Of a DNA stretch of 64,000 nt, positions 1 through 64,000 are shown one piece after another. The translations under genes and the position numbers were made by a program. This stretch comes from Mobula hypostoma (taxonomy: Eukaryota): positions 107,014,001 to 107,078,000 of the forward strand of contig NC_086107.1 in NCBI RefSeq assembly GCF_963921235.1, read 5' to 3'. Numbering within the stretch: the first letter of the stretch is position 1; every line of letters starts with the position of its first letter. The notes beneath the pieces were generated by a model that was not told the DNA's origin, made no database searches, and worked only from the letters and a program-made list of their open reading frames with translations.

Positions 1-599
1 ATTTATATTTATTGTATTTTTTAATTATTGTGTTCTTTACCTTATTGTGCTACTTTGCGCTGCATTGGATTGGGAGTAATAATAACTTTGTTCTCCGTTA
101 CACTTGTGCAGCGGAGATGACATTAATCTACCAAACTTGAACCCCTGAGTATCTGTACCGTTCTATTTAATGTCCACGAGCAACGAACGCAAGTGTGGAC
201 ATTGCAGGAAAGCAGGGGTTAAAACCGAGCATGGATACTTTATACAGCCTGTCTACTTGTGGAGCTTCATAAAGGCTGCAGTCAGGATGATAAGCTGACA
301 GAGACAGCGTGCAGATATAGTATGGCCCTTGAAAACTTAACTTTTGTACAGCCTTTCCGATCAAGCTTGGGGACCAAGGTCACCAAGTTTACCAAAACAA
401 GGTAAAATTGCAAATGAAGGATTCTTGAACAACACTTACTATTGGACGGTTATTTTACTGATTCTCAAGTGTTATTGGCCACGAACATGTAGATTTAATT
501 GGTTATTAATACCTGAAGTATGCATTATGATTGGTGCTTAAATAATCAAATAATATTCAGCAGTAAAATGCACTAAGTTTCTATTGGATTAATACTTGG

Positions 600-945
600 A
601 TCATTATCATTGTTATGTGCCATGTTGTATGACTTGGGCGATCATGGTCTTTCCATGACCATGATTGTTCTCGGCAAATTTTTCTGCAGAAATGTCTTCT
701 TCTGGGCAGTGTCTTTACAAGATGGGTATCAATATTCCTCAGAGATTGTCTGCCTGGTGTCAGCGGTCACATAACCAGGACTTGTGATACGCACCGGCCG
801 CTCATACGACCGTCCACCACCTGCTCCCGTGGCTTTACGAGACCCTGAGCAGGTGCTACGCCTTGCCCAAGGGTGACCCGCAGTCTAGCGGAGGGAAGGA
901 GCGCCTACACCTCCTTTGGTAGAGATGTATCTCCACCCCTGCCAT
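600..945 (-). mobile_element. RTE-related short non-autonomous retroelement (family A)
   Basis: Reverse complement of the family seen at 16078, 28478 and 53205; (atg)n-type tail. Confidence 0.6.
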
Positions 946-1194
946 CCCAGCATTTGTACACAGCTAGTCAATTTCTGTTTAAAAATGGCATTTATTCGTT
1001 CATCCACTGGGGCAACAGGGCCAATGAAGTGCATTTGAGGAGTGAGCCCAAGTTGTCGAAGTCCAGTTAATTGTCAACAGCACAAGATCACAAGCACGGA
1101 TGAAGAAACAGTTTGACAAAAACATCAGATCTCTAACCCAACCTAGAGGAAGGAAATCCATCCACCACGCCAGAAAAGCACAGCAAACAAATGG

Positions 1195-1600
1195 CTGAAG
1201 ATTCCTCCCCACTCCCCCTTCTCTCTTCCTTTCCATTCCCCATTCTGGCTCCTTTCTTACCCCTTCTCTTCCTCTCACCTGCCCATCATCTCTCTCTGGT
1301 GCCCTTCCTCCTTCCCTTTCTCCCATGGTTCACACCCCCCCTCCTATTAGATCCCTTCTTCTTCAGCCCTTTACCTCTTCCACCTATCACCTCCCAGCTT
1401 CTCACTTCACCCCCAACCTGGCTTCACCTATCACCTGCCAGGTTGACCTCCTTCCCCTCCCCCCCAACTTCTTATTCTGGCTTCTGCCCCCCTTCCTTTC
1501 TAGTGAAGTGTCTTGGCCCAAAATGTCAACTGCTTCTTCTCCTTCATAGATGCATCCTGGCCTGTTGAGTTCCTCCAGCAGTTTGTGCGTGTTGCTCTAA
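1195..1600 (+). mobile_element. Penelope-like (PLE) 3'/pLTR-derived fragment
   Basis: Pyrimidine-rich body and the gatgc..cctg..ctg.tgagttcctccagca end shared with 37560-37910; hammerhead motif decayed. Confidence 0.65.
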
Positions 1601-2139
1601 ACACAGCTGGCAAATGTAAAGCAACAGCAACCAAAGATGAATGCAATTACTAAACAGGCTTCACTATCCTCCCCAAATTACTGCTGAAGTATTTAGGTGA
1701 AAGTGGAAAAATTCATGATTAACACATTTAAGGCATATTAGAAGATGTACTTAGGCCAGTGATATTGATGGGTTCTTGATTGGCAAGGGGGTAAGGGGGA
1801 AGGTAGGAAAACGGGGTTGAATGAAGAAAAACTTCAAACAGGGTTGAACGGTGAGGGAGACTTGATGGCCTAATTTTGCTCCTCTATCTTATGTTTTAGT
1901 TCCTGTTTTGTAGATGAGTGAAAACTAGTTTTCTATGAGTTTTTTTTTAACCTAGGGTACAAATCAATTTTATTTATTTATAGATATACAGCTCTTCCGG
2001 CCCTTCGAGACACACCGCCCGTCAACCCCCAATTTAATTCCCCTCCATGGGTATATCTATAATATATACACACACAGAGTTCTTACTGTAATTTACAGTT
2101 TTTCTATTATTATGTATTGCATTGTACTGCTGCTGCAAA

Positions 2140-2670
2140 GTTTACTGTGTTCAGTTCTCTACAGGAAGGATGTGGATACAATAGAGAGAGTGCAGAGGAG
2201 ATTTACAGGGATGTTGCCTGGATTGGGGAGCATGCCTTATGAGAATAGGATGAGTGAACTTGGCCTTTTCTCCTTGGAGCGACGGAGGATGAGAGGTGAC
2301 TTGACAAAGGTGTATAAGATGATGAGAGGCATTGATCATGTGGATAGCCAGAGGCTTTTTCCCAGGGGTGAAATGGTTAACACAAGGGGGCATAGTTTCA
2401 TGGTGCTTGGAAATAGGTACCGAGGGGTTGTCAGGGGAAAGTTTTTCACACACAGAGTGGTGGGCGCGTGGAATGCACTGCCGATGACGGTGGTGGAAGT
2501 GGATACAATAGGGTCTTTTAAGAGACTCTTAGATAGGTATGTGGAGTTTAGAAAAATAGAGGGCTATGTGGTAGGAAAATTCGAGGCAGTTTCTAGAGTA
2601 GGTTACATGGTTGGCACAACACTGTGGGCCGAAGGGCCTGTAATGTGCAGTAGATTTCTGTGTTACTATG
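2140..2670 (+). mobile_element. CR1 LINE 3' fragment
   Basis: ORF 2112..2714 has the CR1 ORF2 C-terminus (ERVQRRFT, LGLFSLERRRMRGDL, TRGH, FFTHRVV..WNALP) followed by the 3' UTR. Confidence 0.9.
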
Positions 2671-3246
2671 TTAACAAATTTTATGACATATGCCGTAATC
2701 ATTTTACGACCTGATTCTGATTCCAATTGTGATTCTGAGCAATCCTATCCGACTAAATTTCAATGCAGGGACCCAGCGTCTGATGCATTCTCCGATGGTC
2801 ACCTGTCAATGCCCACAGTGAACCCATCCTTCCCTCTACCCTCATCTGCAGTGCTCACCTCCAATGCCCCTGCCACACCCAGGTACAGTGTATAGCAGAG
2901 CACTGCCTGTCCCTCTTAGGCAATGACTGCATCTCCTACAAGAACTTCAACAGGACACAGGAGGCCGGTAATGTTAAGTTCAATGCAACATTGCGTTACA
3001 AAGGCTGTGAACGCTGTGTCTGCAATTCTCATTCTTCATGAATGTTTCACAAGCAAATGTTCAGGTGACTTGCAATGCCCCTAAAATAGTGTGGTGCCAT
3101 GAGACCTGCAGCCTTTGCAACTTGCCATAGAGCACTGAGCTTTTAGGGTTCCTGAGCACCTATATTTACTAATCATTAGCTTAACTAGAGCTGTTAAGCC
3201 CTTGTGATTTAAATTTAATCTGGTCAAGTTAATTGTGACTAGCACT

Positions 3247-4472
3247 AGGTTACTAGGAATGTTGACGAGGGTAAAGCGGTGGATGTTGTCTATATGGACT
3301 TCAGTAAGGCCTTTGACAAGGTCCCACATGGAAAGTTAGTTAGGAAGGTTCAATCGTTAGGTATTAGTATTGAAGTAGTAAAATGGATTCAGCAGTGGCT
3401 GGATGGGAGATGCCAGAGAGTGGTGGTGGAAAACTGTCAGATTGGAGGCCGGTGACTAGTGGTGTGCCTCAGGGATCTGTACTGAGTCCAATGTTATTTG
3501 TCATATACATTAATGATCTGGATGATGGGGTGGTAAATTGGATGAATAAGTATGCAGATGATAATAAGATAGGTGGAGTTGTGGATAATGAAGCAGGTTT
3601 TCAAAGCTTGCAGAGAGTTTTAGGCCAGTTAGAAGAATGGGCTGAAAGATGGCAGATGGAGTTTAATGCTGATAAATGTGAGGTGCTACACTTTGGTAGG
3701 ACTAATCAAAATAGGACATACATGGTAAATGGTAGGGCATTGAAGAATGCAGTAGAGCAGAGGGATCTAGGAATAATGGTGCATAGTTCCCTGAAGGTGG
3801 AATCTCATGTGGATAGGGTGGTGAAGAAAGCTTTTGGTATACTGGCCTTTATAAATCAGAGCGTTGAGTATAGGAGTTGGGATGTAATGTTGAAATTGTA
3901 CAAGGCATTGGTGAGGCCAGATTTGGAGTATTGTGTACAGTTTTGGTCTCCAAATTATAGGAAAGATGTCAACAAAATAGAGAGAGTACAGAGAAGATTT
4001 ACTAGAATGTTACCTGGATTTCATCACCTAAGTTACAGAGAAAGGTTGAATAAGTTGGGTCTTTATTCTTTGGAGTGTAGAAGGTTGAGGGGGGACTTGA
4101 TAGAGGTATTTAAAATTATGAGAGGGATAGATAGAGTTGATATGGATAGGCTTTTTCCATTGAGAGTGGGGGAGATTCAAACAAGAGGACATGAGTTGAG
4201 AGTTAAAGGACAAAAATTTAGGGGTAACATGAGGGGGAACTTCTTTACTCAGAGAGTGGTAGCTGTGTGGAACGAGCTTCCAGCAGAAGTGGTTGAGGCA
4301 GGTTCGATGTTGTCGTTTAAAGTTAAACTGGACAGCTATATGGGCAGGAAAGGAATGGAGGGTTATGGGCTGAGTGCAGATCAGTGGGACTGGGTGAGAG
4401 TAAGAGTTCGGCACGGACTAGAAGGGCCGAGATGGCCTGTTTCCGTGCTGTAATCGTTATATGGTTATATGA
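3247..4472 (+). mobile_element. Young 5'-truncated CR1 LINE, near-intact RT C-terminal half
   Basis: DFSKAFDKVPH, then after one frameshift ORF 3383..4453 with GVPQGSVL and YADD; short tandem tail gttatatg. Confidence 0.95.
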
Positions 4473-5019
4473 TTATAGCACAGATTTCCTGCATACTATG
4501 ATTATTTAAAGAGGGCTCCTGTTTAGTGCCTTACTGGAGTCATTGTGTTGGAGTGAATGTATTGTCTTGCAGGGTCACTTAGTCACTCCTCCGATGCTCT
4601 GCTGGTATTGCTATGTCTAAACTTTTCTTTCAGTCTGTTCATGGGGACCCTACCGCCCTCTGCTCCTGGGCTCGAGTCGTGGTCAGCGCTTCCCGTGATT
4701 GGGAGCCTGCCGTTCCTCTGTACCTGGGTCCAGCCCGGTCCTCCCAGGGCACACCATGACACGTAGAGCTGTTCGTGAATCCCTGTTGTTGAAGTAGAAC
4801 TCTGTAGGTCTCCTTGAGGATGGCTGTGATCCAGTTTGTGCCCTGGAAATTAGACCTGAACTGAGGTGGCGGGGTCGGACAGATCGGAGAATGTGACAAG
4901 TGAATGGTATAGGGATTGTCGCGTCGGGAATCCCTGTGAAATGAGCTTCCAAATAACTAGTCCCACTGACTCCAGTTTAAGGTAAGATCTGCTTGAATGC
5001 ATAATGAGTGACTCCTACC

Positions 5020-5342
5020 AGACCTGTACAGATAGAGTACCTATTTCCCAGGCTTGAAATGTCTAACAACAGAGGCCATGCATTTAAGGTGGGAGGGGGT
5101 AATTTTTTTTTAAAACTGAGTGCAGTGGGTGCCTGGAATGCACTACCTGGGGTGGCGGGAGAGGCAGATATATTCGAGACTTTTCAGAGATGTTTAGAAA
5201 GGCACATGCGTGTGAGGAAAATGGAGGGTTGTGGACATTGTATAGGCAGAGGGGGAGTTAGTTTAGTTGGCTATTTGAGTACTGATTTAATTGGTTTGGC
5301 ACGACATTGTGGGGCTGTGCTGTGCTGTACTGTTTTGTGTTC
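5020..5342 (+). mobile_element. CR1 3' fragment
   Basis: LFPR..MSNNRGH, WNALP and a CR1-type 3' UTR; same subfamily as 60940-61440. Confidence 0.8.
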
Positions 5343-5374
5343 AAACCTCCCAAGATAACTCCCGACTTCATGAA

Positions 5375-5600
5375 CGCACGAGGTCTAAGGATGCTGGAAG
5401 TCTACAGCAACACACGCAACATGTTGAAAGTTTGTGGAGCGGAATAAACAGTCAAGGTTTTGGGTCGAGACTCCACAGCGGGACTCTTTCGTCAGGGTCC
5501 TGATGAAGGATCTTGGCCTGAAACGTCAACTGTTTATTCCTCTCCATGAATGCTGCCCTGACTTGCTGAGTTCCTCCGGCATTTTGTTTGTGAAATCTCT
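5375..5600. mobile_element. Palindromic PLE-derived mini-element with hammerhead motif
   Basis: Inverted pLTR-like arms; CTGATGA (5500-5506) ... GAAACGTC (5520-5527). Confidence 0.65.
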
Positions 5601-6382
5601 ACTTTAGATCTTTTCATCTTTCCAAACTTCCTCGAGGTTCTGGCATCACCCCTGACTTAAATGCTTGTTTTAGTCCCACAGAGCTGGGTGAAAGGAAATG
5701 TAGCACAGAAACAGGCCCTTTAGGCCAAACTGTCCATGTCAACTATGTTGTCCACCTATGCTACCCCCATTGCCAGCATTAGGCCCATATCCCCCTATTC
5801 TTTCCCTATCCATGCACCTGTCCAAATGCCTTTTAAATGCTGTAATTGTAGCCCCTCTACCCAAAGTCAAAGTAAATTTATTATCGAAGTATATATATGT
5901 CGCTAGGTACTACCCTGAGATTCACTTTCTTGCGGGCATTCACAGTAAGTACAAAGAAACAGAATCCTCGCGCAACAAAAAGGGACAAACAGCCAGTGTG
6001 CAAGACAACAAACTGTGCAAATACAAAAAAAGTAAATAACAAAATAATGATAAATAAATAAGCAATAAATATCAAGAACATGAGATGAAGAATCCTTGAA
6101 AGTGAGTCCATAGGTTGTGGGAACAGTTCAGTGATGGATGGAGTGAAGCTGAGTGAAATTATCCCCTCCGGTTCAAGAGCCTGATGGTTGAGGGGTAATA
6201 ATTGTTCCTGAACCTGCTGGTGTGAGACTCGAGGCTCCTTCTTCCTGATGGCAACAGTGAGAAGGGAGAAACATGCCCTGGATGGCGACAGTAACTATTT
6301 CTGGCAGTCCTGTTCCATTTAACCACCACCCTCTGCCTGAAAAACTTGCTACTTCAGGAAAGGCGTCATCAGTCTTCAATCC

Positions 6383-7225
6383 TGGGACGGCATGGTAGCA
6401 TAGTGGTTGGCACCACACTCTACAGTACGGGCAACCCGGGTTCACTTCCTGCTGCTGCCCGTAAAGGGTTTGTACGTTCTCCCCGTGACCGCGAGGGTTT
6501 CCTCCGGGTGCTCTGGTTTCCTCCCACAGTCCAAAGACGTACTGGTTGGTAGGCTAATTGGTCATTGTAAATTGTTCAAAGTTCAAAGTAAAATTTTTTG
6601 TCAGAGTACACACAGGGTACTATGTACAACCCTGAGATTCTTTTTCTGCGGGCATACTTAGCACAATCTATAGAACAGTAACTGTAAACAGGATCACCGG
6701 ACTGTGCAAATGCAGATTATAAATAAATAAACGAGCATGAAATAACAAGTTGAAAGAGTCCTTAAATGAGTGTAGTTATCCCCTTTTGTTCAAGAGCCTG
6801 ATGGTTGAGCTCTTGAACCTGGTGGTGGGGACACTGAGGCTTTTGATGACGGCAGCGAGAAGAACCTGGCCTGGGTGCCAAGGATCTCTGATGATGAATG
6901 CTGCTTTTTTTCCGGGCAGCATTTCATGTAGATGTGCTCAATAGTTGGGAAGGTTTTACCCACGATGTACCGGGCCAAATCGGTGACCTTTTTGTAGGAC
7001 TTGCCACACAAAGGCACTGGTGTGCCCATACCAGCCTGCAATACAACCAGTCAGCGCACTTTCCACCACACAGCTATAGAAGGATTTTGAGGACATGCCA
7101 AATCTCCGCAGACTCACGAGGAAGCAGAGGCGCTGTCGTGATTAGGTCAGGAGTAAATCGGGAGTTTGCTGGGCAGCAAGGCTCGAAGGCCCAGAAGGGC
7201 CAATTTTGCTCTGTATCCAAATAAA
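6383..7225 (+). mobile_element. tRNA-derived SINE (6383-6577 + 7138-7225) split by a minus-strand Rex1/Babar-type LINE fragment (6578-7137)
   Basis: A-box-like tagcatagtgg, B-box-like ggttcacttcc and core gggtttcctccgggtgctctggtttcctcccac. The SINE tail resumes after the insert, whose ORF 6790..7041 is Rex1-like. Confidence 0.75.
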
Positions 7226-7586
7226 TCCTGAGTGGAACATTTCCAAACAATGGGATAGTGGGTTATTAAAGTTTTACTGTAGAATGCAATGCTGATCTAC
7301 GCCATGTGTGTCTGTAACCTGGTGTGTTTCAGCTGCCAATAAGCCCTGAGGACACTGCTAACATTTTTTTTTTGCATTATGAAGCTGTGCCCTCATTTCC
7401 TCAGTCACTTAAAGCTCAAAATGTTCTCTTTTCATCAGCCCTGTGGGATCCAAGCATTCATAATTTGCCATCCATTTTGTCATCGGTTAGGAATGGGATC
7501 ACCCATTGAATTGGTTCATCTACTTTCGTAATGACTTTTGACGCTTCTATTCTGTCAACGCACACATTTTTATATCCAGTGGCCAC

Positions 7587-8810
7587 TTTAGCAAACAATA
7601 CCAAGGTGGATAGAAAAAGCTTTTTCAAGTATATAAAAAATAAAAGAGAGACGAGAGAGGATATAGGACTGTAAGAAAATGAGGCCGGAGAAATAATAAC
7701 GGGGGCAAGGAGATGGCAGATGAACTAAATGAGTGTTTTGCATCAGTTTTCACTGTGGAAGACATGAGCGGTGTGCCAGGTGTTGAAGGGTGTGAGGGAA
7801 GAGAGGTGAATGCAGTTACTCATACAAGAGTGAAGGTGCTCAAAAACCTGAAGGACCTAAAGGTACGTAAGTCACCTGGACCAGATGAACTGCAATCTAG
7901 AGTTCTGAAAGAGGTAGCGGTAGAGATTGTGGAGGCATTAGTAATGATCTTTCAAGAATCACTGGACTCTGGCATGGTTCCAGAAGTCTGGAAAATTACA
8001 AATATCACTCCACTCTTTAAGAAAGGAGGGAGGCAGCAGAAAGGAGATTATAGCCTGACCTCAGTGATTGGGAAGAAGTTGGAGTCAATTGTTAAGGATG
8101 AGGTTATGGAGTACTTGGTGACACAAGACACGATAGCACAAAGTCAGCACGGTTTCCTTAAGATTACAAATAGGATGAATAAAGGGGATGCAGTGAATGT
8201 TGTATATTTGGATCTTCAGAAGGCCTTTGACAAGATGCCACATATGAGGCTGCTTTCCAAGTTAAGAGCCCATGGTATTACAGGAAACTTTTTAGCAAGG
8301 TTGGAGCATTGGCTGATTGGTAGGAGGCAGCGAGCGGGAATAAGATGATCATTTTCTGGTTGGCTGCCAATGACTAATGGTGTTCCGCAGGGGTCAGGTT
8401 GGGACCTCCTCTTTTTATGCTGTATGTCAATGATTTAGATGATGGAATAGATGGCTTTGTTGCCAACTTTGCAGACGCTATGAAGGGCAGGTAGTGTTGA
8501 GGAAACAGGAAGGCTGCAGAAGGACTTAGACAGATTAGGAGAATGGCCAGGAAACTGGCATATGAAATACAATATTAGAAAATGCATGGTCATGCACCTT
8601 GGTAGAAGAAATAAATGTGCCGAATATTTTCTAAATGGGGAGAAACCCAAAAATCTGAGATGCCAAAGGACCTGGGAGTCCTAGTGCAGAACACTCTCTA
8701 CTTGCAGGTTGAGTCAGTGGTGAGGAAAGGAAATGTAATGTTAGCATTCATTTCAAAAGGTCAAGAATCTAAGAGCAGGGATGTGATGCTGAGGTTTTCT
8801 AAGGCCTGTA
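7587..8810 (+). mobile_element. CR1 LINE internal ORF2 fragment (degenerate)
   Basis: KSPGPD, ITPLFKKG, SQHGF and LDLQKAFDK motifs in ORF 7713..8348; stops and frameshifts downstream. Confidence 0.9.
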
Positions 8811-8844
8811 CTGGACTCAGCATGCAAAACTATTTTAGGGGACC

Positions 8845-9520
8845 TGTCCTGGACGCAGCATGTACGTGCAATCGTGAAGAGAACGCGCCAGCATCTCGAC
8901 TTCCTTCGGAGCCTGCGGGGATTCAGCATGACATCCAAAACTTTGACGAACTTCTGTAGATGTGTGGTGGAGAGTATATTGACTGGCTACATCACAGCCT
9001 GGTATGGAAACACCAATGCCTTTGAATGGAAAATCCTGCAAAAGATGGTGGATTCAGCCCAGTACGTCGAGGGTAAAGCTCTCCCAACCATTGCGCACAT
9101 CTACATGAAATACTGTCATAGGAAAGCAGCATCCATCATCAGAGGTCCTCACCACCCAGGCCATGCTCTTTTCTCACCGCTGCCATCAGGTAGAAGGTAC
9201 AAGAGACACAGAACTCGCACCACCAGTTCAAGAACAGTTACTACCCCTCAACCATCAGGCTCTTGAACATAGGCAATAACTACGCTCACTTGCCCCATCA
9301 CTGAGATGTTTCCACAACCAATGATCTCACTTTAAGGACTTTATCTCATGTTCTCATTATTTATTGCTATTTATTTATACTTGCACAGTTTGTTGTCTCC
9401 TGCACTCTGGCTGATCTTTCATTGATCCCGTTATAGTTACTTTTCTATAAATTTACTAAGTATGCCCACAAGAAAATGAATTTCAGGGTTGTATATGGTG
9501 ACATATATGTAGATTGAGAT
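8845..9520 (+). mobile_element. Rex1/Babar-type LINE 3' fragment
   Basis: ORF 8874..9266 FLRSL..F, NFCRCVVESILTGYITAWYGN, HPGHALF..LPSGRRY; 3' UTR nearly repeated at 62800-63160. Confidence 0.85.
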
Positions 9521-9984
9521 ACCTTTTGAAGTCTCCCTCCTTAACCATGAGATGTCCTCTGGTCAATCATATTGTCACTGAAGTTGAATCAGGAATTGGG
9601 CCTGGAGGTGTCCCAGAAATGAAGATAGGAGATCATGATAAATTGTGGAATAGAAGCACGTGAAGAGTGTGTGGAGATAGCAGAACAGGTAGATAAGATG
9701 GTTAGAAAGGCAGACATTAAGATTCTTGCCTTCACTCGCAATGGCATAGACGACAGAACTTAGCCATGATGGAATTGCGTGTAACACTTCAAAGTTCAAA
9801 AGTACTTACAAAAGATTCATTTTCTTGCAGGCATTCACAGTAGAACATAGAAACACAAGAGAACCAATGAAAAATGATACACAAATTCTGATAAACAACC
9901 AATGTGCAAAAGAAATCAAACTGTGAAAATACAGAAAAAAAATAATATTAAATAAACAATACTGAGAACATGAGTTGTAGAATT

Positions 9985-10250
9985 GTAACGCAACACTCAC
10001 AACGTGCTGGAGGAACTCAGCAGGCCAGGCAGCATCTATGGACAAGAGTAAAATGATCGACATTCCCGGCTGAGACCCTTCCACAGGACTGGACTCTGAC
10101 TTCTCCTGTTCCTTTCCAGTCCTGAAGAAGGGTCTCGGCCGGAAACGTCAACCGTATACTTTTCCATAGATGCTGCCTGAGCTGCTGAGTTCCTCCAGCA
10201 TTTTGTGCGTGTTGCTTTGGATTTCCAGCATCTGCAGATTTTTCTCGTGT
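9985..10250. mobile_element. Palindromic PLE-derived mini-element with hammerhead motifs on both strands
   Basis: Arms ~9990-10092 and ~10116-10213 are inverted copies; plus-strand core CTGAAGA (10122-10128) ... GAAACGTC (10142-10149). Confidence 0.8.
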
Positions 10251-11079
10251 TTGTAGAGCTGTAGACTTGCAATTGGATCCAATATTGGCCTGATGATGGG
10301 ATGACGCTGGAGGGCTGATTTTGTGATTGGACCTGGGACTCTTCCCGCTCACCGCTGTAGACAATTTGGATATTAATATAGGATTATGAAGTTTGCAGAT
10401 GACACAAGTGATAGTGGTGTTGTGACAGTGAGGAGGTGAGCCACAAGTTGGTGGATATTGATCAGCTGGTAAAGATGAGCGGAGCAATGGTAGGTGGGAT
10501 TTACTCTTGGGAAGTGTTAGGTGATATGCTTTGGGAGGATGAATATAGGTAGGAGACACACCGTGGTTGGTAAAGCCCGAGGGCAGATCGAGGACCAGAG
10601 GAATCTGGGTGGACAAGAATCCCTGAAAGTGCTAGTTGTGAAAGTCAGTGAAGACATTTGAAAAAGTTTCCTTCGTTAGCCAGGGGAGAAAAGAAGAGCA
10701 GGGAGAATGTAGAACATAGAACAGTACTACACAGGAACAGGTCAGTCGGTCCACAATATCGTGTCAAACTCATTAAATTATTAATTAAACTAAACTAATC
10801 TCTTCTGCCTACTCAATATTCACATCCCTCCATCCTCATCTAAGAGCTAAGTTTTATTTATTTATTTATTGAGATACAGTGCGGAATAAGCCCCTTGAGC
10901 CACACTGCCCAGCAACTTCCCAATTTAACCCTAGTCGAATCACAGGACAACTTACAATGACCAATTAACCCAGCAACTCATACATCTTTGGACTGTGGGA
11001 GGAAACTGGAGCACTCGAAGGAAACCCATGCGCTCACAAGAAGAATGTACAAACTCCTTTCATTCGACGGCTGAATTAT

Positions 11080-11460
11080 AGAGTCATAGAGCCCCTATGG
11101 CTCAGAAACAGGCCCTTTGGCCCATCTAATCCATGCAGAACTGTTATTTTTTATAATCCAATCAACCCATACCTGGATAATAGCCCTTCATACCCTTCCC
11201 ATCCATGTACTTATCCCAACTTCTCTTAAATATTGAAATCAAACCCAGATCTTCCAGTTCCTCTGGTCGCTTGTTCCTCACCCTCACCACCCTCTGAGTG
11301 AAAAAGCTTTTTCTTAGACTCCCCTTTAATATTTCCCCTTTCACCCTTAACCTATGACCTCTCATTCTAGTTTCACCCAACCTCAGTGGAAAAAGCCTGC
11401 TTAACTCTATTAACTCTATCTAGATCTCTCGTAATTTTGTATGCCTTTGACAAATCTCCC
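11080..11460 (-). mobile_element. CR1 3' fragment
   Basis: ORF 11162..11380 TRMRGHRL, FFTQRVVRV. Confidence 0.8.
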
Positions 11461-11954
11461 CACATTCTCCTTCTTAAATGCCTCTATTGTGTCAGTCTCT
11501 ACCATTAACCCTTGCAGCGCGTTCCAGCGCTCCCTGTGTCAAAAAACACTTGCCCTGCACATCTCCCTTCCTCCTCTCCCCTTCATTGAATGTCCTCTGG
11601 TATTAGACAGGTTATGGTCCAACTTCATAAAACTTTGCCTAAACCACAGCAAGGGTACTGTCTATAGTTCTGGTTACCACCCTCTGGCAAAGTTGTGATT
11701 CCATTTGCAGAGGCTCACTTGGAGAGATTGAATGGGCTGGGACTGTCCTCGGAGCAGAGGGAGCCAGGGGAACCTGATAGAGTTAACAGTATGTAGGTTG
11801 CATGTGTAGTAGGAAACTTTTCTCTGTAGCAGAGGTTTTTGAAAACTAGATGGCATCAGTTTCAGATAAAGGATAAAAGGTTTAGAGAGGGCTTGAGGAA
11901 AAAGTGTTTTACCCAAAAGGTGGTTACAAACTTCGCGAAGGGGTGATGGAAGCT

Positions 11955-13185
11955 GAGACTTCCATGTTGTGTTGAAGCTGTACAAGACTTGGGTGAAGTC
12001 CAGATTTAAAGCATAGTGCGCAGTTCTGGTCACCCAACTATAGGAAAGATATCAATGATCTTGAAAGACTTCAGATGTCACCGGACCTGAGGATCCATGT
12101 TATAGGGGAAAGTTGAATAGGTGAGGACTTTATTCCTTGGAACGCAGAAGAATAAGGCGAGTTAATATAAAATTATGAGGTGTGTGAATAGGGTGAACGC
12201 ATGCAGGCCTTTTCACCTCAGCTTGGATGAGACTGGAACTAGAGCCCATATAAATTTCTAAATATCAAAAAATTACTAAAAAAGAGCAGTAAAAAAACTG
12301 ATTAGAAAGGCTCGCTCTGTTATAGGAGTCAAACTGGACACACTAGAGGCTGTGGTAGAACAAAGGACCCTATGGAAAATCCTGGTAATTCTGGACAATG
12401 TTTCTCACCCTCTGCATGCCACCTTGGCTGAACAGAGGAACATTGTTAGTAATAGACTAAGACAACTGTGCTGCTCCAAACAGCGTTATATGAGGTCAAT
12501 ATTACTCTCAGCCATTAGACTCTATAATGAGTCAACCTATAGCTGGGGAAGTGATGACCCCCTCCTGTTAGGCTGTTTGTGGTAACTTATTTTTTATTCT
12601 TTCTACTTCTCTTCTAATATTTATATCTGTGCACTTGTAATGCTACTGTGACACTGTAATTCCCTTTGGGATCAATAAAGTATCTATCTATCTGCCTATC
12701 TGAATTAAATCAATGTTTGGTGTGACCACCCTTTGGTTTGAAAACTGCATCAATTCTCTAAGGTACAACGTTGTGCAATTTTAGAAGAAAATTGGCTGCT
12801 CGGTTGTTCGAAGCATCTTGGAGAACTTGCCACGGTTGTTCTGCAGATTTGAGTTGTCTCGCTAGCTTCTGTCTCTGTAGGTAATCTCAGACTGCCTGCA
12901 TGATGTTGAGATCAGGACTCTATGGTGGCCGCACATCTGGAACCATATATAAAAATCTGGGCTGTCTAAAACTTTCGCACAGTACTGTAGGTAGAGCATT
13001 GGAGTTGAAATATTTAAGGGGAATCTGAGGGGAAACATCTTCACTCAGAGTGTGAAGCAAGTGTGGAACGATAAGTACGTGGATGAGAAGATTTTGGAGA
13101 ATTATGATCTGGGTTCAGGTAGATGGGACTAGGCAGAAGATTGGGTTGGCATAGACTAGATGGGCCGAAGAGTCTACTTCTGTGC
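11955..13185 (+). mobile_element. Triple nest: CR1 interrupted by a Tc1-like fragment (~12247-12989), itself interrupted by a Rex1-type fragment (~12297-12700)
   Basis: CR1 sequence stops near 12246 and resumes near 12990; Tc1-type end ...aactttcgcacagtactgta; ORF 12352..12585 ILDNVSHPLH with a (tatc)n tail. Confidence 0.65.
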
Positions 13186-13469
13186 TCAACCTATCTCCAT
13201 AACTCAGTATCTCGAGTCCTAACAACATCTTCGTACATTTTTTTTTGGACGTTTGGTTGATCGTCGAGCTTGACAAAATGATTGCAGACGTTTCGACTCC
13301 AATCGAGAAGCCATTACCAGTGCGCATTTAAGGGCGTCGTCTCTTCAGAATGGCGGTTTATATACTCCCCGGGAGTTGAACGGATATTGATTAGATGTCA
13401 TGATCTAGATGGCTGGTTCAAAACACTGTGAATAGTTTAGCAGTAGAAGATTCTGACTGGCTAGCTTTG

Positions 13470-13885
13470 AGGGATACTTCATCCCAAATTTTTATGTTCC
13501 ATCTGGGTAGCCTCCAACCTGATTGCATGAATATTGATCTCTCCTTCTGGTAAAAAAATGCCTCCCTCCCCTTCCCCTCTTACCCACTCTGGCCTCTTGT
13601 CCACTTCTCACCTGCCTATCACTTCCCCCGGTACCCCTCCTCCTTCCCTTTCTTCTCTCCCATCAGATTCCTTTTTCTCCAGCCTTTTTTCTTTCCACCC
13701 ACCTGGCATCACCTATCACTTTCTAGCTGCCCTCCTTCCCCTCCTCCCATTTTTTTATTCCGGCCTTTTCCCCCTTCCTTTTCAGTACTGAGAAAAAGGA
13801 ACTCGGTCCAAATCGTCGACTGTTTATTCATTTCCATAGATGCTGCCTGATCTGCTGAGATCCCTCAGCATTTTATGTGAGTTGC
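13470..13885 (+). mobile_element. PLE GIY-YIG end and pLTR fragment
   Basis: F.LGSLQPD.MNID-like coding remnant followed by the same pyrimidine-rich body and end as 37560-37910. Confidence 0.7.
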
Positions 13886-14030
13886 TTTTTATACTCAGTG
13901 CCCTTGACTGATGAAGGCCAGTGTACCAAAAGACTTCTTCACCTCCCTGTCTCTCTGTGACATCATTTTCAGGGAATCATGTGCTTGTACTCCTATGTCC
14001 TTCTTTTCTACAACAGTCCCCAGGTTCCGA

Positions 14031-14557
14031 CAGTCCACTGTGAAAATCCTACACTTCTCTGTTCTACACTCTCCACATTCCTACAGTCCATTGTGACAAT
14101 CCTACACTCCCCTGTTCCACAACACTCTCCACATTCCTACAGTCCACTGTGACAATCCTACACTCCCCTGTTCCACAACACTCTCCACATTCCTACAGTC
14201 CACTGTGACAATCCTACACTCCCCTGTTCCACAACACTCTCCACATTCCTACAGTCCACTGTGACAATCCTACACTCTCCTGTTCCACAACACTCTCCAC
14301 ATTCCTACAGTCCACTGTGACAATCCTACACTCCCCTGTTCCACAACACTCTCCACATTCCTACAGTCCACTGTGACAATCCTACACTCTCCTGTTCCAC
14401 AACACTCTCCACATTCCTACAGTCCACTGTGACAATCCTACACTCCCCTGTTCCACAACACTCTCCACATTCCTACAGTCCACTGTGACAATCCTACACT
14501 CTCCTGTTCCACAACACTCTCCACATTCCTACAGTCCACTGTGAAAATCCTACACTC
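14031..14557. repeat. 56-bp minisatellite, ~9.4 units, inside a minus-strand CR1 fragment (~13890-14720)
   Basis: Unit cagtccactgtgacaatcctacactc(c/t)cctgttccacaacactctccacattccta; unit starts at 14084, 14140, 14196 ... 14532. Confidence 0.95.
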
Positions 14558-15516
14558 AGTTGTCTTCCCAAAAATAGAAAAATTTACGCCCATTCAAATT
14601 AAACTCTGATCGCCATTTCTCAGCCCACTAACCCAGCTGATCAAGATCCCTCCATAAATCCTGAAAACCATCTTCACTAACAATGGCAGCACCAATTTTA
14701 GTGTTGGCTCTAAATCCAAATCGTTTAAAGAACCATAATCTTGAGGACCATAGCCTGAGATCTGCTATGTAGCATTGAGACCAAGGGAGAAAAGGCGACT
14801 TTCTGTGTAATGGTTCCAATGGGTGAATGGAAGTGCTTTCACTACACAGATTGTAGCAGTTTCCTACCACCTTCTCAAGAGGCAATTAGGGATGTGCTTT
14901 AACTTAAGGATTGCCCAAATCCAGAGAATAAGTTACAAAAAATTCACTGGACTTTTTAAATCAGTGATTGTCAGCACTCTCATGAACCAATCAGATTTCT
15001 TCATGCAGCTAAATATCAGTCGGCAGTAAGCTGTATATTCTGGATATGTAAAATATTTAAACGTTGTGATGTAAAATGCCAGTTCAGAATTATGCGCAAC
15101 CACACCCTGTACTGGTTTCCTACCTTGTTCAGTGCTGAAGCACCTTGCCGTCATATTATTTTCCCCTTATGCTGGATTCACCTCCTGGTACTCCTTCCCT
15201 GATTATTCGGGCTAGCAGATGTAGTTGTGCCCATTTTCATCATCAACACTGAACTCCCAGCCAGTGAAAAAATGGCAACTTTGGCCATTCGCAAATGCTT
15301 GCATAGTCTACCAGTCAAAAATTCTCTCCCCGGTTCTGATGAAAGCTCCCAGACTTGAAACATATCACTGATCCTCTGAGAGTTTTCAACATGTTCTGCC
15401 AGAGGTCAGAATCAGAGTCAGGTTTAACATCACTGGCATATATTGTGAAATTTCTTGCTCTGTGACAGCAATGCACTGCAATATCTAATGATAAAAAAAA
15501 CCTTAAAAATGTTAAA

Positions 15517-16072
15517 GGAGACTGAGGTGCTTAAACATCTGCCGGACGATGCTGAGGATGTTCTACAAATCTGTGGTGGCCAGTGCTATCATGTTTGCTG
15601 TTGTGTGCTGGGGCAGTGTGCTGAGGGTAGCAGACACCAAAAGAATCAACAAACTCATTTGTAAGGCCAGTGATGTTGTGGGGACGGAACTGGACTCTCT
15701 GACGGTGGTGTCTGAAAAGAGGATGCTGTCTAAGTTGCATGCCATCTTGGACAATGTCTCCCATCCACTACATAATGTACTGGGTGGGCACAGGAGTACA
15801 TTCAGCCAGAGACTCATTCCACCGAGATGCAACACAGAGCGTCATAGGAAGTCATTCCTGCCTGTGGCCATCAAACTTTACAACTCCTCCCTTGGAGGGT
15901 CAGACACCCTGAGCCAATAGGCTGGTCCTGGACTTATTTCATAATTTACTGGCATAACTTACATATTACTATTTAACTATTTATTGTTCTATTACTATTT
16001 ATTATTTATGGTGCAGCTGTAATGAAAACCAATTTCCCCAGGGATCAATAAAGTATGACTATGACTATGACT
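15517..16072 (+). mobile_element. Rex1/Babar-type LINE 3' fragment (young subfamily)
   Basis: ORF 15549..15920 near-identical to 41531..41893; (atgact)n tail. Confidence 0.9.
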
Positions 16073-16077
16073 AAATA

Positions 16078-16378
16078 TGGTGGGCAGGTGGAGACGCATC
16101 TCTACCAAAGGAGGTGTAAGGTGCTCCATTCCTCTGCTAGCCTGCAGGTCACCTCACCCCCCAATCAGGGTCACATGAAGGCTGGTGCATATCACATTAT
16201 GTGACCATTGATGCCGGGCAGACAATCTCTGAGGAGTATTGATAATGGCTTGTAAAGGCACTGCCCAGAAGAAGGCAATGGCAAGCCACTTTTTTTGAAA
16301 AATTTGCCGAGACAATTGCGGTCATGGAAAGACCGTGATTGCCCACAGCATACAACATGGCACATCATGAACAAATGA
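16078..16378 (+). mobile_element. RTE-related short element (family A), internally deleted
   Basis: tctctaccaaaggaggtgtaagg head and aggcaatggcaa.ccac...aatttgcc tail. Confidence 0.6.
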
Positions 16379-17169
16379 TAAATTACAGTAAGAAAAATAT
16401 ATTACGAAATTAAATAAAATTAGTAGAGCAAAAAGAAAGCAAAAAAAAAGTGATGTAAAGTTCATGGTTCATTGTCCGTTTGCAAATCTGATGGCAGAGG
16501 GGAAGAAGCTGTTCTTTGAGTGTATGTCTTCAGGCTCCTGTATCTCCTCCTTGATGTAGAAGTGAGAGGAGAGCATGTCCTGGGTGATTGGGGTGCTTAG
16601 TGAAAGATGCTGTCTTTTTGAGCTCCCCACTTTGTGTGCGGGGACAGCCTGGCACCATCCGTTTGTTGGGTTTATTCCCTTCCAGCTTTCTCAGCTGGAA
16701 TCTTGCATAGCACGTGCCTCGAACATAATCAGTACGGGATAAAAGGGAGTGAGGGAAGTAGTAGAAAGATTAGATTAAAGATTAGCTTTAGAAGATTAGT
16801 ATTTGTCACACGCACATCGAAACAAACAGTGAAATGCTTCGTTCATGATAAAGGACAGCACAGTCCGAGGATGCGCTGGGGGCAGACCGCAAGTGTCGCC
16901 AAGCTTCCAGCGCCAACATAGCATGCCCACAAGTTACTAACCCTAACCCTCTTTGAAAAGCACCTGGAGGAAACATAGTGATTAAGGGGAGAACGTATAC
17001 AGGCAGCGGCAGAATTGAACCCAGACCACGAAAGCATTATGCTAACTGCCACGCCACCACGAAGGGTGGGGGTGAAGAAGAGCTGAACATAGCACTGGAT
17101 GCACTCTATATATTGCTTTTTATTCTACCCACGTTACTGCTACCTAGTCTCAGTTATTTCTCTCCTACC

Positions 17170-17208
17170 CAGCTCTGATGAAGGATCCCTGATTTGAAAC
17201 ATCAGCTG
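17170..17208 (+). ncRNA. Minimal type I hammerhead ribozyme motif
   Basis: cagct-CTGATGA-a-ggatccctgattt-GAAAC-ATC-agctg; helix I covaries (cagct/agctg) relative to the cagtc/gactg copies. Confidence 0.6.
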
Positions 17209-18129
17209 TTTTCCTCTCCACAGATGCTGCCCGACTGCTGAGTGTTTCCAGCATTTTCCATTATCTGTTTTTATATCAGGTTAGCTCAGTATTTTTTATC
17301 CTACCCGTATACATCTGATTTGTTAGGCAGGTCCTTCCATCAACAACGCACGAGACAGACCAAGAAGTTTAATGCGATTGTAACTGCCACTATTAAGCCA
17401 TATTGACTCATCCTATCGCAGACATTCCCTTTGTTCTACTCCTCCGCCCCTCCACACCTTCTCTCCTACTGAAGACGAACTTGCGTCTCTCCCTTTCCCA
17501 GCTTTGATGAGGGCTTGCAGAGCCAAAGCGTTGGCTGTTTCTTTTTCTAAAGATGTTGCCTGACCAGCATTTTGTGGTTTGTATCATTGACAGAAACCTG
17601 AGATGCAAGGAAGGCCCAACACTCTCTGCTAATGTTCTATCTGGCACTCTGACAGACGCGATCAGTCTTGTGAACTGCTGCCTAATTGAAACATTGACAT
17701 ATTGACAGTCTCACACTCACATTGATAGATCATTCCACATGCCGCACTCGGGCATAAACCCACACTCAATTATTTTTCTGGCCTGACATGCTCAAGGACC
17801 AACACATCACTCATTCCCTGACACTCCCAGTGCCACATGTGAATTGCCTCTCTGTTAGGTCGACTTCTACGTTCGAATACTTCAAAGACTTACATTCAGG
17901 ATTGTTTAATATAATTTCTGATACACAAGTGTAAAAGAGAATAAAGTAATCGTTACTCTGAATCTGATGCAGTGAAAATAAAGCAATAAAATAAGGAACA
18001 GAATAGTAAAAGTAACCACAATAAATATAAATACGTAAAATAGCTTATATACAGAGATTGATTGTATGCCCATAAAGTGACGCTAGGCACAGGAGCGTCT
18101 GTGCATAAGGTGACAGACAGGAAATGATA

Positions 18130-18335
18130 AAGTTCATCATGGGGTGAAGGGGTGGGTTAGTGGGTGGAGGTGTCGATCAGTCTTGCTGCTTGGGGAGAGT
18201 AACTGTTCTTGAGTCTGGTAGTCCTGATGGATGCGATCATGCCTCGTCCCTGATGGGAGTGGGACAAGCAGTCCGTGAGCAGGATGGGCGGGATTCTTCA
18301 TGGTATTGCTGGCCTTTGCCCGGCACTTTTCCGTA
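18130..18335 (-). mobile_element. Rex1-type 3' fragment
   Basis: ORF 18137..18340 KAS..MKNPAHPAHGL..PLPSG. Confidence 0.7.
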
Positions 18336-18339
18336 TTCA

Positions 18340-19080
18340 CCTGAACACATAGTTATGAGCATCGATACATGCACACACAAGCTGCCTGTGCACACACACA
18401 AGCATGGATACATTACACATACATATGGGCGTATACATGCATATATATGCTATCAGACTGATCAACACCTCCTCCTGCTACCATCACAACATACATATCA
18501 CCTAGCATCATGTTAGGTACATACAATCAGTCTATGTACAGTATATAACAGCTATTCGTACATTGTGTTTTATAGGATTACTTTCAAATTGATATTTATT
18601 GAGTTTTTAATGTGTTTTTGTTTATTGTATTTTTATGCTGCATTGGATCTGGAGTAACAATCGTTTCGTTCTCCTTTACTGAAGAATGGCAATAAGCAAT
18701 CCTAAATCTGGAATTTGTGGGCTATAAGCATGCACGGGTGTGCATATCCACACACGTGTCCATAAATTTGCGCACTCATACAAAATTGCTCAGGCAAACA
18801 AAAGTGATGTGTGTGGACACACACAAGCATACACACACAGCCATGCACATTTGCAAGTCCATGCATGCATGTACATGCATATGTGCATGCATGCACCTAC
18901 CAAGCGAATACACACACAGAAACATGTTCACGGTCCTGATTTACACACGTACATTGATCAACATATACACATACTCATGCAAACACACGTGACCTATCCA
19001 TATACATGCAGACTAGTATATGTGCATACATCTATAAAAGTATTCAATTGCACATGCTTAAGTATGCACATAGATTTGCT
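18340..19080. repeat. Degenerate alternating purine-pyrimidine (CA/TA/TG) low-complexity tract
   Basis: Dense acac/atat/gcat sequence, with a short TE-derived interruption at ~18460-18710. Confidence 0.8.
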
Positions 19081-19089
19081 CGGGCCACT

Positions 19090-22000
19090 GGGGAAGGTTT
19101 TAAAATAATTTCGCAAGAGGATGGCACCTGGAAGGATGGGGCAGTTGATATATACAAGTAGATGGTAGTGTGTAATGAGAGTGTGAGGAAGGACAGGGAG
19201 GTGATAGGGCAGAATTGCAGTCAGTTGGACGAGCTGAAGTGGAACATGGGGGTAAAATGAAAAAGGGAGATGAATACAGGACTGAAGGTGTTATATTTGA
19301 ATGCATGCAGTATATGGAACAAGGTAGGTCTTGTAGTGCAGTTAGAGATTGGCAGGTATGATGTTGTAGGCATCACTGAGTTGTGGCTGAAAGATCATAG
19401 TTGGGAGCTTTATGTAAAAGTTTGTTTTCAGTAGGAGAGAAGGTGTGGGGAGGGAGGAGTAGAGCAAAGGGAATGTCTGCAATAGGACAAGTCAAGGATA
19501 CACATTGTAGTGAAAGGACAGGCAGGTAGGTAGAGGGGGTGGGCTGGCTCTTTTGGTAAAAATAATGAAATCAAATCCTTAGAAAGAGGTGGCATTGGAT
19601 TGGATGATATCGAATCCTTATGCATAGAGTTAAGAAACAGCAAGGGTAACCCTGCTGGGAGTTACATACAGGCCTCTGAACAGTAGCCAGGATGTGGGAT
19701 ATAAATTACAATGGGAGTAAGAAAATGCACGTCAAAAGGGCAATGTCACGATAGTCATGGGGGGGTGGGGTTTCAATATGCAGGTAGATTGGAATATATT
19801 TTTTGATGCTGGATCCAAAAAGAGGGAATTCGTAGAGTGTCTATGAGATTTTTTTTTTAAGAGAAGCTTGTGGTTGATCCCACTAGGGGAAAAGCAATTA
19901 TAGTTTGGGTGTTGTGTAATCAGCCTCGTTTGATTAGGAAGCTTAAGGTAAAAGGACCCTTAGGAGACTGATCATAATGTGAAAGAATTCGCCCTGTAGT
20001 TTGAGAGGGAGAAGATAAAGTCAGACGAGTCAGTATCAGGGTGGAGTAAAGAAAATTATAGAGGCATGAGAGAGGAGCTGGCCAAAGTTGATTGGACATT
20101 AGCCGAAATCATGGTAGAACAGCAATGGCTGGATCAATTCAGAAGATGCAGGATAGATGCATCCCAAAGATGAAGAATTATTCTAAAGTGAAGATGAGGT
20201 AATTCTCCTGACAAAGGAAGTCAAAGTCAGCATTAAAGGAAAAGAAAGGGAATGTAATATAGCCAAAATTAGTGGGAAGTTAGATTAGGAAGCTTTTAAA
20301 AACCAAGAAAAGGCAAATAAAAAAGCAACACAAGTAGAGAGAAGATGAAATATGAAGGGAAGATAGCCAATAATATAAAAGAGGATACAAAAAGCTTTTA
20401 CAGATATATAAAGAGTGAAAGAGAGGCAAGAATGGATATCGGACTGCTGGAAAATGACACTAGAAAGGTAGTAGTATGAGATAAAGAAATGACAGATGAA
20501 ATTAATAAGTATTTTGTGTCAATCTTCACCAAGGAAGACAATAGCAAAATGCCGGAAGTTTGAGAGTGTCAGGGAGCAGAAGTGAGTGCAGTTGCTATTA
20601 CTAGGGAGAAGGTGCTTGGGTAGCGGAAAGGTCTGAAAGTGGATAAGTCACTTGCACCAGATGGGCTACACCCCAGGGTTCTCAAAGAGGTGGCTGAAGA
20701 GATTGTGGAGGTATTAGTAATGGTCTTTCAAGAACCACTGGAATCTGGAATGGTTCCAGAGGTCTGGAAAATTACAAGTGTCACTCTGCTCTCTAAGAAG
20801 GGAGGGAGGCAGAAGAAAGGAAATTGGCCAGTTAGCCTGACTTCAGTGGTTGGGAAGATGTTGGAGACCATTATTAAGAATGAGGTATTGGAGTATTTGG
20901 AGGCACATGATAAAATACACAAAGTTAGCACGGTTGCCTTAAAGGGAAATCTTGCCTGACAAATCTGTTGCAATTCTTTGATGGAATAACAGGCAGGATA
21001 GGCAAAGGAGAATTGGTTGATGTTGCTTACTTAGATTTTCAGAAGGCCTTTGACAAGGTGCTGCACATGAGGCTGCTTAACAAGATAGAAGCGCATGGTA
21101 TTACCTGTACTGGAAAAATACCAGCATGTATAGAAAATTGTCTGACTGGCAGGAGGCAAAGAGTAGGAATAAAGGGAGCCTTTTCTAGTTGGCCGCCAGT
21201 GACTAATGGTGTTCTGCAGGGTTCATCGTTGGGTCTCCTGCTTGTCATGTTATATATCAATGATTTGGATGATGGAATTGATGCCTTTGTGGCCAAGCTT
21301 GTGGATGATACGAAGATAGTGGAGGGGCAGGTAGTGTTGAGGAAGCAAGGGGTCTGCAGAATGACTTAGACAGATTGGAGGAATGGGAAAACATGGGACA
21401 GATGGGATATAGTGCCTGGTTATGCACCTTGGTAGAAGGAATAAAGGCATAGACTTTGTCCTAAATGGGGAGTAAATTCAAAAATCAGAGATGCAAGGAG
21501 ACTTGTGAATGCTTGTACAGGATTCCCTGAAGGTTAACTTCCAGGTTGAGTCGGTGGTAAGGAAAGCAAATGCAATGTTAGCATTCATTTAAAGAGGGCT
21601 CGAATATAAGAGCAAGGACGTAATGGTCCCGTTATAGGCACTGGTCAGAACCTACTTGGAGCATCGTGAGCAGTTCTGGGCCCTCTATCGAAGCAAAGGT
21701 GTGCTGGCATTGGAGGGGATCCGGGGAGGTTCAGGAGAACGATTCCGGGAATGAAAGGGTTAATGTATGAGGAGTGTTTATTGGCTCTGGGCCTGAACTC
21801 ACTGGAATTCAGAAGAATGAGGGGGAAATCTATTGAACATTGAAAGAGTGGATATACAATAGAGAGGATGTTTCCTATAGTGGGCGAGTCTAGGACCAAA
21901 GGACACTGCCTCAGAATTGAGGGATGTCTATTCAGAACAGAGATGATGAGGAATTTCTTTAGCCAGAGGGTAGTAAATTTGTGGAATTTATTGTCACAAA

Positions 22001-22185
22001 CGGCTGCAGAGGCCAAGTTATTGGGTATAGTTAAAGCAGAGGTTGATAGGTTCTTGATTATTAAGGTTGCCAAAAGCTACAGGACAAAAGCAGGACAGTA
22101 GTGTTGGGAGGGATAAAAAAGCAGCCATGATGGAACGGAGGAGCAGATGACGGGCTGAATGGCCTGATTCTGCCCCTAGGTATTA
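19090..22185 (+). mobile_element. Long degenerate CR1 LINE covering most of ORF2 (APE endonuclease + RT) and the 3' UTR
   Basis: LKVLYLNACSI...YDVVGITELWLK near 19280-19392; ORFs 20639, 20968 and 21868 carry RT and C-terminal motifs; many stops. Confidence 0.9.
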
Positions 22186-22413
22186 CAGTCTCATACATGA
22201 ACACAGATCCAGTATACACATGCATGCATAGGTAGGCACACATATGTCCATGTATATGAAGGCCAAATGCACATGCATCTGCACACTCCTACGCTCTTGA
22301 GTCTCCATATATTCATACACACATATGTGTGCAATTGCACAAATATATGAACACAAGTACATATATATGAACTGACACATAAATACTCATATACGGGATA
22401 AGCACATAATTAT

Positions 22414-22416
<3 letters not shown>

Positions 22417-22463
<47 letters not shown>
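22417..22463. repeat. (CA)n microsatellite
   Basis: Pure ac repeat ~120 bp downstream of the exon 3 donor; reads (UG)n in the pre-mRNA. Confidence 0.98.
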
Positions 22464-22466
<3 letters not shown>

Positions 22467-22482
22467 CATTATCGCATATTCA

Positions 22483-22812
<330 letters not shown>

Positions 22813-24779
22813 TTAGGGAGGAACAGAATATCCAAGTTGGACAATGGAGCGGTGAGTATCACATGGACAATGAGAGAAAGAATCAGGGACATATAACAGA
22901 GAAAGAGTGAGAAAGTATAGATAAACAGTAAAAAGGGGATATGAAGCTGAAAGTAAAAATGAAAATCAAGAAATGCTGAGAGATTTTGTATTCAATTAAA
23001 AGCCTTGAACAGTCTACCAAGTTCGGGATACAGAACGGTTATAGGCCCTTACTACCCAACGAGCCTTTGCTGCCCAGTTACACCCATGTGACCAATTAGC
23101 CTGCTAACTGGTATGTCTTTGGAGGAAACTAGAGCACCCAGGAGAAACCAGTGCGGTCACGGGAGGGAGGGGGGACATGTACAGACTCCTTGCAGACAGC
23201 AGTGGGAATTGAACTGGCAGAGTAATAGTGTTGTGCTAACCACTATGCATTGTATCCTCCCCTCTTTCAACTGCAATATTTATTGAATAAGGTGGTCAAA
23301 ATTAGAAAGAATAGACCCCTGTCCTGTTGAAAGGCTATTGCCTTGAAAGGGTAACACTCACTCTCTGTTTCTATACAGACCTGGTCAAAACTGCCGAGTA
23401 CTGACTGAAAGTTTTCTTTTACCTCTGGGTTTCCAGCATCTGCGGTATTTTGGTTTTGACACCTTTCCCTCACTTTACTCCACTTTATCCAGTCTTCCCA
23501 GGAGTTTGGACAAATAACCACTAGTTGGGACTGAGCACTGGATGGCAGGGCAAAGAGTAAGGGATGGACTGTTCAGGAATGTGATAATTGTCATGAGCCC
23601 TGCCGGCCTGTGCACCTGTAGTTGTTAATTACTGTCTCATCTAGAATCATTAATCCCTTGTGCTTCCCGTTTAATTGTGTGAAGTCTATTTTGACTGGCA
23701 TGGGTTTTCTGCGCACTGTGATTATTTAAAAAGGACTCCTGGTTAATGCTTATTGCAGGGTCTTTGTTTCTCAAGAATGTTCCATCTCGTGGTGTTGCTC
23801 GGTCGAGCCACCAATGTTCTGATGGAATTTCTATGTATAAACATTTGTTTCCGTCTCTAAACAGGAGTCTGTTATTCTTCCACACCTGGGTTCAGTCATT
23901 ACCAGCACGCACCGTGATAGATAATGGTAGTAAACTGGGAAGACTCCGTCCTGGAGCTTATAGATGTAGAGCCATTGAGTACATCAGAGGGAATGGGAGA
24001 CCAGCTGGGAAAGTGGGCAAGGTTCGGGATCCAGTATGATCTTTTGGAATGATGGAAAACACCTGAGAGGACACGGGGTCACAAAGAGTCACCTCCTGCT
24101 CTGATCATTAACTAATGAGCACAAATTCCCTTTTGTTACTCACCTGCTATGGGCAAGATACAGCAATCAATTAACCTTCTTATTCTGGCTTCTGTCCCTT
24201 CCATTTCCAGTCCTGGTGAAGGGTAATGGCCCAATACATCGGCTGTTTATTCCCCTCCATAGATGCTGCCTGACTCGCTGAGTTCCTCCAGCATTTTGTG
24301 TGTGCGGTGCTTTAGATTTCCAGCTTCTGCACAATCTCTTGTGCACCAACTAACCTACGACCATACTGCTCTCCTCTGGGATGTGGGAGGAAACCAGAGA
24401 GCACCTGGGAGGAATCCACACAAACGGAGAACATGCGAACTCCACACAGATAGTATAAGAGGCCAGGATTGAACTTGGATCCCCAGTGCTATGGGGCAGC
24501 ACCTCTACCAAACTCATCACTGTGCTTCCCCCCCCCCCACAAGGTCTCCTCCTGCCTTTGTAGCCACGTGCTCCTGTGCAACGACCCGCAGAGGATTAAG
24601 GAGCAGGGATTTTATTTGTATCTTTATTCAGAGATTCAGCACATTAATCGGCCCTTCAGCCTAGCAAGCCTGTGCTGCCTGCTTACCAATTAACCTACTA
24701 ACTTGTACGTCCTTGGAGTGTGGAAGGAAAGAGGAGAACTTGAAGTAAACCCACATGGTTAAGGGGAGAGTATACAACC

Positions 24780-24950
24780 TGATATTGTGGTGTTAGCCAA
24801 ACCTGGCAATTGGCTTGCAGATGTTTCATCTCCAGTCGAGGTGACGTCCTCAGTGCGCAGTTGCTGGTGTTTCCCAAAACACCAAACTCAGTGAAAACCG
24901 CAACATGAAATGCCTCAACCTGAGTTACCGATATTCGCCACCATCCTAAA
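24780..24950 (-). mobile_element. Second PLE-family pLTR fragment with hammerhead motif, inserted in a minus-strand SINE (~24610-25035)
   Basis: Minus strand gca-CTGAGGA-c-gtcacc-tcgact-ggagat-GAAAC-ATC-tgc; SINE halves on both sides. Confidence 0.6.
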
Positions 24951-25361
24951 TATTCAATCCCCTGACAGACAATGGCAGGAATTGAACGCAGGTTGGTGAT
25001 ATGGTAGTAACGTTACGCTACTGTGCTGGGAGGTGAGGCCGGATTTAGTTGTAAAAGTAAACGTTATAAACTCGCACTTCTGATGCGGAGCGCCACGTGG
25101 TAGTTGTGCCCATGGTGACATCACACAGCACCCAGGGATGGAACCTCCCGTGGGATAGACCGATCTCCAAGCTGGGATCAGGGATTTCAAGAGGCTAACT
25201 TACCGGGGCGGAGCAGTATTACTGACTGCGTGTAGAGGTGAGCTGGTAGGGTTTCTCCCACCCTTTGTGAGTGCTGGAAATGGAAACTGGCTGGGGTTGG
25301 ACATCAGCAGGGCTGAGCACGGTCCTCAGTCCTGAATGCAGAGTGGGCCATCCAGAGCAGT

Positions 25362-25733
25362 AAGACAATAGACAATAGGTGCAGGATTAGGTCATTCGGC
25401 CCTTCGAGCCAGCACCACCATTCACAGTGATCATGGCTGATCATCCACAATCAGTACCCTTTTCCTGCTTTCTCCCCATATCCCTTGACTCCACTATCTT
25501 TAAGAGCTCTATCTAACTCTTTCTTGAAAGAATCCAGAGAATTGGCCTCCACTGCCCTCTGAGACAGAGCATTCCACAGAACCACAACCCTCTGTGTGAA
25601 AAAGTTTTTCCTCAACTCCGTTCCAAATTGTCTACCCCTTATTCTTAAACTGTGGCCTCTGGTTCTGGACTCCCCCAACATCGGGAACATGTTTCCTGCC
25701 TCTAGCGTGTCCAATCCCTTAATAATCTTATAT
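25362..25733 (-). mobile_element. CR1 3' fragment
   Basis: ORF 25451..25714 MFPMLGESRTRGHSL..FFTQRVV.LWNAL. Confidence 0.9.
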
Positions 25734-25973
25734 GGTAAGGTAACAGTCTACCCATGCTCGGTTCATGTTCCGTTGGAAGGAATGAGTCAAAGGTGTACTA
25801 AGTGAGTATTACAGTATTAAAAGGATCTAATAAGGTGGATAAAGAGAAACATTTTCCTCTGTTGAGGTTGAGGGTAATCTGATTAGGAACTTATATCAAT
25901 ATGGGAGCCTGGGCAGTTCTGGGTGATGTCAAAAGGCTCTCAAAGCAGGAGGAATGGAGTGGAAATCTAGAAC

Positions 25974-26236
25974 ACAAAATAATCTGCAGATGCTGGGATC
26001 AAAGCAATACTCACAACATGCTGGAGGAACTCAGCAGGTTGGGCAGCATCCGTGGAAACCCACACCCTGCACTGCTCGGTTTTACTTCCTCCCCAAGATA
26101 CACAAGCCTGACTGTCCCAGTAGACCCATAGTTTCTGCCTGTTCCTGTCCCACCGAACTGGTATCTCCCTACCTGGACTCCATTTTGTCACCTTGGAGAG
26201 GAGGTAAAACCGGGCGGTGCGGGGTGTGGGTTTCCA
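25974..26236. mobile_element. Rearranged PLE insertion (pLTR end + RT fragment + inverted copy) with 14-bp TSD
   Basis: ARFYFLPKIHKPDCPSRPIVS (Penelope RT N-terminal motif); direct repeat tggaaatctagaac at 25960-25973 and 26237-26250. Confidence 0.85.
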
Positions 26237-27029
26237 TGGAAATCTAGAACTTCCTCCCCCCGGAAAGGTAATATACATCCTGATTTCATCGATTTGCGGC
26301 ACCAGCTTTCACTGATCGGGGTTCAATTCCCGATGCTGCCCGTAAGGAGTTTGCACGTTCTCCCTGTGAATGCGTGGGTTTTCTCCGGGTGCTCTGGTTT
26401 CCTCCCACAGTCCAAAGTTAGGAATAGCACGTTGTGCATTGCTGTGTGGGGCAGGAGCGCGTGGTCACTTGCAGGCTGCCTAGTTTAATCTATGCTGATT
26501 CGATTTGATGCAGAATGACGCATTTCACGGTATGTTTCGACGTACGTGTGTCAAATAAAGTCAACGAAGCTATTCTTTAAGGCTTATTTTTATCATCAGG
26601 TCATTAACAAGGAAGGAAGTGTACTCAGGGATCCCGGGTGAACTGAGCTGGGGGTGCTGATCAGCGAAGAGGAGGTTGAATAGCAGAACAAGCTGGCACA
26701 GACCGATGGCCGCCTGTTTCTGTGTGTGTATTCTGTAGGCCTTCAATGCTGTAATGCAGTAAAAATTGCTAATCATTCCCACATAGAACAGTACAGGCCC
26801 TTCAGCCCACAATGTTGTCCTGACCCTTTGGCCTACTCTAAGATCAATCTAACCCTTCCCTCCTACATAGCCCTCCATTTTTCTATCATCCGTGTGCCTT
26901 TATAAGAGTCTGTTGAATATCCCTAAGGTATCTGCCTCTATCACCACCCATGGAGGTGTATTGTGCACTGACCCTTCCCTCCCCACATAGCCCTTCAGTT
27001 TTCTTTCATCCATGTGCTTATAATATCAT

Positions 27030-27465
27030 AAGACCATAAAATATAGGAACAGAATTAGGCCGGAGTCTGCTCTGTCATTTCATCGTGGCTGATCCACTTT
27101 TCCTTTCAACCCCAGTCTCCTGCCTTCTCTCTGTATCCCTTCATGCCCTGTCTAATCAAGAATCTATCAATCTCTGCCTTAAATATACATAGACACTTGG
27201 CCTCCACAGCCATCTGTGGCAACCAACTCCACAGATTCACCACTCTTTGGCTAAAGAAATTCTTCCTCATCTCTGTTCTAAAAGGGCACCCCTCTATTCT
27301 GAGGCCCTGTTCTCTAGTCCTAGACTCTCACACCCTGGGAAACATCCTCTCCACATCCGCTCTATCAAGGCCTTTCAACATTCGATAGCTTCCAATTAGG
27401 TCACCATCTTTCTACTGAATTCTAGCGAATAGAGGCCTAGAGCCATCAAACGCTCTTCACATGAC
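27030..27465 (-). mobile_element. CR1 3' fragment
   Basis: Antisense CR1 C-terminus with cataagac tail; same family at 29545-30000, 43430-43780 and 52095-52600. Confidence 0.85.
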
Positions 27466-28477
27466 AAGATATCTCAGAGTCTCTTGAATACCCCTAATGT
27501 ATCTGTCTCTCTCACCACCCTGGGTTCCATGTACCCACTACTCTCTGTGTAAAAAGCCTACCTCTGACATTGCCCCCGGTATAACGCCTGACATATTTTC
27601 ACATTATAGTCCAAACATAGCTTTGGGTGCTATGAGGAACTACCTGAAAGTGGGGTATATGGTGGTATCCTGGGTCTCGGCCCGAAACGCCAACTGTTTA
27701 TTCATTTCCATACACGCTGCCTGACCTGCTGAGTTCCTCCAGCATTTTGTCTGTATTGCTCTGGATTTCCAGCATCTGCAGACTCCCTCGCTTGTTTACG
27801 TTCTGAGTTCGCCCCCAATCTCGGGTGCGGCAAGAGGTAAGCTAGCCTTGTTGACCTCGGTCTTGATTCTGTGCTGGAGCAGTTGAAATTTTTGGAGGAG
27901 AGTTGAACATAACTAATGAGCATTGTCAGGGTACAACTATTGTTTCTCCTTCAGTTTTTTGGTGTTTTCTTTCTTGTGGCCAATTGGCGGGTGGGTGATC
28001 TGTTAACTTTTTGTGTGTAAGAGGGAGGGTTGGGGGATTTGATACTACTGTCCCTGTTCTTTTGTGCAAGTGAGGGATTGAGGATTGTTATTGTCACTTA
28101 TTTTTTTCTCTGCTGGTGAGGGAGCCGGGGATTGTTATTGTCACTTCTTCTGCGGCTGAGGGAGTGGGGGATTTTGAGGTCTGCGAGCTTTGTTTCTCTG
28201 CTTTTTCATGCCAGTTGAGGGGGAGTTGATGTCCTTTCTTTCATCAACTCCCATGGTCTTTCTGTATATAATGGCTATCTGGAGAAGACAAATATCAGAG
28301 TTGTATTGTACATGCATACTTTGACAATAAAATTGACCTTTGAACCTTTGGACTACTACAACGACTGAGGACAGCGGTTTTCATCACCCAGTCAGAGCCT
28401 GTGATCTGGAATGCACTGTCTGAAGTGACAGGGAAAGATAAAGATTCAGAATAGCTTTATTTGTCACAGGTACATAC

Positions 28478-28850
28478 AGTGGTAGGGTGGCGGGGTGGAG
28501 ATATGACCCTACCAAAGGAGGCGTAAGGCTCTCCTTCCATCCACTAGCCTGCAGGTCACTCTTGGGTAAGGTGCAGCACATGCTTAGCCCCCTGCTCAGG
28601 TCACGCAAAGCCATGGGAGCAGGTGGTGGATGGTTGTATCACAAATCCTGGTTATGCAGCCACTAACGCCAGGCAGACATTCTCTGAAGAGCATTGGCCA
28701 TGGCTGGGGTCACCCGTCTTGTAAAGTCACTGCCCAGGAGGCGGCAAAGGCAAACCGCTTCTGTAGAAAAATTTGCCAAGAGCAATCACGGTCACGGAGA
28801 GACCATGATCGCTCACGTCATATGACAGGGCAGATATTGAACGAGCGAAC
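28478..28850 (+). mobile_element. RTE-related short element (family A)
   Basis: Near full-length copy homologous to 53205-53630. Confidence 0.65.
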
Positions 28851-29544
28851 ATTCAGCGGAATGCATTGTTTGCGTCAAAGCAAACCAATGAGGATTGTGG
28901 TGCGGGTGTCCCATACTTCCGGCCCCAACATAGCAAGCCCACAACCTGCAGGTCCTTGGAATGTGGGAGGAAACCGGAGCACCCGTAGGAAACCCAGGCT
29001 GTCATGGGGAGAATGTACAAATTCCTTACAGGCAGTGGCAGGTTTTGAACCCTGATTTAACACGCTGGCGCTGTAACAGTGTTACGCTAACCGCGGCACT
29101 GTCATGCCGCCCCACGGCACATAGAAGAGGGTTCAATAAGGACTACGGAATGAATGTCTCAGGTCTCGGAATCTTGTTTCCTGGTTCCGATGAATCATTG
29201 ACTCTGTTTCTCCTGCCAGAGATGCTGTCCGATCTACCGAGTGCTCCCAGCATCTTCTGATTTTATTGTTAATGTCTGAAAATTTTCCTCATGATTTTCA
29301 CTTTCAGCTTCAACAGGAGCTTCTTAAAGTGACTTGGATGAAAAAGAGGACAAAATTTTCAGGACGGTGGGGAAGGGCAGGTAGACGGGTGAATTAAACA
29401 GCTTGTTCAAGGACCTAGCACGGCAATGAAGGGACGGACAGCCCCCAAGTGTGCTGTCTGTTCAAGTAATGGTGTATTCAGGTGACAACTTGAGTTGTTA
29501 AGCTGGCCAGAATGGAAATTCAGTTCAGTTCTGCTTTGGCTGTA

Positions 29545-30000
29545 ACCATAAGACCATAAGACCATAGATCACTGACATAGAAGAAGAATTAGGCCATTTG
29601 GCCCATCAAGTCTGCTCCACCATTCAGTAATGGCTGATTTATTATCCCTCTCAACCCCATTCTCCTGTATTCTCCCAGTAACCTTTGACACCTTTACTAA
29701 TCAAGAACCTATCAACCTCCACTTTAAATATACCCAAAATGATTTGGCCTCCACAGCTGTCTGTGGCAATGAATTGCACAGATTCACCAGCCTCTGGCTA
29801 AAGAAATTCCTCCTCATCTCTGTCCTCAAGGGACCTTCTTCTATTCTGAGACTGTGCCCTCTGGTTCTAGGCTCCCCCCACTACAGGAAACATCTTCTCC
29901 ACATCCACTCTATCTAGGCCTTACAATATTTGATTCCTTCCCCCCACTCATTCTTCTGAACTTTAGTGAGTATAGGCCCAGAGCCATCAGACACTCGTAA
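29545..30000 (-). mobile_element. CR1 3' fragment
   Basis: Antisense CR1 C-terminal coding remnant and tail. Confidence 0.85.
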
Positions 30001-31089
30001 CACTCCAGCATGAATCCCGTGTGGGCTGGGGCTGTGTGCCAAGTGTTGGGACACATTGAGTGTTTTGTTGTCAGATAGTCCAGAACAAACAGCAATGGTT
30101 GGCCTTGAGACAAGCACTCTCACTAACAGCAGTCGAAAGAGCTGATTCCTTGTGGTGAGTGAGGTAACTGAACCTCCTCGATTGTCTATCTATCTTGAAA
30201 TTCAATCGTGGGCATGCCAGACGTGTGTTATTCAATCAAATGTTGTCCCCGGTGTAGACCACATCACATCCTCACACTTCCTCTCTACATTGACTCCACC
30301 AGGTAACCGGGCGCAGGTGGGACAATAGATTCCTAGCCTGCGGCTTATCTAGACGCTGGGCCAGGAGGAGGCCATTTGCTGTTGTACCTTTCATATGGAC
30401 CACTAGCTCACTTCAGTTAACCTGTCCTTGCCCTGTAATTTCCAACGCTCTTGCCCAATGAGTGCCTCAGAGCCCAAGCCAATGTACTGCAGATGCTGGA
30501 AGCAGAAAATCTTGGAAATACTCAGCCTGCCGGGCAGCATCTGTGGAGAGTGAAACAGGCAATGTTTAAGGTCAAGGACCTCTGGTAATTGAGCCGTGTT
30601 ATCTTTGCTTCTCCATCCACAGGTGATACCTCGTCCACTGGACACTTCCAGTGTTGTGTAAAGAGCTCCAGTTGACTGCTCTGACTACAGTCAGAGTCCC
30701 ACCCCTGACGTGTGAAGATGCTTACTTTTCTCCCAGCCTGGATCTAGTTCTGAAGTTGTGTCCTTTGGTTTTGAATGGCCACTCTCATTCATTGAAGAGG
30801 TGGTTTACGAGACTCATCCCATTGAATCCTTGGACCATTCGATAAGATCATTGCTCAGTCTTCTGTGGAGGTCAATCACTTCAAGCTTCCTCATTTAACT
30901 CTTCATGTGCTGGTATTGGTCTGGTGAATCTGAGCTTTATCCCCTCCAAGGCAAGTAGCTCTTTCCTGAGTGTTAGGGCTTTTCTGATGAATGCTATCTC
31001 TGTTGCCCAACACTGAAATGAAGCACTGATTGAAGACCTGCGGGGCATACCCTGTGGTTGCATCTCACAATCCTAGCACTTTTGCCTCC

Positions 31090-31905
31090 AACCTAACATC
31101 GATTTCTCTGTCTTTGGATCATTTCTCTTCCTCCTCCTTCTCTGTTTTTCCATTCCCCATACCAGCTCCGCTCTTACCTTCTCTTCTCATCACTTGCCTA
31201 TCATTCCCTTCTGGTGCCCCCCACTTCCTTTTCTCCCATGGTCCACTCTCCTCTCCTATCAGATTCCCTCTTCTTCAGCCCTTTATCTTTCTATTTTCCA
31301 CCTATGATTGGGCGGGATGGTAATATAGTGGTTAGCACGACACCTTACAATACAGGAGACCTGGGTTCAATTCCCGTTGCTGCCTGTAAGATGTTTGTAC
31401 ATTCTCCCTGGGTGCTCCAGTATCCTCCCACAGTCCAAAGACCTACTGATTGCTAGGTCAATTGGTTATTGCAAATTGTCCTATGATTACACTAGAATTA
31501 CTTTGGGGATTACTGGGTGGCGTGACTCAAAGGGCCGGAAGGATTTGGGATATATTCCATGCTATCTCCCAATAAATAAAAATACTCCCAGCTTCTCACT
31601 TCATCTCTCCTTCCCCACCCACCCCCCTTCCCTCTCACCTATGCCCTGCTAGCTTGTACTCCTTCCCCTCTCCAACCTTCTTATTTTAGCTTCTTCCCCC
31701 TTCCTTTCCGGTTCTGACGAAGGTGGGGAGGAGAGGACGGGGGGGGAGGGGGGAGAGAGAGGGGAGAGGGGGGAGGGGTGGGGAGAGGGGTAGAAGGGGG
31801 AGAGGGGAGGGGAAGGGGAGAAGGGGGAGAAGAGGAGAGGGGGGAGGAGAGGGGATGGGGGGAGAGATGCTGCCTGGCCTGCTGAGTTTCCCCAGCATTT
31901 TGTGC
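31090..31905 (+). mobile_element. PLE pLTR-derived element split by a tRNA-SINE (~31310-31580) and carrying a G/A-rich expansion
   Basis: ccacctat...|SINE|...ctcccagcttctcacttc is contiguous in the copy at 1379-1410. Confidence 0.7.
31722..31867. repeat. Polypurine G/A-rich tract
   Basis: Many G3-G8 runs separated by a/ag. Confidence 0.95.
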
Positions 31906-32009
31906 AGAGAAAGTTTCCTATACTTTTTACTTCGAACTCCATACTTTGAACCACAGTAGGGGAGTATCAGATTCCTTCTTCATCTTTTCTTTTACCACCC
32001 ACTTGGCTT

Positions 32010-32340
32010 CTTTCCGGTTAAAAAAAACTCCCTCCCCCTCCTCGCTCTGGCCTCTTACCTCTTCTCATGTGCCTGGTGCCCCTCCTTCTTCCCTTCCTCC
32101 ACTCTCCTCTCCAATCAGATTCCTTCCTCTCCAGACCCTGACCTTTCCCACCCACCTGGCTTCACCCATCACCTTCCAGCTGGTCCTCCTTCCCCTCCCC
32201 CCCCCACTTTTTATTCTGGCATCTTCCCCCCTTCCGTTCCAGTCCTGATGAAGGGTCGCAGTCCAAAACGTCAACCGTTTATTCCTCTCCATGGATGCTG
32301 CCTGACCTACTGAGTTCCTCCAGCATTTTGTGTGTTACCT
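32010..32340 (+). mobile_element. PLE pLTR-derived fragment with mutated hammerhead
   Basis: cagtc-CTGATGA-agggtcgcagtcc-aAAAC-GTC at 32240-32272. Confidence 0.7.
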
Positions 32341-33584
32341 TGCATCTATCGTCTGACTGCACAGCAAGTGTAAGACTATATTCTGCATTCTGTTGTTCTT
32401 TTCCTTTGTTGTGCTGACGTGACAAAATGACCTGTACGGACAACCTAGGTATCAGTCTTGTAAGTTTTCACTAAGGTCAGCTTGTCCTTCCTTAAGTATA
32501 AAGACCAAATGTGGTTTCACCAAAGCCATGCTCATTCACAATAGGACTTCATCATTCTCTACACGATGCTCCTGAGCCATGTTTGGATTTATCGGCATTT
32601 GGGTTGGGTTAGTTCTTGAGGATGGAATGATCCCACAATCTACATGATGAAAGGAATGGTCTGTATAGTATTCCTTAGATTCCGATTCCAGATGAGAGTA
32701 TATGGGGGAAAGATTTGAACCCACAACTGTTTGACACAGAGGGATCACTTTGGTAAAGGTTTGCTTCATCTTCTGTTGGGGATGGTTTGAGTCATAGAGC
32801 ACTACAGCACCAAAACAGGCCATTCGGCCCATTTAGTTCATGTCAAACTATTATTTTGCCTAGTCCCGATGACCAGCACCGGACCATACCTCTCCCATCC
32901 AAACTTCTCTTAAATGTTGAAATCAAACCAACATTCACAACTTCCACTGGCATCCCGATTCACACTCTCACCACCTTCCGAGCACATTTTTCCAGCTGGT
33001 CCAGATCTCACTGCAAGTTTTGAAAACCTTCCTCGCTGTCCAGTACCAATCTGGGTGTCCTCTACAAGGGCTGTGAGTGGGTGGGGGTAGGAGGAGGAGG
33101 AGGAGGAATCAGAGGAGCACTGAAAGAGCAACATTTGAGATGGCAGGCATCCGTGGGCCTGACTACGACCAGGAGTGCAAGCTGGGGCAGACAGGACAAT
33201 GCCTATGTGCCACCTTTTGGCTACAATTCCATTCGGGGATTGGGATCCCATCTGTTTATCAATGCATTTCTCCAGCCTTTATGAGCTCCCAACCCACACG
33301 GTTGGCCTTTGGCTAATGGCCAGATGTTTAACTAGTGGTTAGCTCTCACCAAGAAGCGGACAGTATCAGTATTGATTAGTATAGATGAGTACACAGTGGC
33401 TAGCATGGGTTCAGTGGGCCGAAGGACCTGTATGCCTATTTTATGACTCTATGGGAAGGACCTTTTCTTTCTCTCTTGCCTATTGTAAGTCTCCCTCAAT
33501 TCCATTTAAAACCCGTGTAGTTATAAAGTCCATTACTTTGCAGGGTTAATAAGTGTCCACCATACAGGGTGTCCAGCACCTCTG

Positions 33585-34082
33585 GTGAAAGGGCTGATCG
33601 TGTCCAGTCTGGGACAGCTCACTCACCTTCAGTCTGTACCATTCACTAAGCTCTCAACTGTGACTCCAAGTATGTGCATGTGATAGCGGCCCCAACCCGG
33701 TACACCGCTTTGACAGGTGGGCTGGACCAGGTGAGAGTAGGTGGTGGCCTCATACTCCGGTGAGATAGGGACATGCCTGTCCCAGCATGCAAGGTTAGAT
33801 CTGGCGGACTGGGCGGATGAGATCTACAGTGAGGTCCAATGGCCAGGAAGGTGGGACTATTACACTCCATGGAGAGCGAAGGGCATGACGAGCCACAGAA
33901 GATGTCATGTTCCTCCACTGCAACCAAGGAAGACCCCAGTTTGTGATGCTTGTTCATACCACTAAACCCTGACTTCTGAGGTCGAGAGAGTGAACAGCCC
34001 CAGTGCAACAGCTTTTCCACTTCAAAAACTCTCCCGCACAGGTCCCCTGTCCTCGTCGGACAGCAAGGACGACCACCACCAT
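33585..34082 (+). mobile_element. Probable RTE-related short element (family B)
   Basis: GC-richer block ending in a gacgaccaccacc tail; family assignment by recall only. Confidence 0.4.
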
Positions 34083-34249
34083 ACATCTAATGGTTAATAT
34101 ACAATCGCACTACAAATACATGATTGCACTACATAATGCCATTAGGGGAGAGTTGACTGCCATCAAAATGGATATTATATTGGAAACCGAGGTTGGTTAT
34201 TTGTGTTAGTAATCTGGAAGCCTGAGATACCTTATAGACAGTACATTTC

Positions 34250-34720
34250 TGAGTGAAATCAGAAGCATGATGAAATCAGAAATCCAATGAAATAGTCAGA
34301 AATCTGATGAAATCAGAAACACGTTGAAATAGTCAGAAATCTGATGAAATCAGAAACATGATGAAATCAGAAATACGATGAAATCAGAAACACGTTGAAA
34401 TAGTCAGAAATCCGATGAAATCAGAAACATGATGAAATAATCAGAAATCTGATGAAATCAGAAATACGATGAAATCAGAAACACGTTGAAATAGTCCGAA
34501 ATCTGATGAAATCAGAAACACAATGAAATAATCAGAAATCCGATGAAATCAGAAACATGATGAAATCAGAAGCACGATGAAATCAAAAGCACAATGAAAT
34601 AGTCAGAAATGGGTCAAAATCAGAAACACGAAATCAGAAACACATTGAAACGGTCAGAAATACGAGGAAATCAGAAACACAATGAAATCAGAAACACGAT
34701 GAAATGGTCAGAAACACGAA
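34250..34720. repeat. 17/20-bp minisatellite (gaaatcagaaacacgat variants) abutting the exon 2 donor
   Basis: About 25 degenerate units of tgaaat(ag/aa t)cagaaa(cac/tcc)ga. Confidence 0.92.
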
Positions 34721-34735
34721 AGGAGGCAAACTTAC

Positions 34736-34819
34736 GTAAGAAGTATTCAGCTGCATCTGCTTCATAATCTGCGTCTTCCGGGAAGTGGTCAATCTGCTTA
34801 CATAACCCTTTAAAGTTTC
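34736..34819 (-). CDS. cacng2: cacng2 (stargazin / TARP gamma-2) coding exon 2
   Basis: Minus strand reads ...ttctcattgaacag|GAAACTTT...TTCTTAC|gtaagt; 84 bp, phase 1/1. Translates (G)[27 protein letters not shown](R), matching the recalled CACNG2 first extracellular loop. Joins exon 3 in frame (C|GC = Arg). Confidence 0.95.
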
Positions 34820-35167
34820 CTGTTCAATGAGAAACAGGGAGAAATAAGTGAACTTTTCCTGCATGAACCATTAGCACAGAACCAGGGGAATGAACCCAGC
34901 AAGAAAAGGTTGGAAATACTCAGCAGATCCGGCAGCATCTGTGGAGGGAGAAAGCACAGAGGACAGGCCTTCCAATGGAACTAAGAATCATTAACTATCA
35001 AACGTTTTTTTCAGTTGCAGACAAGGTGTTGAGGTGGGGGTTAGGGGTGGGGAGAATAAAGGGAAGGTCTATGATGTGGTGGAGAGACTAAATGACACAT
35101 GTGGTGTTGGTGGTGGGATGTGAAGGTATGTTAATTGTAGCTGATACATCTGGAGAAGGTGTAAATA

Positions 35168-36384
35168 CACTCAATGGCCACATTATTAGCTACCTATACC
35201 TAATAAAGTGGCCACAGATTGTACGTTCATGATCTTCTGCTGCTGTAGCCCATCCACTTCAAGGTTCAATGTGTTGTGCATTCAGAGATGCTCTTCTGTA
35301 CATCACTGTTGTAACACATGGTTATCTGAGTTACTGTCACCTTCCTGTCAGCTTGAACGAGTCTGATCATTCTCCTTTGATCTCTCTCATTGACCAGGCA
35401 TTTTCACCCACAGAACTGAATTGAATTGTATTTGAATTAAATTGAATTGACTTTATTACTTACATCCTTCACGTACACGTTACGTCTCCATTCAAATGTA
35501 TAACAGGATAGTCAATATAACATAGAAATACAGTTGCGTCAGCATGTTAATCAGTCTGATGGCCTGGTGGAAGAAACCGTCCCGGAGCCTGTTGATCCTG
35601 GCTTTAATGCTGCAGTGCTATTTCCTGGGTGGTAGCAGTTGGAACAGTTTGTGGTTGGGGTGACTCAGGTCACCAATGATCCTTTGGGCCCTTTTTACAC
35701 ACCTGTCTTTGTAAATGTCCTGAATAGTGGGAAGTTCACATCTACAGATGCGCTGGGCTGTCCGCACCACTCTCTGCAGAGTCCTGCGATTGAGGGAAGT
35801 ACAGTTCCCATACCGGGCAGTGATGCAGCCAGTCAGGATGCTCTCAATTATGCCACAGTAGAAAGTCCTTAGAATTTGGGGACTCATACCAAACTTCTTC
35901 AACCAACTGAGGTGAAAGAGGTGCTGTTGTGCCTTTTTCACCACGCAGCTGGTATGTACAGACCACGTGAGGTCCTTGGCGATGTTTATGCCGAGGAACT
36001 TAAAGCTGTTCACCCTCTCAACCCCAGATCCATTGATATCTATAAGGGTTAGCCTGTCTCCAATCCGCTCACCGAATGTATTTTTTTCGTTTTTCGCACC
36101 ATTCTCTGCAAACTCTAGAGACTGTTGTGCATGAAAATCCCAGGAGATCAGCAGTTTCTCAGATACTCAAACCACCCTGACTGGCAGCAAGATCGTTTCC
36201 CCGGTCAAAGTCACTCAAATCACATTTCTTACCCATTCTGATATTTGGTCTGAACACCAACTGAACCTCATGACCATGTCTGCGTGCTTTTATGCATTGA
36301 GTTGCAGCCACACGATTGGTTGATTAGATATTTGTACTGATGGGCAGATGTACAAGTGTACCTAATAAAGTGGCCACTGATGTG
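35168..36384. mobile_element. Tc1/mariner-like non-autonomous element interrupted by a minus-strand Rex1-type LINE (~35419-36064)
   Basis: TIRs ta|cactcaatggccacattattag ... cctaataaagtggccactga; homologous to 58515-59210. Insert ORF 35618..36013 FKFLGI..LTW..KKAQQ.L. Confidence 0.8.
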
Positions 36385-37105
36385 GAGGAGATGTTTGAAA
36401 TCAAAAATAGAGAGACAATATCCATGGACAACAATTGAAGCTGGGATATTCAGAAGCTACAGTTGCTGTAAATTGGAAATAAAAACAGAAAGTTCCGGAA
36501 GTCTGCAGCTGCGGAGGCATCCATGGAGGGGGAAGAAAGCAGTAAGTGTTGGCTTTTCATCAGATCTGGCCCTATTAACTGGAAAGGCAGATTACCTAAC
36601 GTTATTGAATTCAATGTTAAGTCCTCGGGGCTTTATTGTGCTTCATTAGAAGAGTTGTTCCCTGAGCCTATATTAGGCTTTGCAGGGACACAGTCAGATG
36701 CTAAAGTCAGAGAGATCGGAGAGGTATGGGATGGAGAATTAAAGCCACAGATATGTTGGGATAGAGATGTGAAAAGGAAGTTGAATTTCTTATGACAGAA
36801 GAGAGTCTGCGGATGCTGGAAATCTTGAGCGACACACGCACAGAATTCTGTAGGAACTCAGCAGGTCAGGCAGCATCTATGGAGCGGAATAATTAGCCTG
36901 ATCTGCTGAGTTCGTCCAGCATTTTGTGTTCGTCTTCCTCTTTAATATCTTATCCCGTGTATACGACAGAAGGCCTTACTATGATTATTTGAAATTATAT
37001 ATTTTAAATGATAAACACGAGAAATTCTGCTGGAAATCCAGAGCAACAAAGACAAAATGCTGGAGGAACTCAGCAGGTCAGGCGGTATCTACGGAAATGA
37101 ATAAA

Positions 37106-37143
37106 TAGTCGATGTTTCGGGCTGAGACCCTTCTTCAGAACTG
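37106..37143 (-). ncRNA. Minimal type I hammerhead ribozyme motif (sense to cacng2 pre-mRNA)
   Basis: cagtt-CTGAAGA-a-gggtctcagccc-GAAAC-ATC-gacta; core intact, helix III reduced to two potential pairs. Confidence 0.7.
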
Positions 37144-37815
37144 AAAAGGAAGGGGTAAAACACCAGAATAAAAAAGAAAATACTTACCCCTGAGGTGTCT
37201 AAAGTGCTACACCTGCCCATTCACCTCCTCCCTCACTTCCATTCAGGGCCCTAAACTGTCCTTCCAAGTGAGAAAACACTCCACCTGCCAATCTGCTGGG
37301 GTCACTTATTGTGCCTGGTGCTCCCGATGCCATCTCCTCTACACTGGTGAGACCCGTCGTAAACTGCAGGGCCCACTTCATCAAGCACCTCTGCTCCATT
37401 CGCCAAAAACGGGGCTTCCTGATGGCCAAGCATTTTAATTCTCATTCCCATCCCCGTTCCCGTTCTGACCTCCCCTTGTGCCAAGATGGGGGTACTCTCA
37501 GGCCACAGGAGCAGCATTTTATATTCCATCCAGGTAACCTCCTTTCTGATGGCATGAATTTCAATCTCTCCTTCCGGTAATTTTTTTCCTCCGCTCCCCT
37601 CTTCTTCTATTCCACACTCTGGCCTTTTACCTCCTCTCACCTGCCTATCACTTCCCCCTGGGTCCCTTTCTCCTATGGTCCACTCTCCTCTCCTATCAGA
37701 TTCCTTCTTCTCCAGCCCTTGACCTTTCCCACCCACCTGGATTCACCCATTGCCTTCCAGCTAGTCTCCTTCCCCTACCACACCTTCTTATTCTAGCATC
37801 TTCCCCCTTCCATTT

Positions 37816-37853
37816 CAGTCCTGAAGAAGGGAGGCGGCCCGAAACATAGACTG
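37816..37853 (+). ncRNA. Minimal type I hammerhead ribozyme motif
   Basis: cagtc-CTGAAGA-a-gggaggcggccc-GAAAC-ATA-gactg; helix I cagtc/gactg is perfect. Confidence 0.65.
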
Positions 37854-38495
37854 TTTATTCATTTCCCTAAATGCTGCCTGACCTGTTGAGTTCCTTCAGC
37901 ATTTTGTGTGTATCTTAAATGAGGTATTTCAAGATGATTCATTAATTTTGGGATCGAATGTAGGGATGGGTCATGGGGTTACCCCGGTGGGGATGACTTC
38001 TCAAAGCCTGCCCACCATGTGTGAGGCATGTCATGAGTGCAATGGAATATTCTCCCTTTACCCAGATGGGTACAGTTCTACCAACACCCAAGAGGCTTGA
38101 CGATGGCAATGGCAGCATAGCAGTTAATGTATCGCTTCACAGCTCCAGATTTCATCAGTCAGGAGTTCAATTCCCACCACCGCCTATAAGGAGTTTGTAT
38201 GTTCTCCCCGCGACTGCCTGGATTTCCTCTGGGTACTCTGATTCCCTCCCACATTCCATCATATGGTTAGGGTTAGTGAGTTGTGGGCATGCTACGTCGA
38301 TGCTGGAAGCGTGGCGACACTCGTGTGCTGACCAGTGCAATATTTGACTTGATGGAAATGGCATTTTCATTGGAGGTTTTGATATTCCAATATATATGTG
38401 ACAAATAAAGATAATTTTTCATCTTTAAGATCCAGGACAAGGAAGCCCGCTTGATTGTTACCCTAAACATTCAGTACCTTCACTTCCGTCTACAA

Positions 38496-39265
38496 CAGCG
38501 GTCCCCAACCACCGGGCCGCAAAGCATGTGCTACCGGTCCATGAGGAAACGATATGAGTCAGCTGCACCTTTCCTCATTCCCTGTCACGCACTGTTGAAC
38601 TTGAACACAGGGTTGCCAACTGTTCCGCGTTTGCCGGGACATCCCGTATATCGGGCTAAATTGGTTTGTCCCATACGGGACCGCCCTTGTCCTGTATTTC
38701 CCCCGTTAAGGAAAAGCATTCCTAGAAACCTTTCGTGCCGAAATGGCGTAAAGCGAAGAAGCAATTACCATTAATTTATATGGGAAAAATTTTTGAGTGT
38801 TCCTAGACCCAAACAATAACCCACCAAATCATACCAAATAACACATAAATCCAAAAATAACACTAACATATAGTAAAAGCAAGCATGATATGATAAACAC
38901 ACAGCCTATATAAAGAAGAAATAATGTATGTACAGTATAGTCGGGAAGATTAAGCCAAAACCGATTTGTGGGAAAAAAATCGGCACGTACGCGCATGCGC
39001 ACGTCACACATCACACATGCGCACAGGTGCCCGCGTAAGGCTTCATGGTCATGTCAGTCTCATTTGCGGTAAACACAAGTGTACCAGGATTTGACTGCTA
39101 CTTTTGTCCCTTGTTTGGGAGTGAGAAAGTTGGCAACCCTTACTGTTAAAGACATACTGAGGTGATTTTCACCCTACTTGAACAACTCGCCCACCGGTCG
39201 GCTGGTCCGCATGAATATTGACAATATTAAACCGCATTGCGGTGCGACAAAGGTTGGGGACCCCG
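38496..39265. mobile_element. hAT (Charlie-like) MITE with a nested second hAT-like MITE (38608-39141)
   Basis: Outer TIRs cagcggtccccaacc / ggttggggaccccg with 8-bp TSD gtctacaa / atctacaa; inner TIRs cagggttgccaact / agttggcaaccctt. Confidence 0.85.
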
Positions 39266-39639
39266 ATCTACAAAATGCAGTGCAGTTTCTTATCTATGCC
39301 ATACTGACCACAACAGGCAAACCTATGACTACTACCAAGAAAGGCAAAGACAGGGGAGTCAGGGCATCACCACCTCTCGTGGGTTCCTCTCCAACATCGT
39401 CCCTCCTTGGAAGTGTATCACTGTTCCTTTTTTGTCATTGGTTCTGAATCCTCGACTTCCCCAGCAATGAGGAATGAAATGCGTGGTCTGCCCTGAGCAT
39501 CATCTACTTCATCACAGATGGGGTGAGAATTGATCTCCCACCTAGGGGTAAGAACTCGAAGCTGGTGTGGGCCATTCAGCCAATTGACCCTGCTACACAC
39601 AATCTCCAGCAAATCTCAAAATGGCTGCCTCACCATCTG

Positions 39640-39890
39640 GTATGTAAAGGTTGTAAAAAGCTCCCAAAGATGGTAAACTCAGCAAGCTCCATCATGGGCA
39701 CACGCCTCCCCAACATCGAGGATGTCTTCAAAAGGTGACGCCTCAAAAAGGCAGCATCCACCTTTAAGGACTCCCGCCACCCAGGCCATGCTCTCTTCTC
39801 ATTACTACCATCAGGGAGGAGGTAACAAAGCCTGAAGATGTGCGTTTAATGTTTTAGGAACAGCTTCTTCTCCTTCACCATCAGATTTTA
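39640..39890 (+). mobile_element. Rex1-type 3' fragment
   Basis: KKL.KMVNSASSIMGT.LP.IEDVFK, HPGHAL. Confidence 0.75.
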
Positions 39891-40529
39891 AAGTTCAAAG
39901 TCCAAAGTAAATTTATTATCCAAGTATGGATATATCACCATCTTCTACCCTGAGATTCATTTTCTTGTGGGCATTCACAGTAGAACAAAGACATACAATA
40001 GAATCAATGAAAATCTACACAGAGACGGACAAACAACCAACGTACAAAAGAAAACAAACAGCGCAGATACAAAAAATTCTGAACAATTCATGAACCTCAC
40101 TATTTTTGTTCTCTTTTTGCACTATTTGTTGATTTTATCTATAAATATTTCTTATTGTAATTTATAGTGGCTCCTTTGGGTTGTCACAGCTGGGCCGAGG
40201 GGCGGTGGTGGTAGTGGAGGTAACCCACTACCCACTAAATGCTCGTCCATCATGGTTGGCAGCTCATCTAGGAGAAGGAAAACTCTGATCTCAAACCTTT
40301 GCCGCCTTGCGGCTGCACCCGCTCATGGGGAAGGGTGTGGGAGCAAACTCCGAGGGAAGGTTCAGAGCTGGAGTCCCTAATGCAGTCCTACATTGAGTTC
40401 AACACTGACTGGCAACTCTTGTGACACCACTGTGTCGGTCTCTGCCGTTCCTTTGGATTCACCAGCTGTGTGGAGCGGGGGAGCCTGTTCCATGGGCAGC
40501 AGCTTGCTTTCCTTATCATACTGCCCTGG

Positions 40530-42000
40530 CCAAGCAAGGCTGCAGGACCGGATGGTGTCAGTACCAGGGTGCTCAAAGCCTGTGCCCCTCAGCTATGTGG
40601 AGTACTTCACCATGTCTTCAACCTGAGCCTGAGGCTCCGGAGGGTTCCTGTGCTGTGGATGATGTCCTGCCTCGTCCCTGTGCTGAAGACGCCGCGCCCC
40701 AGCGGCCTCAATGACTACAGACCGGTGGCATTGACCTCCCACATCATGAAGACCCTGGAGAGACTTGTTCTGGAGCTGCTCTGGCCTATGGTTAGGCCAC
40801 ACTTAGATCCCCTCCAGTTCGCCTACCAGCCCTGACTAGGAGTTGAGGATGCCATCGTTTACCTGCTGAACTGTGTCTACGCCCACCTGGACAAGCCAGC
40901 GAGCACTGTGAGGGTCATGTTTTTTGACTTCTCCAGTGCGTTCAACACCATCCGCTCTGCTGGGGGAGAAGCTGACAGTGATGCAGGTGGATGCTCCCCT
41001 GGTATCATGGAATATTGATTACCTGACTGGCAGACCACAGTACGTGTGCTTGCAACACTATGTGTCCGACAGAGTGATCAGCAACATTGGGGCTCCACAG
41101 GGGACTGTCTTGTCTCCCTTTCTCTTCACCATGTACACCTCGGACTTCAACTACTGTACAGAGTCTTGTCATCTTCTGAAGTTTTCTGAAGACTCTACCA
41201 TAGTTGGATGATCAGCAAGGGAGATGAGGCTGAGTACAGGACTACGGTAGGAAACTTTGTCACATGGTGTGAGCAGAATTATCTTCAGCTTAATGTGAAG
41301 AAGACTAAGGAGCTGGTGGTGGACCTGAGGAGGCTAAGACACTGGTGACCTCTGTTTCCATCCAGGGGGTCAGTGTGGACATGGTGGAGGATTACAAATA
41401 CCTGGGGATAAGAATTGACAATAAACTGGACTAGTCAAAGAACACTGAGGCTGTCTACAAGAAGGGTCAGAGCCGTCTCTATTTCCTGAGGAGACTGAGA
41501 TCCTTTAACATCTGCCGGACGACGCTGAGGATGTTCTACGAGTCTGTGGTGGCCAATGCTATCATGTTTGCTGTTGTGTGCTGGGGCAGCAGGCTGAGGG
41601 TAGCAGACACCAACAGAATCAACAAACTCATTCGTAAGGCCAGTGATGTTGTGGGGATGGAACTGGACTCTCTCACGGTGGTGTCTGAAAAGAGGATGCT
41701 GTCTAAGTTGCATGCCATCTTGGTCAATGTCTCCCATCCACTACATAATGTACTGGATGGGCACAGGAGTACATTCAGCCAGAGACTCATTCCACCGAGA
41801 TGCAACACAGAGCATCATAGGAAGTCATTCCTGCTTGTGGCTATCAAACTTTACAACTCCTCCCTTGGAGGGTCAGACACCCTGAGCCAATAGGCTGGTC
41901 CTGGACATAATTTACATATTACTATTTAATTATTTATGGTGGAACTGTAATGAAAACCAATTTCCCTCGGGATCAATAAAGTATGACTATGACTATGACT
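40530..42000 (+). mobile_element. Rex1/Babar-type LINE, 5'-truncated RT (few disablements)
   Basis: KAAGPDG, NDYRPVALTS..MK.LE, DPLQFAY, GAPQGTVLSP.LF; (atgact)n tail. Confidence 0.93.
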
Positions 42001-42334
42001 ATATCTGATTTTCTACAAGAGGTCAACGTATATCTGACCTCCATATCTCCTGAATCCTTGCATGTCCCGAATCCTATGGACCTTTTGAAAGCTATCAGGA
42101 TTGTGGCTCTGAGGCGGTTTGGGAGATGGAATTCTAAATCTCCACACCTGGACCCACCTGGGAAACTGTTGAGGGGAGGCTCATTAACAGCAATTTTAAT
42201 TTTCATTTTAGTGGGGGGTCATTCATTCCTCCAGGAATTTCTTCCTACTGGAGCTGGGAATGGTTCATAATATTGTAAGCAGCGGCTATTTTCACTGTAG
42301 TTCCAAGTGGATCTCTCCCCAGTAGTGACATGCA

Positions 42335-43360
42335 ATACTTTATACTTTATACTTTATTGTCGCCAAACAATTAGTACTAGAACGTACAATCATCACAGCG
42401 ATATTTGATTCTGCGCTTCACACTCCCTGGATTACAAATATTAAATACTAAAAATATTAAAAATAGTTAAAATTAGTAAATATTAAAAATTTAAATTTTA
42501 AATCATAAATGGAAAATAGAAAATTGGGAAGTAAGGTAGTGCAAAACAACCGAGAGGCAGGTCCGGATATTTGGAAGGTACGGCCCAGATCCGGGTCAGG
42601 ATCCGTTCAGCGGTCTTATCACAGTTGGAAAGAAGCTGTTCCCAAATCTGGCCGTATGAGTCTTCAAACTCTTGAGCCTTTTCCCGGAGGGAAGAGGGAC
42701 GAAAAGTGTGTTGGCTGGGTGGGTCGCATCCTTGATTATCCTGGCAGCACTGCTCCGACAGCGTGCGGTGTAAAGTGAGTCCACGGACAGAAGATTGGTT
42801 TGTGTGATGTGCTGTGCCATGTTCACGATCTTCTGCAGCTTCTTTCGGTCTTGGACAGGACAACTTCCATACCAGGTTGTGATGCACCCCAGAAGAATGC
42901 TTTCTACAGTACATCTATAAAAATTAGTGAGGGTTTTGGGGGACAGGCCAAATTTCTTCAGTTTTCTCAGGAAGTAAAGGCGCTGGTGGGCCTTCTTGGC
43001 AGTGAACTCTGTTTGGTTGGACCAAGACAGGTCATTTGTGATATTGACCCCGAGGAACTTAAAGCTTTTGAACTGTTCCACTAGCGCACCAGCGATGTAA
43101 GTTGTGTCGTGCGGTTCGCTACTCCTTCTGAGGTCAACAACCAATTCCTTCGTCTTGCTGACGTTGAGGGATAGGTTATTGTCTTCGCACCATGCCACCA
43201 GGTTCTTAATTTCCTCTCTGTACTCAAACTCATTACTCCCCGAGATACGGCCTACAATTGTTGTGTCATCAGCAAACGTATATATTGAGTTTGATGGAAA
43301 CTTGGCTACATAATCATGGGTGTACAGTGAGTACAGCAGGGGGCTGAGTACACAGCCAAT
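42335..43360 (-). mobile_element. Rex1/Babar-type LINE 3' RT fragment, open frame
   Basis: ORF 42596..43480 GCVLSPLLYSLYTHD..FADDTTIVG..KTKEL..FKFLG. Confidence 0.93.
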
Positions 43361-44331
43361 ACAGTCAAGCAAGTTATGTGTTCCAAGGAAGAATACTTTC
43401 TCTGTAGTGCAGGGACAAGCCCACAAGACCGTAAGACATTGAAGCAGAATTAGCCATTTGACCCAACAAGTCTGCTCCACTATTTGATCACGGCTGATTT
43501 ATTTTTCTTTTTAACCCCATTCTCCTGCTTTCTCCCATAACCTTTGACACCCTTACTAACCAAGAACCTGTCTACCTCTGCTTTAAATATATAGAGTAAT
43601 TGGGCCACCACAGCCATCCATGGCAATGAGTTCCATAGATTCACCACCCTCTGGCAAAGAACTTCCTCCACATCTCTGTTGCAAAGGGACGCCCTTGTAT
43701 TCTGAGCCTCTGAATTCTGGTCCTAGACACTTCCACTATAGGAACTGTTCTCCCCATGTCTACTCTATCTAGGTCTTTCAATAATGGGATAGGCTCAAGC
43801 CCCCCACCTTGATGCCACACAAAGGTGAGTGGCGATTTTGGGTTGCTTGGTGGGGAAGAGTTATTAGGGACCAGAGAATATTTGGAAGTTTCAGAACTAA
43901 CGCCGACAAAGTGTGGTTGGGTAAGGGTCACGAACCAAGTGCAGCAGACTTAGTTAAAATTGAGGTCAGCCACGATGTTGTACGATGGAGCAGACTCGAA
44001 GGGCTGCTTGACCTCTCTCTGTCCCCATATTTTACATTATATTCGAATCACTGGATTCTATTATCTAACATGGCTAAGTCCTACACATTTCACAGTACCC
44101 CTTCCAATCAAATCCGGAGAATCCCAAATGGCCCAGTCCACTTTCATTAACACAATACCGATTGGCTACAGATGATCTAATGTGGGACTGATGTCAGAGC
44201 TATTCACTTCATGGCTGAACTGATATCTGGCATTCGCCATCAGGTTCAGGAATTATTTCCATCTACAAGCTACCTATCACTAATTAACTACGAGCATGGA
44301 TTAAACAAATCACCGGCCACCCTAAAGTAAA

Positions 44332-44631
44332 TCTCTCTCTCACTCACAGACATACCTCTCATACACACTCTCTAACTCTCATTCTCAATCTCTCTCTCAC
44401 TCACACACACCACACTGTCCGTCATTCTCACTCTCTCTCTCTGTCTCTCTCTCTCTCACACACACACACACCACTCAATCATTCTCTTTCTCTCCCTGTC
44501 TCTCTCTCCCTCTCAATTTCTCTCTCTCCCTCTCATGCACACACTATACTCTCTGTCATTCCCACTTTCCCTCTTCCTGTCTGTCTCTCTCTCTCACACG
44601 CACACCACACTCTCTCTCATTCCCACTCTTT

Positions 44632-44675
<44 letters not shown>

Positions 44676-45288
44676 ATACACACACACTATCTCTCACTCA
44701 TTCTCATTCTCAATCTCTATCTCTCTTTCTGTCACTCTCTCTCTGTTTCTGTCTCTCTATCTCTCTCTGCCTCTCTCTCTTTTAGTCTCTCTCCATATCT
44801 GTCTATGTCTCTCTCTTTTTCACTGTGCCTCTGTCTGTGTCTCTCTCTCTTTATTTATCTCTCTCTCTGTTCTCTCTCTCTGTGCCTCTTGCTGTATCTC
44901 TCCCTTTGTTTCTGTCTTTCTGTGTCTCTCCGAACCGTCTCTCTCTGTGTCTCCCTGTTCCTCTCTCTGCCTTTCTCTCTCTCTTTCCATCTTTCTCTGT
45001 ACCTTCCTCTCACACACAGACTCTCTCTCTCTCTCATTCTCACTCTTAACCTCTATGTTTCCTCTCCCTCTGTTGCTCTCTCTCTATCACTCTCTCTCTG
45101 CCTCTCTCTCTTTTAGTCTCTCTCTCTGTACCTGTTTCTGTCTCTCTCTTTCTCTGTCTTGTCTGTTTCTGTCTCTTTCTCTCTGTGTGTCACTCGTTTC
45201 TCTCTGTTCCTCTCTCATCTCTCTCTGCTCTGTTTCTGTCTTTCTCTGCATCTCACTGAACTCTCTCTCTCTTTCTCTGTCTCTCTCT
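44332..45288. repeat. ~950-bp degenerate (CT)n polypyrimidine tract
   Basis: Direct inspection; the S/L- and R/E-rich ORFs here are artefacts. Confidence 0.97.
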
Positions 45289-46175
45289 GATGTTACTTCG
45301 CTACTAATAAAAAAAATCAGGATATATCAGCTGACTGTCAATTTGCAAATCTATAAAAACAGCTTCTTCTGAAGAGGATCTGTAGTGTAAACATCAGAAA
45401 ATGAGCGCAAGACCGTCAGAAAATTTGCATATGCATGAGGGATACATTCCTTGCATATCTGCGTTGGTGCAGAAGAAAGTTGTATTCATGGAGAGGGTTA
45501 CTGGTTTCAAATTGGCCACTGTTTTCATCTCACCATCTCCTACCATCAGGTGAGAGCAGGTGTATCCGTACTGGGGGACACTGGAATGATCCAAGATGTG
45601 TGGAAGTCAGAGTTCAGGAAGGAAGGTGCCAGAAGGGACATCCTCTGTGGGTGAGTGGTGGATGAGAGCGCTAGGCGCCTTGGGGGAAGATTGGTTGCCA
45701 GGGATGAGCGATGGGGTTGGACGTGTAATTTACAGTGGCGGAACGCACACAAAATTCTGGGGATCTCAGCAAGTCAGGCAGCATCTATTGAGGGGAATAT
45801 ATAGTCAACATTTTGATTCAGACCCAAAACATGAACTGTTTATTCCTCTCAATAGATGCTGCCTGCCTTACTGCATTCCTCCAGCATTTTGTGTGTGTGT
45901 GTGTGTGTTGCTCAAGATCTGCAGGAAAAGGGGAAGGGAGAGGAGAGGGAGCGGGAAGCACCAGAGAGGCATTCTGTAATAATCAGTAAACCAATTGTTT
46001 AGAATCAAGTCAGCTTGCCTAGTGTCTCAGGGCTGGGTGTGTCTGCACCCCCAGCCCTGGCGTTCCTTCTCTGCCACCTGTCCCACACCCCTCCCGTGTG
46101 TTCCATCCTCGCCATTCCCAACAGCCTCCGCTCACTCCGGATTTACAAACTTGCTCTCCGCTCCAAGTTGACCAG

Positions 46176-46245
46176 TATAGTACTGTGCAAACGTCTTAGG
46201 CACCTAGCTATATATGTATACCTAAGACCTTTGCAGAGTACTGTA
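46176..46245. mobile_element. ~70-bp Tc1-like palindromic MITE (second copy at ~61450-61520)
   Basis: ta-tagtactgtgcaaacgtcttagg ... cctaagacctttgcagagtactg-ta. Confidence 0.7.
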
Positions 46246-47304
46246 TGTTCGGCAGATTTTTAAACAACAATTCCAGTGGCTTATTTTGTGGGTTATCATG
46301 AAGATCATAAAACATAGGAGCAGAATTAGGCCATTCACCCCAATGAGTCTGCTCCACCGTTCCATCAAGGCTGATTTATTATCTCTCTCAAATAACACCA
46401 TAAGACATAGGAGAAGAATTAACAGTAAAATGCTGGAAATGCACAGCAGGTTGGGCAGCATCTGTGGAGAGAGAAACTGGGGGAACCTTCATCAGAACAG
46501 GGAAAAGTTAGAGGTAAAGGAAAATTAGCATTGCAAGTCCATGTTCTTTTGAAAGATCGTTGATGTGGAATGTTAACATTCTCTCTCCACAGATGCTGCT
46601 TAACCTGCTGAGTATCACTAGAATTTTCTATTTTTATTTACTAGCATTTGCAGTTCTTTTTCAACCCGCTGAGTATTTGTGGCATTTTCTGCCTTTTTGA
46701 ATAAGGTTAGGTCTGGATTCTTTAAGGATTAGATGAAATTGCATTGAAACTTATAAAATTCTAGCAGGACTCAACTGTTTTGTTGCAGAGAGGATGTTTT
46801 CTTTGGATCAGTCTCAAACCAAATGTCATGGAACAAAGTGCAGGCCCTTTAGGATTGGGATGAGGAGACATTTCTCCATTCACAGTGGAGAAGATGGATG
46901 CTGCAACCTTTGGAATTCCCCAATGGTTGAAGCTTTGGGGGTTCAGTCATTGAGTTATATGTGACCTCAGGAACTGCTGGAGGAACTCAGCATCTGCTGA
47001 GGGGAAAGGAACTGTCAATGCTTTGGGCTGAGACCCTCTTTCAGGACACCTTCCCCCACCTGCCCCCCCACCCCAGCCTGCAGATGCAGCTCAACTTGCT
47101 GAGTTCCTCTAACAGTTTGCATTTTTTTGCTCCAGATTCCAGCTCCTGTGTTCCCTTGTGTATATTGAGAGAATCAGCTGGCAGACCAGCCGCCTCACAA
47201 CTCCAGTGACCTGAGTTCAGTCCTGACCTCTGTCGCAGTCCATGTGAAGTCTACACGTTCTCCACGTGACTGTGTGGACTTGCTCTGGGTGCTTTGGCCG
47301 TGAC

Positions 47305-48280
47305 TATAAGACATAGGAGCAGAAATGGACCATTCAGCCCATCAAGTCTGCTCTGTCATCCGATCATGACTGATTTATTATCCCTCTCAACCACCTTCTC
47401 CTATCTTTTCTCCAGAAGCTTTGACACCCTGACTAATCAAGAATCTATCTACCTCCACTTTAAATGTACCCAATGACCTGGCCCCCACAGCTGCTTGTGG
47501 CAATGAATGCCACAGATTCCCCATCCTTTCGCTGAGGAAATTTCCTTCTCATCTCCATCCTAAATGGACGTCCCTCTATTCTGAGGTTGTACCCTCTGGT
47601 GCTAGACTCCCCCATTATAGAAAACATCCCCTCCACATCCATTCTGTCAATGCTTTTCAACATTTGATAGGTTGTAATGAGATTCCCCCCTCATTCTTCT
47701 AATCTCCAGCGAGTATAGGCCCAGAGCCATCAAACGCTCCTCCACACAGAGAGTGGTGGGTGTGTAGAATGCACTGCCGGCGACAGTGGTGCAGGCAGAT
47801 ACAATAGGGTCTTTTAAGAGACTCTTATATAGGTACACGGAGCTCAGAAAATAGAGGGTGATGCGGTAGGGAAATTCTAGGCAGTTTCTAGAGTAGGTTA
47901 GATGGTCAGCACATCATTGTGGGCTGAAGGGCCTGTAATGTGCTGTAGATTTCTATGTTCTATGATAATTCTTTCATTCTGGGGATCATTTTTGTGAACC
48001 TCCTTTGAATCCTCTTCAATGTCAGCACATCTTTTCTTAGATAAGGGGCTCAAAACTGCTCACAATACTCCAAGTGAGGCCTCACTAGTGCCCTATGAAG
48101 CCCTGACATTACATCCTTGCTTTTATATTCTAGTCCTCTCAAAATGAATGCTAACATTGCATTCGCCTTCCTCACCATCGACTCAACCTGCAAGTTAACC
48201 TTTAGGGAATCCAGCGCGAAGACTCCCAAGTCCATTTGCATCTCGGATTTTTGTATTTTTTCTCCCCATTTAGAAAATTG
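47305..48280 (-). mobile_element. CR1 fragment containing an opposite-strand CR1 3' end (~47743-47962)
   Basis: ORFs 47460..47663 and 48050..48298; the insert matches the 2450-2670 subfamily. Confidence 0.85.
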
Positions 48281-48327
48281 ACCTGGCATCAATTGCAATT
48301 TGTACAGGAGAATCTCAAGTTTTGTCT

Positions 48328-48990
48328 CTTTTACTTTTACTTTACTTTATTGTCGTCAAACGATTGATACTAGAGTGTGCAATCATCACAACGATATTTG
48401 ATTCTGCGCTTCGCGCTCCCTGGAGTACAAATCAATAGTAAATAGTAAAAAGTTAAATTATAAATCATAAATAGAAAATAGAAAAGGGAAAGTAAGGTAG
48501 TGCAAAAAACCGAAAGGCAGGTCCGGATATTTGGAGGGTACGGTCCAGATCCGGGTCAGGATCCATACAGCAGTCTTATCACAGTTGGAAAGAAGCTGTT
48601 CCCAAATCTGGCCGTACGAGTCTTCAGGCTCCTGAGCCTTCTCCCGGAGGGAAGAGGGACGAAAAGTGTGTTGGCTGGGTGGGTCGTGTCCTTGATTATC
48701 CTGGCAGCACTGCTCCGACAGCGTGCGGTGTAAAGTGAGTCCAAGGATGGAAGATTGGTTTGTGTGATGTGCTGGGCTGTGTTCACGATCTTCTGCAGCT
48801 TCTTCCGGTCTTGGACAGGACAACTTCCATACCAGGTTGTGATGCACCCTAGAAGAATACTTTCTACGGTGCGTCGATAAAAATTAGTGAGGGATTTAGG
48901 GGACAGGCCAAATTTCTTTAGCTTTCTCAGGAAGTAAAGGTGCTGGTGGGCCTTCTTGGCAGTGAACTCTGCTTGGTTGGACCAAGTCAG
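48328..48990 (-). mobile_element. Rex1-type 3' fragment, same young subfamily as 42335-43360
   Basis: ORF 48556..49005 near-identical to the C-terminus of 42596..43480; (tttac)n tail. Confidence 0.92.
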
Positions 48991-49499
48991 AGTCTTGTGT
49001 GCCACTGAAAGCCTTGGTTTTAATATTTAAACTGCAGCTATAGCCCAAGTCCCCTCTGCAGTGCTGAAGACCCCACCTGTCATAAATATCTTATTGATAT
49101 AGAGATGGACATCAGAGATCTCACAGTTCTGTCATATCCATTGAATGGTGGAGGGTCCATGAATATCGTCTCCCTCAGGAGGTGAGTTCTGTACAAAGGC
49201 TGAAGCTTTTGCAACCATATTCAGGCAGAAGGGCTGAACAGATGATTCATCCAGACTTCCTCCTGAGATCTCCACCATCACAGAAGCCAGCCTCCAGCCA
49301 ATTTGTTTCGCTCCACGCGACATCAAGAAGTGGCTGAGGGCACCGAATACAGTAAACATACAGGACAAGGCAGCATCAGATGTACAATCTAGAACTGGCT
49401 GCACTTTGAGCTGAGCTGTTCAGTACTGGACTTCCACAATGTGAAAAATCACCTTGGCTTATCCTGTCCAAAACCCAGGACCAATCCAATCAGTCACTT

Positions 49500-49626
49500 T
49501 CAATTCAAAATTGAAATCAGAATCAGAATCAGACTCAGAATCAATTTCAGATTCAGAATCAAATTCAGAACCAGAATCAGAATCAGAGTCCGTTTCAGTA
49601 TCAGAATTGAATTAAAATCAGAATCC
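49500..49626. repeat. Degenerate (atcaga)n repeat
   Basis: Direct inspection; probably an expanded LINE tail. Confidence 0.8.
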
Positions 49627-50389
49627 GACAGAGGTATACAAAGTTGTAAGGAACATGAAGTGGAACTTGTCACTCAGTGAGAATGAACTGTCAGCTCAAG
49701 AGGTGGATACGACCTTGACTTCAATGTTCAAGAGAAGTTTGGATAGGTACGTGGATGGGAAGGGTATGGAGGGCTCTGGTCTGGGAGTGGGTTGATGGCA
49801 CCAGGCAGTTTAAATAGTTCACCATGGACTGGATGAACCAAAGGGCCTGTTTCTGTACTGTAGTTTTCAATGACTCTGTGACTCTCATCAGAATCATATG
49901 TCATGAAATTTGATGTTTTTGTGGCAGCAGTACAGTGCAAGATATAAAAAATACTATAAATTACAATAATATAAATAAATTGTGCAAAAGAGAAATGACA
50001 AATTAGTGTTCATGTGATCATAGTCCATTCAGAAATCTGATGGTGGAAGGGAAGAAGCTGTTCCTAAAATGTTGAGTGTGTGTCTTCAGGCTCCGATACC
50101 TCCTCCTTGATGGCAGTAATGAGAAGAGGGCATTCCTGGGTGGAGAGGGTCTTTAGTAATGGATGCTTCCTTCCTGAGGCACCACTTGAAGATGTCCTTG
50201 ATGTCGGGGAGGGTTGTGCCTCTGATGGAGCTGGCAGTGTTTACATCCCTCATACATGAGCGAAGTGCTGTACACGATTGTTGACGTTGTTATCAAACGG
50301 CACCCACTCACTAGTAGCCTAACCACTAATGGCCAGTTCTGCTTTCGCCAGGACTCTTTCCAGATATCATCGGAGGCTTTTACATTCTA

Positions 50390-51215
50390 TATCTACAGGA
50401 GCGAAATAGATCAACTGGTTGAGTTGTGTCACCGTGACAATTTTGCATTCAACATCAGTGAGACCAAGGAATTGATTGTGGACTTCAGGAAAGTCAAAGG
50501 AAAACACACCAATCTTCACTGAGGGATCAGAAGTGGAAAATGGTGAGCAGTTTCAAGTTCCTGGGTCTCATCACCTCTGAGGGCCTATCCTGATCCCAAC
50601 ACATTGATATTATTACAAAGGAGACATGGCAATGGCTATATTTCATGAGGAGTTTGGGGAGATTTAGCGTGTCACCCAAGAACCTCACAGGTTTCTACAG
50701 ATGTACCATGGAGAGCATTCTGACTGGTTCCATCACCGTCTGGTATGGGCGGCGGGTGGTGGGTGCGTGGCAGAGGACTGGAAAAAGCTGCAGGAAGTTG
50801 TAAACTCAGTCAGCTCCATCAGGGGCAATAGCCTCCCCAGCATCGAGGACACTTTCAAAAGACAATGCCTCAAAAAGGCAGCATCCATCATTAAGGACCC
50901 CCAGGACATGCCTTGTTTTCATTGCTACCATCAGGAAGGAGGTACAGGAGCCTGAAGACACACACTCAGTGATTCAGGAACATCTTCTTCTCCTCTGCCA
51001 TCAGATTCCTAAATGGACAATGAACCTCTGAACACTGCCTCATTACTTTTCCCCCTCTCTTTTCACACTACTTACTTAATTTAAATCTTTTTTATATACA
51101 GTGTGTATATATATATATCTAATTTACCATACTTATTACTATGTATTGCATTGTGCTTCTGCCGCAAAACAACAAATTTCATGACCTACGCCAGTGATAC
51201 TAAACCTGATTCTGA
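50390..51215 (+). mobile_element. Rex1-type 3' fragment (degenerate)
   Basis: NISETKELIVDFRK, FKFLG, KKAASIIKDP. Confidence 0.85.
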
Positions 51216-51419
51216 TATGTTGCATGTTGTTAAACACATTGCCCAAGTTATTGTATGTTGTTTGCAGTGGAGGGTTGGTGGGTGCAGCATGACGATTCCC
51301 TGTGGGTTCTCTGCGTATGCTCCTTGCTGTCTGACTGCGTCTTGGACTTTGAGGTCTGCTGGTGAAATACACTTCAAGCGAATCGTTCCTTCTACAGGCA
51401 GGATCAGCAGGATTCATGA

Positions 51420-51880
51420 TGACGACAGGGCCCTTTCCAAGTAGCTTGTGGTTTTCCGGTAACTGACGATGGTCTTGGCAAGCCCTCCCAGAGATGCTGC
51501 TCCCAGATCCTGGGTTAATGAATTGCTTTGTGGACACACAATGCAAAGGGAGACTCAGGAGGAAATGGCTGACTGTCTTTTCTCGGTTGCTTCCCAATGA
51601 GGGCAGATCAAGGTGGGACTGAGGTATGGAGTGTGTTGAAAGATGTGAGAAGGGAGAGCCTTTCTCAACAAGTCCCAGTGCCTGTCCATCAGGTCCTATG
51701 CCAAGATATTTCACCAAAGCTTACTGGCAGGCTGGCTGGTGAAGGTCTACTGGAGCCGTCTCTCCCCTCAGAAACTCCGAGCTTGTTCAAGGTCGACCAG
51801 AGTCCGAAGGGATTCCAACAAGCAGTGATGAGAGGATGGAGTCCAGCTTGATAGAGCTTCCAACGCTGGATTACCAAGTT
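51420..51880 (-). mobile_element. Possible old Tx1/L1-type ORF2 C-terminal remnant
   Basis: Frameshifted remnant resembling ...KALP...ICP..G.NREKTVSHFLL..PF, similar to the CCHC knuckle region. Confidence 0.4.
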
Positions 51881-52094
51881 CTGTCTTCACAGAGTGGGTG
51901 AGAAGCAAAACCATTGTGCATAGTAGCACTTAGAGAAAATGCTTAAACTCTACAAACACCCACAGATGCTGCTTAACCCAATGAGTTCTTCCAGTAGATT
52001 CTTCATTGCTCTGGATGGCAACATCTTGTGTCCCCAGCAGCACAATGTCTCAGCGTGTAAATCACACATCCTCGACAAGGACAATGGCATCCAT

Positions 52095-52605
52095 AAGACC
52101 ATAAGACATTAGGACATTCAGTCTATCTCAACTGCTCCACCATTCCATCTTGGCTGATTTATTATCCCTCTCAACCCCATTCTCCTGCCTTCTCCCCATA
52201 ATATTTGATGCCCCTACTAATCTATCAACCTCCGTTTTTAAGTGTACCCAATGACTCAACCTCCACAACTGCCTGTGGCAATAATTTCTATAGATTCACC
52301 ACCCTCTGGCTAAAGAAATTCTTCATCATCTCTGTTCTGAAGGGGCTTCCTTCTGTTCTGAGGCTGTGCCCTCTGGTCCTAGATGCCCCCAACTCTAGGA
52401 ACATCCTCTCCACAACAACTCTATCCAGGCCTTTGAGTATTCAATAAGTTTTTGAAGAGATTCTCCCTCACCCATACTTCTAAACTCTAGCGAGAACAGG
52501 CCAACAAATGCTCCTCGTACGTTAACCCTTTCATTCCCATGATAATTCTCGTGAAACTCCTCTGGACCCTCTCCAACGCCAGGACATCCTTTCTTAGATA
52601 AGGTC
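52095..52605 (-). mobile_element. CR1 3' fragment
   Basis: Antisense CR1 C-terminus with cataagac tail. Confidence 0.85.
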
Positions 52606-53055
52606 CATTTCCGGACCTCACTCAACCTATGAAGAGGTGGACGACCATCTCACCCGCATCACCACCACCATGAGGGAAGCAGGCATACGCCCTGCTAACA
52701 TGTCTCAACATTGGACCCTTCTATCCAAGAACAGCCCTGGGGTCAGTGTGGGTCAGCAACCAGGAAACACTGGTGATACGTTTGCTTTGACTGTAATCAC
52801 AGCATCTCCCTCTCTGCATTAGTTGTTGCTCCTTGCATGGGATGGCAACCTTGCCATTTCTCTAGCATTTTGTCTGTTTTTTTAATGAGGCCGAGTTGCT
52901 AGTTCGACGTGAAACATGCCTGGGACCATTCGCCTCGGAGTCCGGTGCTCATGCCAGTACACTGCCGGCTGGCCTCTCTGCATTACTGTTGACTCATGAC
53001 TAGACTACTAATTGCCAGCCAGTGGTCACGTTGCATTTTCTGCTCCCTTATCTTT

Positions 53056-53059
<4 letters not shown>

Positions 53060-53103
<44 letters not shown>
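53060..53103. repeat. (GA)n microsatellite
   Basis: Pure ag repeat. Confidence 0.98.
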
Positions 53104-53105
<2 letters not shown>

Positions 53106-53204
53106 TGCACATGGAATTTATTGTTGTTTTGTGTTATTCGTTTGTGACTCATACCCTTGCTCAACCTGCTCCCCACATACATACCTTACGATACTGCTGC
53201 TGCA

Positions 53205-53630
53205 CTGGTTGGTGGGGTGGCGATATGCCTCTACCAAAGGAGGTGTAAGGTGCGCCTTCCCTCCGCTGGCCTGCAGGTCACCCTTGGGCAAGGTGTAGCA
53301 CCTGCTTAGCCCCCTGTTCAGGGTCCGGTGAAGCCAAGGGGGCAGGTGGTGGATGGTCGTATGAGCAGCTGGTGCAGATCACAGGTCCTGGTTATGCGAT
53401 CTCCAAGGCCAGGTAGACAACCTCTGAAGAGCACTGATAATGGCTGGGGTCACCTGTCTTGCAGAGAAAGGCAATGGCAAACCGCTTCTGTAGAAACATT
53501 TGCCAAGAAAAATCATGGTCATTTTGTCCATCATACGATAAGGCACATAATGATGATGTCATATGACATGGCACATATGACATAGCACATATGACGACAT
53601 CATATGACGTGGCACATACGGTGATGATGA
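53205..53630 (+). mobile_element. RTE-related short element (family A) with locally amplified tail
   Basis: Family head and tail; repeated catatgac/ggcacata at the 3' end. Confidence 0.65.
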
Positions 53631-53849
53631 TTCTGATGTATTGGAGTGCTACATCCAGTGAGAATTCATCCACTTCCTTTCATCACATCGCAGACTCCAT
53701 CCGGCAATATCAGCCTCTCCATTGGTCACAGCTTGCTTGGATCACTAAGGAGACCCAATCTTCAGCTATTGTGGCAAGTAGTGGTAATGGGCTTGCGTAG
53801 AACCAGTAACACAGCGGTTAACGAAATGCTATTACAGCTCCAGAATCAG

Positions 53850-54665
53850 GTTTAATATCACTGGCAACTTGTTGTTACAGGATATTATGCAACAGTAGTA
53901 CATTGCAATACATAATACTAAAATGTGTAAATTGCAGAAAGAGTTAAATAAAATAACTAGTGCAAAAAGTAGCGAGGTAGTGTTCATGGTTCAATGTCCA
54001 TTCAGAAACCGGATGGCAGAGGGGAAGACACTACTCCTGAATCATTGAGTGTGTGTGTCTCTGGCCCCTCTACCTCCTCCCTGATAACAACAATGAGAAC
54101 AAGGCATGACCTGGGTTCGTAACGATGGATGCTGCCTTTGAAGGCATCTTGGATGTTGGGGAGGCTGGTGCCCATGATGGAGCTGACTGAGTTTACAACT
54201 CCCTGCAGCTTACTTCGATCCTGTGCAGTGCCGCCTCCCATATCAGATGATGGTGCAGCTAGCTAGCATGCTCTCCATGGTGGTGGTGGTGGTGGTTGGC
54301 ATCCGTCTGTCTCGAGGGGCAATGGGTCATCATTATCATCATCACAAGCCTGGGCAGAAGGTACGGAGATCCTGAGATGCCCAATCATCCAAAACCTCTC
54401 TCGGCCTCACCAGTATAGTCCAAAGGACAGCTTATGAAGCAATACGTTTGGCACCAGCTTGGTTCCACAGTACATCTGTAGAAATTTGCGGCTGTCTTTG
54501 GTGACATACCATGTCTCCTCAAACTCCTAATGAAATGTAGCCACTGTTGTGCCTTTCATGTGGCTGCATCAATATGTTGGGCTTAGGATAGACCTTCAGG
54601 GACGTTGTCACCCAGAAACTTGGAATTGCTCACTCTTTCCACTTCTAATCCCTCTATGAGGGATC
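53850..54665 (-). mobile_element. Rex1-type fragment with an inserted RTE-like piece (~54278-54465)
   Basis: ORF 54002..54241 AQDRSKLQGVVNSVSSIMGTSLP; Rex1 sequence resumes at ~54466. Confidence 0.7.
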
Positions 54666-55233
54666 ATTGCTGTCTTGGGCTTGGACAGTGAAGTGATGCT
54701 TCTGAATTTCATCTCATTCTTAAAGTATATCACAGTGGGTTTCCTTATCATTCAGGTTGTGGGTGTTGCTGGCAGTTATTGCCCAAGTCACGTTGTTCAT
54801 CAGGTATAGTTTCTTGACGGGAGTCTTCAAAAACCTTAGAACAACTTTCAGGTGGACATCTTGCCAGTGACGCATCCTTTGACGTCTTTCCGCCATCTCC
54901 ATGTCAGGAACATGACGGGATACGCTTCATTAGTACATTCCCTCCGTGACTGTGTGAGTTTTCTCCGGGTGCTCTGTTCTTTTCTCATATTCCGAAGACG
55001 TAGGTTAATTGGTCACATGTGCGTAACTAGGCAGTGCGGTCCCACTGGGCCAGAAGGGTCTAAATAAAAAAATGGCCATCTCTGACAGTGATGGGAGCAA
55101 TCTACCCCACCGCCCCCTCCCACCGCTTAACATTCAAAGGTCTTGCCAACACTGAATTCCAGCCTCCTCTTCCACCACCATCAACATTTGGTTGCCTCAC
55201 TGGTGTTATCTGCTCAAGGAGATCTGTTTTTTT

Positions 55234-56092
55234 TGTGAGAATGATGTAATGGTCTCTTGGAGGTCACTTGATGTGATTTTCCCGCCGATGTGAGGTCACG
55301 CGATGACATGTGACCCATGACTATATAAGGGTCGACTCAGATGACGCAGTTAGTTTTTAGTTTGTAGATTTCCAGGTAGAACGTGCTGTATCTCCGTTTC
55401 TGTTGCGTGTTTGTTTTTGTGATGCAGTTTCATTTTTAAAATGGTTTTGCATTCTGTTGCAAGATACCATATTGTTGGACTGGAAATTTTTGGCTAGATG
55501 TGTTGATTTACTCAATTCCAACATTCGAAGGGAGAGTGAAGAATTTATCGAAGTGCAGGATCGAGGAATCGAGAGGAGTTGGCATCATTTGGCAGTTTAA
55601 TAAAGGATCGACCTTATTGAGTCTTCGTTGGAGTAGCATCCTGCATCGGAGATAACTCTTGCCAAAAAGAGCAAAGAGTTCATGCAACAGTCTGCGCTCT
55701 CTCTCTAAAAGAATTTAAGGTCAGTTGTTTTAAACTGTTTATTTACCGCCACGTGGATTCTGTGGACAGAACCTGCAGGAAAGTTGTGTCTGTGAAGAAA
55801 TCCTTCTCCAGAGAAGTCTCTCCCAATTGAACGTATGGATCTGTTGGACTTTCGAATTTATCACTTTAAGAACTATATCTGACTTTATCACTTTAAGAAC
55901 TGTTTCCGCAGTTAACGCTTTAAGAACCAGAGCTGAGTGTTGATTTGTTGAACGGCTACATATCGGTTAACTTCTGGTTACAGTTTTTGTTTGTTTTTTT
56001 TTTACCTTATCGTTTATCCGTGTTTAATAAATGTTTGGTTATTTTTATATAACTTGTCTCGATTGATGTTCATTGTTGCCGGTTATGTAACA
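55234..56092 (+). mobile_element. Probable solo LTR
   Basis: TG...CA-type ends (tgtgag.../...gtaaca), tatataa at 55322, aataaa near 56026, internal direct repeats; no clean TSD and the left edge is uncertain. Confidence 0.5.
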
Positions 56093-56199
56093 TTGGCAAC
56101 AACCTGAACGACAGCAGCTACGTACAGATAAGCAGGTCTGAGGGAGGGTGTTCTACAGTGAGTGATTCAGCTCACTGTGACACCCTAAGGCACTTTCAA

Positions 56200-56842
56200 C
56201 ATTGGCACAACCATGTTGAGGTCACACTTGGAGTTTAGGGAGGATGCTGTTTTAGTGAAGATGCTGTTAAACTAGGAAGAGTGTGGAAAAGGAGTACCAG
56301 GATGTTGCCTGGACTTGGAGTTACAAAGAGAAGTTGCATAGATGAGAAATTTTATTCCCTGGAACTTAAGCGCATGACTAAGATGACTACGACCAAGATG
56401 AATGGAAGGGGTAACATAGATAGAGTGTTTGATGGGCTTGTGCTTGCTGGAGTTTAGAAGAATGAAGGAGGATCTCAATGAAACCTGCTGAGTATCAAAA
56501 AGCCCGATAGAGTGCACAGGGAGAGAATGCTTCCAGTAGCGAGGGAGTCTAGAACCAAGGGGCACAGACTCAGAATAGAAGAATGTCCTTTTAGAACAGA
56601 GGTGAGGAAGAAATTCTTCATCCAGAGTGTGATGAATCTGTGGAATTTGTTGCCATTGATAGATGTGGAGGCCAAGTCAGTGAGTACATTTAAATTGGAG
56701 GTTGATGGGTTCTTAATTAGAAATTAAAAGGTTCTGGTGAAAAGGCAGGAGAATGGGGTTGAGAAGGAAAATAAATCAGCCTTGATGGAAAGCCAGAGCA
56801 GACTCAATGGGGCAAATACCCTAAGTCTGCTCCTATGGTCTA
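56200..56842 (+). mobile_element. CR1 fragments
   Basis: ORF 56512..56727 ESRTKGHRL..KKFFIQSVMNLWN. Confidence 0.8.
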
Positions 56843-56934
56843 ATGAAGTTGAAAAGAATACTTTTCACCTACTTGAGTGAAATTCCTCTGAGCAGCACAA
56901 CTCCACCCAGACAAAACTAGAGACCAAATCTTTT

Positions 56935-57776
56935 AGATAGTTAGATAGGTAGATAGATAGATAGACATACTTTATTGATCCCAAGGGAAATTGGGTTTCG
57001 TTACAGTTGCACCAACCAAGAATAGAGTATAAATATAGCGATATAAAACCATAAATAATTAAATAATAATATGTAAATTATGCCAGATGGAAATAAGTCC
57101 AGGACCAGCCTATTGGCTCCGGGTGTCTGACCTTCCAAGGGAGGAGTTGTAAAGTTTGATGGCCACAGGCAGGAAAAATCCTAAAGGGATTGGACAGGCT
57201 AGATGCAGGAAGATTGTTCCCGATGTTGGGGAAGTCCAGAACAAGGGGTCACAGTTTGAGGATAAAGGGGAAGCCTTTTAGGACCGAGATTAGGAAAAAC
57301 TTCTTCACACAGAGAGTGGTGAATCTGTGGAATTCTCTGCCACAGGAAACAGTTGAGGCCAGTTCATTGGCTATATCTAAGAGGGAGTTAGATATGGCCC
57401 TTGTGGCTACGGGGATCAGGGGGTATGGAGGGAAGGCTGGGGCGGGGTTCTGAGTTGGATGATCAGCCATGATCATAATAAATGGCGGTGCAGGCTCGAA
57501 GGGCCGAATGGCCTACTCCTGCACCTATTTTCTATGTTTCTATGTTTCTATGAATGACTTCCTATGATGCTCAGTGTTGCATCTCAGTGGAATGAGTCTC
57601 TGGCTGAATGTACTCCTGTGCCCAACCAGTACATTATGTAGTGGATGGGAGACATTGTTCAAGATGGCATGCAACTTGGACAGCATCCTCTTTTCAGACA
57701 CCACCGTCAGAGAGTCCAGTTCCATCCCCACAACATCACTGGCCTTATGAATGAGTTTGTTGATTCTGTTGGTGTC
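56935..57776 (-). mobile_element. Rex1-type fragment split by a plus-strand CR1 3' end (57176-57551)
   Basis: ggccacaggcaggaa|CR1|gaatgacttcc is contiguous (as reverse complement) in the copy at 15841-15869; CR1 ORF 57190..57453 with a (tttctatg)n tail. Confidence 0.9.
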
Positions 57777-58360
57777 CAGATTTTGGTCACTGGACTGTGA
57801 GCTGTGGTGGAAATGGTGACTGTTGTTCTCTTCTCAGCTGGACACTTTTCTGTCCTACTATCATCTTCCAAACACACCAAGAAATAATTCAATCTCAGCG
57901 CGTCAGAACTTGGGTATCATTGGCAAAGCCAGAGGTGATTGCCCACCTCAAAACGACCTTGAGAAGGTGGCGGTGAAATGCCTTCTTGGACTGCTGCAGT
58001 CCTTCTGATGGTAGTGCTTATGGGAAGGGAGGGCCACGTCAGGATCCAGTGGGAATGAAGGAAAAGTGACATACTTTCAAGCCAGGATGGTGTATGACTT
58101 GGAGGGGATCCTTCCAATGTACTTGATGCCTTTGTACGTTTAGATGATAGAGATCATGGGTTTCAGAGGTGCTGTCGGTACCTGCGTGATTAACTGTAAT
58201 GCGTCATGTAGGTGGTACGTGCACAGACCTGGTGCACTGGTGAGAGAAAGGAAAGTTTAGAGTTGTCGGTGGTGCATCAAATCACAGAGTCGTTGACAGT
58301 ACCGAGCTCAGCCTAGTTGCGACACTGCACTTGTCAAAGCACAGGGACTGTAACCCATCA

Positions 58361-58441
58361 CAACCCTGACATGGAGATGGTGGAAAGACTTTGACTTGTC
58401 AACCCTGACATGGAGATGGTGGAAAGACTTTGACTTGTCAA
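58361..58441. repeat. Perfect 39-bp tandem duplication
   Basis: caaccctgacatggagatggtggaaagactttgacttgt x2. Confidence 0.95.
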
Positions 58442-58514
58442 AGGCATGTCACTTTTGCAAGGTATCTAGCTGAGATTTCTACTAGGGTTTTTGAAGACTC
58501 CTCTTTCGGAACTG

Positions 58515-59210
58515 CGCTCAGTGGCCACTTTATTAGGTCACGGTCTTCTGCTGCTGTCGCCCATCCACTTCCAGATTCGGTGTGTTGTGCATTCGGAGAT
58601 GCTCTTCTGCTCACCACTGTTGCAACGCGTAGTACTTGAGTTACTGTTACCTTCTGGTTGGCTTGAACCTGTCTGGTCATTCTCCTCTGACCTCTCTCGT
58701 TAATAACAAACAAGAGAAAATCTGCAGATGCTGGCGATTCAAGTAGCACACACAAAATGCTGGAGGAACTCAGCAGGCCAGGCATTATCTATGGAAGAGA
58801 GTACAGTTGATGACTCTCCTGTCTCGGCCTGTACTCTTCTCCATAGCCTGCTGAGCTCCTCTGGCATTTTGTGTTTCTCTCATTAACAAGACATTTTTGT
58901 CACAGAGCTGCCACTCACCGGATTTTTTTTGTTTTTCACACCATTCTATGTAAACTCTAGAGACTGTTGTGTGTGAAAATCCCAGGCGATCAGCAGGTTC
59001 TGAGATACTTCAACCACCCCAACTGACGTCAACAATCATTCCACGGTCAAAGTCACTTGGATCACATTTGTTCCTCATCCTGATGTTTGGCCTGAACAAC
59101 AGTTGAACCACTTGACCACGTCAACATGCTTTTATGCATTGAGTGGCCGATTAGATATCGGCAGACATGAGCAGGTGCAGAGGTGTACCTAATAAAATGG
59201 CCAGTGAGTG
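58515..59210. mobile_element. Tc1-like non-autonomous element containing a palindromic PLE-derived insert (58704-58875)
   Basis: TIRs cgctcagtggccactttattaggt / acctaataaaatggccagtgagtg; body homologous to 35168-36384. Confidence 0.82.
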
Positions 59211-60202
59211 CAGAATGGAAGAACAGTGTGACTCGGGCAATATATGCCAGCAACGCCCACATCCTGAACAGCGAGCAAATAAAGAGAAAACCCACTGTGA
59301 CATGCGTTAAGAATGGGATGAAACTCGAAAGCGTGACTTCACTGTCCAAGCCCAACTTTGGTTCAATGATTCACTTTCTTACAATTATTACATACAATTC
59401 TTTCACCAGACAAAGTTTCATCCCAGCAATGGTTTGACATTCAGCAGAGAGTGTCTGAGTTACAATGGGAGTGAGTCATGATACATCTCAACAATGTACA
59501 CACATTAGTAGAAGTATTAAATCCGCAGAACAGATAAAGGCCATTCTGCCCAGTATGCCTGTGCTGGTTCTTTGTAAGTGTAGCCTAATTAGCACTCTTC
59601 TCCATAATCTTTTTAATTTATTCTTTAGTTTGACACTTTCAAATATTTATCTAATTCCCTTTGAGAAGTTCTGCGTTCAAACATTCAGAATGTTTGGTGT
59701 GTCACTGTAGGGTAGTGGCTAGTGTAACACTATTACCAACAGTGATCCAGGTTCAATTCCTCATGCTGCCTGTCAGGAGTTTGTGATGGAAGGTCTCAGC
59801 TCGAAATGCCGACTGCTTATCCTTTTCTACAGATGCTTCCTGACGTCCAGCATTTTCTATGTGTTACTCTGGGTGCTGCAGTTTTCTCCCACATTTCAAA
59901 GACATACAGGTCTGTAGTTTAATTGGTCACATGGGTGTAAATGGGCAGCATGGGCTTGTTGGGCTGAAGGGCCTGTTACTGTATCTCTAAATCCAAATCT
60001 AATGCACAGTAGGGATGATGTGCTATTGTAAGTAAGTAGGTATAAAGTTTTATGCCTCGTTCTTGACTTCCAAAGAACATGTGGATCATAAAAGTATCAG
60101 GATCCAGCACTACTCTGACTGCACCATTCCAGCCCCAGAGGTCTACCACCTAGAATGGTAAACCAACGGATGTCTGAGAACATTCATGCTAGTAGGATCC
60201 CC

Positions 60203-60685
60203 CTTCTCCGTGGATTGTCACCTTGTCGCGGTGGAGAAGCTTGTGTGATCCTGTGATCCCGAGAACGATGCCGTCTGGAGTTATGCTCCTGGTAGGGTCA
60301 CCCATGGCGGTAAGGTCGAGGGTGAGGTCCCTGACAAAGAACAATCCAACCAAGACCTCAACGGTGGAACAGGTGGACGAAGTTACTTCGAACTCAACGG
60401 CTGTGAAGGCGGATGAAGGCTGCAACAAATCCATCAGCTCCAATCGTCGTGGTTTCCATGCCATTGGAATCACCTGGTTGATTTGTGAAGTATCGTGTGC
60501 TTCTTGGAGTGCAACATCAAGTACACGTTAAACAAATACACGCACAGGCGTCTTCACTCTGTGGGCCACTTAAGAACTTTCAAAGGCAAGACTGGACTCA
60601 CAAGCCACTTGAGAGCCCGTAAGTAGATCAACAGAACGAAGACCATCATCCTCGACCTCAAGGGATGGCCACGACGACGACAACA
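60203..60685 (+). mobile_element. RTE (BovB/Expander-like 5' end) non-autonomous element
   Basis: caccttgtcg.ggtgg...gcttg...ctcctggtagggtcacccatgg...ctgacaaa head recalled from RTE-clade 5' UTRs; (acg)n tail. Confidence 0.65.
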
Positions 60686-60939
60686 CCATCTTGACTTGGG
60701 AATGCTGTCTATCACTGCTGGGTCCAAATCCTGGAATTCCCATTACTAGGAGGACTAGTATGACTCAGGGAGAAAGTTCATCACCACCATCTCAGGGGTA
60801 GTTAGGGATAAGTGATAAATGTGATCTTAATGAAACCCTTCCTTAACTTCCTCTGTTCTGAAAGTTGCCTGGCCTCCCAACACACAACGGACGGCACAAG
60901 AGACTACAATCTGGAATCTCAGAAGGACTGAGATTCGTG

Positions 60940-61442
60940 GGGTATGTGCTATAATGAGAGGCTAGACAAACTTGGGTTGTGTTCTCTGGAATGGAGAACC
61001 ATGAGGGGAGATTTGATAGAGGTTTATAAGATTATAAGAGGTATCAATACCTTATTCCCAGGGTTGAAATGTCTAATACCAGAGAGCATGCCTTTAAGTT
61101 GAAATAGGTGTATTTTCAAACGAGGTGTGAGAGGCAAGTCTTTTTACACAGACACCATAAGACGTAGGAGCAGAATTAGGCTGTCGGTGATTGGAGGAAA
61201 GTATAGGGAGAGGATACCAGGGATAAGAATTGTTACACAGAGAGTGGTGGGTGCCTGGAGTGTTGGTAGAGGCTTTAGGGATCTTTAAGAGACATTTAGA
61301 TAGGTACACAAATGTGAAGAAAATGGAGGGATATGGACATTGTGTAGTCAGAAGGGATTAGTCTAGTTGGCCATTTGATTACTAATTTATTTGGTTTAGC
61401 ACAACATTGTGGGCTGAAGGGCCTGTTCCTGTTCTATGTTCT
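60940..61442 (+). mobile_element. CR1 3' fragment
   Basis: LDKLGL.SLE.R.MRGDLIEVYKI remnant and 3' UTR. Confidence 0.8.
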
Positions 61443-61601
61443 TTCACTGCAGTACTGTGCAGAAGTCTTAGGCACCCTAGCTATAAGGGTCTGTGCCTAA
61501 GACTTTTGCACGGTTCCCTGCTGTGGTAATTTTTTAACATTTTTATTTAGAGATACAGCGTGGTAAAGGCCCTTCTGGCCCAACAATCCTGGGCCACCCA
61601 A

Positions 61602-62158
61602 TTACACCTCTGTGACTGATTGCACCCCTGTGACCAATGACACCCTTGTGACTGATTACACCCCTGCGACCGATTACACCCCTGCGACCGATTACACCCC
61701 TGTGACCGATTACATCCCTGTGACTGATTACACCCCTGTGACCGATTACATCCCTGTAACTAATGACACCCCTGTGACCGATTACACCCCTGTGACCAAT
61801 GACACCCCTGTGACTGATTACACCTGTGACCAGTTACACCCCATGTGACTGATTACACCCCTGTGACCGATTACATCCCTGTGACCAATGACACCCCTGT
61901 GACTGATTACACCTGTGACCAGTTACACCCCATGTGACTGATTACACCCCTGTGACCGATTACACCCCTGTGACCAATGACACCCCTGTGACCGATTACA
62001 CCCCTGTGACCGATTACACCTGTGACCAATGACACCCCTGTGACTGATTACACCCCTGTGACCGATTACACCCCTGTGACCAATGACACCCCTGTGACCA
62101 ATGACACCCCATGTGACCGATTATGTGACCATGTGACCATGTGACCATGTGACCATGT
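61602..62158. repeat. 18-bp minisatellite (acacccctgtgaccgatt) inside a minus-strand tRNA-SINE (~61535-62305)
   Basis: About 29 units followed by (atgtgacc)n; SINE head and tail flank it. Confidence 0.95.
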
Positions 62159-62799
62159 AACCTAGTAACCCATAGGTCTTTGGACTGTGGGAGGAAACCC
62201 ACACAGTCACGGCGAGAACGTACAGACTCTTTACCAACAGCGGCAGATCCGAACCTGAGTTGCTGGTGCTGTAGTAGTGTTATACTAACCCCTACGCCAG
62301 CGCGCTGCCTCCAACGAAATGGCATATAAAGCAAACCTCGGTAGATGTGACAATAATAAACCAATTTACCGGTCTGCCACTTTAAATGTTTGATCCTTTG
62401 TGCTGAGCATACCTCAAGCTCCAGCAGACCGAAGATGTCACAGAGAAACAGACTCAGCAATGACCCTCGCAAGCCGATAAATTCTTCATATATTTTAAAG
62501 GGGTAGCATCTTTTTCTTCCAAATACAAGTGAAAATTGTTCCAACCAACTCCGTTCTGACACTTAGCATGATAGAGTCATGCAACAGAGAAACAGACCCT
62601 TCAATCCATCGAAACTATGCTGACCACCTAGCATCTATGCACTAATCCTATTATTTTTCCCTACATTCCTATCAGCTCATCCAAAAATGTGTCACACACT
62701 TACACACGAGGGGAATTTACAGTGGTTGCTTTATCTTCCAACCTGCACATCTTTGGGATATGGGAGAAGATCGGAGCATCCAGGGTCACAGAGAGAAGC

Positions 62800-63160
62800 A
62801 GGTAGGAGGTACGAGAGCCTCAGGACTCACTCCACCAGGTTCAAGAGCAGTTACTACCCCTCAACCATCAGGCTCCTGAACACATGGGGATAACTTCACT
62901 TGCCCTATCATTGAAATGTTCCCACAACCAATGGAATCACTTTCAAGAATTCTTCACCTCATGCTCTCGTTATTTATTGCTATTTATTTATATTTGCATT
63001 TGCACAGTTTGTTGTCTTCTGCACTCTGGTTGATCTTTCATTGATCCTGTTATAGTCACTATTCTATAGATTTACTGAGTATGCCCACAAGAAAATAAAT
63101 CTCAGGGTTGTATATGGTGGCATAGATGTACTTTGATAATAAAATTTATTTTGAACTTTG
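62800..63160 (+). mobile_element. Rex1-type 3' end
   Basis: GRRYESLRTH..RFKSSYYPSTIRLLN; UTR as in 9190-9520. Confidence 0.85.
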
Positions 63161-64000
63161 AGAGAGCATGCAAACTCCACAGAGAGAGCACTGGGGTTCT
63201 GTTAGCTGCACTACTGTGCACACAGTACTGCAAGAGGAAAGGACTTAGGCAGACACATTGTCCTCCTGCCCCACCATCTTTCTCTCCCTTCATCTGACTT
63301 GCCTGTCCAGAGCCTCTATTCCTTACAGTTTTCCCAGCTCCCTCCTTTATGTTTCCGGTTCCTTCCGGCTTAAGATGGCACCATTGGATGTGTGCAACAA
63401 TTCAGCAGTAGCTCAAAAGGCAAGAAATTCGACTAAAAACATTACTAATAGCACCTTTCCTGAAGCAAATTGTGGTAAACTATCTCCACAAACCATGAAG
63501 AAGCGAGCGGACACGAAGCTGATTCAAAGGATGGGTCGTGCGGGTGCATCGCAAAACCAAGGCGCAACATCTTCAAGATGGGGGTTGCAGACGGAGCTGT
63601 TATCGCTGTCGGGGATGGAGTGAGGGATTTGGAGAGGAGTCAATGCCGAAGAGTTTCACTGCCCGTCCACCAAACTCGGGTGCGAGGTCGGGTCGCTCCA
63701 AGCACCGAGCTGATTTGGTGAGGTCGAGAACAGCTTCGGGCCGGGCGCCCAGGCGTATTGGAGCGAGGTGCTACCCGGTGCTTGGACAATTTAAACACTG
63801 GCCCAGATAGACTGGAAAGCCTGAGTATTGGGACCAGAGGCAAGGGTCGGGCTGGCTTTGCTCGCTGTCCCGCGATGTTCATTCAACTTTCAGCGGTGAA
63901 CTGCTCCGGCCGCTGTGCTATTTAGACCGAGGCTTAGGCTGACTCCTGCTGCTTCGGGGAGCAGATCGAAGTACTCAGTCTGGTTTGGAATTCTGTCGTT

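What the first reader, a model, noticed from the sequence alone, without database searches (positions are those of the whole stretch)
5495..37853. Dispersed family of minimal hammerhead ribozyme motifs in Penelope-derived repeats
Seen: a recurring ~38-nt unit, consensus cagtc-CTGA(T/A)GA-a-gggtctcggccc-GAAAC-GTC-gactg. Plus-strand copies lie at ~5495-5532, 10117-10154, 17170-17208, 32240-32277 and 37816-37853; a minus-strand copy at 37106-37143; decayed copies near 1500, 13785, 15333, 17500, 24207, 27670, 47010 and 59785. The unit has the hammerhead core (CUGANGA...GAAA...UH), a 5-bp helix I that covaries (cagtc/gactg versus cagct/agctg), a short helix II, and helix III collapsed to the palindrome ACGU. 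Known: Penelope-like elements carry such minimal type I hammerheads in their pLTRs, thought to cleave as dimers. Inference: this is a very high-copy ribozyme-bearing repeat family in this genome. Many copies have ACGT decayed to ACAT (CpG loss), which should weaken dimer helix III.
Basis: partly seen in the sequence, partly recalled or inferred. Interest (0 to 1): 0.8.

Follow-up and report, generated by a model that had tools for sequence, protein, structure and literature searches.

The report
Penelope-type minimal hammerhead relics, high copy
The recurring 38-base unit is the small hammerhead ribozyme motif carried at the tail of a Penelope-like jumping gene that has flooded this genome; the kind is already known, and every copy in this window is a decayed relic.

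Summary
Observation confirmed.

Interpretation supported.
- In long copies two units sit 3.5 kb apart, flanking the ORF as pLTR-ORF-pLTR.
- It shows the published marks of Penelope-like-element minimal hammerheads: an extra base after A9, no helix III loop, and an ACGU palindrome that requires dimers (PMC4209133).

Genome-wide, 44,925 copies match a 33-nt intact motif exactly, against 0 for the control.

Caveats:
- 0 of 17 window copies pass a strict hammerhead descriptor.
- No Rfam hammerhead model matches.
- Covariation is not above shuffles, although core columns are more conserved than the rest.

Modestly new points:
- The dominant young form has U, not C, at position 11.1.
- A sublineage with C at the catalytic position A6 makes up 25% of an older subfamily.

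Cleavage was not tested. The scan has noted this kind before in other genomes. Known kind, new member; interest low to moderate.

The parts
5493..5535 (+). Hammerhead-like unit. Core and ACGU are intact. Helix I has 3 of 5 pairs and helix II 3 of 4.
   Evidence: CM hit at 50.2 bits, E 1.7e-11; per-copy check.
5446..5488 (-). Decayed unit lying head to head with 5493-5535. Four core changes.
   Evidence: CM hit at E 0.0048, not a seed row.
10115..10157 (+). Unit with core and ACGU intact. The 10.1-11.1 pair reads G-G and helix I has 3 of 5 pairs.
10051..10093 (-). Decayed unit head to head with 10115-10157. It begins exactly at helix I, and its tail runs leftward to about 9971.
17168..17211 (+). 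Unit of an older, different subfamily with a 13-nt helix II. Core intact, helix I 5 of 5, ACGU decayed to ACAU.
   Evidence: 20 relatives aligned.
17497..17540 (+). Decayed unit with changes at C3, G12 and A15.1.
32238..32280 (+). Unit with G12 changed to A.
37814..37856 (+). Unit with core intact and ACGU decayed to ACAU. It belongs to the element fragment 37202-37963.
37202..37571 (+). Remnant of the GIY-YIG endonuclease coding region of the same Penelope-like element copy.
   Evidence: tblastn with the endonuclease frame of L019: 76% identity over 55 aa plus 48% over 71 aa, E 1.5e-31.
37103..37145 (-). Unit on the minus strand with core intact and ACGU decayed to ACAU. It is the inverted short copy next to the 37202-37963 fragment.
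   Evidence: CM hit at 55.3 bits.
13781..13825 (+). Decayed unit with three core changes and a 2-nt insertion.
13437..13544 (+). Weak endonuclease coding remnant upstream of the unit at 13781.
   Evidence: tblastn E 8.5e-4.
1493..1535 (+). Decayed unit with a deletion in the CUGANGA box.
15329..15372 (+). Weak, divergent unit. Core letters are intact and ACGU is decayed.
   Evidence: CM hit at E 0.012, not a seed row.
24206..24248 (+). Decayed unit with three core changes.
27670..27699 (+). Copy truncated inside the unit. It starts at helix II.
47010..47049 (-). Decayed unit with four core changes. It begins at GTC of helix I.
59776..59818 (+). Decayed unit with three core changes.
36537..36570 (-). 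Doubtful fragment in which helix II is missing.
   Evidence: CM hit at E 0.0038.
10158..10257 (+). The roughly 100-nt tail that follows the predicted cleavage site. It is the second conserved block of the element's 3' end.
   Evidence: nhmmer hit 10061-10257; block conservation; sequence read.

Best explanation
The units are copies of the minimal type I hammerhead motif in the pseudo-LTR (3' tail) of an endonuclease-bearing Penelope-like retroelement (PLE). The element looks Neptune/Nematis-like because of its C-x4-C-x2-C linker.

Shown here:
- Motif layout: a 5-nt helix I strand, CUGANGA, one extra A, a 12-nt helix II hairpin, GAAA, then the palindrome A-C-G-U with no loop, then C, then the other helix I strand.
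- Position: about 300 nt after the ORF stop, and about 100 nt before the 3' end of inserted copies.
- In long copies the unit occurs twice in the same orientation, 3.5 kb apart, around the ORF.
- A recent burst left about 45,000 letter-perfect motifs.
- The window holds only old, mostly 5'-truncated or inverted tail fragments whose motifs are broken.

Inferred from published work on other PLEs, not tested here:
- In a transcript or RNP holding two units, the two ACGU palindromes pair to make helix III, and helix I forms in trans.
- Each unit then cuts after GUC. This probably needs the element's protein, and it trims unit-length RNA from longer precursors.
- Reverse transcription starts at the end of the tail, downstream of the cut site. 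Inserted copies therefore carry the uncut motif.
For: Copy number:
- The 25-nt core pattern with up to 2 mismatches occurs 159,911 times, control 0.
- The exact 33-nt motif occurs 44,925 times, control 0.

PLE context:
- GIY-YIG scores 23.6 bits against a cut-off of 22.6 in L010:3562-4212.
- RVT_1 scores 24.0 bits, E 3.6e-5.
- YIDD, DKG, C-x4-C-x2-C and GIY...YIG are visible in the translation. These are diagnostic features per PMC8557442 (passages read).
- Two same-strand units lie 3,512 nt (L019) and 3,520 nt (L020) apart around a 935-aa open frame.
- Endonuclease remnants lie upstream of two window units.

Published min-HHR marks (PMC4209133):
- The extra base after A9 is A in 41 of 44 aligned copies.
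- The 15.2-16.2 positions form a loop-less palindrome.
- Inverted 5'-truncated neighbours are present.

Conservation:
- Nine non-CpG core columns average 0.90 majority frequency, against 0.71 for 121 non-motif columns (Mann-Whitney p 3e-5).
- Helix columns average 0.82 (p 0.008) and the conserved tail block 0.81 (p 0.002).

Strict descriptor: 2 hits in 200 kb of random genome, 0 in reversed and shuffled controls.
Against: - No Rfam hammerhead family matches the window at gathering score or at E <= 10, nor an intact young copy.
- Covariation is not above chance. Cells paired are 74.4% against 74.0% shuffled (154 of 500 shuffles as high), and the covariation score is 0.233 against 0.220 (93 of 500) on A1. 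On A2 the figures are 78.2% against 77.5% (113 of 500) and 0.226 against 0.211 (73 of 500).
- Nearest-neighbour energies favour an inactive monomer fold that pairs G5-G8 with 15.2-17 (-11.0 and -12.9 kcal/mol). The hammerhead-like fold scores -7.0 and -8.9. The double-hammerhead pairing (-11.5 and -16.7) is weaker than two monomers.
- 85 of the first 100 perfect copies have U at 11.1, not the usual G10.1-C11.1 pair.
- A sublineage with C at A6 reached 2,334 copies, against 6,287 with A and 598 with G or T in the same context. Amplification therefore did not need an intact core.
- In the one PLE tested in vitro, core mutants did not affect insertion, and no RNA-seq reads ended at the cut site (PMC11167929, passages read).
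- Cleavage was not tested here.
Confidence: 0.85

Rival explanations
1. The block is kept for a role other than self-cleavage, and the hammerhead is vestigial or only hitch-hikes. Possible roles are a binding or positioning site for the element's RT-EN protein near the start of reverse transcription, or part of an internal promoter or initiator.
For: - The A6-to-C sublineage makes up 25% of the older CCAGTC subfamily.
- The dominant young form has U at 11.1.
- There is no significant covariation.
- The inactive fold is favoured.
- 18 of 44 copies lose pLTR sequence just before helix I. The helix I strand reads like an initiator-type word; that consensus is recalled, not tested.
- Published: core mutants insert normally in vitro (PMC11167929), and PLE clades without hammerheads proliferate well (PMC8557442, passages read).
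Against: - Every invariant hammerhead core letter, with its spacing, is kept in the lineage that still has long open frames.
- Core columns are more conserved than helices and than the other conserved block.
- Related PLE hammerheads do cut as dimers or with protein (PMC4209133, PMC11167929).
Confidence: 0.12
2. The short copies are a non-autonomous retrozyme-like family: small hammerhead-bearing units that spread through circular RNA. They would not be plain truncated PLE tails.
For: - Many copies are only hammerhead plus tail, about 135 nt.
- Vertebrate retrozymes are reported to derive from PLE pLTRs (bioRxiv 10.64898/2026.07.22.740005; abstract and Results read).
Against: - Among the first 100 perfect motifs listed, no two on the same strand lie within 1 kb. 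Close neighbours are all head to head.
- The window has no tandem array of the unit.
- Copies extend by variable lengths into the ORF, as 5' truncation would give.
Confidence: 0.03
3. Chance resemblance: an ordinary repeat that happens to contain CTGANGA and GAAAC.
For: No Rfam hammerhead model matches.
Against: The motif combines a full core, a correct UH site, both helices, the extra base and the palindrome, and it sits in the pLTR of an RT + GIY-YIG element. This is the published architecture (PMC4209133).
Confidence: 0.01

Closest known systems
Minimal hammerheads (min-HHR) in the pLTRs of metazoan Penelope-like elements (Cervera and de la Pena 2014, PMC4209133). Dimer cleavage is reported in Lunse, Weinberg and Breaker, of which I saw only the title, in the reference list of PMC6765202; the paper is not held.
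   Same: - Type I layout with a short helix I (5 bp).
- An unpaired base between A9 and 10.1.
- No helix III loop, and a palindromic 15.2-16.2.
- Location in both flanking repeats of an RT + GIY-YIG element.
- Mostly solitary truncated copies, with some pairs close together on opposite strands.
   Different: - Helix II is 4 bp here, whereas 6-8 bp is described for Schistosoma and Drosophila.
- The dominant young form has G10.1-U11.1 instead of G-C.
- Copy number is far higher than the roughly 4,000 (coelacanth) and 9,000 (Xenopus) quoted in that paper.
- The paper's supplementary alignments were not consulted, so I cannot say whether this family is already listed there.
Poseidon element PAc of Anolis carolinensis (PMC11167929, passages read)
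   Same: - pLTR-ORF-pLTR organisation with a hammerhead.
- Inserted copies end at a 'tail' downstream of the motif, which fits internal initiation of reverse transcription.
- Evidence that an intact core is not needed for insertion.
   Different: - In PAc the ORF starts inside the hammerhead. Here the upstream unit ends about 140 nt before the first ATG of the long frame.
- The linker Cys motif here points to Neptune or Nematis rather than Poseidon.
Non-LTR retrozymes and amphibian satellite hammerheads (PMC7229834, seen in a search listing only; bioRxiv 10.64898/2026.07.22.740005)
   Same: Type I hammerhead with a weak palindromic helix III, and a reported origin in PLE pLTRs.
   Different: Those occur in head-to-tail arrays and have canonical loops. 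No such arrays were seen here.

Membership tests
PLE minimal hammerhead (Cervera and de la Pena 2014) | Conserved core: CUGANGA, GAAA, and a U-H cleavage site | tested here: met
   44,925 exact genomic copies. The core is intact in 6 of 17 window copies and 4 of 27 random-sample copies.
PLE minimal hammerhead (Cervera and de la Pena 2014) | One unpaired nucleotide between A9 and 10.1 | tested here: met
   A in 41 of 44 aligned copies, G in 2, missing in 1.
PLE minimal hammerhead (Cervera and de la Pena 2014) | Conserved G10.1-C11.1 pair | tested here: inconclusive
   C at 11.1 in 15 and U in 85 of the first 100 perfect copies. Older copies show GC in 16, GU in 17 and AU in 2 of 43 cells with letters. 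C11.1-G12 is a CpG.
PLE minimal hammerhead (Cervera and de la Pena 2014) | No helix III loop, with palindromic 15.2-16.2 (dimer design) | tested here: met
   ACGU in the intact form. In the window it has decayed to CA, TG or CC in 11 of 17 copies.
PLE minimal hammerhead (Cervera and de la Pena 2014) | Consensus families with compensatory changes in helices I and II | tested here: inconclusive
   Double changes exist: CG 12 and UA 12 at pair 2.1-1.1, and GC 23 and AU 6 at pair 10.3-11.3. The totals do not exceed shuffles. The sample consists of decayed copies, not subfamily founders.
PLE minimal hammerhead (Cervera and de la Pena 2014) | Lies in both flanking repeats of a PLE | tested here: met
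   L019 and L020 each hold two same-strand units around the ORF. L018 shows one unit in the stretch fetched.
PLE minimal hammerhead (Cervera and de la Pena 2014) | Self-cleavage as a dimer | not testable with these tools
   Only energies were computed. No RNA run on record was available.
Rfam hammerhead families | Match to a curated covariance model | tested here: not met
   No hammerhead hit at gathering score, none at E <= 10 on the window, and none on an intact young copy. These models expect a helix III hairpin; that statement is recalled.
Endonuclease-bearing Penelope-like elements | Single ORF with an RT followed by a C-terminal GIY-YIG nuclease | tested here: met
   GIY-YIG passes Pfam's cut-off in one of two copies tested at E <= 10 (23.6 bits against 22.6; the other scores 14.1). 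Three shorter pieces gave nothing at E <= 0.01. RVT_1 scores 24.0 bits, below its cut-off of 29.6. YIDD is visible. In L019 the RT and EN parts lie in different frames.
Endonuclease-bearing Penelope-like elements | [quoted passage not shown] | tested here: met
   Read by eye in the translation of L019 against the descriptions in PMC8557442. No profile or tree was made, so the clade call is tentative.
Endonuclease-bearing Penelope-like elements | Partial tandems (pLTR), inverted 5'-truncated neighbour, frequent 5' truncation | tested here: met
Non-LTR retrozymes | Head-to-tail arrays of a short hammerhead-bearing unit | tested here: not met
   No same-strand neighbours within 1 kb among the first 100 perfect motifs. 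No array of the unit in the window.

The most novel reading that the evidence does not exclude
This genome offers a natural experiment showing that hammerhead catalysis is dispensable for Penelope-like element spread in vivo. A sublineage with C at the catalytic position A6 multiplied to thousands of copies. The currently dominant lineage runs with a G-U wobble at 10.1-11.1. About 40% of copies start right at the motif's 5' edge. The block would then be kept mainly as a structural or initiation signal (RNA 5' end or protein-binding site), with self-cleavage secondary.
Probability: 0.3. Interest if true: 0.55.

Novelty: new member of a known kind. Interest (0 to 1): 0.3.

Why it matters
It matters little for the kind itself. 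Hammerheads in Penelope-like elements have been known since 2014, and dimer cleavage and protein assistance have both been reported.

The value here is as material:
- About 45,000 letter-perfect motifs lie beside hundreds of thousands of dated relics.
- A dead-core sublineage exists.
- A wobble variant of the usually fixed 10.1-11.1 pair dominates the young copies.

Together these give a large, graded natural data set for asking what the ribozyme does for the element. The literature read here calls that question open (PMC8557442, PMC11167929).

For annotation, these sites should be masked as PLE tails and not called as ribozyme genes.

Tried and rejected
- **Rfam scans**: no hammerhead hit. 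The weak miRNA-like hits at 36896-37083 and 35163-35226 are inverted repeats; the first is a pair of inverted PLE tails.
- **Sequencing runs**: no RNA holder listed. All 22 runs are kept as contigs of unrecorded kind, so nothing can be said on expression, RNA ends or cleavage. The contigs agree only that both C and U occur at 11.1 and that the element ends near L019:5756-5758.
- **Pfam on short ORF pieces**: nothing at E <= 0.01. Longer pieces were needed.
- **Covariation counts**: not above shuffles.
- **The A6-to-C idea in the young family**: among otherwise perfect 33-mers, C (147) is no more frequent than G plus T (333). There it is mutational noise. Only in the older CCAGTC context is it an amplified variant.
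- **The 56-nt tandem array at 13954-14681**, next to a PLE tail: unrelated to the tail by eye.
- **A wider random sample of the genome**: not obtained. The sample is 20 pieces of 10 kb.
- **Lunse et al.**: not held.
- **Supplements**: those of PMC4209133 were not opened, and bioRxiv supplements are closed. They may list this family or clade.


Full report
**What is in the window.** The window is 64 kb of a 3.48-Gb, 200-contig assembly. It has 45% G+C and a CpG observed/expected ratio of 0.36, which is typical of a methylated, vertebrate-like genome.

I built a covariance model from 51 copies (alignment A1; model R1) and ran it over the window without filters. It gives 23 hits at E <= 1 and 17 at E <= 0.012.
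- All 14 reader sites are among the 17. The one at 47010 is on the minus strand.
- Three more sites appear: 10051-10093(-), 5446-5488(-) and 36537-36570(-).
- Eleven of the 17 were seed rows and match by construction. The other six are independent: 47010, 59776, 27670, 36537, 5446 and 15329.

A loose core pattern gives 8 matches against 1.23 expected, and 0 of 100 shuffles reach 8. Two of the 8 are unrelated.

**What the repeat is.** A 25-nt core pattern with up to 2 mismatches occurs 79,763 + 80,148 times in the genome, and its reversed control 0 times. Flanks of eight such places show the same order each time:
- the end of a coding region;
- about 300 nt of pyrimidine-rich sequence;
- the unit;
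- about 100 nt of conserved tail.

The coding region ends in a GIY-YIG nuclease. Pfam PF01541 scores 23.6 bits against a cut-off of 22.6 in L010. A second copy scores 14.1, and three short pieces gave nothing. Upstream lies a reverse transcriptase. RVT_1 scores 24.0 bits, below its cut-off of 29.6, at E 3.6e-5. A YIDD box is visible.

[quoted passage not shown] Craig et al. describe these as diagnostic of endonuclease-bearing Penelope-like elements, with the linker motif typical of Neptune and Nematis and absent from Penelope/Poseidon (PMC8557442, passages read).

A protein search with the RT-linker part had 134,394 first-look candidates. All 147 that were scored match at E <= 1.5e-125, with open frames up to 935 aa. 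I fetched three loci with such frames:
- two carry the unit twice on the same strand, 3,512 and 3,520 nt apart, around the frame;
- the third shows one unit in the stretch fetched.

In L019 the upstream repeat follows the C-terminal end of another copy's ORF. This is the partial-tandem 'pLTR' structure of these elements.

In the window itself, tblastn with the nuclease frame finds remnants at 37202-37571 (E 1.5e-31) and 13437-13544 (E 8.5e-4). Each lies just upstream of a unit. 'Penelope-derived' is therefore right at the class level.

**Anatomy against the published motif.** The intact form reads, in order:
- a 5-nt helix I strand;
- CUGACGA;
- one extra A;
- a 12-nt helix II (4 bp closing a 4-nt loop);
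- GAAA;
- C-G;
- U;
- C, with the cut predicted after it;
- the other helix I strand.

A15.1-C15.2-G16.2-U16.1 is the palindrome ACGU with no loop. Helix III therefore cannot form within one unit.

Cervera and de la Pena (PMC4209133, main text parts 1-2 read) list four emergent marks of PLE minimal hammerheads. Here they fare as follows:
- Consensus families with covariation: inconclusive (see the covariation results below).
- A conserved G10.1-C11.1 pair: only partly met.
- Palindromic 15.2-16.2: met.

On the third mark, among the first 100 of 44,925 exact 33-nt motifs, 85 have U and 15 have C at 11.1. All three long-frame loci have U. C11.1-G12 is a CpG, so a deamination fixed in a founder copy is the simple explanation.

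No Rfam hammerhead model matches the window or an intact young copy. Membership therefore rests on the published descriptor features, not on a curated model.

**State of the copies.** I checked each aligned copy for the 11 fixed core letters, H17, the helices and the palindrome.

| Sample | Copies | Core intact | Core + helix I >= 4 bp + helix II >= 3 bp + CG at 15.2-16.2 |
|---|---|---|---|
| Window | 17 | 6 | 0 |
| 20 random 10-kb pieces | 27 | 4 | 3 |

A strict descriptor written independently finds 0 in the window and 2 in the random 200 kb. It finds 0 in reversed sequence and 0 in 50 block shuffles.

The window therefore holds only relics. CpG loss at 15.2-16.2 (CA 7, TG 3, CC 1 of 17) is one of several kinds of damage.

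Twenty-seven hits per 200 kb extrapolates to roughly 0.47 million recognisable units genome-wide. This is a rough figure from a small sample. The window is about twice as dense.

**Is the motif under constraint?** After insertion, copies decay neutrally. Differences between columns therefore reflect what varied among founders.

On the 69 profile hits in the window and random sample (31 and 38), mean majority frequencies are as follows:

| Column set | Columns | Mean majority frequency | Mann-Whitney p (one-sided, core higher) |
|---|---|---|---|
| Non-CpG core | 9 | 0.90 | reference set |
| Non-CpG outside the unit | 121 | 0.71 | 3e-5 |
| Helix columns | 16 | 0.82 | 0.008 |
| Second conserved block (tail) | 32 | 0.81 | 0.002 |

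Caveats: the columns and copies are not independent, and a profile alignment favours matches at its best columns.

Covariation, by contrast, is not shown.
- On A1, 74.4% of cells pair against 74.0% in shuffles (154 of 500 as high). The covariation score is 0.233 against 0.220 (93 of 500).
- On the model-fitted A2, 78.2% pair against 77.5% (113 of 500), and the score is 0.226 against 0.211 (73 of 500).
- The slid controls are far lower (17-42%), but the structure was derived from these sequences.

However, its 20 closest relatives mostly do not share the compensating side.

**Evidence that catalysis is not strictly needed.** I compared position 6 in the older subfamily context (helix I strand CCAGTC, CpGs allowed to decay):

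| Letter at position 6 | Copies | Share of 9,219 |
|---|---|---|
| A | 6,287 | 68% |
| C | 2,334 | 25% |
| G or T | 598 | 6.5% |

The four A6-to-C copies in the random sample also share a different downstream word from the A-bearing ones. This is therefore an amplified sublineage, not noise.

In the young family, C at position 6 is at noise level: 147 copies against 333 with G or T and 44,925 with A.

That A6 is essential for cleavage is established hammerhead biochemistry. I recall this; it was not tested here.

This fits the one PLE tested in vitro. There, core mutants did not change insertion, the ribozyme needed the element's protein, and reverse transcription began internally at the 'tail' (PMC11167929, passages read).

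Folding energies point the same way.
- The single unit prefers a hairpin that pairs G5-A6-C7-G8 with C15.2-G16.2-U16.1-C17 (-11.0 and -12.9 kcal/mol).
- The hammerhead-like pairing scores -7.0 and -8.9.
- The double-hammerhead pairing of two units (-11.5 and -16.7) is weaker than two separate hairpins.

These energies ignore tertiary contacts.

**Most likely mechanism.**
- Shown: the architecture, the copy numbers and the decay of the window copies.
- Inferred from the literature: transcripts that span two pLTRs, or two RNAs in one particle, pair their ACGU palindromes and swap helix I strands, and each unit cuts after GUC with protein help, releasing unit-length RNA.
- Also inferred: the RT starts at the end of the tail, about 100 nt beyond the cut site. 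Every inserted copy therefore carries an uncut unit plus tail, and 5' truncation gives the many short copies.

Solitary units, such as all those in the window, have no same-strand partner nearby and are in any case broken.

**Comparison and novelty.** The kind is known (PMC4209133; reviewed in PMC6765202, passages read). This scan has also noted it in other genomes.

Points that are new, at least relative to what I could read:
- The scale: that paper quotes about 4,000 and 9,000 motifs for coelacanth and Xenopus.
- The U11.1 majority form.
- The A6-to-C sublineage.

I did not see the paper's supplements or Lunse et al., which may cover more.

Verdict: a correct reading of a known class. It is a new member of that class, not a new kind. 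Interest is 0.3.

Noticed in passing
L021-L040 and window (44 aligned copies); L019:5622-5626: Copies tend to begin at the 5' edge of the motif.
- 18 of 44 copies have no pyrimidine-rich pLTR sequence in the 35 nt before helix I (C+T <= 0.57, against 0.60-0.89 in the other 26). Several start exactly at CCAGTC or GTC.
- Genome-wide, 45,350 of 62,809 exact core-start words keep the 8 upstream letters.
- This may mark an RNA 5' end (initiator-like word) or a template-switch point.
   Followed up: partly
window 9971-10257, 5403-5645, 37005-37963; G000:C1 pairs: Head-to-head pairs (minus copy on the left, plus copy on the right) are common. Four pairs lie less than 100 nt apart among the first 100 perfect motifs. 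These pairs give the weak miRNA-like Rfam hits at 36896-37083.
   Followed up: partly
L018, L019, L020 (935-aa open frames); L019 about 4900-5004: In L019 the RT part and the GIY-YIG part lie in different reading frames, while L010 reads through in one frame. L018 and L020 have a frame of the same length, 935 aa, but their nuclease part was not checked. This could be a shared break, an assembly artefact in a C-run, or recoding.
   Followed up: no
L019:5655-5760; window 10158-10257: The tail after the cut site is a second conserved block (mean majority frequency 0.81). It folds into a long-range 9-bp stem enclosing a smaller hairpin, at -26.2 kcal/mol, z -1.85, with 7 of 200 shuffles folding as well. 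It is a candidate recognition structure for the start of reverse transcription.
   Followed up: partly
window 34217-34714: A tandem array of 17-20-nt units rich in GAAATCAGAAA. It produces a false CTGANGA..GAAAC match at 34449.
   Followed up: no
window 13954-14681: Ten or more copies of a 56-nt tandem repeat, 95-99% alike in the middle of the array. It starts just after a PLE tail but is unrelated to it by eye.
   Followed up: partly
window 6469-6541, 26350-26422, 38194-38266, 54930-55002, 59834-59906: Another dispersed repeat family of about 73 nt with 60-85% identity between copies. It looks like a SINE core and is not part of the PLE tail.
   Followed up: no
window 35163-35226: A near-perfect 64-nt hairpin that scores on both strands against a microRNA model, far below its threshold (33.8 bits against 80, E 0.005).
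   Followed up: no
window 44329-45171 and 31716-31865: Long CT-rich and G-rich low-complexity tracts.
   Followed up: no

What the first reader, a model, noticed from the sequence alone, without database searches (positions are those of the whole stretch)
60203..60347. HDV/CPEB3-like double-pseudoknot fold with a flipped P1.1 at the 5' end of an RTE-related element
Seen: P1 cttctcc (60203-60209)/ggagaag (60233-60239); P2 ggattgt (60212-60218)/acaatcc (60341-60347), extendable by C60219-G60339 with one bulge; P3 acc/ggt closing a 7-nt loop UUGUCGC (60223-60229); a ~90-nt P4 domain; and C60335-AAA immediately before P2'. The loop keeps the U..G reverse-wobble positions. P1.1 would be G60225-C60240 plus U-U, which is the single-pair CPEB3 arrangement with the pair flipped. 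Known: HDV-like ribozymes process the 5' ends of several non-LTR clades, including some RTEs. Deviations: +1 is C rather than G, and loop ttgtc could instead pair with gacaa (60333-60337), a mutually exclusive fold. Inference: either a non-canonical HDV-like ribozyme that standard descriptors would miss, or a distinct conserved RTE 5' RNA structure. The fold begins at the apparent element boundary, as expected if self-cleavage defines the 5' end.
Basis: partly seen in the sequence, partly recalled or inferred. Interest (0 to 1): 0.72.

Follow-up and report, generated by a model that had tools for sequence, protein, structure and literature searches.

The report
Flipped-core HDV-like ribozyme heading RTE retrotransposon
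Over a thousand copies of a jumping gene in this animal genome begin at exactly the first base of an RNA predicted to fold like the hepatitis-delta ribozyme, a shape supported by matched base changes in relatives; it likely cuts itself free of longer transcripts, as a near-identical core does in trypanosome elements, but cutting is untested here.

Summary
The helices are real and at the stated coordinates. 60203 is the exact first base of a ~480-nt non-coding RTE derivative (at least 1,152 copies) and of its 3.9-kb autonomous parent; target-site duplications abut it. Across divergent relatives the named fold is 99% paired, with 15 of 19 pairs showing two-sided changes (0/500 shuffles). P1.1 is G-C in one clade and A-U in the other, which is one switch on the tree. 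The rival UUGUC/GACAA pairing has no covariation support, though it is thermodynamically competitive in this lineage and would bury the predicted catalytic C60335. The 'deviations' are largely precedented. The trypanosome L1Tc ribozyme cleaves before C1, has a one-pair P1.1 and has the same core register (ACC +18-20, G37). Compact versions occur in phage-like contigs. No extra-G cap signature is seen at copy junctions. Verdict: an L1Tc-type HDV-like ribozyme with a large conserved P4 domain, missed by Rfam; cleavage is inferred (~0.75). The main rival is a DPE-type internal promoter at +25-28. The scan has noted this element type before, in other genomes and in this one.

The parts
60203..60685 (+). 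Whole element: bipartite non-coding RTE derivative (5' UTR part joined to the 3' end of the LINE). The 3' end is approximate, and no target-site duplication was found for this copy.
60203..60347 (+). Predicted HDV-like ribozyme; predicted cut between 60202 and 60203
60203..60209 (+). P1 5' strand; +1 is C, paired with G60239
   Evidence: 6 of 7 pairs with two-sided changes
60212..60219 (+). P2 5' strand plus extension base C60219
   Evidence: 8 of 8 pairs with two-sided changes; C-G to U-A at the extension in L117
60220..60232 (+). P3 (invariant) and L3. U60223 and G60228 are the predicted reverse-wobble pair; G60225 is the P1.1 base; +25 to +28 (60227-30) is the position of the L1Tc DPE.
60233..60241 (+). 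P1 3' strand, then P1.1 partner C60240 and U60241 (predicted U-U with U60224)
   Evidence: AU 9, GC 6, other 1; GC 6, AU 5
60242..60334 (+). Large multi-helix P4 domain with a conserved sequence motif. The basal helix is 60247-51/60326-30; this copy has an A-C mismatch at 60248, where 51 of 52 copies have G.
60335..60338 (+). J4/2, C-N-A-A; C60335 is the predicted general-acid cytosine
   Evidence: C in 15 of 16 rows, 11 of 11 rows, 51 of 52 copies
60339..60347 (+). P2 3' strand with a one-base bulge
60348..60571 (+). Rest of the 5' UTR part, shared with the autonomous LINE
   Evidence: query 14-382 matches at 90-95% identity in the full-length copies
60572..60685 (+). 3' part: last codons of the LINE ORF (60573-60626, end of the zinc finger, read by eye), 3' UTR and (GAC)n tail

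Best explanation
Bases 60203-60347 are the 5' end of an RTE-type LINE and of its short non-coding derivative, and are predicted to fold as an L1Tc-type HDV-like double pseudoknot that likely cuts itself just before C60203, which would set the element's first base. Shown: the boundary, the parent LINE, and covariation of P1, P2, P4 and (one event) P1.1. Inferred: a transcript starting upstream folds P1/P3 first, then P1.1, P4 and P2; C60335 acts as general acid with Mg2+ held at the U60223-G60228 wobble; a 5'-OH RNA starting at +1 is released and copied by the LINE protein through the shared 3' tail, so the ribozyme is carried into every full-length copy. This particular copy keeps the whole core but has one P4 mismatch and a competing fold, so it may cut slowly.
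For: Boundary: 32 of 39 hits start at +1; 27 of 40 detected TSDs (in 68 copies examined) abut +1 directly, 4 overlap it by 1-2 nt and 9 leave 1-3 extra nt. Full-length parents (~3.9 kb, APE-RT-zinc finger) start at the same base. Covariation: alignment A1 (16 rows) is 95% paired with 12 of 19 pairs two-sided; A2 (11 rows) is 99% paired with 15 of 19; both 0/500 shuffles, and slid registers pair only 39-48%. A third family in this genome changes P1 and P2 on both sides. In viral contigs, 9 of 56 core-pattern matches (7 distinct) complete P1, P2 and C-N-A-A with short P4. Precedent: L1TcRz cleaves before C1 with a one-pair P1.1 (PMC3185411) in the same register (PMC4748587; SIDER sequences). Fast HDV-like ribozymes with one Watson-Crick plus one U-U or C-U pair in P1.1 exist (PMC13635239). 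G at -1 occurs in 5 of 64 copies, against about 33% of SVA insertions, attributed to cap copying (PMC3287187).
Against: There is no cleavage assay. Rfam finds no match. The P1.1 G-C/A-U covariation is a single switch on the tree, with one A-C exception. P3 never varies, so it gives no covariation. Nearest-neighbour folding of this copy prefers the UUGUC/GACAA fold (pair probability 0.83-0.86; -50.6 against about -49.8 kcal/mol before any pseudoknot penalty), although the model cannot form pseudoknots. The core overlaps the position of the L1Tc DPE promoter element, which could alone fix a 5' end. One metagenome family (L113, L116, L123, L124, L139, L150) has broken P1 ends, and its copies share upstream sequence.
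Confidence: 0.75

Rival explanations
1. The sharp 5' end is set by an internal Pol II promoter (a DPE-type element at +25 to +28, as in Pr77). The conserved pseudoknot is non-catalytic, or catalysis is incidental, and it serves to protect the end, bind the LINE protein or start translation.
For: The L1Tc DPE CGTG lies at +25-28 and is essential for promoter activity (PMC4748587). The same letters sit at the same place in nearly all relatives; this family has T or C at +27 (27 and 24 of 52 copies). P3/L3 sequence is invariant, as a DNA element would be.
Against: There is no excess G at the junction (5 of 64, below flank G content of 19.5%, P=0.009), though it is not known whether RTE reverse transcriptase copies a cap. 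The C-N-A-A strand is conserved exactly where catalysis needs it. The same core occurs in phage-like contigs, where a Pol II DPE has no role. In L1Tc the two functions coexist, so a promoter does not exclude cleavage.
Confidence: 0.17
2. The functional fold is the nested one, in which loop UUGUC pairs with GACAA inside P2, with no double pseudoknot.
For: It is the minimum-energy nested fold of this copy and of L032, and a similar fold is predicted for L128.
Against: Only 71% of cells are paired, with 0 two-sided changes, and 500/500 shuffles do as well; two of the five pairs are broken in 9-10 of 16 rows. It is incompatible with P1, which covaries. It is best read as a lineage-specific misfold.
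Confidence: 0.04
3. The fold is a relic: ancestrally a ribozyme, but inactive in this lineage, with copies made from RNAs whose ends are set otherwise.
For: This lineage has the weakest P2 and a near-isoenergetic competing fold; the A-U clade members L120 and L133 favour the ribozyme-compatible fold by about 8-9 kcal/mol on the same rough sum.
Against: All core positions are kept in this young family (52 copies). An older subfamily and a third family keep the same fold and the same start.
Confidence: 0.04

Closest known systems
L1TcRz / Pr77 hallmark of trypanosomatid L1Tc, NARTc, ingi-clade and SIDER elements (PMC3185411: passages and Discussion part 1; PMC4035085: passages, section 5, supplement passages; PMC4748587: passages)
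   Same: Located at the exact 5' end of a LINE and its internally deleted derivative; C at +1; P1 closed by G37; ACC at +18-20; 7-nt loop U-Y-R-N-C-G-U; one-pair P1.1 with a purine on the loop side (A with U in the SIDER sequences seen); C-(C/U)-A-A before P2'; CGTG at +25-28.
   Different: Host clade is RTE-type in an animal, not Ingi. Length is 145 nt against 77 nt, owing to a ~93-nt multi-helix P4 with conserved sequence. Loop position 2 is U (U-U next to P1.1); P1.1 is G-C in this lineage. Activity is untested. The P1.1 partner base of L1Tc itself was not seen directly.
HDV-like ribozymes at RTE 5' ends (Ruminski et al. 2011; not held; known only through citations in PMC5786205 and PMC3774820, and from recall)
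   Same: Same clade, same position, same proposed role.
   Different: I could not see which RTE families or cores that paper covers, so overlap with this family is unknown. Rfam's drz-agam, CPEB3 and HDV models do not match here.
CPEB3 ribozyme, and the C. briggsae and Ackermannviridae HDV-like ribozymes (PMC9901934, PMC13635239: passages)
   Same: Nested double pseudoknot; P1.1 of one Watson-Crick pair plus U-U or C-U; U-G reverse wobble; catalytic C in J4/2.
   Different: By recall these have a purine at +1 and a pyrimidine on the loop side of P1.1. Here both pairs are inverted.
Bipartite ORF-less RTE derivatives such as Bov-A, RTE-N and RTESINE (Kojima 2018, PMC5786205, parts 1-3 of 5 read)
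   Same: 5' UTR plus 3' end of an RTE LINE made by internal deletion; keeps the extreme 5' end, which the paper links to a possible ribozyme.
   Different: That paper gives no fold in the parts read; here the fold is resolved by covariation.

Membership tests
HDV-like ribozyme | Nested double pseudoknot P1 (7 bp), P2, P3 (3 bp), P1.1, P4 | tested here: met
   P3 is invariant and so uninformative; P1.1 rests on one switch
HDV-like ribozyme | Catalytic C first in J4/2, followed by N-A-A and P2' | tested here: met
   C in 15/16, 11/11 and 51/52
HDV-like ribozyme | U and G of the L3 reverse wobble | tested here: met
   U invariant; G in 15/16 rows; 45/52 copies, the rest A, consistent with CpG decay
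HDV-like ribozyme (canonical descriptor) | Purine at +1 (G-U or G-C) and pyrimidine-purine P1.1 (recalled descriptor) | tested here: not met
   +1 pair is C-G in 9/11, G-U in 1, unpaired in 1; P1.1 is G-C or A-U in 11/11. Active L1TcRz also has C1, so this excludes only the canonical subtype.
HDV-like ribozyme | Mg2+-dependent self-cleavage 5' of P1, lost in the C-to-U mutant | not testable with these tools
   needs a bench assay
L1TcRz/Pr77-type core | C1-G37, ACC/GGU P3 at +18-20/+28-30, one-pair P1.1, start of the element | tested here: met
L1TcRz/Pr77-type core | Internal promoter activity of the same DNA | not testable with these tools
   only the position of the motif was compared
Rfam HDV, CPEB3, drz-agam families | Covariance-model score above threshold | tested here: not met
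   no such hit at E<=10 in the window stretch or at E<=1 in six homolog loci
RTE-clade LINE (parent) | Single APE-RT ORF, no RNase H, short microsatellite tail, TSDs | tested here: met
   Pfam Exo_endo_phos, RVT_1 and a weak zf-C2H2 in three ORF pieces of one copy; (GAC)n tail and 8-16 bp TSDs. The ORF is broken in the copies seen, so 'single ORF' is read across frames.
RTE-clade LINE (parent) | RT phylogeny groups with RTE rather than Vingi/Ingi | tested here: inconclusive
   No reference tree was built. 6 of the 120 best endonuclease homologs are named 'craniofacial development protein 2(-like)', a name that by recall marks RTE/BovB-type endonucleases; most are unnamed.
Bipartite non-autonomous LINE | Only the 5' and 3' ends of a parent LINE | tested here: met
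   60203-60571 matches the parent 5' UTR and 60572-60685 the parent 3' end

The most novel reading that the evidence does not exclude
An active, overlooked subfamily of HDV-like ribozymes in which the cleavage-site pair and the P1.1 pair are inverted together (C1-G37, R-Y P1.1). It is shared by animal RTE LINEs, trypanosome L1Tc/ingi elements and phage-like genomes, and is invisible to Rfam. In vertebrate RTEs it carries a large conserved P4 domain with its own job (LINE-protein binding or translation start). In this lineage the G on the loop side can also pair with the catalytic C, giving a built-in off state that limits cutting of host transcripts carrying one of more than 1,000 copies.
Probability: 0.35. 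Interest if true: 0.65.

Novelty: new member of a known kind. Interest (0 to 1): 0.42.

Why it matters
If it cleaves, one vertebrate-sized genome holds over a thousand potential self-cleavage sites that current RNA family models miss, able to cut host transcripts that read through them in the sense direction. It would explain why RTE derivatives keep a base-exact 5' end. It gives a natural series (G-C and A-U P1.1, 5-24-nt and ~95-nt P4) for testing which pairs at the HDV cleavage site matter. It also suggests that the L1Tc-type core is not confined to trypanosomes. The arrangement itself, a ribozyme at a LINE 5' end, is known.

Tried and rejected
Rfam scans found nothing relevant. Single-strand folding gave no signal (z -0.65) and cannot model pseudoknots. 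The P4-motif scan of viral contigs gave 0 hits. The core-pattern scan of prokaryote genomes gave 104 loci; one scored 13 of 14 with a 6-nt linker and was treated as chance. The 19 own-genome copies with A at 60225 mostly keep C at 60240 (15 of 19), so they are read as post-insertion mutations, uninformative for covariation. Of the 41 metagenome loci, 12 were set aside as chance bacterial matches, 5 as a different variant, 5 as truncated (L115, L121, L134, L144, L149) and 5 as near-copies of L139 with a deletion; 14 entered A1. In A1 three rows have P1 off by one column (3-nt J1/2) and one is clipped at P2', so A2 (11 rows with a 2-nt J1/2, chosen for diversity) is the cleaner P1 test. Sequencing runs: no RNA holder listed. 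Four guessed-RNA contig sets cover only 60203 to ~60685, and several contigs run on into unrelated flanks at 60203; contigs cannot show RNA ends, so this is no evidence on cleavage. Ruminski 2011 is not held, and its figures and supplements may already include this family. Searches listed no paper describing this fold in vertebrate RTEs, but the library lacks most subscription journals. The sequence look-up in earlier findings was blank.

Full report
Observation. Rfam has no ribozyme match, and the strand is not unusually stable (z -0.65). An HDV-type descriptor (7-bp P1 and P2, 3-bp P3, U...CG loop, paired P1.1, C-N-A-A) hits only this site on the two strands of the window and never in 150 shuffles. 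It was written knowing the site, so the weight lies on the comparative evidence below.

The element. The region is a high-copy repeat: 2,442 first-look candidates with 40 scored, and 1,152 exact matches to a gapped pattern against 0 for the reversed control. Of 39 non-self best hits, 32 start exactly at 60203 and the rest within 6 bases. Thirty copies taken in chromosome order with an anchor inside the fold show unrelated flanks up to -1 and conservation from +1. Most copies are about 420 nt and end in (GAC)n. A target-site duplication was found in 40 of 68 copies examined: 27 abut +1, 4 overlap it and 9 leave 1-3 extra bases. The window copy has none detectable.

The parent LINE. The copy's 3' part carries the last codons of a LINE ORF. 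Searching with it found 5'-truncated LINE copies. Of 10 stretches fetched around longer copies, 7 carry the same 5' end in sense orientation ahead of APE and RT coding sequence, about 3.9 kb in all. Pfam gives Exo_endo_phos, RVT_1 and a weak zinc finger. Six of the 120 best endonuclease homologs are named 'craniofacial development protein 2(-like)', which by my recall marks RTE/BovB-type endonucleases; no RT tree was built. The window copy is therefore a bipartite non-autonomous derivative, a known class (Kojima 2018, PMC5786205, parts 1-3 of 5).

Covariation. To avoid selecting on the pairs under test, I scanned metagenomes with a motif from the P4 domain only. This gave 41 loci, of which 24 are homologs, 5 a different variant and 12 apparent chance hits. 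In A1 (window, one old-subfamily copy, 14 metagenome rows) the named fold is 95% paired, with 12 of 19 pairs changed on both sides; 0/500 shuffles reach this, and slid registers pair 41-48%. A2 (11 rows with a 2-nt J1/2, adding a third family from this genome and one viral-contig row) is 99% paired with 15 of 19 two-sided: P1 6 of 7, P2 8 of 8 including the bulge-side extension, P1.1 G-C 6 and A-U 5. The shuffle control ignores relatedness. On a tree built from P4 columns the A-U rows form one clade (98/95), so P1.1 covariation is a single event, with one A-C exception. P3 never varies. The P4 domain has its own covarying multi-helix fold. An older subfamily and a third family in this genome keep the fold and the same start with changed P1 and P2. 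The rival UUGUC/GACAA pairing is 71% paired with no two-sided change, and 500/500 shuffles do as well.

Results against. In this lineage the rival pairing is perfect and dominates pseudoknot-free folding (probability 0.83-0.86). A rough sum puts it level with the ribozyme fold (-50.6 against -49.8 kcal/mol, before any pseudoknot penalty), whereas two A-U clade members favour the ribozyme fold by 8-9 kcal/mol. It would pair G60225 with the predicted catalytic C60335. This copy also has an A-C mismatch in the P4 base. One metagenome family has broken P1 ends and shared upstream sequence.

Independent occurrences. Core-pattern scans of viral contigs returned compact versions. Nine of 56 matches (7 distinct) complete P1, P2 and C-N-A-A with a 5-24-nt P4, all with C at +1 and G-C at P1.1. 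The pattern fixed P3/L3, the last G of P1' and a pyrimidine after it, but not the P1 5' strand, P2 or J4/2. In L203 two copies lie between short ORFs, with no tRNA gene nearby.

Comparison with what is known. [quoted passage not shown] It cleaves before C1, closes P1 at G37 and has a one-pair P1.1 (PMC3185411, passages and Discussion part 1). Its CCACC lies at 16-20, TCAA at 21-24 and CGTG at +25-28 (PMC4748587, passages), the same register as here. SIDER sequences in a supplement show the same core with A opposite U (PMC4035085), and that paper calls earlier descriptors too restrictive. Fast ribozymes with one Watson-Crick plus one U-U or C-U pair in P1.1 have been solved (PMC13635239, passages). 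RTE ribozymes are reported by Ruminski 2011, which is not held and was seen only as cited; its supplements could already list this family. Another RTE, Perere-3, uses twister variants at its 5' end (PMC8501958, passages). Searches listed no description of this fold in vertebrate RTEs.

Mechanism and rival. The most likely reading (0.75) is that upstream-initiated RNA folds this pseudoknot and cuts before C60203 by the HDV mechanism, fixing the first base of both the LINE and its derivative. The catalytic steps are inferred by analogy. The main rival is a DPE-type internal promoter at the same place, shown for Pr77. A capped template should leave extra G at junctions (about 33% of SVA insertions, PMC3287187, passages). 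Here G is at -1 in 5 of 64 copies, below the flank content. That leans against capped starts, but it is indirect, since cap copying by RTE enzymes is unknown and target preference shapes -1. Both functions may coexist, as in L1Tc.

Earlier scan notes (AI notes, unchecked) describe the same kind of element in other genomes and in this one. They are not independent support. I took from one of them the wording that the two pairs are inverted together; my rows fit this in 9 of 11, with one G-U/G-C exception and one unpaired row.

Verdict: a real, well-supported fold and a new member of a known kind, with activity untested. Interest 0.42.

Noticed in passing
L203, L205, L206, L362, L365, L374, L378, L392, L394, L395, L401 (IMG/VR contigs): Compact (about 60-80 nt) versions of the same flipped-core fold in phage-like contigs, often two or three per contig between short ORFs. 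In L203 each is preceded by a similar hairpin; no tRNA gene lies near the four loci tested.
   Followed up: partly
L331, L339, L343, L344, L346 (G000): A third, older short retroelement family in this genome with the same fold but different P1 and P2 and a different body; its parent LINE was not sought.
   Followed up: partly
L081-L110 (G000): An older subfamily (76-80% identity to the L042 query) with the same start and a changed P2.
   Followed up: partly
L119, L125, L146-L148 (metagenome contigs): Share the P4 motif but have long C and G runs where P3/L3/P1' should be, possibly with a longer J1/2; either a variant or sequencing error in homopolymers.
   Followed up: no
L113, L116, L123, L124, L139, L150 (metagenome contigs): A family preceded by a (GT)n tract, with broken P1 ends and, in most copies, loss of the P1.1 partner; it looks like a disabled ribozyme inside a composite repeat.
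   Followed up: no
L317:2165-2557: A full-length LINE copy whose first ~110 bases are inverted relative to the rest, resembling a twin-priming product.
   Followed up: no
L167, L182 (G000): Intermediate internally deleted copies (about 2.2-2.4 kb) that keep the 5' UTR, part of the ORF and the 3' end.
   Followed up: partly
window 61600-62160: A tandem array of a ~17-nt unit followed by a 7-nt repeat, apparently inside another short repeat.
   Followed up: no
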